Positions 1-64,000 of a stretch of 64,000 bases of DNA are shown here, piece after piece (the stretch's first letter is position 1; every line of letters starts with the position of its first letter). A program made the translations under genes and the position numbers. The notes below the pieces were generated by a model. It did not search any database. It saw only the letters and a list, made by a program, of their open reading frames with translations, and had not been told where the DNA came from. Origin of the DNA: Paraspadella gotoi. Taxonomy: Eukaryota > Animalia > Chaetognatha. The DNA lies in assembly GCA_051294375.1 (NCBI GenBank), contig JBJCIZ010000028.1:1363576-1427575 (forward strand). The letters run 5' to 3'.

Positions 1-172
1 TGCCCACTTTCTTTTATTTCACTGATAAATAATGTTAAAGAGTTTGCGAAATTTTTACTTTTCCCGATGATTTGTCATTTTCTATAATTAATGGCCAAAT
101 GGGCAAATTACTTCAATTTCATTATATTTTGAACTTTTTTCCTCCTTGAAATTCAATTGTCGCTCGCACAAG

Positions 173-1008
173 GTCATCCACAATTGTTGGAGCGAATTCA
201 TGGATCGTCTCGATAAACACATCTACAACCTGGACAGCCTCTACACTGAACACGCCCAATACCTCAACACCGCCATTCAAAGATGCCTTCTCAATCCAAA
301 GGTATCCACACAAATGAACATGCCTTTATTACTTAACAATTGCAACGATAACTCGTCGTTGTCATCGTCTTCTGATCCGGTTTACCCCTTAAACCTCACC
401 CCCCCCCATCTCCCCCGGCCAGTCCGCCCGAGCGATGGACATCATCCAAGGGATCTTCGCGATCATCGAAAAATTCCGTCGACAACTTTTAGCTTTTCCC
501 ATTTCTTCGCTGCAGACGACGGCGGGACATCCCAACTTCCAGGTGAAGGTGGAGGTTATCAAGTGTTCTCTGATCACTTCTTAACAAGCCAATGTTTTAT
601 TAAACGAGTTACTTTTGAGAATTGTTGGACGGTTTCAAGTATCCTTTTAAATATTTGGAGTCCATCATCAGCATGAGTGAAACTGTAAACAACCGAGTAA
701 TCATTCAGAAAATCAATCAATCGATCAATCTTCCTTCCTTCCTCTCTTGTTTTCAGTTCCTGACTGAGACTTACGAATCCTACGTGAAGCACTCGCACTT
801 CCTCTTCCGTTGTGTCGCCAAGTTGGCCGACGTCGGCGGCCGACAACCGCATCTCTACGATTTCGTCTCCAGACTCAATTTCAATCAATTTTATCGAAGA
901 GAAAAGCTTAAAAAAAAAAAAAAAAAAAAAAAAACTCGCCAATCGAGTTTCTCTGTGATATTATTCAAATGTTTATTCTTTCCGAACCGAGAGAGCGTTT
1001 TTATATAA
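173..1008 (+). CDS. TUBGCP6: Gamma-tubulin complex component 6-like, last three exons (173-301, 423-542, 757-1008); gene starts upstream of the window
   Basis: GT-AG introns join in frame to give VIHNCWSEFMDRL..HAQYLNTAIQRCLLNPK/SARAMDIIQGIFAIIEKFRRQL..HPNFQ/FLTETYESYVKHSHFLFRCVAKL..QPHLYDFVSRLNFNQFY. This matches the GCP6 C-terminal pattern (HPNF, SHFLF, QPHL.DF..R.NFN.YY) as recalled. The stop position is uncertain because it follows a long A run. Confidence 0.85.
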
Positions 1009-1508
1009 ATGTTTTTCCTTGTTTTCTCTTTTTCAGCCTTCGGAATAAAAACAAAAACAAAACAAATACGAACTAAATAAAAACCAATAAAAATCGAATT
1101 AAATAAGAAGAGAGAAAACTTATCGCGAAAAGTGAAAAGAAAATTTGAATCTGAACTCAACTCCTTCGAATCGAAAACACGATTACAATTGAACATTGCC
1201 AATTTTTTTATTTTATTTAAGTTTGAAAACAAATGGCGATTCGATGTCGATGACACAAAACAAAACAAATCGATATGACTTTAAAAATTCTTGTTGAGTT
1301 TCTCGATCTACATTTGACTGATGAGTCCCGACTTCGTCAGACGATAAAGTTTTAAATAAACGACTAAATCAAATCTTTTTTTTTTTTTCACAAAATAAAA
1401 TTCGAAATTAATTAGTTTTTTGAAATCGGATTTTTTAATTGCTTTATGAAAAAAATTAAAATTTACTGTTCAAGCTGAAATAAAATAGGATTTTGACACA
1501 CACACACA

Positions 1509-1569
<61 letters not shown>

Positions 1570-1806
1570 AAAAAGACCTGTTTCAAAGATCGTTCTCGGT
1601 AAGAACCTGAGCCAACTTTCACTATTTAGAAAAAATTATAAACGAAGGTCAAGTTTGACAAGTTTAACTAAAATTGTTAGAATTAAAATTGAAAAGGCGA
1701 AGGTCCTTCTTCTCTTTCTTGTTCAAGTTTTAAAGAATAAAAGATTAAAATGGATTAAAGATTCACTTCGTTACAAAAAAAGAGAAATCTTCGTCCCTCT
1801 ATCTAT

Positions 1807-1857
<51 letters not shown>

Positions 1858-3145
1858 CGCGGCTCTGCCGAGCCCTGCCCCTCGACTCCTTACGACCGCG
1901 CCGAGGCTGTTCCTTTGTCTCCCGGTTGTAAACCAAAAAGTTTTTCCCCTTTTTCCTCATCCGATCATCGTCGTCGTCGTCGTCGTTCGGTAGTAAATTT
2001 CTCAAGGAAAACAACCACCTTTCGACAGGAATGGCCTCGTTCGCTGGCTGACGACGGACTTCCCATGTCAGTGGTTCATCAGCTGTTGGGCCTCTGTCAG
2101 TAGCTGACATCGGCCTCTCTACCAGTAGCTGACTTGATCGTGGGCTTTCGGCCTCGGCGCTGATTTCCAATTAATCTGTTTTTTTTTCCTGATTTAAAAA
2201 GTTTTATCCTTTTTATTTATTATCGAATCGAAATCAGCTTGAATAAAAAAAAGGAAACTGTTTTATGAAATGTTTTTTTTCTCTGCATCCTTTTTTCATT
2301 CATATTAACTTGGAGGCGGTTTATTTGCCTTACGACTTATTCAACGTCTTTTCAAGACAACAACAACAACAACAACTTAACGAACTCAAGTGAAACGAAA
2401 CGAAGAGAAACAATAAAGACTCTTAAGCGGCGAAGGTTCGTCGATCGTCATCATCATCATCGACCCGCATAAATAAAAAAACAACTTTTTCTCGAGTCGT
2501 CGATTTTCATCGGAAATCCGTCACTTTTTTTTTCCGGGGTGATTTGGTATTAATTTACAATAATTTACATTTTCGTCGTCGTTCGCCCACGGAAAAAAAA
2601 TAATCACGTGTTGCTTCCGCCTTCTTCTCTCTCCCGATTGGCTAGTGCTTTTCACTCTAATTGGCTGTTAGTGTTAGTCACTCTCCCCCTTCTTCTTTTC
2701 CCAGGTTGACTCATATATTGATAAACCCCGCATTCTCTCTCTCTCTCCCCCCCTCCCTTTTCTCTTTTCTATTTTCGTAACAGTTGCTGATAGAAACATC
2801 TTGTTTGTCTAGTTTGGATTAAACTTTTATGACACTTTAGCAACTCGCCTTTCATATAACCCTTAACTCATTTATATAAAACCATCGTGGTTTCCAACTA
2901 TCACGGATAATAACGCTTCCACAGTGACAAGAAAAGGACTTTGCCTAAGTCTATTTTATGAAGATAAATGTTTTTCATTTACCGTAATTGCGTATCTAAA
3001 GGTTTTTTCTAACCTAACGGTTGTTGCGCAATTTAGGAAAAAAATTTTATCAAAGTTTTTGTATGTAAGTTTCAATAACGTTCATTAACAATCATGAAGT
3101 TTTAATAATTTACATAACATTTTTTTATTTAGTCAATTAAATTTC

Positions 3146-3562
3146 ATGATGCTTCACTTAAAAAAATATGAACTTCTTCTCTTCCTCTTCCTCTCTTTAA
3201 CTTTTGAGTCTTCCGCCCGCGAGCGCCACCATTCCCCACGCGGCCATGTGCCCTCTTCCTCCTCAAATCGCTCCTGCATTATCCATCACCCGCAACTCAA
3301 CAAAGGCGCTCAGATCGACGACTCCGCCACCTTCAACAGCATTGTCTCTGGCCGCACTGCGGTGTCGGCGCGCGACTGCGCCCACCTCTGCTGCGGACAC
3401 CCCCAATGCACTCTCTCATGGTTTTTTGGTCACCATGGCGTCTACGATGATGACAACAAGGAAGACCACGCTAACTGTTTCCTCCTAGACTGTTCTTCCT
3501 CCGTCTGTAAACTCCGCACTGACTTCAAAGAGACTGTGACGACAATCGAGCGACGAGATTGA
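3146..3562 (+). CDS. MANSC-domain-only paralog (signal peptide plus MANSC, no stalk or TM), possibly secreted or a pseudogene
   Basis: Intact 138-aa ORF highly similar to the N-terminus of 9441-10598 (DCAHLCCGHPQCTLSWF..CFLLDC). TGA replaces CGA right after TTIERRD. Confidence 0.6.
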   Translation: MMLHLKKYELLLFLFLSLTFESSARERHHSPRGHVPSSSSNRSCIIHHPQLNKGAQIDDSATFNSIVSGRTAVSARDCAHLCCGHPQCTLSWFFGHHGVYDDDNKEDHANCFLLDCSSSVCKLRTDFKETVTTIERRD

Positions 3563-5178
3563 TGACCCACGATGACGAAGACGGTTAGATGTTTGCCTCT
3601 GAGGGTCCGATATTTATGTACAGGTGTGAGGTACAACATTTAAATAAAGACCTAAGTATACTCTCATCACTTAAGTAAATGCAACTTGACGTTAATTCTA
3701 AATCACCTTTAAACCGGTAGGATCTTTACACTCCTGTGCATAACTAAAAGGGAAATGGCGAAAAATGGGAGGAAAATGTCAAACTGGGAGAGGTCCGAGA
3801 GTATGAGAGAGAGAAAAAGTGTGAGTGAGAAACCTAAACCCTGGGCTCGACCCCGAATCCTCGGGAGGAGAATGAGGAGGAAGAGGATGATGAAGCGGGT
3901 GCGAGGCCCTATGGGCTCTTTCTGCATACTCCAATAACTATATCTGTAAGATGAAACGAAATTTTAAAAAAATTAATTTTTTTTCATAAAAATATATCTT
4001 ATAACAGGAAGGTCCTATTCAAATTCAATAATTTTTTTTTAATTCGTTCATGAGCACATAACTAAGAAAGTAAGCAAGCTCGGTTACTGAGAATTAGAAA
4101 ATAAAAAAGTCAGCAATTTTTTGCAAGGTGCAAAATCTGAAGTCGCTATATCAGATAATTTAGCCACAGTATTTAATCATTTCATTTCATTCCCATTTGA
4201 AATCCGTGTAAAAGCTTCAGAATCATGGACCTATCTTTCATTGTATGTCTCAATAACCTTAAGATTATTATTTAGGGATCTGGGGCAATCCAGCTATCCC
4301 TCCGGATATTTAGATATTGGTGTCAGCCTCCATTATTTTTTTACCTGGTGTCTTCATCGTACAATATTCTGGAATTCATTGATCTCTATCTCTTTTTATT
4401 TTGTTTTTTTATTCAAAGATAAATCTAAATCTAAATCTAATGTAAAGTCGTTGTCATATTATTAACAGAAAATAACTGTAAATATTTTTATATGGGACAA
4501 TTATTAATTAGCATTTAGTCGGGTGAAAATGTTTTTTACAATATTATTGATCTTTGGATTTCTCGTCTTCATTTTTTGGAAGATTTTTTTTTTCATTCTA
4601 CAATTGAACGATTTCATTCCAGATGCAAGAGAAAAACGCATTGATAATGGAAGCGACTTAATATTAAATCAATATAAAGCCATCCCAAAAACTATCGCCT
4701 CTGGATTATTGTTGAACCCGAAATTGACTATTATAATTTTTTTTTTCATTCATTTAACTTGTAAGGCAAATAAACCACCTCTGACTTATTCAACAATCGA
4801 AGTAAACAAAACAAAGAGAAACAAAGACTCGCAGGAAAAAAATAAAAAAACAAAGTTTTTCTCGATTCGTCGATTTTTGTTGGAAATTCATCACTTTTTT
4901 TGGAGTAATTTTGTATTAATTTACCATAAGGCGTTCGCACACAAAAAATGAAAAAAAATAATCACGTTTTGCTTCCACCTTCNNNNNNNNNNTTGAACAA
5001 TTTCATTCCAGATGCAAGAGAAAAACGCATTGATAATGAAAGCGACTTAATATTAAATCAATATAAAGCCATCCCAAAANNNNNNNNNNNNNNNNNNNNN
5101 NNNNAATCAGTCTGAAGTGTATAACCGAGGATGTTTTAATAATTACATAACATTTTTTTATTTAGTCAATTAAATTTC

Positions 5179-5593
5179 ATGATGCTTCCCTTAAAAAATT
5201 GAACTTCTTCTCTTCCTCTTCCTCTCTTTAACTTTTGAGTCTTCCGCCCGCGAGCGCCACCATTCCCCACGCGGCCATGTGCCCTCTTCCTCCTCAAATC
5301 GCTCCTGCATTATCCATCACCCGCAACTCAACAAAGGCGCTCAGATCGAGACTCCGCCACCTTCAACAGCATTGTCTCTGGCCGCACTGCGGTGTCGGCG
5401 CGCGACTGCGCCCACCTCTGCTGCGGACACCCCCAATGCACTCTCTCATGGTTTTTTTGGTCACCATGGCGTCTACGATGATGACAACAAGGAAGACCAC
5501 GCTAACTGTTTCCTCCTAGACTGTTCTTCCTCCGTCTGTAAACTCCGCACTGACTTCAAAGAGACTGTGACGACAATCGAGCGACGAGATTGA
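5179..5593 (+). pseudogene. Frameshifted copy of the MANSC-only paralog
   Basis: Same sequence as 3146-3562 with several 1-2 nt indels. It is next to an N-gap, so it may be an assembly artefact. Confidence 0.5.
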
Positions 5594-7123
5594 TGACCCA
5601 CGATGACGAAGACGTTAATGTGTTGCCTCTGAGGGTCCGATATTTATGTACAGGTGTGAGGTACAACATTTAAATAAGACCTAAGTATACTCTCATCACT
5701 TGAGTAAATGCAACTTGACGTTAATTCTAAATCACCTTTAAACCGGGTAGGATCTTTACACTCCTGTGCATAACTAAAAGGGAAATGGCGCGAAAATGGG
5801 AGGAAAATGTCAAACTGGGAGAGGTCCGAGAGTATGAGAGAGAGAAAAAGTGTGAGTGAGAAACCTAAACCCTGGGCTCGACCCCGAATCCTCGGAGGAG
5901 AATGAGGAGGAAGAGGATGATGAAGCGGGTGCGAGGCCCTATGGGCTCTTTCTGCATACTCCAATAACTATATCTGTAAGATGAAACGAAATTTTAAAAA
6001 AATTAATTTTTTTTCATAAAAATATATCTATAAACAGGAAGGTCCTATTCAAATTCAATAATTTTTTTTTTAATTCGTTCATGAGCACATAACTAAGAAG
6101 TAAGCAAGCTCGGTTACTGAGAATTAGAAAATAAAAAAGTCAGCAATTTTTTGCAAGGTGCAAAATCTGAAGTCGCTATATCAGATAATTTAGCCACAGT
6201 ATTTAATCATTTCATTTCATTCCCATTTGAAATCCGTGTAAAAGCTTCAGAATCATGGACCTATCTTTCATTGTATGTCTCAATAACCTTAAGATTATTA
6301 TTTGGGGATCTGGGCAATCCAGCTATCCCTCCGGATATTTAGATATTGGTGTCAGCCTCCATTATTTTTTTACCTGGTGTCTTCATCGTACAATATTCTG
6401 GAATTCATTGATCTCTATCTCTTTTTATTTTGTTTTTTTATTCAAAGATAAATCTAAATCAATGTAAAGTCGTGTGTCATACTTATTAACAGAAAATAAC
6501 TGTAAATATTTTTATATGGGACATTTATTAATTAGCATTTAGTCGGGTGAAAATGTTTTTTACAATATTATTGATCTTTGGATTTCTCGTCTTCATTTTT
6601 TGGAAGATTTTTTTTTCATTCTACAATTGAACGATTTCATTCCAGATGCAGAGAAAAACGCATTGATAATGGAAGCGACTTAATATTAAATCAATATAAA
6701 GCCATCCCAAAAACATACGCCTCTGGATTATTTGTTGAACCCGAAATTGACTATTATAATTTTTTTTTTCATTCATTTTAACTTGTAAGGCAAATAAACC
6801 ACCTCTGACTTATTCAACAATCCGAGTGAAACAAAAAAAAGAAACAAAGACTCGCAGAAAAAAATAAAAAAACTTTTTCTCGATTCGTCAATTTTTGTTG
6901 GAAATTCATCACTTTTTTTGGAGTAATTCTGTATTAATTTACCATAAGGCGTTCGCACACAAAAAATAAAAAAAAATAATCACATTTTGCTTCCACCTTC
7001 CTCTCTCCCGATTGGCTATGCTTTNNNNNNNNNNNNNNNNNNNNNNNNNAATCAGTCTGAAGTGTATAACCGAGGATGTTTTAATAATTACATAACATTT
7101 TTTTATTTAGTCAATTAAATTTC

Positions 7124-7535
7124 ATGATGCTTCCTTAAAAAATTGAACTTCTTCTCTTCCTCTTCCTCTCTTTAACTTTTGAGTCTTCCGCCCGCGAGCG
7201 CCACCATTCCCCACGCCCATGTGCCCTCTTCCTCCTCAAATCGCTCCTGCATTATCCATCACCCGCAACTCAACAAAGGCGCTCAGATCGAGACTCCGCC
7301 ACCTTCAACAGCATTGTCTCTGGCCGCACTGCGGTGTCGGCGCGCGACTGCGCCCACCTCTGCTGCGGACACCCCCAATGCACTCTCTCATGGTTTTTTT
7401 GGTCACCATGGCGTCTACGATGATGACAACAAGGAAGACCACGCTAACTGTTTCCTCCTAGACTGTTCTTCCTCCGTCTGTAAACTCCGCACTGACTTCA
7501 AAGAGACTGTGACGACAATCGAGCGACGAGATTGA
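7124..7535 (+). pseudogene. Frameshifted copy of the MANSC-only paralog
   Basis: As for 5179-5593; it follows the N-gap at 7025-7049. Confidence 0.5.
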
Positions 7536-9440
7536 TGACCCACGATGACGAAGACGTTAATGATGTTGCCTCTGAGGGTCCGATATTTATGTACGAGGTG
7601 TGAGGTACAACATTTAAATAAGACCTAAGTATACTCTCATCACTTGAGTAAATGCAACTTGACGTTAATTCTAAATCACCTTTAAACCGGTAGGATCTTT
7701 ACACTCCTGTGCATAACTAAAAAGGGAAATGGCGCGAAAATGGGAGGAAAATGTCAAACTGGGAGAGGTCCGAGAGTATGAGAGAGAGAAAAAGTGTGAG
7801 TGAGAAACCTAAACCCTGGGCTCGACCCCGATCCTCGGAGGAGAATGAGGAGGAAGAGGATGATGAAGCGGGTGCGAGGCCCTATGGGCTCTTTCTGCAT
7901 ACTCCAATAACTATATCTGTAAGATGAAACGAAATTTTAAAAAAATTAATTTTTTTTCATAAAAATATATCTTATAACAGGAAGGTCCTATTCAAATTCA
8001 ATAATTTTTTTTTTAATTCGTTCATGAGCACATAACTAAGAAGTAAGCAAGCTCGGTTACTGAGAATTAGAAAATAAAAAAGTCAGCAATTTTTTGCAAG
8101 GTGCAAAATCTGAAGTCGCTATATCAGATAATTTAGCCACAGTATTTAATCATTTCATTTCATTCCCATTTGAAATCCGTGTAAAAGCTTCAGAATCATG
8201 GACCTATCTTTCATTGTATGTCTCAATAACCTTAAGATTATTATTTGGGGATCTGGGCAATCCAGCTATCCCTCCGGATATTTAGATATTGGTGTCAGCC
8301 TCCATTATTTTTTTACCTGGTGTCTTCATCGTACAATATTCTGGAATTCATTGATCTCTATCTCTTTTTATTTTGTTTTTTATTCAAAGATAAATCTAAA
8401 TCTTAATGTAAAGTCTGTGTCATACTTATTAACAGAAAATAACTGTAAATATTTTTATATGGGACATTATTAATTAGCATTTAGTCGGGTGAAATGTTTT
8501 TTACAATATTATTGATCTTTGGATTTCTCGTCTTCATTTTTTGGAAGATTTTTTTTTTCATTCTACAATTGAACGATTTCATTCCAGATGCAGAGAAAAA
8601 CGCATTGATAATGGAAGCGACTTAATATTAAATCAATATAAAGCCATCCCAAAAACATACGCCTCTGGATTATTTGTTGAACCCGAAATTGACTATTATA
8701 ATTTTTTTTTTCATTCATTTTAACTTGTAAGGCAAATAAACCACCTCTGACTTATTCAACAATCCGAGTGAAACAAAAAAAAGAAACAAAGACTCGCAGG
8801 AAAAAAAATAAAAAAACAATTTTTCTCGATTCGTCGATTTTGTTGGAAATTCATCACTTTTTTTGGAGTAATTTGTATTAATTTACCATAAGGCGTTCGC
8901 ACACAAAAAATGAAAAAAAATAATCACGTTTTGCTTCCACCTTCCTCTCTCTCCGATTGGCTATGCTTTTCCTCTGATTGGCTGTTAGTGTTTGTCATTC
9001 TCCCCCTTCTTCTTTTCCAGGTTGACTCATATATCGATAAACCACGCATTCTCTCTCACTCCCCCCTCTTCTCTTTTCATAACAGTTGCTGATTGAAACA
9101 TCCGGTTTGTCTGGTTTGGATTAAACTTTTAAGACTTTAGAAACTCGCCTTTCATGTAACTCGGAAACCATGATGGTTAATATAAACAAGTTATAACTAT
9201 CACGGATTATAACGCTTTCACAGTGACAGGAAAAGGACTTTGTCTAAGTCTATTTAATGAAGATAAATGTTTTTTAGTTATCATAATTGTGTATCTAAAG
9301 TTTTTTAAACTCAACGATTTTTGCGCAATTTAGAAAAAAAAATTATAAAAGTTTTATTGGTATTAAAGTTTCAATAACGCTCGTTTACAATCATTTTTAA
9401 TAATTGACGTAACATTTTTTCATTTAGTCAATTAAATTTC

Positions 9441-10598
9441 ATGATGCTTCCCTTAAAAAACTCTGGACTTCTCCTCTTCCTCTTTCTCGCTTTAACTTTT
9501 GAGTCTTCCGCCCGCGAGCGCCACCACTCCCCGCGCAGCCACGCCCCATCCTTTTCCTCCAAACATTCCTGCTTCGTCCATCGCCCGCAACTCGACAAAG
9601 GAGCTCGGATCGACGACTCCGCCACCTTCGACAGCATCGTCTCCCGCCGCGCCGCTGCATCGGCGCGAGACTGCGCCCACCTCTGCTGCGGACACCCCCA
9701 TTGCACCCTCTCGTGGTTCGTCGACGACGATGGCGTTTACGACGATGACAACGACGAAGACCGCGCCAACTGTTTCCTCCTCGACTGCTCTTCCTACGGC
9801 TGCAAACTCCGCTCTGGCTACAAAGAGTCTGTGACGACGATCGAGCGGCGTGATCGACGACCCACGACGACAAAGACGCCCTCGACGCTGCTGGAGGCCA
9901 TCCTCGAGGCCTTGGACTCCAAGACCGAATTGAATCAGGAAGAGTTGAAGACGTTGATGTCGTCGGTGGCGACGCTCGACGACGAAGATCAGAAGAAACT
10001 TTCTCTTGCTGTTGAAGACAAGTTGGACGCGTTGAAGAAGACGACGACAACGACGACGACGACAACAACGACGACGATCGAGGAATCGCGAAATCCCGAA
10101 GTCGAATCATCGACGAGTGACTCAGCGACGGAACTTGAGCCGAGTTACGTCGAGACAACGAAGACGACAACGAAGGAGAGGACGACCGCAACTTCGAAAC
10201 AACCGACTACTACAACAACAACAACGGCTGAGACGACGAGACTCCCTGTCTCCTCTGCGAATCCTTTGTCCGCCGAAGATTCGATCCAGAAAACAGCAAT
10301 GACGACGACGACGACGACGAAGAAAGCAGACGTTGCAGACGGCAATGACTCCGCCGTCGAATCCCCAACCTCCTCCCGCCCTGCATGGATGCAGCCCCGC
10401 GACAAGGACGTCGCTCAAGTCTCCAAACTCCAACCGACCGTCCACGCGGGTCTCCTCCTCGCAGCAGCCATCTTCGGCGTTACGGCGACGCTGCTCACGC
10501 TGCTGCTGATGCAGGCGAGGATTCGGAAGGCGTGGCGTAGGAAGGACTACGTCGACGCGGATTATCTAATTAACGGGATGTACCAGCCAGATATCTGA
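9441..10598 (+). CDS. MANSC-domain type I membrane protein (MANSC1/C11orf24-like)
   Basis: Single-exon 385-aa ORF with signal peptide, Cys-rich MANSC domain, Thr-rich mucin stalk, TM helix and the tail YVDADYLINGMY typical of MANSC1/C11orf24. Confidence 0.85.
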   Translation: MMLPLKNSGLLLFLFLALTFESSARERHHSPRSHAPSFSSKHSCFVHRPQLDKGARIDDSATFDSIVSRRAAASARDCAHLCCGHPHCTLSWFVDDDGVYDDDNDEDRANCFLLDCSSYGCKLRSGYKESVTTIERRDRRPTTTKTPSTLLEAILEALDSKTELNQEELKTLMSSVATLDDEDQKKLSLAVEDKLDALKKTTTTTTTTTTTTIEESRNPEVESSTSDSATELEPSYVETTKTTTKERTTATSKQPTTTTTTTAETTRLPVSSANPLSAEDSIQKTAMTTTTTTKKADVADGNDSAVESPTSSRPAWMQPRDKDVAQVSKLQPTVHAGLLLAAAIFGVTATLLTLLLMQARIRKAWRRKDYVDADYLINGMYQPDI

Positions 10599-11715
10599 GA
10601 ACATCCGGGGTCGTGGGACATTGATCGAGATGTATAATATCTTAAATCAAGTTGGAATTATGGCATTAACTCGGTTGGATTATTGTCCCGAAACCGGTCA
10701 GACATTTGGCTGATAAACAGCCGTATATCTGATAACCCTCGTTATAGGTTTAATTAGAGATACAAGATATTTATCTTTGAGTTGGAATTATGGCCTTTAG
10801 CCCTGAACTCAGTTGGATGTTTGCCTCTATGGCGGTCCGATATTTATGTATGGGTGTGAGGTACAACTTTTAAATAAAGACCTTTGCATATTCTCATTAC
10901 TTGAGTTAATGCAACCGGACGTTAACTCTAAACCAACCGGATATAGTAGACGCATCACCTTTAAACCAGAAGGGTCTCTATTATCAACCTGCGGTGTCTT
11001 CAACTACTAACTAATAAACTAGTCTCTTTTTCTATTAGTTAATTAGTAGATTAAATTTTCTTAAAGTTTAACAGATATATATGCCTTTGCTTTTATTGTT
11101 ACTCTTTTTTTTTCTCCATTTGCGTTGCATCTTTGATTGTTGAGTTGATTAGTGAATACATTGGTGTCAGCCTACATTATATTTTTACTTGGTGTCTTCG
11201 TCGTACATTATTCTGGAATTCATTGATCTCTATTTCTTTCTGTTTTATTTTTATTCAAAGATACGAAATCTAACTCTAATGTAAAATTTAGTCGTTATCG
11301 TACTTATTAACAGAAAATAAGTGTAAAATAAAATATTTTTATATGGGACATTTATTAGAGTAGCATTCGGGTGAAAATGGTTGTTGCAATATTATTGATT
11401 AGTATTTTGATGCTCCTGTATGTACTGAATCAACCTTTTTGAATTCTAAATAAAACGCATATATAATGTAATTAATGTTTCATATGCGTCATACATTCCT
11501 GTCTACTATGTACAACGCTATCTCGTCTTCTCTATTTTTTGGAAGATATTTATTTTTTTCGTTCTACAATTGAACCATTTCATTCCAGATGCATTGATGA
11601 TGAAAGCGACATAACATTAAAACAATATAAATCCGTCCCAAAAACATTGGACGTTTGTTCAACCCGCAATCGACTATTAAACATTACATTATCTACATAA
11701 ACATTATTTAGAAAA

Positions 11716-17571
<5,856 letters not shown>

Positions 17572-18535
17572 AGGAAGAAAAGAGGGCGAGGGGAAAAAAT
17601 CTGGGCGCTGGTTGCCCGGATGTAATGTCGCACAATCTTGAGATCATCTTCTTCACAGAATTGTCTCCATCACTCCTTTTACCCCAAGAGTTGTTGTTGT
17701 TGAAGTTTTTGTATCATTTTATTGGTGAATCTTTATTGGTGATAAAAGGCATCTTTTCTCCTGGGATTCTGATAATTCGTTGTTTTTGTTTTGTTGATGT
17801 TGTTATTTTTTGTTTGTTTATTAATTCCGACACGAAACTCCCACAGACCTTAACACTTTACCTTCGCATTTGTTAACCGATTTTGCCAAAAAAGAAACAA
17901 AAAAACTTGTCACAGTTAAATTGGGTGATAGACGTATTTTTGTGGTAATATATAACGCTGTCTTTCCGCTGCCTGTGATATCAACTTGATTCAAAATGAT
18001 TCACTGCTAAATTTTTAAGTGTTTATCTTGGATTAATTAATTGTATTATTGGTATTATTATTATTATTATTATTATTATGATTATTATTATTATTATTAT
18101 TATTGGTATTATTATCTCATTCTTGGTTGCATCAAAAGTTCCTTCCTTATATTATTTCTTTCATTAATGTGTAAACCTTAGTCAATTTTTTAGCAAAGAA
18201 CTTGTCTTATTTTGCGCCGATGTATTAGAGCTACATCTTCCGGTATTTTTTTTGATGAGCTAACTTGTTTTATTGTCACAACTCGGATTATTGTCACAAC
18301 TCAGATTATTGTCACAACTAAGATTCGATCAAATGTCGATGTTCGTTTAAAAACAAACAAATTCTTTTTTCACAAACAAAGAAAAAAGATTCATTCCATT
18401 ATATATTTCTAACTCTGACGGATTTTATTAATGATATATTTCTATTCCATTGATTTTAATGTATTTCGTATTTACATTAAATCTTACAATTTTTTTGTTG
18501 TGATATTTATTTAAAGATAATGATAAAGAATATTC

Positions 18536-18726
18536 ATGGACATCTCGGGGATTTTCGTGGCGTCACGACTCGGTGACCTTTTGATCGCCAGAGATTTTCT
18601 CTTCGACGAAACGTTGAACGAAATTCTCCCCGAATTCACAAACAGAATCTTCAACGAGGAAGACGATGACGACGACGACGACGACGGCGAGGAGGATCGG
18701 CGTCTGCTGCCTCGCGACGCGGTGAG

Positions 18727-18770
<44 letters not shown>

Positions 18771-21009
18771 GCGGACGCGAGGAAATTCCTTTAAAATCTA
18801 AACTTTATTAATTAATTCCAATCATTTATTCTTCACTAAAACTTCATCTATCCATTTCTTCGCCATTCGGATATGTTTATTTCATAAAAACAATAATGAT
18901 TATAATCCTAATTATTCTTTCATCAGTTATATATTTAAAAACAAATGACGGAAGAGGATTAGTGAATGGAAATTTCGTGGGAGGAGGAAGAGGAGAGAGT
19001 CAGAGAGAGAGAGAGAGACACAGTCACGGCCTATTAGTTTCCAGCGGAAGGTAGGAGCCGTACTTGATCACGTGACTTTGGACCCATTGTGTTAAGGTAT
19101 TTTTCACCGATGCTAACTCTCTCTCTCTCTCTCTCTCGTTTTTTCTCTCTCTATCTCGCTCTCTCGCTTCCATCAAGTCGTAGTTCATTCGTTTCGATCC
19201 TCCCTATTTCCTATTTCGACAATCGCTATTTGTAGGGATGTTTTATTTTCATCTATCTCTCTCTCCCTCTCCCCCAGCCTTTCTTCACCTTCTCATCTAT
19301 CCACGTCTACTTCATCTCCCGCAACGATCTTTACTTCGTCCAAACCTCGCGCCACGCCCACCCTCCAGTTCTGCCTCTCGAATTTCTCTCGATCCTCTTC
19401 GATCTCTGCTGCGACTTTTGCGGCGTCGCCGCGACGGCGCTGGACGCCGGCGTTCTGCGGCGTAACGCCGTCCTCGTACTGGAGATCCTCGACGAGGTGG
19501 TCTGCAACGGACAAGCGCAGGTTTTGAAGGCGGAGAAGTTGAAGCCTTTCGTCAGGAGGTGAGTTTTGGATTGGATGGATTGGGGGGGTGCACCCGGGTG
19601 GGGTCAAGGAAGGAGAGTCTTCGTATTAAAACCTAGGCTACATTGACACAAATACGCTATAGTGTTTAAATAAGTATATATTTATGATATTGTTAAAACT
19701 AATATAATAATTATTCATTCAACAATTCAACTTTTTATCAAGACTCTTTCTCGGTCTACCCTTATATATTATACAAGTATTTATTAAATAGAAAAATAAA
19801 CAAAACACACAATTGACAAATTAGTGTTTTATATATCGACATGAAAATCGGCTCAATCACGATTAACGTCAAATGCAAACTATTTCAGTATTTCTGCATC
19901 ATCTGCTTTCTTGCATCTCTTAAAAATCTTATGTTTCATGTTCGTTTTCAAGGCTCGACTTTTGTTTTTTTCCTTCGCCCACTGATTTCTGTGATTATGT
20001 TCATTGCTCAGTGTTCGCTGATAAAATTCCTTTTGTCTCCTTTGGACGCTGGTTGTTAATTATTAATGGTTATTACAATAAAAGCCTAGTTAATGTCTTC
20101 AAAACAGCTTTTCGTAATCGCTTTGTTATGCAAATTAGATTAAAAGAACAGATCTAATGAGAGAGACAAGATTAATCCCGTTGGCGTCGACGAACCGAAG
20201 TCGACGCAGAAACCGGTTCTATCGCTCTCTCGCTCTCTCGATCTCTCGATCTCTCGATCTCTCGATCTCGACACCAACGATCGACATTCGACAACCATAG
20301 AAAGAAAGAAAGAAAAAGAAAGAAAGAAAGAGGAAGAATGAAAAGGAAAATCCTTTCTTCACTCAATCGAAACGAAATGAATGAAAAGAAAAAACTCTTC
20401 TCGAGTAGAAGATTCGTCAGCTGAAACGATTCTCGATTCTCCGACTTTAAACTTTTCTCTAGTTTTAAAGTTATTATCAATCTAGATGGATCGAAAAAGT
20501 TTCTCCTTCTTTACTTCTCATTTTTTTTGCTTTCTTAATTTCTCGTCGCACGAGTTTACGCCTTATTTATTTTCTTTACTTTTAATTAAGTTCTTTAAAT
20601 TAGAAAAAAACTTGTCTACTCACTTACAATGTGACATAAAAATACATGATTTGATTTTTTATATTTATTTTCCGTTTTCATGCCGTATTATGGGGATAGA
20701 AAGTTAATATTTATGTTGTACAATATTGTGTCAAGTTTTATAAACCCACTAGTATTGAGGCATTCCATTCTTCTATCGATTTCATGTCATCCGCCTCCCC
20801 AGTCCGCGCCATGTGTCTCCACCCGCATCGACCACCGCTCTCCGCCGCAGCAGCGCCGCATCCGCCGCTTCCGCCAAATCTCTCCTCACTCTCGCTAGCC
20901 TCATCCCTTCCTCTGCCAAACTGGCCTCAGTTCTGCCGACGGGGACATCCGAGATCGTGGTGCCCAGTCTCTTCGCCACGGAATACGCCGGTGAGATTAA
21001 GAGAGAGAG

Positions 21010-21056
<47 letters not shown>

Positions 21057-21147
21057 AAGACCAGGAGATCGACGGAAAGACAGTGAGATATTCCTCATGT
21101 GAATGGATGGATCAGAAAATTCACATTGTTCCTATCTGCGGCCACCA

Positions 21148-21217
<70 letters not shown>

Positions 21218-23085
21218 GGGGTCAGTACAGCTGATATCGCTCGCTCTCTCTTGTAATCCTAAATATGCTGAGCCTCTCCTCCACCACAGGCCTTCCCTCC
21301 ACCCTGACTAAGGCCGTCCGCAGCCTCGCCTCCTCCGCCCAAAACTTGACGAGCGTCGGCGATATCTTCGTCGACGTCGTCGAACGCGTCTCGCTCAAGT
21401 CCTCGGCCGAAGGCGCCCTCTCCGTCTTTCGCGTCGACGGGCAGTTGCTCGTCGAGACGCGCCTTAAATCCGGACTCTCGCCGCCGAAGATCAAACTCTT
21501 TTTCGACAAGGATCTCGTCTTGAGCGGCGGCGGCGGCGGCGGCGGCGAACGCGGCTACGGAAAGATTTACCTGGACGACTGCGTCTTCTCGCGCTGCTGC
21601 GGGACGGAGCGGCTCTTCGGTCGGGCGGAGGGAGAATGTCCCGAGTTGATCGTCGACTCTCGTCTGGAGGAAGGGACGAAGTCGGCGAAGGGAGAAGGAA
21701 ATCGGGTCGTCGCCTTGACTTACAGGTTCAGATTTAATGAATGAGAAAATGTTTAAAGGTTTTGTTAGGACTTAATGTATTTTGATTAAATTTAAGTTGA
21801 TAATGCGATTCAAACAGTTATATAATCGTTGTCAAATCGAACGGTGACACCCCCCCACACTGGCGAGTGCTATGTTGCTCACGTGTAGTGTAAACAAAGA
21901 TAGCGTTTATTTTAAATTAACGCTCAGCGATGGTCAAGGAGATTTACCACAAAAAAAAAATTATAAATTTTACAATAAAAATTTATAAGTTAGTGTTTTG
22001 ATTTCGTCATATAAAAATCCAATAGATACATAGAATTTTATACAATCAAAATATAAAGAAATGAATAAATAAAATGTTCACGTCTCTATTTATCCTCTCC
22101 TAACTCATAAAGAGTCGGCGGTGAATTTGCCCGCCATCCGCCGCCCTTCACCGTCGCCGCCAAAGTCGAATCCGACCCCGGACTCGATCCCTTCGAACGT
22201 CGCGTCTCCGTCGCCTTGGAAACGCGTTATCCCCCGCGCGTCGACGCCGCTAGAATCGCCCTCTATCTTCCGGTTCCGTCTTACGTGACGGAGGTTGTGA
22301 AGTTGGCGGATGAGGCCTCTCGAGGTGCGGAGTGAGTGTGAGACTTGTGATTGTGAGTCGTTAAATGTGAAGAAGTGTGATTGTGTCCTGTCCTCTAGGG
22401 TCAACCAATTGGCCTTTTCATCCGAAATTAGAATTGATTATAGTGTAAAAAATTGTGTAAAAAATCATTTTATAAAGAGTAAATTAAAGTAAAACTCAAT
22501 GAGCCGGATTTGTCCCGGGAACTTACTACGTAATTAGTTTCAAAGATCAAAGTTTAAATCTTCTTTCTCAACGGAAAAAATAAAGATTGAATTTGGCAAC
22601 TGTCAGAAAAAGTGACGGATTTCAACCTTCGAACCATTTTTTGTTGTTTACTGCAGATTTTCTGTTGAAATTTCATTCTTTAATTTCTTGACTTATTTAT
22701 TTAGTATTTTATTGATTTATTTATTTACTTATTCCTTTTAGGCGTCGACGCCTCCATGCGATTCGATCGAAAAAATTCTCGGATTCATTGGACGATTCGA
22801 AATTTGCCGGGAAAAACTTGCGTGAATCTTGGCGCGCGACTCAAGTGGCGGGCCACGCCCACCTCGACGACAACCACCGACGACGCCGCGGCGTTCCAAC
22901 TCTCCGTCGGTCCCGCCTTCATCGAGTTCGAACTCTCGGGCTTCTGTCAATCAGGATTCAAGATCGATGCTCTCAAGTTGGTCGTCGAGTCTTCGACTTC
23001 GCGATCGATCAAAGATTTGGAGTCGATCAAACGATGGATCCGTTGCGTCACTCTCCAAGGAGAACCTTTTCTATTTTTCCTCTGA
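18536..23085 (+). CDS. AP4M1: Adaptor complex mu subunit, most like AP-4 mu (exons approximately 18536-18721, 19278-19558, 20803-20990, 21290-21725, 22112-22324, 22742-23085)
   Basis: Longin N-terminus (ISGIFVASRLGDLLIARDF; LRRNAVLVLEILDEVVCNG), mu-homology domain start DIFVDVVERVS, and C-terminus GPAFIEFELSGFCQSGFKIDALKL..KRWIR. The sequence is divergent, so the paralog assignment is less certain. Confidence 0.75.
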
Positions 23086-23708
23086 ACTGCTCTCTCTCTC
23101 CCCCCCCTCTCCCTCTCTCTCTCTCTCTCTCTCGCTTTGACCTGGTTGTTTTATAAGTTTATTGTTCCGATTGACAAGAAGTAAAGTTGCGCTTAAACTT
23201 CTGCTGTGATACATAAAACTTCCACTCAACGATTAATAGTATTCTCTCTTTTTTTTTTTCAGATTTAAAATATTTTTTTTTCGGGGAATTCCTTAGAAAT
23301 TATCACAATATAAATATTATCAATGTACCGAAGAAGATTAAATCAAAGCGAATGTAGAAGTTTCGTCGGAGTCGGGATGGGGGATTAACTACAACAACAA
23401 CAACAACGACAATTCGCCGCCATCGCCGCGGATCCGTCGAATCTCCGACGGTTCTCTTTGCCATGCCCTCCATGTTCGACCCGCCATCTACCATGTCCGT
23501 CCCCGTTCCGTGCGGGGTCGATCTTCTCCTGCCACGCTCATTGATCGTCCGGATGAAATCTTAGCCTCCTCCGTCCCCCCCCCCCCTTCGGCGCCCCTTT
23601 TTCCTCTCTTCGGCCCTCTCCCCCCCTGACTCCTATCCTCTTCCACACCCCTTAAAAAATCTCCACATCCGCCCAACGCCCTTTCCCCTTTTTCTTCCGC
23701 CCGACGAA

Positions 23709-26700
23709 ATGGCTACCACGGTCGAGCGCGACGCGCAACGCGCCCGCGCACAGCAGGCGCGGCGCTGCGGATCTCCTCTGCGGTCCGAGTCGAAGCCTCT
23801 CTTCGCTGAGCCTTTTAAAGTCAACAACAGCGACGAGCGCTTGGCGAACATCCTTGGCGACTACGAACCCAATTTTATCAATCAACACCTCAATCACTAC
23901 GCGGGGATCGACGGCGTGCCAAACACCCCGCAGCCCAAAGGGTCGTCGTCGTCGTCGTCCAAGCCGTCTTCGACTCGGGACGGCGAAGCTTCCATCCCCG
24001 CCGGCCTCCAAGGTCCGAGGTTTGGGACCTCGCCGCCGCTGACGTCGTCCTCTCCTGCGGCGGGAGCTGGATCGAGGGATCGGATCAAGCCGCTGCCGCC
24101 GCCGACGGGATCATCCGGCGGCCGGACTGATCGATCCTCGCATCATAAAAGCCGGGAGAGGCGGAGCGGCGAACGCGGTGAGCGCGGCGAGCGTGGCGGC
24201 GGCAGCGATGACCGCCTTGGATCTCGGGAAAGGTCGACTTCCGCAGGTCGACATCAATCTCGTGGATTCGATGTGGACGGATCGAAATTTGGCGGGAAAA
24301 GGGAGGAGACTCGAGGCGATGCCAGAGGTTGGTTAATGGTTATTGGTTAATGGTTATTGGTTAATGGTTATTATTTACCCACTTCCGTTTAATGATCTAT
24401 TCAGCGGCGTTAAGTAAATCAGATTTTATAACGGTATGCTTACGTCTTTTATATAATATAATAATAAAGCTTAATTAAAATGTTAATAATAATAAAATAT
24501 AATAATCTAATGTACGAAAATCGTGAAATGCAAATCGGTTTTTACGACGTAAAAAGTGACCCGTCCACTTTCTCCTTTTTCTTTTTTTTTTCAGTGACTC
24601 CGACCCGCGATCGTTCGAAGGATGACCGACCGACCAAAACCGACTCGTCAGCCTCTTCCGGCCGACATCGCCCGACGAAGCAATCGATATCGAAGCTCAT
24701 ATCTCGACCCAATTCACAACCCATCGCTCTGGCCAAGAAGGAAGCGCCGATCTCCAAAGAAACTCTAAACGGCGCCGGTCCAAATGGTGCTGGACCAAAT
24801 GGCGCCGGACCGAGTCCCATCTCTTCTTACAAAATCCCAAAATCGAAAAATAAATCGGAGGCCCCATCCTCCTCCTCCGCCCCTCCGGCCACCGACGAAC
24901 CGCAGCGTCATCCTCGCCCTCTCGCGTCGAATCCCGACAAGCAGCAGCAGGAGCCGCCGCAGAAGCAGGAGGCGCCGCGGTCCCGCTCCTTGGCAGAGAA
25001 AGTCCCTCCGGCGCTGCAGCTGCCTTCTACTGATCCTGACCTGAAATCGATTATCCTTGAATTGACGACGCTGCCGCCGAAACTCACTCCCATCAAACTC
25101 AACCAAGATTCGCCGTTTCGGGATTTCAGCGCCGCTGAGGCCGCCACCCCGGCTCCCGGCGCGCCCGGCAACCTCGCCGACGACTTTGTGATATCCAGCG
25201 ATTCCGATTCGGACGACGACGAGGTTGAGACGCCGCCGACGGCGCCGCGACCCACCAACGACCTTCCACTCCCTCCCCAGCGCCGGCTCTTGCCCGAGAC
25301 GCCGCTCAACGGTCGCGCCGACGTCAAGAAGGTCTTCTCGGACGATTGCTCAGATCCGGAGACGCGGCGCCACTCCTCCACATCCTCGTCCGACGCTTCC
25401 GATGAATCGGATGCTTCCGACGCAGAGGAGCAACCGGCGGACGGCGATGCTCGCGCCGACGGTTCTACTGTTGGACACCAAGCGTTGCCGGGCGTCGAAG
25501 CTGCGGCGTCGATGCCCTCCGCTGTCCAGCCGGACGTCGCTGAACCAAATTGGTGCCTCGGAGTCTTTCTGCAAAACGCGACGGGAATCGCGCCGCCAGA
25601 GTCGGCTAAGCCCTTGGAGGCGCCCAACCTTAAGATCGGCCGTTTTTCGGCTAGAGATGCCGCGTCGGCCTCTTCCCTTGGGCCAAAGGATTCCCCTTTC
25701 ACGCCGCCTGAAGTCAAATCAAGATCCACAGATCTCGAGATCAAGTCTTTGGAGAAGCCTCGCCCAGGATCGACATCGCAGAATTCCAAAAGCAGGGTCA
25801 ATATCGAGCCTTCAGAAATAAAACCCGCCAAGAGGGATCGAGCTGGTAAACTGGTGGATAGGAAAGCCGCATCAAGCGGACTCATTAAAGAAGTCGATTC
25901 TCCTCCAAAGAGCCTAAAACCGACATTTGAGGAAGGCACCGAAGTTGGAGTCAAAAGGCGACCGGAAGGAACCGAGAAACTTCACTCTTTGACCGACAAG
26001 CGAGGAGTGTTGCCACCGAGGGTCGAGAAGAAAAAGAAACTTTTGGAAGAAGAGTTGGACGACGACGACGACGACATGACCCCGTTGTTCCCCGAATTGG
26101 ACGGGGTCGCCTACTTCAAGGGATTTCCCTCCATCTTGATTGAATGCTCTCTCTCTCTTTTAATGGACGAAGCGACGGAGATGTCCATCGGCCCCGAATC
26201 TCGGCGCCACAAAGACCGAGCGGAGGAGGACGACAACGACAACAGGACCAAACGTCCTCGTCGAAGCAGCGGCAGTAGTCATAGCAGCAGCAGCCGCAGC
26301 AGCCGCAGTTCTAGCTCCTCGAGTTCCTCGGAGGCGGAGAGCGACGTGAAATCTCGACTCCGTCGCTCCGCGTCTCCTTCCGCTTCCCCGTCGCCGAGAC
26401 TCTTGACTCCAGGAAGTTCCGTCTCACCTTCCGCCGCTCCGCCGTCCAACGTCTCGTCGGAACCGTCGCCGTTGAGCAGCAACAGCGTCACGACAACCAG
26501 CGCCGCTGCAGCCGCATCTCTCTCCTCGGCCAAGAGCCGACATTCTCCGGCGCCCGGCCGACGCGGTTCTTCCAAATCTTCCGGCGTCGAAAGCGGCGTC
26601 GATCGTCCGCGCCCTTATTCTAATCAATCCGAAACCGGCGCCACCTGCAAAAGGCGGCGTCAAGACGTCAAATCTCCTAGTCAAGCCTCCTCCAAGGAAG

Positions 26701-28064
26701 ACGGCGCCGGTGACGCCGCTATTTTGCGCTCTAAGGCGTTGGATTCCGACGCCGTGGGTTCTCAGGGCGTCGTCGCTAAAGTCGAAAGCGACGCCGTGGC
26801 ACCGCAACCCTCCAAACGAGCCAAGTTCTCGACCGGGGTCGGCAAGTCTCCCAAGAACCAGGCACCGCCTCCGCCTACCCAGGACTCTGTCTCCAGCCCG
26901 AAAAAGTGGAGCTTCTGCAACATGGGTTCCCCGTCGGGTCATGAAGTGAGCAGCTCGACGGGCGGCGCGGGCGAACCTAGCTGCCCGACACTCGGATCGG
27001 CGCCCGAAGCGGAGAGGATCAAGGCAGAGCCCTCCAGCCTCACTCCCAACGTGACGTCGTCCGCTCAGATTTCCATTCCCGTTCATCCCTTCATGCAACA
27101 GCAGAGGTTGTCGGCCGACGGTTATCTCAAACAGGCCAAGGACTTGAAGCATTCCGCCGACAAAGTGAGCGACCCGACAAAGCGATTCATGAACTACCTG
27201 GACGCCGCCTTGGCCTTCGCTCAGTGCGGCTACGAGATGGAGCGAGAGAAAAATCGTCTTCAAGACGACATCTCCAAGATGTACGAGGACACCGTCAAGT
27301 TGCTGCGTATCGTCTTCAGCAAATACAAGCACCACGAGCCCAACGACGTCGACAAGAAGGTCCGTTTGTCGGAAAAAGGATTTTAAATTGTTAATTGTAT
27401 TGATTTTTCTTAAGCTACTGATTCATACAAGTAGCTTTAATTTGGCCTTAAAGCTACCTGGATCGAGAGACAGAAATAAACTACTCAATTACTACAACAT
27501 GCAAATGAGATTTAGGAACTAAAACTTCTTTTCCTTTAGGTCTACGTGCTCAATCTGCGCATCCAAGCCCTGCTAAATCAGAAACTATTTAAGTTCAAAA
27601 AGCAGGACGCCTCCCGTCTTTCCAAGATTCTCTCGCAGGAGCAGCACAAGTCGCAGCAGCTGGCGTCCGGACGCTGCGCCGGCGGGTCGCCCGGCGTCGG
27701 CGGCGCCGCGGCTGCCTCCCCGTATCAAGCCTCCGGCGGCGGCGGGTGCGCCCTGTCCCCTGCCGCAGCTGGCGTCGCCGTCACCTCGTCGACGACGGAC
27801 GCCCCCGTCTCCGTCACCGTCTCGCCCCGTGTCCAATCGATCATGCAGCGCTACAAAGCCGTCATGGACATCGTCCTCTTATCTCACGAACTGTGGGAAC
27901 AGGCCGACGAACTGGGCTATCACCTCAAAGATTTTTTCGGTCAGGTCGAGTCCAAGTGCGGTCAGATTCATCTCAGCTGCACCATTCTGGATCTGGTCCG
28001 ATACGTCAAGGCCAGCTTGAGTTTGCTGGATCACGACAACCCGCTCCTTAACAGCCAGTCTTAA
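23709..28064 (+). CDS. AF4/FMR2 family (AFF4/lilliputian-like) super elongation complex scaffold; exons 23709-24327, 24595-27359, 27540-28064
   Basis: N-terminal PLFAEPFKV..LANILGDYE (P-TEFb-binding segment), ALF-like IILELTTLPPKLTPI, Ser-rich middle, and C-terminal homology domain SADGYLKQAKDLKHSAD..YLDAALAFAQCG..HELWEQAD. Confidence 0.9.
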
Positions 28065-28086
28065 ATGTGATGGGGGAAGAAAGAGA

Positions 28087-28129
<43 letters not shown>

Positions 28130-28247
28130 CTCTCCTCTCTCTATTTCCATTACTCGCCGTCACTTCCCCTTTCAAACTTAAAGGAAGGCGGGGAGGGGGG
28201 AAGTGGTCTTGATATCGATTTTGACAAACTTGTTGTAGTTCCGAGAG

Positions 28248-28279
<32 letters not shown>

Positions 28280-29546
28280 GGTCTGCTCCCATCTCTCCCC
28301 CCTTCTCGCCCTGCATTGGCGACTGCGAGTAGAATTTACTACTTCCTTCTTTTTTCCACCGGGGAAAATCATTTGCGAAAAGAAAAGTTTTTCGATGACA
28401 CTTTTTCATATAGTGTCCATGAAATTTGGAAAGACATATTTCGAGTTTGTGCAAAACCGTCATAAATACATACTTGATCTCTATTACAGAATTTGTATAA
28501 ATTAAATAGTTTTTTTTCTTACGCATTTTAATGCGGAGGATATTTTTTGAAAAAAAAAGTTTTCTTTAAATTGTTATATATTTCTTTATATATCAAAACG
28601 TATATTCTTAAGGCACATTCGTACTCTTTCCCCCATGCTTTACTTGCTGTTAAACAAAAAAATAGACATAAAGGTTTACTCAATTGTACATTCTTAGCCA
28701 AACATTCGATATATTTTTCTTAATTATCTATTGTCCACATACGTTGATTTACATCGAGAAAAGAGAGAGAGAGTTCATTCGACCCCAGATTTCTTTTCCC
28801 TGAAGACGAGGAAGATAAAGAATTTAAAGATGTCGAGGACAAAAAGTTTAAAACCAAAATATTTATTGCCTTTTATTATTATTAATAGGTAATCATTTTT
28901 TTTTGTCGAAACTTACGATACAAATAACGATTTCCCCCCCCAGAATAAAATTTAGTAATAATAAATGTCTTTTTTCCCCCCAACTTCCGGATCCTTTGCC
29001 CATCGATTATATATCATTGCACATTTTCATAATGTTAAGTTAATCGACGATGAATACCCCGTTTCCCATAACTTCCCTGCCACCCGGTCCTTAGCATTTC
29101 ACTCTTTTTTTTACATTGATTTATCTTTATTATTATAATTATTTTTCTCTAGTTGAATCATGTTCTTCTGCACATTTTTTTTGTTCATTTTTTTTTTAAA
29201 AAGAAAAACGTCCCGATTAATTCGCAGTTTGTCTCATAGCAACGGCGGAAAATATTAATTAGAAAAGGTTTTTTTCTTCTTCTCATGTTGTTGTTTTAAT
29301 CGAATATTTTTGTACGAATGTGTAGAGCGAAAAGTCGTTACCCGCGTCATTCACTGTATTTATAGTATTTATAAACTAGTCAAAAAAATGTCATTTAGCT
29401 TCTTTCATTTGGTTTTAGGACAATTTGAGTGAAACTAGTTTCTCTTTTTTAGGCAGGAATTTAATATTGATGCGTATTTCTTTAGGTATAAGATATCTTG
29501 ATTGAGTGATGGAGATTGGAGAGCTGACTTTAAAAAAAAAGGGTTT

Positions 29547-29756
29547 TGTGGTGGTATATTCACACTGCCTAACGTCCACCATCGAGGGGGAACGCACCAT
29601 CCCAGGCGTTGCGTTCCATTCACAGTCCTAGAGACTTCCCTGTGCGTTGGAAAATCGAGACCGAGCCAGTGACAGGAGGCGCCACTGAGGGTCGGAAGCC
29701 CCTAAAGCCAACCGTGAGATGCCCCATTCCAATGGGCATCACAGGCTGTTGCCATA
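29547..29756 (+). mobile_element. Solo-LTR-like twister element, subfamily A, with P1 and the cleavage site deleted
   Basis: TGTGG...GCCATA flanked by TSD GTTT/GTTT and homologous to 49029-49283. It retains P3 and AGGG-T-CGG-AAGC-CCCT but lacks the TAA segment. Confidence 0.85.
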
Positions 29757-31777
29757 GTTTCATGTTTTGAGGTGTTTAGTCTTTATCAAAATCAAAGAAA
29801 GAACCAAAAAATAATAAATAAATTAAAATTAGCAACAAGGGGAGTTTGTCATTAATTTATCTTTCTCATTTAGTAGTTTTAAAAGCACGGACCAAAGAAA
29901 GTAATGCTGGCCATTTTAGCTGCCAAGGTTTTCATCTTTAAACTATAATTCCACTTCTTTAATCTCTGATAATCATAATAATAATAATAATAAAACTTAA
30001 AATATCGGTCAGCGATGTTTCCGATTTTATTGCGATAGTAGGGAACTAATTTTGGGCTCGACTGTTGGAGGTGATTTTGTGAGGATCACCTCCAACACCA
30101 CAAGAATCGACATTTCTTTCATTTGTCAACAAGTAGAATTTCAAGTCCCGAGAAAGGATTAGAATGGTCAAAAACCCAGAGATTTTAAGATTTCCCATGG
30201 ATCCTCTTGATACAAATGTGAGTCGGATAATAATCTTGATCCTTCAATATTTTAATCTTTGTTCTTTATTTTTCCAACAGTTAAGAATGCGTTTCGAATA
30301 CCCGAAAGCCCTATGTCTGTTAACATTGCAATATGCAAATTAGAATGAGAGTATGTCCTTTTTTTTTGCTTCTCTGCTCTACTTTTTCATCAATCCTTTC
30401 AAAACTTTTTCATTAATATAGTTAAATATTCTCCATGGTCTTACTTTAATTTAATATATAAATTAAAGTCTTTGTTAAAACTCCTCTAAAATGGTTGTCA
30501 GATGAAAACTGAAAATTTAAAAATTGTGTCGAAAATGAAATAAATACCGTGTCTACATTCGGGATAGTTATGAAACGTTCCAATCCTATTAATTTTAAAA
30601 TATTTAGGTTTTATTTATTGTAAAAGAATTATTTTTGTATACCCTTTAAATCGAGTTCCTTGGTATAAGTTTTAAAAAATTCTATTTTATTACATTATAT
30701 AATATTTTTATATTATACAGGAAGCGGAACCAAAACTTCCTTCGATTGTATATGATTATTATTTATGAACACCAGAAACCAGAATAAAAAAGAATCTTGT
30801 TCAAAAACTTATTTCGATTTTGGTTTCGTTATTATCGCCTTAATAATTTGTAAGATTTGGTTCCGCACATTGTATTATATCGGTCCGATTGTATAATAAT
30901 CATTATCCCCTTAGTAACCCCATGCACACAATAGTAAACTATACAATTTGTCACTCATTCCTCTGATCCTAATGATTATTAGAATTGATACGATCGCTAT
31001 CAGATTATCTCATTCACTCAATATTTTCTCTCTAACTCTCGCCATCCTATAGGAATCTCCCATTTTTAATTTAGAGAAGAATTATCGAGTTGTACGCCGC
31101 GATTCTTCATATTGCTCAACCCTTACCCCCATAGATATTATGAAATAAACAAACGGACGTGTATCTGGTTTAATTCAATTAAATTTAATTAAATTCTGAT
31201 TTCCGAACGTTTTCGCCGACCCCACTCTCAATTCTTTTAAATATATTTATCAATAATTCCTCCCCCCCCCCCGAAAAACCAACTACTACTAATCTTAAGA
31301 GGACGACTTTCGTTTCGTAATTATGAACTCAACACAAAGATGATGTGGTTTTGTTTATTTCCTATGGAATTATCATTATGAAAATAAAATCAGCGTCGTT
31401 TCACTTTTAACGCTGTCGACGCCTACGCTCTTTTATATATATATATATCTATATTTAAATTGCATGAATTAAAAGCTTCGCGGGTTTATAATTATTATTA
31501 AATAAACACGAGAGATTTTTTTTTGTTGAAAAAAAGTTGACTAAAAGATATTATATATCGCTGCGAGTTTCGGGCCTCCCTCAAAACTAATCATACTTTT
31601 GTTATTGCTGTTCTAGTTTTTTTAACAAGTAATTGTGGAACTGGAGATTATGTCAATGGATAAATAACTTTAAACAGTTTGAAATCTTCGTGGGGTTAAC
31701 TAGATAGGTTTTGAGAAACTTTGCTCATTCGCTTTCGATCTGGCATCGATTGGCATCAAGTGGCATCAAAAAGAAAG

Positions 31778-33494
31778 ATGGACGACGACTACGAAAGAAT
31801 TCATCTCGTCAAGAACGAAGGTACAACTTTTTCTTTTTTATTCATTTTTATTTACCAACCTTGATTCATTCTTTCATTTTGTTTTTCAATGACTATTGAT
31901 TAATCTTTTCAGTTATCTATTAGCTCTTTACTTTATACATTAATCATTTTATCATTTACGTCATAGTCCCTTCATTTTTCTCTCTTTTTTTTTAATATAT
32001 CTAATTTTATATATTTCTTATTGTAACCTTGAGTCTCGATCCCGATCCAGTCTTCATCTACCGCATTCCTCCACGTCCGTCCAACCGCGGGTATCGGGCC
32101 TCCGACTGGAAGCTCGACGCCCCCGACTTCTCGGGTCGATTGAGACTCGTCTCCAAATCAGACAAACTCTTTATGAAGATCGAAGACAAACAATCGGGGG
32201 AACTCTTTGCTCAGTGCCCCGTCGAGGAGTATCCAGGTTGGAGGGAAAGGATGAGGCTCATGGTAAATTGGTTATTGTGCCTTTAAAAGTAAATCAAATC
32301 GAATATTATTTAGTGGAAGAGAAAGTATTTGCTTTTTCAATTTATAGAGAATAATTTTTTAGTTCATGTGGTGCAATAATGACACCCAAGCTGAGTCCGT
32401 TGTTCAATGGCCATTGGCCAATGAAAAGACAGTGGACCGGAAATGGCATATAGGATTTTCCTATTATGCCCAAGCGAAAACTTTCCCTTTACGATTAGCC
32501 TGAGTTTAGTCAGAGATGTTGGGAGAGAGATTCTGTTAGTAAGCTGAAAGGCAGTCGTCCGGCGGTTTTGGTATTTCTTATGCGTACTATATTTTAAGTA
32601 TATTGAATATTAAATAATTCAATTATTTTTTTAACTACTTGTGATTAAGGCGTGGCGATTGAGGCGGTGCTCGATTCGAGTCGATATTTTGTTGTCCGCG
32701 TGAAGGACGACTCGGGAAAGTCGGCTTATGTCGGCCTTGGATTCGCCGACAGGGGAGACTCGTTCGATCTCAACGTCGCCCTCCAGGATTATTTCAAAAG
32801 TCAGTTTTTTCCCTTTTAAGAAAAATAAAATATTTTAAAAAAAATCTTGAAGTTATTCCAAGCGCGGGGAAAAAAAAACTTCAAAAATTGTAAATCTGTA
32901 TTTTGCTTTATGTACAATTATACAATTATTCGTTTAATTGTACATTGGATTCATTGAATGTCCAACTGTCTTTTACTTTATTTTCTGCAAGTAAATTCAT
33001 TTTTGGTTTTAATGGCCGGTAAATCGTATATATATATTGTTAGAATATCACAGTTTCAACAATGTTCGCCAGATATCTCTTTCTGCACAATTAAAAATGA
33101 GATCCTTGACCTTCCAGGTCTGAAAAAGGAAGAAACAAGCTCCCAAGATTCTGGCCCCAAACTTGACCTCGCCTTCAAGGAAGGTCAGACGATCAAGATC
33201 AACATGAACATCCGACGAAAGGACGACGACGACGACTCGAACCCAACTCAAGCCGCCCCTTCCAAAGTCAGACCCGCGAGAGGCGGTGGACCCGGTTTCG
33301 TTCCTCACCCGCCCTCCGGATCCGCTGGTGGAGGGGGCGGGATTCCTACCCTCGTCCCTCCGCCCGCCGCCTCTAATCAAGTCCAGCGAGGCGGACCGTC
33401 GCCCCTCACTTCCCCATCGGTTCCACTGGCGCCAACGGAGGCGGCCTCGGCGCCGGCGCCCGCGGCCCAGACTTCCAGTTGGGTCACTTTTTGA
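31778..33494 (+). CDS. NECAP: Adaptin ear-binding coat-associated protein (NECAP); exons 31778-31820, 32051-32236, 32650-32799, 33118-33494
   Basis: PHear domain [70 protein letters not shown] and C-terminal WVTF (WxxF motif). Confidence 0.95.
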
Positions 33495-36105
33495 TTTTTG
33501 GGGTCTCCTTTCTCATCTGCGCTTATGGATGTATAGTCAATTACAAACATTTATACTATTCTCGCTCGATTATGTGACAAAAATTATCGCAAAAATGTTC
33601 TTCTTCGTGGAAAAGGTTATTCCGAAAGTTTGGGGTGAAAAGCCAAAGACGGTGGGATGCACGATATTGGACAGTTCAAGTGGTATTTGTATTTTTGTCA
33701 ATACTATCATGTACTATTTTAAAATATGCTCAGTCTAGTCTATTGGCAAAATAAATTCTTTGTTATAATACAGAAATGGCATTTTTATCTGTCATGGACT
33801 CTTTTTAACGAGAAGTAACAATTATTTTTAGTCGTCTTTTTTTTTCGCCTGGAAGCGAATTTTATTTTTATTCAATAAACTGTACTCGTAGAAGTAAATT
33901 TAATTTTTTCTCATTTTCTTCAAAATAGCGAAAGATTTGTATTTTTTTCTTATTAGTAGACTGTATTCAAACACTGGTTTTTCCAGAAATCGATAACTAT
34001 GGAATAAAATTGTGTAAAATCTAAGACGTTTTATCGTTCATGAGGAATTGAGAGGATGAAATATTATATAAAATAAAGTAAAATATAAAATAAATATGAT
34101 ATAAAAAAATGAGTTTTTCGTTTACTCAGCTTTCGTGCAGTTTATGTTGCATTCAACAACATGCTAAGAATTACGTCTTGTATCGCACGTTTTGTAAGGT
34201 CAAGTGGCCAAGAATATAACTACAGGGTTCAAAAAAACCGAATTAATCAGTCGTTTTTCCCTCGAATATGACAAAAAGGATGCGTCATTAAGCCATTAAC
34301 AAAGCCATATAAACAAACTGTTGAGGCGACTTACCACCGGTCTCTCTCTAAACTCTTCCTCTCTCCTCTTTCTCCGAGCCGGTCAATCCACACGGTCACT
34401 TTGCCCTATCTTTGGCAATGACCTTAGATTGACCGGACACATCAATAGGGACGAGGAGACTGTAAGGTCAAGTTGGTTCGGGCGATGATAAAAGTGGATC
34501 AGGAGAGATTTGATTTGATTTGAATAAATTCTATTGCATCTGGAATGTACAGACACTCCTTAAGGCGACATTAAAATAAACAGTTTGATACAAAAAGGTG
34601 TTTTCAAGCCAGCGCCGGATGGATTCGGCGTCGACTCCAAACACGACGATCGATTGACCGTCACTGTCTCGTCCTTTGAAGGTGGCGCCGACGGAGACGC
34701 TTTGGCGAGGCGCTCGGGGTCTGCTTGGAGGAGATATTCCAAGTTCTGGAAGGAAGAGATTTTCGGAATATATGAGATGCATATTCAAAATTATTTACGT
34801 AATAAATGCAACTGATTTTGGATTAAATAAGAATAATAATAATAATAATGATTTTGATAATCGGGATTTACATTAAATGCTACTGGTGCTCATCTTCTCT
34901 CATTTTTCTCATGATACAATAAAATCATTTTTTTCCCTTTTATATCTTAGTTAAACCATTTCTCAGCCCTGCAGATGCAATGGCGCTCAGTTTTCTGGAT
35001 TTGAAAATTAATTACAATGAGTTACAATTTGGGAAACAAATCTCTTGTCATTTTAAAAATGTTTTTAACTTTGAAACCGGCTGAGCTTTAGAACTTTTTT
35101 CGACATTACTCATTTTAAACAAACAAAAAAAAAGTTCTTGTAAGAAATTAAAATTTGAAAACACCGTTTCATATTTGTTGTATGAACGGTGCTGATCATT
35201 ATTTAGTATATGATTTTTTATTCGACATTGCTAGTACCGTAATATGTATGTGTAAAGAAATGTTAAGAAATTGTCTGGAAAGAATCTGGCATTTACAGTG
35301 TAGTCAGAGGACAGCTGGAGGGCAAAATATATTGAGCTTACACTAATCTGTCAGGTTATTGCTTAATTGTGATATGATAATTATCTGTCGTGATATTTTT
35401 CGTGATCAATTAGTATGTAAGACTTAATTACAATCGCCTGTTCAACGAATGTCGTATTTAAGTATAGGATAACTGGAATTTTTTATCTCATAATTTTAGG
35501 TCACTATAGTCTTGCCAAAGGTTCGTAAATAATAAGATTGTCTTTGCCTTTGGAGAGAATAACATTCTAACAAGATCTGAATTGTTAATTGATCAAAATT
35601 CTAGAAAGAATTAATAAAAAAAACAAAAAACTAACAAACAAAAAAAGGCGTTTATAGATTGAGTCGAGTAATCATCAACAATATCGCACTGTAGCTAATT
35701 TGTTAGAACGATAATCTTCGCTTATATTTTATTTATTTTCTTTTCTCTCTAAAAAATAAGTCGTTTTAAAAACTTGTTAATCTAATACAGTAATGCGTCG
35801 TTATCTACATTCCCTTTTTCCTTCGATCCCAGTTTCCCCTTGTATCAGGTTTTCCCTGTAAATTTTATTTTTTCCCTGCGTTTCACTCTGTACATCGGGT
35901 TATCTTAGCCTTTTGCCAGTAGCCACGTTCCGTCCCTTCTTTACCACCCTTCCCTTCCTAAAGTGAAAGAGAAAGGCACGATGCTCTTCTCACGAAACTG
36001 AATGGAAAAACACCACAAATAATAAAAGACCACATATAATAAAGGACCACAAAAAAATAGAAGCCACACACGCCGCCCACAAATCTATGGGGCGAGAGAT
36101 TCGCC

Positions 36106-39100
36106 ATGAGGTTTTTTTCTTTGGCTAAACTTTTCCTCCTCCTCGCTTCCCTGAATTCCTTCGATCCGGCGTCGGCGGATTTCGGCGTCGTTTCCGGCGT
36201 CGTCGTCGGCGGCGGCGCCGCTATTATCGGCGGAATATGGAAGAGGAACGTCATCAAGGTAAAAAAGCCAGGAAGTGTCGATGACTTGAATTTAATTGAG
36301 TAGTTCGCCTATCATTGATATCAAAGTAGTAAGTGTTACCAATTGTAAGAAGTTTTATTTATACAGTTATTTTCGCGAATTGAACTCAAAACTATGCCGC
36401 TATGCCGACAAAAATAGTCAGATAGAACCTTAAACCAATCTGCTAATTTCCCTCATCTCCCACGTCTAAGCGCCAATCATCTCTTATCCCATTCACACCC
36501 CCCCCCCAACACTCCTCCACTCTTCCACAGTGCTCTTTTTTCGAATGCTGCGATCATCCCAACTGGCACCTGAAGAACTTAACTGGGCTGAAGGCGGCCT
36601 TTGGGGCGCAACTGTACGGGCAACACCTCGTCGCCAAGACGGTCTTCGATGCCCTGAGATCTCATCTCTCCAAGACTCGGGACAATCCCCCTTCGCATCC
36701 TCTGGGTAATGGGTATGGAATTTCTATCGCATCAATTCATTGATTGATTGATTAATTGATGAAATCATTTAATAGCGAAAATTATAATATTATTGCTCTT
36801 GAATGTCATACTACTTACTAACAACTACATACTTAAATGGTTAAAAGGAAAAATAAAATGAATAATTTTCTACATATATTTCGACACACGTTCTTTTGTC
36901 ATCTAAAGTTGACATAGCAAAAAAACACTTGTCCCATTATTCATATTCATTTTAATTTTTGGGAATGCAGTGTCAACAGTCAATAGTCAACAGTCGCTTG
37001 AAACAAGTTTTATTCACGCCGACGCCGGATTATTAGTTTATTAGTTCGATAATGAGAATTCTCTCTCCCTCCCTCTCTTCCTCTTCCCCACACAACCCCA
37101 AAGTTCTTTCCTTTCACGGTTGGACAGGATGTGGAAAGAACCACGTGAGCAAAATGATTGCGCAGCATCTTTTCAAAGAAGGACTCAAGAGTAAATATGT
37201 TGTCCAGTTCATTTCCACGCTACACTTTTCAAAGTGTTTGATAAGTAAGTCCACTTTGATAAAATTAATATTCCCCTAAAAGCTTTACTTTATCAAATTA
37301 AGACGTACAGATTGATCGAAAATAATCAATCCGTACAACTACGTATTATTTTTTGTGACGCTAGTTGGTAAAATGTTTTAAAATTTTGGAATCTCCGTAC
37401 CTTCATAAATTCATTTCCGCTGATCAGACGAACAGACGGAGCATAACGCCCTACTCCCCCCCAAATACCCCCTCCCAATGAAGATTCTTGCGCGGACGAG
37501 TCCCAATTGGCCGAGTACCGCGCATTCATCCAATCCCAGTCACGGAATGTCAGCACGCCCTCTTCATCTTCGACGAGACGGACAAGATGCCCGTCGGTCT
37601 CGTCGGAACCGTCGCCGCCTTTCTCGATCACCGCGACGCCGTCGACGGCGTCGACTTTAGATTCGCCGTCTTTCTCTTCCTTAGCAACGCCGGAGGCAGC
37701 GCCGTTGCTAAGAGAGCATTCGAGTTTTATAGGTGTTTAAAGAATCTGAGGGCTTGGGAGTTTGCCTTATTTCTATAACCTTCATAGAATATTTGGATGT
37801 CCAGTCCAATTTTTTTTTTTTCATTTTCAAATTGTCTTCATTATCTTCTCCTCTCTCCCCAAATTCTTGGTCGTCGACCTTACCTTACCTTACTTCCCAG
37901 ACTCGGCCGGCCTCGAGAGGAACTTACCCTCCGCGATCTCGAAGGCGCCATCGGCCTCTCAGTCTTCAACTCGGGCGAAGGAGGACTCAAACAAAGTTCG
38001 CTCATCGACCACAACCTCATCGATCACTTTGTCCCCTTTCTGCCGTTGGAGAGGAAACACGTCGAGTTATGCGTTAGGGATTATTTGGCGTGAGTGGCTA
38101 ATCAATTACGATGGTCGATGATTGAGTTAGGATTGCGCTTTTCTTGAAGGGTGGAGTTGGTTTCATTGCTGAATCCGATGATAATTATTTTCTTGCTGAG
38201 GGAGGAAAGCGGACCATGTTGTCAAATAAAATAAGAAAAGTTTGCCGAGTCATCGCCTGCACTGTTCAATTATTGATTGAGAAACAAGTGAAGTATTTTT
38301 TAGTGGGATCTGCAGATCCCGACTCTATAATTCACTTTGTCGGTCCGGCGGTCCGCCTCCTCACTTATATCGGGCATTCACTTATATCATGTCAGAACAT
38401 CGAATTATGATAAATTAATGCACAAAAATGATTCTCGTACCGATTTTAGGATTACTAACATAAATAATAGAATTTACTAATACTGTTATGCAAAAAAAAG
38501 TTTTCTATGGATGTCGCACTCTACCAGTAGTTGCTCTTTGTTCCAGATTTCCGTGTTGTCACAAGAAAGGACAAAAAGAAAAAACGGAAAAGCAGGATCC
38601 TTCCTGCTCTCCCCCTCACTGCTCTCCCCCTCTCAGATACTAGCTCAGCGAAGCGAACGCCACGAAAATCACTTTTTTGTTCACGACTTGTCGTTCCAAC
38701 GAGTTTGATTATTTTTTTGAAAATTTTGAAATTTTTTCTGGCCAATTTATTTTTTTGGAAATATTTGATTATCCATTTTTTTTCCCTTTCCGAGATTTGT
38801 TTCGAATTCAGTTGTTAATCTGCGAGGTCGTTTCGGTTTTTTTTGTCAAGATGTCGCGAGTCTCGCAAAAAAGCACCGAAAATCGAGCCCGCGTACAAGC
38901 GAGCGAGCGGGCCCCCCGAAAATTGGGTTCTGCACTCCGGAGCCGCCCGACCGTTTTAGGGGCCTGTCCCCCTCCTCCACCTCCCGTAACGGCCTCTGTC
39001 TCCCAGCGGGTGAACATAGCCGCTAGGGCGCCGCCGAGGTCCGCGACCTCGCTGGTCTTCCCTGCGGGCTCGAGGCCGGGCACCGACTCGCAAGGTGGTA

Positions 39101-42100
39101 GGGGAGAGGACGTGGTCATCTCGCCTACAAAGGACTCGGCCCTTAAGCGGTGAAACGAATCCATTGCATTATACAAGGAGGGTTCGCCTTCTTCAGCACC
39201 AGTGGGAGGAGTTTCAACGTTCCTTGCGCTCGGATAAGGCTTTCGTGGCAACGGTGGAGTTGAGTTCTCATTAATTTGGTGATTTTTGCCTTTTGCATAA
39301 CATTAGTGAAATTTTTCGATTATTTTCGCTCGCAGCAATTCGAACTTTGTCTTGTTTTTTGTTTATCCTCCGCCGCTCCTTGTTACTGGAGCAACTACGT
39401 TGGAGAAGGAGCGACATGACTAGAATCTTATCGGCTTCCACAATGGAACCAGGGATTCTTCATGGCCTCTCTCCACCACTGGTATCCCGCCGTCCACCCC
39501 TGGCAACCACCGTGGTGCGAAGGCGGCTTCGGGGGTTTTTTGTCCTTTTTGGGTTGCGCTATCTAACTAATCTTTTCTTTTTCCTTTTCATGTACGATGT
39601 TCATGCACTGATTCACTTTTGTCTCCGCATCAACCTTCTACTGCTGCCTAAGATTCGTTTCCAGTGGATCAAGTCCGCGCTTCTGCGCAAAGACATAGCT
39701 AATCCCCGGCTCTTCCTAAGCCGGATGGAGTTGTTCCCCTCTCAATGCCATTGCCACACCGACGAGAATTCCATCTGGTTCGGAGGAAAGGCGAACTCTC
39801 TCCACTTTCTGATGCTCCAGTGGGATTTGAGACTTTTATCCCAACGCAAGACTGCATCAGTTCCTTCGGAGTTGGGTGTGTCAGCAATGGAAGAGCTGCG
39901 TTCTGTCAGTTCTTCCGGGACGCTCGCCAAGGTTGGGAGCCCGGTCAAACGCAAGATCTTTTATGCCCGATGGGTTGAATGGATCTTCCCCTGGCCTGTC
40001 TTTGGAACCCTCCCATGAAGATACTTGTGGTCTCTTGCACAATTTGATGCCGTCTCCAAAGGATCGCAAATCGCCTGCTCTTTTCAAGCCAGCTCACTCG
40101 CATCTATTGAAGAGATGCAGGGGGCCGTTGCTCCATTCTGTCCTTATTCCACTGCAGAAGGCCTCAAGTCTCATCATTGCGTCTCTCAAAGCTTATGGCC
40201 CGAACTTATTTTGGCTTGGAGAAATTGGCTGCTCCACTCAAGAATCAGCTTCAATTGATCGGTCACCTATATAATTAATTCAGCTTTGGCTGAATCTCGA
40301 CGTCTGGTAGTGCAGTCTTCTCCGAAGGAGCTTTAAAGCTACACGACGGATTCCCCCCTCCTTTCCTTGTGGATTTTTATTTTGGGAATCGTTCGACGGA
40401 GGTTTCTTCTGCGGCTTACCATTCCTCTCTTTTCAAGGCTCAAGCTTTCGCCCCAGAAAGTAAGCACGCTCCGCGGAAGAAGTTTGGCCTAAGTCCAGGG
40501 TTCCTACAAGCCCTTATTCGCAAGTCCGCGTCCTTTAGGCGTTCGTAGAAAGGGGGTGGAGCGGCGTCGAAGGACTCGCAAATGGACTATCCTTTGACGC
40601 CCTGGACGTTCCGCCTCGTCGGCCACTTTGGGACATCAAAGACCATGGATCGTCCCAGGACTCGTTTTGTCTCTCACGGCACGTCTTCCACACATCCCGG
40701 TGGGAGGACGCTGCAACATTTCGTCCCCGTTTTTGGGGCGGATTTGGCGACAGGATTTCTCCTATTCTACCTGATTTCCTCATTGCAGGAGCAAACAGGA
40801 TCCCCTACCAGGATGCCTCTCCCTTCGGAACGAGACCCCTTCTTTTGGGACAGGGACTCTCTCATCGACGACGGAGATAGCGGCAGCTTTAGAAAAGGGT
40901 GCCGTGAGGAGGTGGAACCTTCTCCGGTATTACTACCAAGATTTTTCTGTTCCCAAAAAGATGGGGGATGGAGGCCGATTTCTAAATTGAAGTCCTTCAT
41001 TGCCCTCCTTAACTTTCCGATGGAAAGGTTGTCAGATGTTCGGAAGATGGTTCTTCCGGGGGACTGGGCGTCGTCTATCGATCTTCGCGACGCCAATCTC
41101 CACTTGCCTCTATCATGTGGATCATCGCAAGTTTTGTCGTTCATTTGAGAGGACGCGTTTATCTACAGAAGTCCTTCCTTTCGTTTTGGCACGGTCCGGC
41201 TTTCAGCCAAGAACGTATCTATATCGCCCGTTAGTCGTATGTCCAGAGGTTGTCTATTCAAGGTGGCCTTTTCTACATAGACGATATTCTGATATGAGCA
41301 TCGAAGAGGAAGTGCTGGTGAACACTGCTCAACAGCTCTTCGACTCTTGAAGAGAGTTCATCTATCCATCCCAAGAGTCAGGTCCTGGTTCCGACGCAAG
41401 TCTTTCAGTTCTGGTCCCAATGGGACGGGGCGCTTCATCGAGTTGCGCTCCCTTTGGACGAAGATTTTGTCCTTCGCGAGAATGGCCGACTCTCTCACTG
41501 CTAAGAGCCCACTCATCACCTTCAGGTTCTTCGTCCTGTGGGTCTTGGCGACCGCAGCCTCGTTGGCAGTTCCCTGCTCATTTCGTTGCAGAGCGGCAAG
41601 GATTCAACGCGACGTCAATCGTGTCTACCGCACGGAGAAGGGCTCTGGGGAAGACATCCTTCTTTCGGAGGCGGCGAGAGTGGAGCTACGTTTGGGATGT
41701 CAAAGCTCGACGATCCAGGATTGCTTTGCTTCCGATCGCCGATGTTTCAACCCGGATTCTTGCACGGCGGAAGTGACGACGGATGGCCTCCCAGAGGGTT
41801 GGGGCCTTCCTGTTTCGCGGGCTCTTCACCGGGGGAATTTTGGGAAGTTGTGGATACCATCTCCATATAACTGTGAGGAATGTTTAGTTCCCTGCGTTTC
41901 CTTCGTCAGCAATCCAGGGCTTGCAATCTTTTGGTGGAAAGACCGACAGCTTAGTGTCTTCTGGTTTGTCTCCGCCGCTCTGCAGCCGCTACAGGATCCT
42001 TCACGAAGTGTCAGGGATTCTCTCCTCTGAGCTCAGTCTCTGCAGATCAACAATTGTGGGACGCACATTTCATTAGGAGGAGAATTGATCGCGGATGCAG

Positions 42101-44226
42101 CATCTCGCGGAAGAAGCACGTTCAGGATTGGCATCTCCTTCACCCAAGTTTTTTCGACGGATTTCGACGCGTCTGGGATTTTTGCCCCAGAAAGATCTGT
42201 TTGCGACGGCGCTCCTCCCGTCAAGTTCCTCGCTACTTTCTTGGAAATGGAGGAGGACTCTCTCGGTCTGGATGCCTCAGTCAAGTTTGGATTTTCGACA
42301 GGGCTTACGTGTTTCCCCCTCTCACCATTGATCCCGAAGTGATCCTCAAGTTTGAGGGAGCCCAGGGGGAAGTTTCTTCTGGCGACGCCCTTTTGGGCCA
42401 GCCCAGAAGTGGTTCCCGTTGTTGTTGACTCTTCACGGGTGTTGTGAGGTTCTTCCGTCTGCCCGTGGTCTCGTCGATTGTGTTGGACAAAGCCACGGAC
42501 GCTCCTCCCAAGCTTCTCCGGATCGCCTCAAGTTGGATCGCTGGAGGAATTAAGAGGCGCACGGTCTCCAAGACCTCAACAACTCAGCTTTTTCCTCATC
42601 TCCGACAGCATGAAGACTACGGATCCCGTTACGAAACAGGGTTCTGGCGATGTTTGCTCCTTCCTTCAGCGTAGGGGCCTTACGGGACATCAGGCCGCTT
42701 TGAAGACGTTCTCTGAGTATCTCGCCCCACTTCAGCGACGACGGTCTGTCCTATACAGCACAGTGAATTTGCCACAGATCGGCTATCTCCGCTACTAGAG
42801 CTCCGGGAGTTCTCCAGTGGGTCCCAAATCCTTTGGTCTGCCGTTTCATTTGGGTGTCTTCCAAAAACGCCCTCCTTCGCGCAAGGAATGTTTCCCGCTT
42901 TTGGAGTGTCGCCGCAGTTCTGCGAGTTTTTGATACTTCGCGCTCTAACCCTATTTCTCCGGCTTCATGTTTTATGAGGAGTACAATTTTCCTCCTTGCC
43001 ATGGCCTTCAAGAGGCCTTCAGAGTTGGCTTCGCTTCGTTGTGGACCTGGTCACATGGATTTGGCTGCTGACCACGTTCGTTTTGTGCCTCCTCAATTGT
43101 CCAAGACTGATAGTTTTCGTCGTCTTGGTCCTGCTTTTCGTTTGGATAGACTGCAATGGCTTCAAGTCGTTCGCCCAGTCTCGGCTTTTGGCTTTGCTTC
43201 GTGTTCGTCAGGAATTTGCGACCACAGCACGATTTTCTCTTCACTCCCATCGCCTCCTTATGTCCATTATCTCTCCAGCCGTTTTTCATCGATTCCAAGT
43301 CGATCTTAAGAGATGCCGGACATCAACGCGCCCCTGGCTCGACAACAAGCGCTATTGGCTGTGTCGAAAGCTTTTGCAAGGGCGTGATCTGGACGTCATT
43401 CTCTTACGTGCAGGGGATTGGACTGGAGCACAGACCTTCTTTTGCCTTTCCTACTGTCGGAGTCGCGTGGAGTCTCTCTCAGATGGGTCTTGTGGACGAG
43501 TGATTTCGTGGCGTTCGATTCGCTGAGCTAGTATCTGAGAGGAGGAGAGCAGGAGGGGAAGAGCAGGAGGATCCGCTTTTCCGTTTTTCTTTTTGTCCTT
43601 TCTGTGACAACACGACATCTGAACAAAAGAGCAACCGTGGTGGAGAGGAGCCATGAAGAATCCCGGTTCCATTTGGAACCAATAAATTATAAGGATTTAA
43701 AATTTGTTAATTATATGTCCATAGGCAGCAAAAAAATAATGTTCAATCGCTCAATCTTTTCATCACTCCACCCTATTGAGTAAAGCCATCGGCTCATGAC
43801 CACCAGGTACCGGGTTCAATCCCAACCCGGTACCTTTACCCTGTGAGAAGCGTGAGGACGGCCGTAAGCCGCCATGGGGGGCGTGAAAAAACCTCAAGCC
43901 TGGTTCCAAGCCCAGGACCCGTTCCATGGCTGCGAGAGGAAAGTCATCTTCAGCCCAATTAGCGCCTCATCCACATTTCTTGTCGTGAAATTCCCAGATC
44001 GAAACGGATCGTGTTCGGTTCTCTTCGCAAATCTCCGTCAGGCGACGACGTCCTCACTTTATTCCCTTCGAAAGAAAATCAATTCGTGTCCAAAGTGTTG
44101 GACGAACTCGACTTCGACTCGTACGAACTTTACTCCGTCTCAGGATGCAAACGAGTCTCCGCCAAGGTCGAGGCGCTCCTCCCCGACTTCGAGGAACATC
44201 TCGTCAACAGTCCCTGGCGTCTTTGA
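36106..44226 (+). CDS. Torsin-family AAA+ ATPase; exons approximately 36106-36258, 36531-36705, 37104-37244, 37484-37732, 37901-38088, 43998-44226; apparent 1-nt frameshift near 37539
   Basis: Signal and hydrophobic N-terminus, ECC, LYGQHLV, Walker A SFHGWTGCGKN, Walker B FIFDETDKM, FLSNAGG, IDHFVPFLPLERKHV and sensor-II SVSGCKRV. Confidence 0.9.
38498..43685 (+). mobile_element. Degenerate DIRS1-like tyrosine-recombinase retrotransposon in the last torsin intron
   Basis: Frameshifted RT (KDGGWRPI, WASSIDLRDANLHLP, FYIDDIL near 41270), RNase H (VTTDG.PEGWG), methyltransferase-like (DLFA, AYVFPP) and tyrosine recombinase (IFLLAMAFKRPSELASL, AGDWTGAQTF) fragments. Inverted terminal repeats at about 38530-38673 and 43499-43635, ICR at 39389-39483. 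Confidence 0.9.
39389..39483. repeat. Internal complementary region (ICR) of the DIRS element
   Basis: Its first half is the approximate reverse complement of the left end (38498-38536). Its second half is the approximate reverse complement of the right end (43636-43685). Confidence 0.85.
43778..43951 (+). mobile_element. tRNA-derived SINE-like fragment with a partial twister-like module
   Basis: Anticodon-like loop CTCATGA, B-box GGTTCAATCCC inside an 11-bp hairpin (43806-43834), then CCTGG-T-TCC-AAGC-CCAGG and a distal GA-GGA. Confidence 0.45.
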
Positions 44227-44963
44227 AGAGGGCGTTGGAGACTCTCTCTCTCTGATCTCTCTCTTCCAAGACGCGAGGGTCCGCGATCTTTTGGAGGGAA
44301 CAACTTTTTTCTTTGTTTGTTTTTTTGGTCGACTTTCTCAAGTGATTAGCGGATCCGAGTCTTGCCTTAAAAACTGATTAAAAAATACACTTGGGCCTTG
44401 GTTTGTTGTTTGTTATGTTTTGTCATCAGTCGAAGGGTAATGTTATCGTTGAATTTCCTGAAGTCTAGCTAAAGATAAATGTAATTTTATTTTTTCAATT
44501 TTTAAACAATTGTTAAGAAATAAATTAAGTTTTGATTCGATCTCGATACTGCGATGACCTTTTTAAATTAGATAAACTTTCCCCTCTCGTTTGTGATATT
44601 TAATTATTGTTTAATGCTTATTAAGCATCAAGTTGTTAACGTCACATTCCTGAGCGTTACCAATCATCTTGCTTTTCTTCTCTCTTTTCGTCGTTTTTAA
44701 TATTCTTTTTCTTTTTTTTTTTAGAGTCAGAAAAAAAAAATTCGCATCTGATCAAAGATGTGAAACTCAAAGAGGAGTTAATGGGAAGGGGGCCTCTGGA
44801 CCAGTCTGACCAGTCTGGACAATCCCCTTCGCCCCTTCATCCCAGAGTCCTCAGCTAAAAAAAAAATATTAAAATCCTTACCCGATTGCTTGGAACAAAC
44901 CCACAAGTGCCATGACCAAATAACAACAACAACAAAAAAAAACATTACCGAATTACCTTACCG

Positions 44964-47900
44964 ATGATATTATACAAAGATTTTATTATGATTTGCTTAC
45001 AACGAATCGTTACGGGTCACCTCGCCTTTTTCCTCCTCCTCTTCCTCTTTACCTCCTTCTCTTCATCTTCTTCCTCTCTTCCTTCCTTCTCTCTCGACTC
45101 TGGACTTCATCATCTCGAACTCCTCCGTGTCGTCCCCTCCTCCTCCTCTTCCTCCTCCTCCTCCTCTCGATGGACCGAATCTCCAGAAACGAGCGAGCGA
45201 TTCGAGTGGCTCCCTCTTCGTCCTCATCGAGCGCCGGCCAAGGACGCCGCCTTGACTGCGCGCTGGGGATCCTTCGAGACTCGCGCCGACGTGGTGGATC
45301 CTCCTTCGGGGGCCAACGCTTCGTTCGGCGTCGGCGGCGTCCTCGTCACCGCCCATCCAGTCTCGCACGCCCTCGAAGAGGACGACCCCGTGCTGAGGGT
45401 TATCTTCCACGCCACGAGTCAACGGCGCCCATCTTGCTTCGATCTGCGGGATCCGGCGCCGACGTCTTGCCTGCTGGAAAAGCCCGTCTGCGTCTCGGCC
45501 GAGGCGGAGAGGGAGAGCGGGGCCGGATCGAGCGGCGTCGCCAGAGGCTCCTGCGTAATCGAGAACGACGCCGATAAGCCGATGGCCTGTCTGATGGAAG
45601 CGAAGGCACCTGTCGCCTGGTGGAAGGAATCAGGCGACGACCACGACTTTTTCGTTTCTCTTCGATTCGTCGCTTTTTACGTCGAAGATCCTAAAACCTG
45701 CAGCGCCTTCTCATTCGAGGATAACAACAACAACAATCTCGACCGCAACAGCCTCTCACCGAAACGTCGAGCCCGCGACAAGAAGGGTCGCTCCACGACC
45801 GACAAAAATGTCGTCTCCTCGACCGACAAACGACCTGGCTCCGTTTTCCCTCCGCTCACGACCGACAGCGTTCGTCTGCCCATCGTTTGGTCCGAAGCCG
45901 ACGTTGAAGCCGACGACAATTCTCGAGACGAAGACGTCTACGTTCGCGTTCCTACCGACGTAATCCGCCCGGGGACGACGGTCCACGCCGCGGTGACGCT
46001 AAGACGCCACGCCCACCTGGCGGAGTTTGGTATTCGCGTCAAAGTCAAACGCGGACTTGAAATTCTCGCCGCTGAAATCGTTAACGATGAATGGGATTTG
46101 ACGGAAATGAGTCGAAATCAAGGAGGGACTTACTTGGCGGCGAAGTTGAAGAGAAAAGACGGCGATCGTCGCCAAGACGGCGATCGTCGCCAAGACGGCG
46201 ATCGCCGCATCCTCGTCGTCTCCTTCTCCGCGACGAAGGAGACGCCTCTTCGTCGCCAAGACGACGCCGTCGACGAGGTCCGCGTCGCGTGGACGATCGA
46301 ATTCGACGCGAATCGACGCCGCAACGTCAGTCAAACGTCTCTGCGTCTCGCGCCGGACGCCGTTCGAGCATTGACGCCGGTCGTGAAGACACGGCGTCTT
46401 TTGAACACGGCCCTGGTTGACGGTAACGCCGTCATCGAGCCATTGCGCGTCTTTGCCGTCTTCTTCGGCGGAGGAGTTGAAGACGTGACCTCGAAGGCGA
46501 CTTGTTATTCTGAGAGAGAATCGGCGCTCAAGGCGTCGCGATCTTGCGATTCTCTTTACTTTGATGGAACCGAGACTCACGGATTTTCTAACGTCACAGT
46601 ATTGGCAAAGTATTCGCGGTATTTGGGCTACGCGACGATCTCGGTTTGGGTGCCGCGCCTACCGATGAGGATTCTCGTCTCCGACGTTGAGCTGAACCCG
46701 ATTCGAGGCTGGAAGGCGCCGAGGGAAAAAAGCGGCGTCGGCGGCGCCAAATCAAAACCCGCCTGCGCGCCGAAATATCAAGAGGCGACATTGCGAGTCT
46801 TGGCGAGATTCTTAACCAATGGCGCCGTCGCCGGAGGAGCGTCGATTAATGGGCGTGACGACGACGCCGTGGAATGGCTTCTCGAAGATGGCGCCTTTCT
46901 CGACGTGACATATCGCGTCAAATCGGACGTGACGTCTCTTGACCCGAACGTCGTCATCCTGACCAAACCACGCGCCGCCAACGGTCCCCTCGTGTTGACG
47001 GGCCGTTCCCCTGGTCGCACCAAGATCAGGGTTGTTTCTCCCTTCAGCGGTCGAGTCGTCGCTTCCACTTCCGTCTCCGTCTCTCCCGATCGAGTCGACC
47101 TCATCGGCAGCCGAGTCGCCGTCGTCGCCGGCCTTCACCTCTTCGCCCTCGAGCGCCGCGTGTCGTCCGGGCTGCGGCTACTCGACGCCAGCCTCACGCG
47201 GTTCCATCGCTTCGAGGCCCCTGGTGGCGAGGGCGGTCTCGACGTGTCGCTGCTCTTCTCCGACGGCGCGGCGTTTCCGCTGCAGCTGGTGCCGCCGCGG
47301 GATTATTCGTTGTACGTCAATTCTCTCGCCAAGGACGTCGTCGCCATTTTGGAGAGAGAGAGAATGGGAGGGGAGAAAGAGGAGGGGAAGACGACCACGC
47401 CCACGTTGATCGCAACGGGAAGGGGAGGAGGGGATTATCTCTACGTCTCTCTAGATTCGTCAGGTTGGGGAAGAGGGGGGAAGGGGACTGGAATGTGGGG
47501 ATTATGGGTTTTAAGTGGCATTGGGTATTAATGGGAATCGGGGATTTATGCGAATCGGTGAACTATCAGCGAAATTCATGTATTGAATTTTTAAAAAATA
47601 ATCGTAGCAAATTGGTACAACCAATATAACAATTATCCACACGTTCAGCTATAATGGGACAGGCTCTAATGGACTAAGGCCACCATCCTTAATAAAATAA
47701 CAGTAGAATCCTTCAAGCTTTTAAGAACGACTCTAGTTTAAGAACAGTCTTGACCAGCTTCATCTCATTCTCGTTCCCAGCGGAATGCTCGGCGAAGCGG
47801 CGTCAGGGCGTCGACGCCTTTTGGTTGCCACGCCCACTCACGGCGGATTACGTGGCGGTCGCCGTCGGCGGTGGAGTCGACGACTACAATCTGGGCCTTG

Positions 47901-50900
47901 GACCAGGTGGGTCAAGAGATGGAATACATTGTGGCGAATCCTAAATTCGCCTCCCGTATAGCGTGGTGAAACTAAGCTCGTCCCATTGGCTTGGACAGCT
48001 AAGTACTCGTTCACCAACCGTGTGATGGTGTCGGCATAACCGCGCCAGTGACTGGATGTATCACTGAGAGTCGGAAGAACCCAAAGCCAACAGTGAGATG
48101 CCCCATCCCAATGGGCATCACAGGCAACCCGGCTGTTGCCATAACATGTTAAATGTCCATCTACTTACCTTCCCTTACCTCTCATCCAACCCCACCTCCT
48201 CTCCGCAGAACCCTGGGGGGCGGGGGATGAGTTCGACGGTTTCCTTAACGACGGCGGCCACGACGGTTACCTCTGGGCTCCGGAATTGGGTAAGGAATTG
48301 AATATAAACAATTATAATATCTTATTATACTATCTTAACTAGTATACTATATCACCTTTTCTTTAATATTGATGAAATAACAATTCATTTATAAACCTTT
48401 ATTTTCGTTGTGCAGCGACAAGCGAGATTTAGTGAAAAGTTTGAAATTTTATTTTAACAACGAATTTTAAGATTAAAACCTAAAATATTATTAACTTAGG
48501 CGAGAAAGCGACGAAGAAGACGCAATCGTCTAAAAGCGAATTCGCCAAATCCAGATCTTCTTACGCTTATCAAGAATTCTCAAATCTCGGCGCAGTCAAG
48601 GTGGGTGTTTGTTGTATGTAGGTGTGTGCGCGCGTGTGCACGAAATATTCTCTTTCTCTTTTCAATGTGCTTCTTTTTCTATTCCCATCTCCTCCCATCA
48701 CCTTTCTTCTTCCATCTCCTCCCAACTCAGGAATCCCGCGAGGGTCAAAAGTTTTTCTCCGGCGGACGAATTTCTTCTTTCGGCGAATCAGATTTTCAAG
48801 TCGACAAAGGTTGGGAGTCGAAACGCGTCAAGGATCCTCAGGTCGGTCTGTCAGTCTGCATTCGATCCCCTTAGCTTTAATTTATTTCATTTCCCCTTCT
48901 GGTTTTTACATTACATACTCTAACATTTAACTAAACTTTTTTGTCTACTTTTTACTTCTCTCTTCTTCATCTATTTGTATACTTATATATTTTTTTCCTC
49001 TTTAAGTATATTTTCAATTCTCTAGTATTATGGCAACAGCCGGGTTGCCTGTGATGCCCATTGGGATGGGGCATCTCACTGTTGGCTTTGGGGGCTTCCG
49101 ACCCTCAGTGACGCGTCCTGTCACTGGCGCGGTTACCCTCGGACGGTCTCGCTTTGCCAACGCAGAGGGAAGTCGTTAGGACTGTGGATGGAACACTACG
49201 TCTGGGATGGTGTGTTCCCCCTCTGTGCCAATGGGATTGACTGAACGATGGTAGATGTGAGGCGGTGTGAATATACCACCACAGTAGATTCATTCCCCCC
49301 CCCCAAATCTTTTTCTTAACTCCTTTCCCCGCACCTCTATCTATCACCACTAACGATCACCAATTAGATTAGATTAGATTATCTTTTCCTTTCTCCATTC
49401 CCCATTTCTCCTTTCACTTCCTCAGGACTTTTTCCTGAGCGGCGTCTCGGCCAAACGCGTTGTCCGCCCTTCGAGAGACAGGAGCGGCTTCGGCAGCGGC
49501 GGTAGCCTCTCCGTCGCAGAGGTGGCGCTGTACGTGCTGCTGGGGATTTTCTGCGCGTCGGCCTGCGTCTTGGCGCTGCACTGCGCCGCCCATCGGATGA
49601 AGAGCAAGAGGTGATAAATAGTAGAGGAAAAAAGAGCAAATGTGGAGGGATATGAAAAGAGAAAGTTAGACACATAAATAGAAAGGAATCCAGAGAAAAG
49701 GAGAAAAGCAAATGAACAGAAGTAAAGTATTTAAGGAAAGCAAAACAAAGTAAAGGCTTTATCGCTTACAAACGCCATCTCCCTTTCACGGAATTCCTAA
49801 TCGTCCTTCCCTTCCCCCCTCCCTTCCTCCCCTCCCTTCCCCCCCTCCCTTCCTCCCTCCATCATCCCGAACAGCCTCGTCATCAAAATCGCTTCGCCCT
49901 CCAAACGGGAGACGGCCGCTTCCCCCGTCGTCAATTACAACAACAACGACGACAACGACGACTCGGATTCCGCGACCGAAGACGCCGACGACGACTTCGC
50001 TCGCGTCCCTCACGAGTTCGTCTGGTTGAGCAAAGAGCAACTGGAGGAGCAGCGCGGCGCCGCCGAACTTACGCAGCGCCTGATGCCTGAAGCGGAGTTC
50101 GTGGCGCAGACGCTGGAGAGAGATTTGCCACCTCATCATCCGGGTCCGCTGCCTGGATCGAGGGGGAACTCGAGGTTTGTGGCCGTGAGGGGAAGCGGGG
50201 GGGGGGAGGGTTAATGGAATTGTTTGGTTTCTGTTTATAAGTTAATCGTTTATTAAGTTTTATACGGACGATGGATATTATCTTTTGAATTTTCGAGAGA
50301 TCTTAATTTGTTAATAATTGAATGCGATTCTGGAAGTATTGATTAAATTGTAGTCTGTGGCAACGGGGGGACATGTGTGATGCCCTGGGTGTGAAGCATC
50401 TCCCGACAGCTGGCGCTCAGGGCTTTGGGCCTGCAGTGACCACCCCATGTCACTGGCGTGTTTATGCCGACACCATCACACTTTAACCAGCGTAACCGTG
50501 AGGGGATTGAACCCCGAACTCAAGGTTGGTGAACGAATACTTAGCTGTCCAAGCCAATGGCACTAGCTGAGTTTCACCAAGCTATATGGGAGGCGAATTT
50601 AGGATTCGCCACAAGTCGGGCAAAATAAACTTTAGGGTCCCGGTCCATTCATTCAATCACACACTCTCTCTCTCTCCCCCTTTCCCCCCCAAAAAAAAAC
50701 ATCATAGATCGAGCTACTCTGCCCGACCAGCGTCTCACTCTCATCACCGACCGACCAACGGTTGTCTCTCTCTCTCTTCGGCCTCTCACCATCGCGGGTC
50801 GTTGCCCGAATGTCATCAACGATCGCGAGCTTCGTCGGTCGCTTCCTCGGCTGCTGCGTCAATCGCGTCCGCTGCGGCGTCGGCTGCCGCTTCCGCCGCG

Positions 50901-52374
50901 TCGGTGTCGAGGATGTCGCGTCGATCGATGGAGGAGGCAGCGGCGGTGGCTGAGGAAGTTGGGGTGGAGGCAGAGAGGAACGAGTTTAGGTTCGGAAGGG
51001 GAAAGGGGGGGATGGTGGTTTTGATGTGGTGGAAGGGAGTTTAGGTTCGAGGGGGAAAGGGGGGATGGTGGTATTCGTGTGGTGGAAGGGAGTTTAGGTT
51101 TGGAGGGGGGATGGTGGTATTCATGTGGTGGAAGGGAGTTTAGGTTCGGAGGGGGAAAGGGGGGGATGGTGGTTTCATGTGGTGGAAGGGAGTTTAGGTT
51201 CGGAGGGGAAAGGGGGGATGGTGGTATTCATTTGGTGGAAGGGAGTTTAGGTTCGGAGGGGGAAAGGGGGGGATGGTGGTATCATGGTGGAAGGGAGTTT
51301 AGGTTCGGAGGGGGGATGTGGTATTCATGTGGTGGAAGGGAGTTTAGGTTCGGAGGGGAAAGGGGGGGATGGTGGTATTCATGTGGTGGAAGGGAGTTTA
51401 GGTTCGGAGGGGGAAAGGGGGATGGTGGTATTCATTTGGTGGAGGGAGTTTAGGTTCGGAGGGGAAAGGGGGGATGGTGGTATTCATGTGGTGGAAGAGA
51501 GTTTAGGTTCGGAGGGGGAAAGGGGGGATGGTGGTATTCATGTGGTGGAAGGGAGTTTAGGTTCGGAGGGGGATGGTGTATTATGTGGGTGAAGAGAGTT
51601 TTAGGTTCGGAGGGGGAAAGGTGAGGGATGGTGGTTTTCATGTGGTGGAAGGGAGTTGTCGTTGTTTGTTACAATATAGACGTGTTTCGAGGGGATAGTG
51701 TTGAGCTTTCATCAGCGAAAAGTGAAACTGTACATGTAATTTAGTTAAAACAAAAACGAAGGTTATGTTTAACTGATATTAACTGATATTAATAATATAA
51801 TATAATAATATAATATATAATATAATATAATATAATATAATATAATAATATTAACTGATATTAATAAAACTTTTCTAAACAGATCCGCCCGTCTCGACTC
51901 TCCCGACCGCCAGGGGTCTCTCCGCAGCCACGACTCGTTCCGCTCGACGCCCAGCGACGCCTCCTCTCTTCTTAGCGTCACCCTCAATCCGCTGGACGAC
52001 GCCGCCTTCGCCGGCGTCGTCGAAAGCGGCGTCGATTGCGGCGCCGTCAAGACGCCTTCGTCGATGTCGCCGAGTTCGGATCCGCCAGGTACGGGCGCCG
52101 CGGCGGGGATCAATAAAATTTATCGTTAAATTTAAAAAGAAATAAACATTAAAAAAATGTATCGATAAAAGGAAATTGAAAAAGGAAAAAAATGTAATGA
52201 ATACAAGAAAACTTAAATAAAAAAACCATTCCCGCAATTATTTGTTTGCTCTGTTTTCTTTCAGAAAAAATAAATAAATAAAAAAAAGTTAATAGATTTA
52301 TATGTCGGGAATGAATGAAAGAGGGCGGGTCTCTCTCTCTTCTCTCTATTATCCCTTCCCCCACCTCTGCCTCT

Positions 52375-52416
<42 letters not shown>

Positions 52417-52642
52417 TCTCTCTCCTCTCTCTCTCTCTCTCCCTCTCTCCCTCCCTCTCAAATCAGGATCCCTCCCGGGTTCGCCCTTCCTCCTTCCTCG
52501 CCGACACCTGTCCAAGCAAGACAGTGTCTCCTCATCTGCGACGCAGGTGCTGGGCAGCATCTGTTACGACTACAAGGATCGCGGGATTTCCTTTGATCAG
52601 ATGATCGAGTATTTCGATCATCTCGACGAGACCCCCGCCTGA
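44964..52642 (+). CDS. TMEM132: TMEM132 family type I membrane protein, about 10 exons (large first exon 44964 to about 47462; last exon 52467-52642)
   Basis: LLNTALVDG..PLRVFAV..EDVTSKATCYS..SCDSLYFDGTE..VWVPRLPMRILVSDVELNPIRGWK, TM segment LSVAEVALYVLLGIFC, HEFVWL and C-terminal FDQMIEYFDHLDE. Confidence 0.9.
47930..48143 (+). mobile_element. Chimeric solo-LTR-like twister element (5' subfamily B, 3' subfamily A) in a TMEM132 intron
   Basis: TGTGGC...GCCATA with TSD ACAT/ACAT. The 5' part matches the reverse complement of 50356-50613 and the 3' part matches the reverse complement of 49029-49283. Confidence 0.85.
49029..49283 (-). mobile_element. Solo-LTR-like twister element, subfamily A, full length, in a TMEM132 intron
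   Basis: Minus strand reads TGTGGTGG...TTGCCATA; flanks GTAT/GTAG (3 of 4 TSD bases match). Confidence 0.85.
49081..49161 (-). ncRNA. Twister ribozyme motif, type P5 permutation (predicted cleavage between 49135 and 49134)
   Basis: Minus strand: P5 GUUGGC-aaa-P2' GCGA-GA-T1' CCG-P1 uccgaggg-U^AA-P2 CCGC-GC-P3 CAGUGAC/GUCACUG-a-P4 GGG-U-T1 CGG-AAGC-CCC-caaa-P5' GCCAAC. Confidence 0.8.
50356..50613 (-). mobile_element. Solo-LTR-like twister element, subfamily B, in a TMEM132 intron
   Basis: Minus strand reads TGTGGCGA...TTGCCACA with TSD AGTC/AGTC, and contains a B-box-like GGTTCAATCCC hairpin. Confidence 0.85.
50409..50491 (-). ncRNA. Twister ribozyme motif, type P5 permutation (predicted cleavage between 50464 and 50463)
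   Basis: Minus strand: P5 GCUGG-uuaaa-P2' GUGU-GA-T1' UGG-P1 ugucggca-U^AA-P2 ACAC-GC-P3 CAGUGAC/GUCACUG-P4 CAGG-c-T1 CCA-AAGC-CCUG-agcg-P5' CCAGC. P2-P5 and T1 are fully Watson-Crick; the conserved L4 U is C here. Confidence 0.8.
50982..51657 (+). repeat. G-rich minisatellite, unit about 45-56 bp, about 13 copies, starting at a TMEM132 exon/intron boundary
   Basis: Repeated GAGTTTAGGTTCGGAGGGGGAAAGGGGGGATGGTGGTATTCATGTGGTGGAAGG. Confidence 0.95.
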
Positions 52643-55508
52643 GATCTTGACCTCAAGATCTTAAGCCTCAGATCCTTGGCCTCAGAACTTGGCCTGAATT
52701 TTGGTGGCTTGATCTTTTTGCCTCGATCGTGATGGCCTGAGATCATCTTGGCCTAAAATCTTCTTGGTCTATGCTTTTCGAGGCCTAGGATCCTAGCCAA
52801 AGATCGTTTGCTAATAATCTTTGAATTTCATTGTGACGGTCGAGTTGTTACGGATAGGATTGGGTAAGCACATCGTACGCAAAAAAAATACTTCCACTTA
52901 TCAAGCATTCACACTCTTTTTACTTTTTTAATTCATAGACGTTTATACATTGGCAATCGATGAATCCGCACTTATACGTACATTATGAATCTGTGTATTT
53001 ATAAAACAATGCAGTCACACAAAAGCCTTTTCCTAATTTTCGTCATCCAGTCCGTACGTCCGCACGTACATTGGTCGAGTCGAATGAAATTCCAAACTTT
53101 TAACGTATTCGATATTTAATCGGGCAAAAAACCTCATCGCAAAATACGCAACAACTTTACGTATATTCGTATTATTATGTTCACCTCCTTTCGGTCAGTC
53201 AGTCATTGTCCGGTCACATAAGCCGGACAATAATTTAATCACCGCAGCTTTAATGTATAAAAAGCAAGCCTATGCAGCAAACAAAAACGAGCAATTCACT
53301 TAAATGTTGAGATATATAAAAAGTTGAGATTATGTGGGAAGTTGAATTGGCGCTAAACCAAATCTGGCCTTTTGGATCCGTGATGGAGGGGGGGGGGAGT
53401 TGAAAGAAATCTCTTTCCCCCGATGAGTTTTACTTTTCTCTGGGATTTGAATGCAATTAGTAGATTGTAGTAACATTTACATATACAATTATACATAAGT
53501 AACATTCTGCAAAAAGCGATGCCTTAATCACCACGGACTCACCCTACCAATATATTTTACTGGGTTTTTGTATTTCAGTCCGCTGCTAAAAGAGTCAAAA
53601 TATTTTCTTTTGTTATTTTTGAACAATTAATCTTTTTTTTTGTCACGTTGCATGTGAATTTTAACCGTTATTTGCATACTACTAGTTTATTGTTTTCAAT
53701 GTGTTTCGAATTAATATCTGTATATTATAACTAGTTTGAGGAATTGTTTTCCATGGTTAACTCATCTTAGAATGATTGACAAGAGGGTAGATTATTTAGT
53801 TAATTTACAGTTATATAGCTATTATTTCAATAAAAGTACCAGAATGGCTTCAAATCTTGCAAGTACAGATTTATCCAATTTTACTTAAATAATTTGGAAA
53901 GATGTTGCTATCCTCTGAAATCTTTTTTCACTTTGTAATCATCTTTTCACGGAAGAAAATTTTAATTTATCACTCTTTCTTCGAATTAAATCTTCAAGCC
54001 AATTTGCATAATACCGTATTTTTAATTTACCGTTTTAAAACGAATATCTTCTTTATAAAAAGAAATCGGGCTCTAAATTCTGACTTCTAAAAATGGAGAG
54101 TTGGATTTGTTTTAGTATCACAGTGTGGAGAAAGATTTGATAGGAAAGTCAAGGGAGAATTTGGTTACAATTATCGTGCAAAGGGGAATGAAGGTTAAAG
54201 GAGGCGACACTGACTTTTTCTTCATGAAATCTTCTTCCTCATTCGTCTAATTTTATTTCAGTGTCGTATTTTGAAAGCCCAAGAAGCTTGTTAACGCATT
54301 CGAGTCTCCCCACATTTTTCCAAACTCAACAGTCAACAAGTTTTATCTCTCTTTTGTCAATGACGAACAAATGTTTTTGTCTTTTTTTTTCATTTTCTTA
54401 ATCGACAGACGAGAGGCGTCGCTGGCGTCGGCGACCAAGAAAATACCCTTTTCCTCGCGAGAGAGAGAGAGAGAGAGAGAGAGAGATTCATTCTTGACTC
54501 ATTGTCCGCTGATTGTCGTGTGTCCCGATGGCTGACGACGATGATGATGATGATGATGATGACGATGATGACGAAAAGGAAGAGCCTCTTTTCTTCTTTT
54601 CCATCGTCTCTTTCCATTCCACTTCAATTCCAGTTCTTCTTTTCCGATGGAATTAAATTCCTCGATAAAAAAATAACAAGCGCGACGTTTCTGGACGTCG
54701 AGAGATCGATTCCTTTTATCACTAAATAAAGATCTTTTATGCCAAATTAACTTTAAATGAGTTTTACTTCTAAGAAATATAACAAAACCAATCGCCTAGA
54801 CAAAACTGAAGGTGTAGGTAACCATAGTATAATCGGGAACTAACAGGTTGTTTTCATACATAGTAAACGTACAAATCTTCATATAATATTTTTAGATAAA
54901 TGTATCTTAAATTGGCTCTTACCGAGAGACAATGTTAAAACTGTTTTATTAATTTACAGTCTCAATTGATCAGTATAAAAATTAGAGTTGTTTTATACGT
55001 GCTGCCACGCTTACAAAAATTCTTAATAAGTTTATAAAGACTACAATAACAAACTCAATTACAAAATCCAAACTAAGAAAACAAACGAAAAAACCTTTTA
55101 TTAATCTGGAATCTAAAAGCCGGAGTCAGGAATTCACCTCGACCCCTCATAACAACCAAAGTCAAAATTCACTCTTTTCTGTAGGAAAATTTATGATGAG
55201 GTTCCTCATTTTTAATTTGCGTTTGCACTGTGTGCAGCCCGTCATTTTTCTGCTTGAATTGCTAATAAATGTCTTCTTTTTTAGAACCTTTTAGATTATA
55301 GGTAACAAATGTAAAGAATTTGAAAATACTAAATTCTCGGGAAAAAAAAAACAACTGTAATCACCACAAATCAAAGAAAAATAATCAACAGATCTGGAAA
55401 TCGGAAAAAAAATACGGAAACGAAAACTAAATTAAAATAACCAAAATTAAAAAAAAAAGCAAAAACCTGTGAGGACTCTCTCCTCGCCTCACCAGTCCCC
55501 CTTCCCCC

Positions 55509-58093
55509 ATGGGTCAGTTCATGACGACACAGCGCGGCGGCGCCGGCGCCGCTGCCGGCTCCGGCGGCGACGACCTCCCCTGGTGGTTCAAATACGTCGG
55601 TCGGGGATTCGGGATCCTCGGCGGCGTGGTGGCCGTCATCCTCGGCGCCCTCAACTGCATCTCCATCACGGCCAAGTGCATCGTGTCCGGACTCTGGCTC
55701 ATGACGGCCGGACTCGCCGCCCTCGTTCTCGAAGCTCCTTGCTGCTTCGTCTTCTTCGATTTTGGAGACAAATTGGCCAGATGGTCGGAGAGCAGGAAGG
55801 GATGGCACAAGGTCTTGCTTTATATGGGTGAGTTGATGGTCAGAGAGCAGGAAGGGATGGCACAAGGTCTTGCTTGAGATGAGCGAGTTGATGGTCGGAG
55901 AGCAGGAAGGGATGGCACAAGGTCTTGCTTTATATGGGCGAGTTGAAGTTGGGGTAGAGCCGGATTGGGGTCTCTCACTATTTGCATATTCCAGCATATT
56001 CTAGTAATAACAAATTTAGTGAATCCTTAGTTTTTATCGAGAATCCCAACTTTTTGTATAGTTGAATAATTGTGAAACTTAAGGAGAAAGAGAAAGACTT
56101 CTGCTGTTGTTTCTTTGTTTTCATTAAATGCTGGAAAAGTTATTGATTCAGTTGACCAGGCGAGATGTTCAGAACTTAATTATATAATTAAGTTTTGTGG
56201 CGGTAGATTCACACCGCCACACTTCCGACTACATTCAGCCAACCCCAATGGGTCAGAGGAGGAACATGCGTTCTAACCACAGTCCTAACAACTTCCCTCT
56301 GTGTTGGCATAGCGAGACCGTCCTAGGGTAACCGCGCCAGTGACAGGAGGCGTCACTGAGGGTCGGAAGCCCCGAAAGCCAATTGTAAGATGCCCCATCC
56401 CAATGGGCATCACAGGCAATATAGTTTAAAGGTTAAATAGAAAGTGATTTCGCTCACTAGTTATTCTGACAAAAGCTATCACACTAATATACATACAATT
56501 GAAACATTCATTGAAAAATTATACCACTTCATTGATAGGGAAGCCAGGTACTCTGGGAGTGAATAAACGAGACTGTGAGAGAGTCTTGATTAAAAGCTTG
56601 GAGAGACCTGCTGTGATGGAGGCCTTAAACCACCAAAGCCTGTCCAAAGTCAGGGGCAAGATAGCTTATTTATTAAATGAATTGATAATTTTTATATTGG
56701 TTGTACCAATTTCATACATGTGGACATAAACCTGAGGACTTTAAAGAAATTCTACTAATTAAACTCCCTCTCCACCTCTCCACCCCCGACTCAAGTCCTC
56801 TCCATCCCTGCGGTGATTATCTACCAAGGACCCCTCGTCATCGTCGGATCGGCGGCGCTCTTTCTCGCCGGCGTCGCCTACGGACTCACGAGTCTCGGCC
56901 GGAAGGCGTCGCGCGAGGAGATGGCGGAGAAGGCGAGGGAGTTCGATCGCGATCTGGACGGGCTCAAGCTGGTCTTCGCCGAGAAGCGGCCCGCCACGGC
57001 CGATGCTGCACCGGGTAACCAGAAAGAGAAAAGGGATGGCAGAGAATTAATTATTAGTTAAGTTATTCATTCTATCTTTCCGTTTTTTTTTTAATCTCCC
57101 AGGCCTGACCGGCGACGTCGTCCTCGACACGCCGTCCTCCGTCGTATCCACGACCCCCGCGCCGCTCGGAGGCGGCGGAGGCGGCGACGCTGCCCCCGCG
57201 GCGGCCGCCTCGGATCGCGGCGCGGCGGCGTCGGCGTTCCCAGTCCGCGGCTCCGCCTACTCTCCGCTGCAGAACGAACCCAACACTCCGTCGTCGTCCT
57301 CTGCGCCGGTGGTGATGTCGCCCTTCGACTTCGAGTCGCCGGGTCCGTCGCCGGCCAGACCTCCCGGTGAGGAAAGGAGGCTGGGCTCTGCTCTAAAACC
57401 TCATTCTATAGATTTTAATTGTATAGTTATATGTATAGTTATATTGTATAGTTGTAGTTAAATAGAAATTAAAAAATAAATTCTGGAATGTGGAGTTTAA
57501 AAATTCAAAAATCTTCGTAACGAGTTTCAGAGTAAGAATGTCTTGATTCTTCAACAAGGTTAATAACAATAAGAGTCAAAAGTTGTATACTGTATAATGT
57601 ATAGACTTAGCATCTGAGCCTTTTGACTCTTATTGTTAGAGTAAAGTCATTTTTACTCTAAAAGAAAAGTCGAAGATTTTTTATTTTTTTAAATCATTAT
57701 TTCATTTCAATGACAAACTCATCCAAATTCTGGGGCAGGATAGCTTATTTATTTAACGAATGGATAATCTTATATTGGTTGTAATTTTCAAAAAGCAATG
57801 ACCAAAAAAAAAAAAACAAAAACAAAACAAAACAAAAAACCGCAAAACAAGGAGAACCTTTTTTTCTAAATTCTCCTCCAGCGACGACGGCGACGAAAGA
57901 GTTCAAACTGGCCGAACCCAGCGCCTCCTTCAGCTTCACCGCCGACGTGGATCAACCCTTCGCCAACCCGCAGCCGCTGCAACAGCCACAACAGCAGCAG
58001 CAGACGGCGACGCCCCACTTGCCGCCTCCGCCGCAGCAGCACCGGACGCGATCCGGCGTCGGCGCCGCCACGCCCAATCTCATCAACTTTTAA
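55509..58093 (+). CDS. CACFD1: Calcium channel flower homolog; exons approximately 55509-55827, 56795-57013, 57103-57367, 57882-58093
   Basis: PWWFKYVGRGFGILGG..GALNCISI..CIVSGLW..LEAPCCFVFFDF..GWHKVLLY, then AGVAYGLTSLGRKA, typical of Flower, followed by a long Pro/Gln-rich tail. Confidence 0.88.
55780..55945 (+). repeat. Three 55-bp tandem copies of the Flower exon-1 end and its splice donor
   Basis: GATGGTCGGAGAGCAGGAAGGGATGGCACAAGGTCTTGCTT(TATATGG|GTG)AGTT repeated at about 55780, 55835 and 55890. Confidence 0.9.
56196..56423 (+). mobile_element. Solo-LTR-like twister element, subfamily A, in Flower intron 1 (sense orientation)
   Basis: TGTGGCGG...ATA with a small 3' deletion; TSD GTTT/GTTT. 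Confidence 0.85.
56304..56382 (+). ncRNA. Twister ribozyme motif, type P5 permutation (predicted cleavage between 56329 and 56330)
   Basis: UUGGC-aua-GCGA-GA-CCG-uccuaggg-U^AA-CCGC-GC-CAGUGAC/GUCACUG-a-GGG-U-CGG-AAGC-CCC-gaaa-GCCAA. Confidence 0.8.
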
Positions 58094-59168
58094 AAAGCGG
58101 AAAAAAAAAAACTGGGATATTAATGAAAATTTAATTAAATTACTCGTAATTTTTTTTGTTTCGTGATACTACGTATATCTTAAGACGTATTAATGTATGC
58201 TTGTATGCAGAGGGGTTTTTTTTTCCTCTCCCCCCCCCCCGAGTTTTCCAGAAGTCTTTGAGGATTTGACTGACTGAATTTTTACCTATAAAATAATTTG
58301 TCATGACTCATGAGGTATATAGCATTTAGCAAGACTAGACTAGACAAATAACGTTACTTATTTTAAATCTACATTACGTAGACGTAACAATAATTTTACA
58401 TTTACACTTTTTTTTTCTCTACGGTAATTGACTATTGACTAACAAACAATATATTTGTCATTTTTAGCGACTCAACATTCAACAGATTAGATTAATTATA
58501 CTTACTGCAGGATACAAAAGAAGTAACAATTTGCAATATAAAACTAGATAGAATAGTTCAGAATTATTATACGTAGCTTAAATTGATTTTTAAAACGTAT
58601 CTACTTTAATTAAGATACTGTGGACGAAACTTGTTGCGTCCACAATACTAAGGCTACACAATCTGGAAACTCGTTCAGACTTTTTGTCGTCCGTTTTTAA
58701 TTTCAAATTCCAAATTAAACGAAACCTGATAGAAAATATTCAGCCCAATTGGCAAACGGCGATAAGTATTAAGTATTAAGTAATAAGTATGCAGTCGAAC
58801 TCGCATAGAATTCATCGTCGTCCTCATTTTCTTTTTTGGTCCATGTCTTTTATTTTATTGTTATATTCCGTAACAATTCTCCATTTTATTTTAAATTACA
58901 AATTCGCTTTTTTACGTTTCAAAACAAAACTCCATAATCAGAGCGAGACGGAAAAAAAATGACGTAACGAAAAGAGAAATGGAACTTTTGTGTCGGACAA
59001 AACGAGATCGGCTGGAAGGATGAATCAAAAAACGACTCTGTCTCTTCAATTATTATAACGACTGAAGGAAACGGATAAAGAAAAAAAAAAAGAGGCACGC
59101 AGACAAACTTGCTTATATCTAATGTACTGTGTAGACTATAAATATAACCCAAAGATCAAATTGAGACG

Positions 59169-62100
59169 ATGGAGGCGGAGCGACCGCCTTCACACCGCCC
59201 CTCCTCCGCCACCGCCGCTCTTTCCCGCCCCTCTAGCGCCGCCTCCCGCGTCTCCCGCCAGGGGACCTTCACTCGACCCGACGTCGCCTCCGCTGGACTC
59301 GTCGCCATCAAAAGAAGCAACGCCGTCGCGCCCTTAGACGACGACGACGCCGCCGACGCTGAATCTTCGACACCGGTCTCCGCCTTCGAAAACGACGCCT
59401 ACGACGACGATGACGACGACGCCACCGTGATCGAAGACGCCGTCTCCACATTGGCCAAATCTAAATCGGAAGGGTTCTCCACCGACACCTACAAGAAATC
59501 AAAGTCCAACATCCCATCGTCTTCGCAGCAGCAGCGCAGTTTCGTCCAGCGCCTCGTCGAATCGGCCAAGGTGGCGCCGCATCAGCAGCCGACGCGCCCG
59601 TTGCCGAAGTCGGACACCGTCGGCTCCGGCCTCGATCGCGGCGCCGAAGAAGACGACGCCGACGAGGAGACGCCGACTCGTCCCTATCCGGCGCCAACGC
59701 GTTCCATATCCGCCTCGCCCACCTTCGTCGTGGAGAAAGGCGGCCTCGGCGGCGACGTAGTCCTCGATCGAATTTCTTCCTTCCAACCGGTCGTCGACGA
59801 AGACGCCGATGCTACCGTTGACGACTCCGCTGGCGCCAAATCCGCCTCCCTGCCCAACAGCCCGACCCGCCTGCCTCTCGTGCCTTTCACCGACGCGGGC
59901 AACAAACAAATGTATATCCCGCTCACTCTCGCTCGTGATTACATCGGGAAAATGTCGGGAGAGATGAAGGTGCTTAAATCGTCTAAATAGTATTTTATAA
60001 GCTAAATCATTGATAAACCTCATATAATATAAAATAGTAATCCCTAATGCTATAAGATAACTTAAAGGAAAATTGAATCGAATGATATTAGCAACAATCT
60101 GAACTGCTACAATAAGTAAATTAGATTAATATACTTAAATCTGCTTCAGGTGATGAAGGAGAACCATCTCTCCATCGTGCAGCAGATAGAGGAAGCCTAC
60201 AGGAAGATCGAGGATGAAACGCAGAATCAGTTCGTCGTTTACGTGCAGGTGCCTGTGTGTGAATGCGCGCCTGAAAATATTCGTTTGCGTGTGAAAGGGG
60301 TCATTGCACATTGGTGATTCTTGTCACCGGTAGGTCTTGGTTTTTGAAATACAATTTACATTACATTACATTCCCTTACATGGAATCTCGATGTCGACAG
60401 GGACTCAAGCAACACTACGTGACCAAGATCATCAACCTGCGCGGAGTTCTCGACGTCCACAAGAAGGAGATCTTCAAGAAGGAGAGCTATTGGGAGTCGT
60501 CGATCAAGAGTCTTCAAGAAAGGAACAGGCAAGTGGGGGAGGGATATTCTATATTAATTATCTGCAATATGCAAATGAGATTAAATTTTTCCCCCAACAG
60601 AATTTTGATGAAGGAAAAGAACGCGATGTTCCAGCGCTACAAGGAGGAAGTGGAACGACTGGAAAAAGAAAAGAAGGATACAATCAGCGGGTGGAGCGCC
60701 AAGCTCGACTGGCACCAAGCAAAGTACGCCAAGACCAAGCTGGACGCGCGGGAAAAGGAGAAGACGCATCAGGAGAAGGAAAAGCAGCTGGAGATCGAAC
60801 GCGGCCGAGCAGTGGCGGAGGCGGAGGAGTTGACGACCCGATTGGCGGAGGCCGAAGCCGAGTTAAAAAAGACGAGGGATTCGTTAAAGGCTGAAAGGCT
60901 GGAGACAACTCGGCTCAAGACTCTCGCCCACTGGCAGATGACCGCCATGAAAGCCTCCGCCGCCAAAGGCGTTCCCGTCGAAGAGTCTAGTTTGGCGCCG
61001 TCTACTGAGCTCGAGCCGATCTCGTCTCGTGTCGCCGGCTCAGCGCAGCGCGTCGCCGCGGCAGCCGCAGTCGAAGCGGCGCGACCCTCTTCCCCGCGCT
61101 CTTCCTCGCCGGCGCCGGGATCTCCTCGGCCGGACGGCGTCGCCCGGTCTCTCTCTTCCCCTCGGCCTTCGTCGGCGTCGTCTTCTCGACCCGGCTCTCC
61201 GGCGTCTCGCCCATCCAGCGCCCGTGCGGCGTCGGCGCGCGGCGTCGGCGCTGCCCGTCGCAGATCGGGCGTCCCCTCGCGACCGACCGACCTCTCGTCC
61301 CTCGCGATTCATCAGGCTTCCTCCATCTCTATTGCACCGGGACAGACTGACCGACCGATCGAGACGAGCGTGGAGAAGGAGGTCGTCGAAGAATTGATGA
61401 TTAAGATCGAAAGGATCGATTTCGACAAGCAGCAGCTGGAGACGGAAAAGGCGGAGCTGACGCGTCGGCGCGGAGAGCTGCAGGAGGCGCTCGTCGAGGC
61501 GCGGAAAGAGGCCGCCGTCGCGAAGGTGAGGGGAGGAGAGAGAGAGAGAGAGAGAGAGAGAATATTTTTTAAGTAATAGTTAACACCGTATTTTCGCAAA
61601 ATATTTCTTGTTCCATATAATTTAAAAGTATTTTTGAGTAAAGTCTCTCTTTTCGTTGTTTTGAATTAGAAAAAACAGTTTTTATTGGCGAAAACAACGA
61701 TTTTTTATTGACAAATAATTAGACATGTTTCGACTCAGTATTGCGAATCGTCATCAGAGTTTTTGTAACATTTTGTTTGTTTTATGCGTATTTCGTATCA
61801 TCTAATCAATTAATACTTTTTCCTCTTTCGATCTTAGGCTAAATTGGAAGCTATCACCGCGCCCACTTCCGCCGGCCAATCGCTGCGGCCGGCCGGCACC
61901 GAACACAAGGCGTCAATAGATCATTTTCCCGAAGCGTTGAAGTTCTTGCTTGTCTCGGATTTAACGGGTAAAATCACATTCGGTTATTTAATCTCATTTG
62001 CATATAGTAGTATTATTTTAGATTTATTTTATTAGTTGATGAGGAGTAATACTACTGAGTACTATTTTTGGGGGCACTTTGATATGATAATAACATTATA

Positions 62101-63858
62101 ACTAATATCTTAATCATTAATTCCGACCAGGGAATTCCGCTAGGGAGGCTTTAATAAAGGAGGCGAAGAAGCTTGAAGCGGACGTGGAGTCGTTGAAGGA
62201 AGACGTCGGAGAATTCGAGGGGAAAATCCGGGATTGGGAGAAATCCTTTGAAGAGAAGGTTGGCAGAGGAAAACGAAAAGAGTGGCTTAACGCTAAAATC
62301 ATTTTTAAATTATAAGGGGATGTAGAAAAGTTGTTGAAAGTGAGAATCGACGTTGACTTAAATAATTAAACGGAGAATAATTTTGTACGTAAGTTGAAAG
62401 TAAATTAAAAATTATCCAATAAGTGTCCAATGTTTAATTTCATTTCGTCATGATGGCTCTGAGAACGATGAGTGAATGAATAATGTCAAAAGCAACGATT
62501 ATTTAAAGCATGACTCCGTGGAAAGCATGACTCCGTGGAAAGCATGACTCCGTGGAAAATGGTGCCACGGGCAAAGGAGTCAAAGTCGGAAAGCGCTTTC
62601 GTAAATAAATATAAAAATTGTACAATAAACAAAATGTTTTTTTTTCTCAGGAGCACCGCGCCCCCTCTGCTTCCGATCAGCCAGACAGCGTCGCTGATGC
62701 CGCGACGATGCTGCAGGAGACGCGCGGCGTCGTCGCGTCGACGGAAGCCAAGATTCGCTTTTTCATTTCTTTGAGTCGAGGAGAAATTCCGGAGGCGAAG
62801 TCGGAAGCGATGCCATCGGCGGAACAGGTTGGGCAGTTGGCGAAAGATTGGGAGGGATTGTTGAAATAGTTCATTCTTACTTTATGGTTTCCTTTTTGGG
62901 TTCGTATCTTCCTCTTTTTCTTTCCCCTTCTTCCTTTCATTTTGCTTATATATATCTTTAATTTATTTCCACAATTTCTTTATGATTTTCTTTCCTCTTT
63001 TTCTTTCATCTTTCCTCCTCCCTTTTCTTATTTCTTATTTTTCCTCCTATCCTCCATTTTTTCCTCATATCCTCCCTTCATTCTTTAATCTTCTTTTCAA
63101 ATTCTCTGTGCTCCTTTTCCAGTTGGTCGTCCGCACGGTGGAGATCGAAGTGGCCGACCCCAAGTTGGTCGAAGAGTTGGATCAACTCAAGGAGAAGTTG
63201 AGGACGACGGAATCCTTTTTGAACGATTTGGAAATTCAGAATGCGAGTCTGCGGAAGGCGGCGGCTGCGGCTGCGGCTGCGGCGGAAAAGGGAGAACAGG
63301 TCGGTTTTTGCGTCTTTTTTTACTGCGTTTTTCATAAGAATGTTTTTATATTTTAGATAGAAGTTGAAGCACGAAACATTCATTTAAACAATCATTAATA
63401 AAGCTCAGTATTTTTTTATCAAAAATGACAAGTGACAAAAATGACAGTGAATGACAAACAGGAAGATAATATTACAATAAACACACAACGAAAGAAAGGA
63501 TTATACACGACAATTATAACGTATTTGAGATTTGGTTGTGTTTATGTCATAATGATTACTTTAATTTCGTGCGGACAAATTTTGAAGAAGAATTATTTCC
63601 CTTTTTAATTTCATATCTTGTTTTCTACTTATCACTTATCCTTTATGATAATTTGCTCATGGATGATCTCAACTACAATATGCTAATAAGATTGAACGAT
63701 TTTTAAAGCGGCTTGCTTCTTTCTCCTTGCAGAAGCAGTCGTCTTCGGACGAAGAAGAAGACAGAAAAGACGACGACGAATCCGCGGAACTTAAACTCAA
63801 AATGGAAGAGGCGAAGATGGAACTGAGATCAGCAGAGGCGCAACTCAAACAGCTTCAG
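59169..63858 (+). CDS. Uncharacterised large coiled-coil protein, multi-exon, continuing beyond the window
   Basis: GC-rich exons with GT-AG boundaries (59169-59969, 60150-60248, about 60401-60528, 60601-61524, 61838-61967, 62131-62258, 62651-62827, 63123-63299, 63733-63858) encoding an acidic/Ser-rich N-terminus and heptad-rich E/K/L segments. Family not recognised. Confidence 0.75.
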
Positions 63859-64000
63859 GTTTACCTTGTTGAAGGACGTTGACAGGGAGGGCTTGTTGCT
63901 TTCTTGGTAGTCCCCTAATTGTCTTCTGAAGACGCAAGTTTTAAAAACATTGAAATGCACGAAAATCATTCAAAAATAAGTACACTTTTCAAGTAGTCTT

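What the first reader, a model, noticed from the sequence alone, without database searches (positions are those of the whole stretch)
29547..56423. Family of LTR-like mobile elements carrying twister ribozymes (candidate animal twister retrozymes)
Seen: five 210-258 bp elements (29547-29756 +, 47930-48143 +, 49029-49283 -, 50356-50613 -, 56196-56423 +). They begin TGTGG, end (CC)ACA/ATA, are noncoding and hairpin-rich, and are flanked by 4-bp TSDs (GTTT, ACAT, GTAT/GTAG, AGTC, GTTT). Three contain a complete type-P5 twister arrangement: P2'-GA-T1'-P1-UAA-P2-GC-P3-P4-Y-T1-AAGC-P4', closed by P5. Established: TG...CA ends with short TSDs mark LTR-integrase products, and plant retrozymes are non-autonomous LTR elements whose LTRs carry hammerheads that release circularising RNAs. 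Inference: these are solo LTRs of an analogous non-autonomous retroelement that uses twister rather than hammerhead, in a metazoan. I do not know of a described example, but could not search.
Basis: partly seen in the sequence, partly recalled or inferred. Interest (0 to 1): 0.95.

Follow-up and report, generated by a model that had tools for sequence, protein, structure and literature searches.

The report
Animal LTR elements carrying twister ribozymes
Two related families of short, many-copy jumping DNA in an animal genome carry a twister-shaped RNA motif predicted to cut itself, and are likely lone end-repeats of a retrotransposon that would copy itself through RNA circles, a strategy described so far for such elements only in plants and with another ribozyme.

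Summary
Confirmed and extended. The five elements have 4-bp TSDs (4 of 5 exact). They form two families about 60% alike (E1/E3/E5; E4) plus one chimera (E2), and most end TG…TA, not TG…CA. E3, E4 and E5 hold a full P5-permuted twister layout: 3 descriptor hits in the window against 2 in 310 Mb of null sequence; 7 of 22 pairs change on both sides. Rfam gives only a sub-threshold twister-P1 match. Contigs of public runs show very high depth and many unlike flanks at exact termini, so both families are dispersed and many-copy. E2 switches family inside the three-base cut site yet has an exact TSD, which suggests RNA ends made by the ribozyme. A box-B motif upstream points to Helenus-type TRIMs; two published wasp Helenus LTRs show, by eye, the same layout with an unremarked hammerhead. 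Best reading (0.6): solo LTRs of a Gypsy-mobilised twister retrozyme. Not shown: cleavage, paired LTRs, PBS/PPT, circles. No twister-bearing LTR element turned up in seven paper searches, and the scan's notes hold none.

The parts
29547..29756 (+). E1, E3-type element, 210 bp; a deletion of about 14 nt removes P1, the cut site and part of P2 (dead ribozyme); TSD GTTT
   Evidence: no descriptor hit
47930..48143 (+). E2, chimera: E4-type 5' part, E3-type 3' part; T1, T2 and P2 broken; lacks the box-B segment; TSD ACAT exact
   Evidence: 5' part 86 of 93 identical to E4, 3' part 97 of 104 identical to E3; diagnostic columns
48037..48039 (+). E2 family switch, confined to the shared TAA that holds the predicted cut site
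   Evidence: last E4-type letter just before, first E3-type letter just after; longer shared blocks of 11, 10, 8 and 7 nt were not used
49029..49283 (-). E3, full-length 255-bp element of the more abundant family, antisense in a TMEM132 intron; TSD 3 of 4
   Evidence: fold z -3.0
49081..49161 (-). E3 twister, type P5 with closing P5 stem; predicted cut between 49135 and 49134; predicted general-base G at 49148; A.C mismatches in P2 and at the base of P4
   Evidence: weak Rfam twister-P1 match
49183..49230 (-). E3 degenerate Pol III-like segment: box-A-like stretch (49230-49220) and a T-loop-like hairpin (49197-49183); weak
   Evidence: T-loop-like hairpins in E1, E3, E5; the strict box B regex is negative in E3; family letters at 49226
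50356..50613 (-). E4, full-length 258-bp element of the second family, antisense in a TMEM132 intron; TSD AGTC exact
50409..50491 (-). E4 twister, type P5, all core pairs intact; predicted cut between 50464 and 50463; predicted general-base G at 50477
   Evidence: weak Rfam twister-P1 match
50503..50513 (-). E4 box-B / T-arm-like motif GGTTCAATCCC, about 40 nt upstream of the cut site
   Evidence: this strict motif occurs at 2 places in 128 kb of both strands
56196..56423 (+). E5, E3-type element, 228 bp, shortened near the 3' end, sense in an intron of a Cg6151-P (Flower-like) gene; TSD GTTT
   Evidence: (spliced joint 55826-56795); fold z -4.1
56303..56383 (+). E5 twister, type P5; predicted cut between 56329 and 56330; one mismatch in P2 and one at the base of P4

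Best explanation
The elements are two many-copy families of about 255-bp repeats with TG...TA ends, 4-bp target duplications and a P5-permuted twister layout, and are likely solo LTRs of a non-autonomous, Gypsy-mobilised miniature retrotransposon (a twister retrozyme of the Helenus/TRIM type). Shown: the ends, the TSDs, the dispersal, the covarying twister layout, a box-B motif in one family, and no T4 run on the sense strand. Inferred: an internal Pol III-type promoter in the 5' LTR starts a transcript that runs through PBS, internal region and PPT into the 3' LTR. The twister in each LTR cuts at U^A near position 150 and leaves a unit-length RNA with 5'-OH and cyclic-phosphate ends and no R repeat. 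Ligation gives a circle. A Gypsy reverse transcriptase primed by a tRNA copies across the ligation point and rebuilds the LTR, and its integrase inserts the product with a 4-bp TSD. Solo LTRs come from short cDNAs or from LTR-LTR recombination. E2 would be a rare copy made across the join of an E4-type RNA 3' end and an E3-type RNA 5' end; its mismatched ribozyme could not spread.
For: Descriptor: 3 hits in the window, all in elements, against 2 in 309.8 Mb of null. On alignment A2 (5 rows) 88% of cells pair against 26-43% when slid, and 7 of 22 pairs change on both sides (P2 x2, T1 x2, P1 x1, P4 x2; 0 of 500 shuffles). The loop residues of Rfam's twister consensus (UAA, GC, AAGC, GA) are kept in both families at 61% overall identity. 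Across run contigs the letters that differ in 10% or more of depth fall, within the ribozyme core, only in the P1 and P3 loops (E3 family) and at the Y position, where nearly all E4-family depth reads the usual U. P1, P2 and basal P4 mismatches are tolerated in natural twisters (PMC11662667 section 32). Loose ends pile at the four termini (X1: 100, 54, 81 and 61 records at 49029, 49283, 50358, 50613) with unlike AT-rich flanks, agreement 0.40-0.47: fixed ends, no tail, no 5' truncation. E2 switches family within 3 nt at the cut site and has an exact TSD, so it was chimeric before insertion. Animal Helenus TRIMs give 4-bp TSDs, use Gypsy-like PBSs and often survive as solo LTRs (PMC10886601). 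Helenus-2_SyJa and -2_SyUm LTRs show by eye TGTGG, a degenerate box A, a box B and then a type III hammerhead, with PBS and PPT inside. Plant retrozymes give the R-less circle model, 4-bp TSDs and many solo LTRs (PMC4918200; PMC9695139).
Against: Rfam twister models stay far below gathering and no twister-P5 row appears. Nested folding prefers other structures over the twister skeleton by 9-10 kcal/mol in all three copies (pseudoknots not scored), and P4 has pairing probability 0-0.17 in the whole element. Covariation rests on two lineages, and the structure was drawn from these sequences. No PBS follows and no PPT directly precedes any of 5 copies. The loose-end consensus at the termini shows no shared internal sequence, and the head-to-tail joint 50613->50358 has only single-locus depth (2 contigs in X1, 3 in X3, 1 in X9), which neighbouring insertions explain as well. 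The E3 family has no strict box B, neither family has a canonical box A, and ARAGORN finds no tRNA. E2 is one event, and no E3/E4 joint at the cut site is among the 15 of 132 joints shown.
Confidence: 0.6

Rival explanations
1. Same TRIM and active twister, but no circle: cleavage sets the 5' and 3' ends of a linear RNA and reverse transcriptase jumps between the ends over 0-3 nt of homology.
For: E2's junction at the cut site fits a jump to a cut end as well as a ligation; no circle was observed.
Against: LTR reverse transcription normally needs an R repeat, and plant retrozymes solve this by circularising (PMC4918200 section 11).
Confidence: 0.12
2. They are solo LTRs of autonomous Gypsy or BEL retrotransposons that carry a twister in their own LTR, for RNA-end processing or cap-independent translation.
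For: The ends and TSD are the same as for a TRIM. Twisters head autonomous non-LTR Perere-3 elements and allow translation (PMC8501958). No internal region was seen either way.
Against: A box-B motif and the wasp Helenus parallel point to a short Pol III-type unit. No Gypsy ORF was recognised in the 19 ORF translations scanned, chosen from 95 listed.
Confidence: 0.11
3. The 255-bp unit is the whole element: no internal region exists, and tandem or ligated units are copied and integrated directly.
For: 5 of 5 copies stand alone; no shared internal sequence at the loose ends; a head-to-tail joint exists at low depth.
Against: No primer site is apparent in the unit. High solo fractions are normal for TRIMs and retrozymes (9 full-length among hundreds of loci, PMC9695139; Ajax 1114 LTRs against 151 internal parts).
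Confidence: 0.08
4. They are DNA transposons (MITE-like, for example of the Ginger/TDD kind with TG ends and 4-bp TSDs; that trait is recalled, not from a call) carrying a fossil twister as a passenger.
For: Short, non-coding, hairpin-rich, many copies, 4-bp TSD; the twister is not the minimum-energy fold.
Against: The terminal inverted repeats are only 5-7 matches in 12 nt. A passenger would not keep both pseudoknots by compensatory change across two families, nor switch family at the cut site.
Confidence: 0.06
5. They are tRNA-derived SINEs (non-LTR, target-primed) with an internal twister.
For: Box-B motif; twisters are known in non-LTR elements (PMC8501958; PMC7761336).
Against: Constant 4-bp TSD, both termini exact, no tail or repeat end; the cut lies mid-element, not at the 5' end as in Perere-3.
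Confidence: 0.03

Closest known systems
Plant LTR retrozymes (Cervera, Urbina, de la Pena 2016, PMC4918200; passages and Discussion read)
   Same: Non-coding LTR-type unit with a self-cleaving ribozyme inside, in the permutation that leaves its open helix in line with the transcript; 4-bp TSD; many solo LTRs.
   Different: Twister instead of type III hammerhead; animal host; about 255 bp instead of 300-400 bp; Pol III-type motif; PBS, PPT and circles not shown here.
Helenus TRIMs / TRIMp3 (Kojima 2024, PMC10886601; main text parts 1-4 of 6, supplement parts 1 and 5-9 of 11, two motif searches)
   Same: Animal, 4-bp TSD, TG starts including TGTGG, some TG...TA ends, box-B motif in the LTR, solo LTRs. 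Helenus-2_SyJa/SyUm show by eye the same order: terminal hairpin, degenerate box A, box B, ribozyme, 3' hairpins.
   Different: No twister was seen by eye in the parts read; four L4-P4 motif terms and two element terms gave 1 occurrence, not a twister. The paper mentions no ribozyme in Helenus. The tRNA likeness here is much weaker, and many Helenus LTRs have a T run after the tRNA part, which these lack.
Type-P5 twister ribozyme (PMC5408937 passages; Rfam clan CL00120)
   Same: P1, P2, P4, both pseudoknots, UAA, GC, Y-NNN-AAGC and GA in P5-open order.
   Different: P1 cut to 2 bp with a 4-nt loop; T1 letters differ from Rfam's CCC/GGG; a 7-bp P3 identical in both families; below Rfam thresholds; activity untested.
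Twister variants of Perere-3 / RTE non-LTR elements (PMC8501958 passages; PMC7761336 passage)
   Same: A twister carried by an animal retroelement, thought to set RNA ends.
   Different: There it is P1-type at the very 5' end of an autonomous LINE, with the TSD forming P1; here it is P5-type in the middle of an integrase-type unit.
Animal non-LTR retrozymes (PMC7761336 and bioRxiv 10.64898/2026.07.22.740005, passages)
   Same: Short non-coding animal repeats with a ribozyme.
   Different: Type I hammerhead, tandem arrays, Penelope-derived, no LTR ends.

Membership tests
Twister ribozyme, type P5 | P1, P2, P4 and pseudoknots T1 and T2 in P5-open order | tested here: met
   E4 no mismatch; E3 and E5 two stem mismatches, both pseudoknots intact; E1 and E2 broken
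Twister ribozyme, type P5 | conserved L1/L2/L4 residues including the general-base G and the cut-site A | tested here: met
   against the consensus printed and PMC5408937
Twister ribozyme, type P5 | Rfam covariance-model score at gathering | tested here: not met
   best 16 bits (twister-P1) against 67.2; no twister-P5 row (only the best of a clan is listed)
Twister ribozyme, type P5 | site-specific self-cleavage | not testable with these tools
   bench test
LTR retrozyme | 4-bp TSD and LTR-type termini | tested here: met
   (TG...TA rather than TG...CA)
LTR retrozyme | type III hammerhead in the LTR | tested here: not met
   no CUGANGA core on either strand in 0 of 5 copies; a twister stands in its place
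LTR retrozyme | two LTRs enclosing PBS, non-coding region and PPT | tested here: inconclusive
   0 of 5 copies in the window; contig joints and loose ends uninformative; no genome
LTR retrozyme | unit-length circular RNA in vivo | not testable with these tools
   only contigs were available
Helenus (TRIMp3) | box B (GGTTC) in the LTR | tested here: inconclusive
   met in E4; only T-loop-like hairpins in E1, E3, E5; deleted in E2
Helenus (TRIMp3) | box A (TRGCY...YGG) and a recognisable tRNA-derived sequence | tested here: inconclusive
   degenerate matches only; ARAGORN 0 genes; no Rfam tRNA row
Helenus (TRIMp3) | 4-bp TSD in animals | tested here: met
   host genes AFF4, TMEM132, MANEC
Helenus (TRIMp3) | full length under about 1 kb with PBS and PPT | not testable with these tools
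   no genome held
MITE of a DNA transposon | terminal inverted repeats of 10 bp or more (threshold recalled) | tested here: not met
   4-7 matches in the first 12 nt

The most novel reading that the evidence does not exclude
Animals have their own LTR retrozymes: Pol III-driven TRIMs that swap in whichever self-cleaving ribozyme is at hand (twister here, type III hammerhead in gall-wasp Helenus-2), use it in place of a terminator and R repeat, travel as small circular RNAs on Gypsy machinery, and can ligate across families at the cut site, as E2 records. This would give twister a defined circle-making role in a eukaryotic genome and an animal source of viroid-like twister circles.
Probability: 0.5. 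Interest if true: 0.85.

Novelty: new variant of a known kind. Interest (0 to 1): 0.72.

Why it matters
LTR retrozymes are described mainly from plants and always with hammerheads, and animal retrozymes as non-LTR and Penelope-derived. Twister has thousands of tested examples, but in the passages read its only assigned retroelement role is at the 5' end of LINEs. An animal LTR element with a twister would show that the retrozyme design is independent of ribozyme class and kingdom. It makes two open questions testable at low cost: whether an R-less LTR RNA is copied from a circle, where heterologous chimeras like E2 give a genome-wide footprint, and whether genomic retroelements can seed twister-bearing viroid-like circles. 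The wasp Helenus-2 LTRs offer a second system with known PBS and PPT.

Tried and rejected
No whole genome was held, so copy number, paired LTRs and a Gypsy partner could not be searched. Rfam at gathering gave 0 hits in the window; at E up to 10 on 47700-50900 no twister row. ARAGORN found 0 genes. Pattern scans found no relatives: metagenome contigs 0 and 0, viral contigs 0. The run search listed no RNA holder on record; X9 behaves as RNA because its contigs join exons, but contigs cannot give ends, strand or level, so its element depth is not used as evidence of expression or cleavage. Summed contig depth (up to 1.5 million on E3 and 0.33 million on E4 against 66 on the intron between, X1) is not a copy number; it is used only to say that the repeats are abundant. 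E3 and E4 as the two LTRs of one element: rejected (different families, own TSDs, host exons between). Purine runs upstream of E1 and E3 as PPT: rejected (separated from the TG end by the TSD and host letters). Orientation bias: the two antisense intronic copies keep the family core, while of three plus-strand copies two are dead; too few to use. P5 was left out of the pair count because E4's 5' arm is one column out of register in A2. The scan's own notes gave nothing by sequence or place. The host's phylum was not determined.
Full report
1. Observation. Four of five have an exact 4-bp target duplication and the fifth 3 of 4 letters; per copy an exact match has a chance of 0.003-0.009, and no longer duplication fits. 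All begin TGTGG. E1-E3 end GCCATA, E4 GCCACA and E5 is shortened near its end. They are not one family: E1, E3 and E5 are 84-91% alike, while E4 is 57-61% alike to them. The host is an animal (AFF4, TMEM132, MANEC domains). E3 and E4 sit antisense in TMEM132 introns that a spliced contig of run X9 skips, and E5 sits sense in an intron of a Cg6151-P gene.

2. The twister. A descriptor for the P5-open order (P2', GA, T1', P1, UAA, P2, GC, P3, P4, Y, T1, AAGC, P4') hits three places on both strands of the window: E4 with no mismatch, E3 and E5 with one mismatch in P2 and one at the base of P4. Markov sequence of the elements' own composition gave 2 hits in 309.8 Mb at this tolerance and none without mismatch. 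A 6-bp P5 closes each. On the five-row alignment, 7 of 22 pairs change on both sides (two in P2, two in T1, one in P1, two in P4), 0 of 500 shuffles reach that, and sliding the partners drops pairing from 88% to 26-43%. Only two lineages stand behind this and the structure was read from these sequences, so the figure supports the fold but is not a probability. Contigs of three runs show that the core is a family trait: letters differing in 10% or more of depth fall only in the P1 and P3 loops for the E3 family, and for the E4 family mainly at the Y position, where nearly all depth reads the usual U. The two A.C mismatches of the E3 family show no such variant, so they are shared by the family. 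A high-throughput test of natural twisters found P1, P2 and basal P4 flaws tolerated and pseudoknot flaws not (PMC11662667, section 32 part 1); P1 is dispensable (PMC5408937 passages). Against: Rfam gives no hit at gathering and only a partial twister-P1 match of 14-16 bits against 67.2, with no twister-P5 row. ViennaRNA, which scores no pseudoknots, prefers other folds by 9-10 kcal/mol. E1 has lost P1 and the cut site; E2 has broken T1, T2 and P2.

3. Dispersal and ends. No genome was held. Nine runs of three studies hold the stretch; X1 may be the source sample. On 48990-50640, 12,272 contig pieces of X1, 4,144 of X3 and 626 of X9 were laid, nearly all on the two elements, with summed depth up to 1.5 million on E3 and 0.33 million on E4 against 66 on the intron between (not a copy number). 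Loose ends gather at the exact termini (X1: 100, 78 and 58 records at 49029, 49028 and 49026; 54 at 49283; 81 at 50358; 61 at 50613; 24 of 1,190 rows shown) with unlike AT-rich flanks. So each family has many insertion sites, hundreds for the E3 family by these rows alone, with fixed ends and no tail. The stop at 50358 followed by TA shows that the E4 family also ends CCATA. Fixed ends, a constant 4-bp duplication and inverted repeats of only 4-7 matches in 12 nt fit LTR integration better than target-primed insertion or a MITE. TG...TA ends and TGTGG starts occur among published Helenus LTRs (read by eye).

4. The chimera. E2 is 86 of 93 identical to E4 before the TAA and 97 of 104 identical to E3 after it. 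The last E4-type letter is the one before TAA and the first E3-type letter the one after, so the switch lies in the three bases that hold the predicted cut, although the families share blocks of 11, 10, 8 and 7 nt elsewhere. A uniform switch point would land there about 4 times in 250 (my arithmetic, one event, noticed after the fact). Because E2 has an exact TSD, it was chimeric before it was inserted; recombination between two inserted neighbours would leave unlike flanks. The simplest account is inference: an E4-type RNA 3' end was joined to, or copied on from, an E3-type RNA 5' end, both made by the ribozyme. No such joint is among the 15 of 132 shown, so it is not a many-copy subfamily as far as shown.

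5. Promoter-like part and the Helenus link. E4 has GGTTCAATCCC about 40 nt upstream of the cut, a motif found at 2 places in 128 kb; E1, E3 and E5 have a T-loop-like hairpin at the matching place but no strict box B; box A matches are degenerate; none of 5 copies has a T4 run on the sense strand, which is not rare at this length. ARAGORN finds no tRNA. Kojima's Helenus TRIMs are animal non-autonomous LTR elements with a tRNA-like Pol III promoter in the LTR, 4-bp TSDs, Gypsy-like PBSs and frequent solo LTRs (PMC10886601). Reading six of eleven parts of its supplement by eye I saw no twister, and six motif terms gave one unrelated occurrence. Two gall-wasp LTRs, however (Helenus-2_SyJa, -2_SyUm), show TGTGG, a degenerate box A, box B and then a complete type III hammerhead, with PBS and PPT in a 1039-bp element; the paper uses 'ribozyme' and 'hammerhead' only in its reference list. 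This was not checked with a tool. It is the same layout as here with another ribozyme, and it is the strongest outside reason to expect an internal region that I could not see.

6. Mechanism. Shown: termini, TSDs, dispersal, twister layout with covariation, the E2 junction, a box B in one family. Inferred: transcription from the 5' LTR, cleavage at U^A in both LTRs, an R-less unit RNA, circularisation, reverse transcription by a Gypsy partner across the join, and integration; this follows the model given for plant retrozymes (PMC4918200 Discussion). High solo fractions are usual (9 full-length among hundreds of loci in N. benthamiana). Missing: no PBS or PPT beside any of 5 copies, no shared internal sequence at the loose ends, a head-to-tail joint at single-locus depth only, and no data on RNA ends or circles. 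I give this reading 0.6; the linear-jump, autonomous-LTR, unit-only, MITE and SINE rivals 0.12, 0.11, 0.08, 0.06 and 0.03.

7. Prior art. Seven full-text searches listed no paper on a twister inside an LTR or TRIM; I judged most hits from the listing and abstract start and read passages of thirteen papers. In those passages LTR retrozymes are hammerhead elements primarily of plants and animal retrozymes are non-LTR, twisters are tied to Perere-3/RTE LINE 5' ends, and insect type III hammerheads are mentioned as work in preparation. The library lacks most subscription papers, the original twister list was not seen, and Repbase and Dfam could not be searched, so the repeat may already have a name without its ribozyme being noted. 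Supplements of the bioRxiv preprints were not opened. Relatives were not found in metagenome or viral contigs, and the scan's notes hold no look-alike; the one note returned by words concerns a Penelope-type hammerhead element.

8. Verdict. A real, abundant and well-structured feature. It works like an LTR retrozyme but fails membership on the hammerhead and is untested on PBS/PPT and circles; it is a probable twister that Rfam misses and a possible Helenus-type TRIM. New variant of a known kind, interest 0.72.

Noticed in passing
PMC10886601 supplement DataS1, Helenus-2_SyJa-LTR and Helenus-2_SyUm-LTR: Both gall-wasp LTRs contain, by eye, a complete type III hammerhead (GUC triplet, 7-bp stem I, CUGAUGA, 4-bp stem II, GAAAC, 12-nt complementarity of loops I and II) downstream of box B; the element is listed as 1039 bp with tRNA-Trp PBS and 4-bp TSD. 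The paper's main text names no ribozyme in Helenus. Not run through any tool.
   Followed up: partly
window 56493-56716: A second very abundant dispersed repeat 70 bp downstream of E5 (summed depth 1.4 million in that bin in X1, loose ends at 56493, 56613 and 56715-56716); partial copies near 47609-47637 and 57722-57783. No clear TIR or TSD.
   Followed up: partly
window 38530-43685: A 5-kb segment with about 140-bp inverted terminal repeats and a further inverted arm pair (39441-39479 / 43637-43675), a DIRS-like layout (family name recalled); ORFs are in pieces and Pfam gave nothing significant.
   Followed up: partly
window 2460-11680: Tandem duplications of a unit of about 1.9 kb (97-98% alike) carrying copies of a MANEC-domain gene.
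   Followed up: no
window 50982-51657: Minisatellite with a period of about 52 bp inside a TMEM132 intron.
   Followed up: no
E3 and E4, P3 hairpin (49129-49109; 50455-50434): The 7-bp P3 stem is identical in both families although P3 is optional and variable in twisters; it may have another role.
   Followed up: no
runs X1 and X3, joint 50614->49030: A single-locus contig where an E3-type copy is followed within about a dozen letters by an E4-type copy in the same orientation.
   Followed up: no
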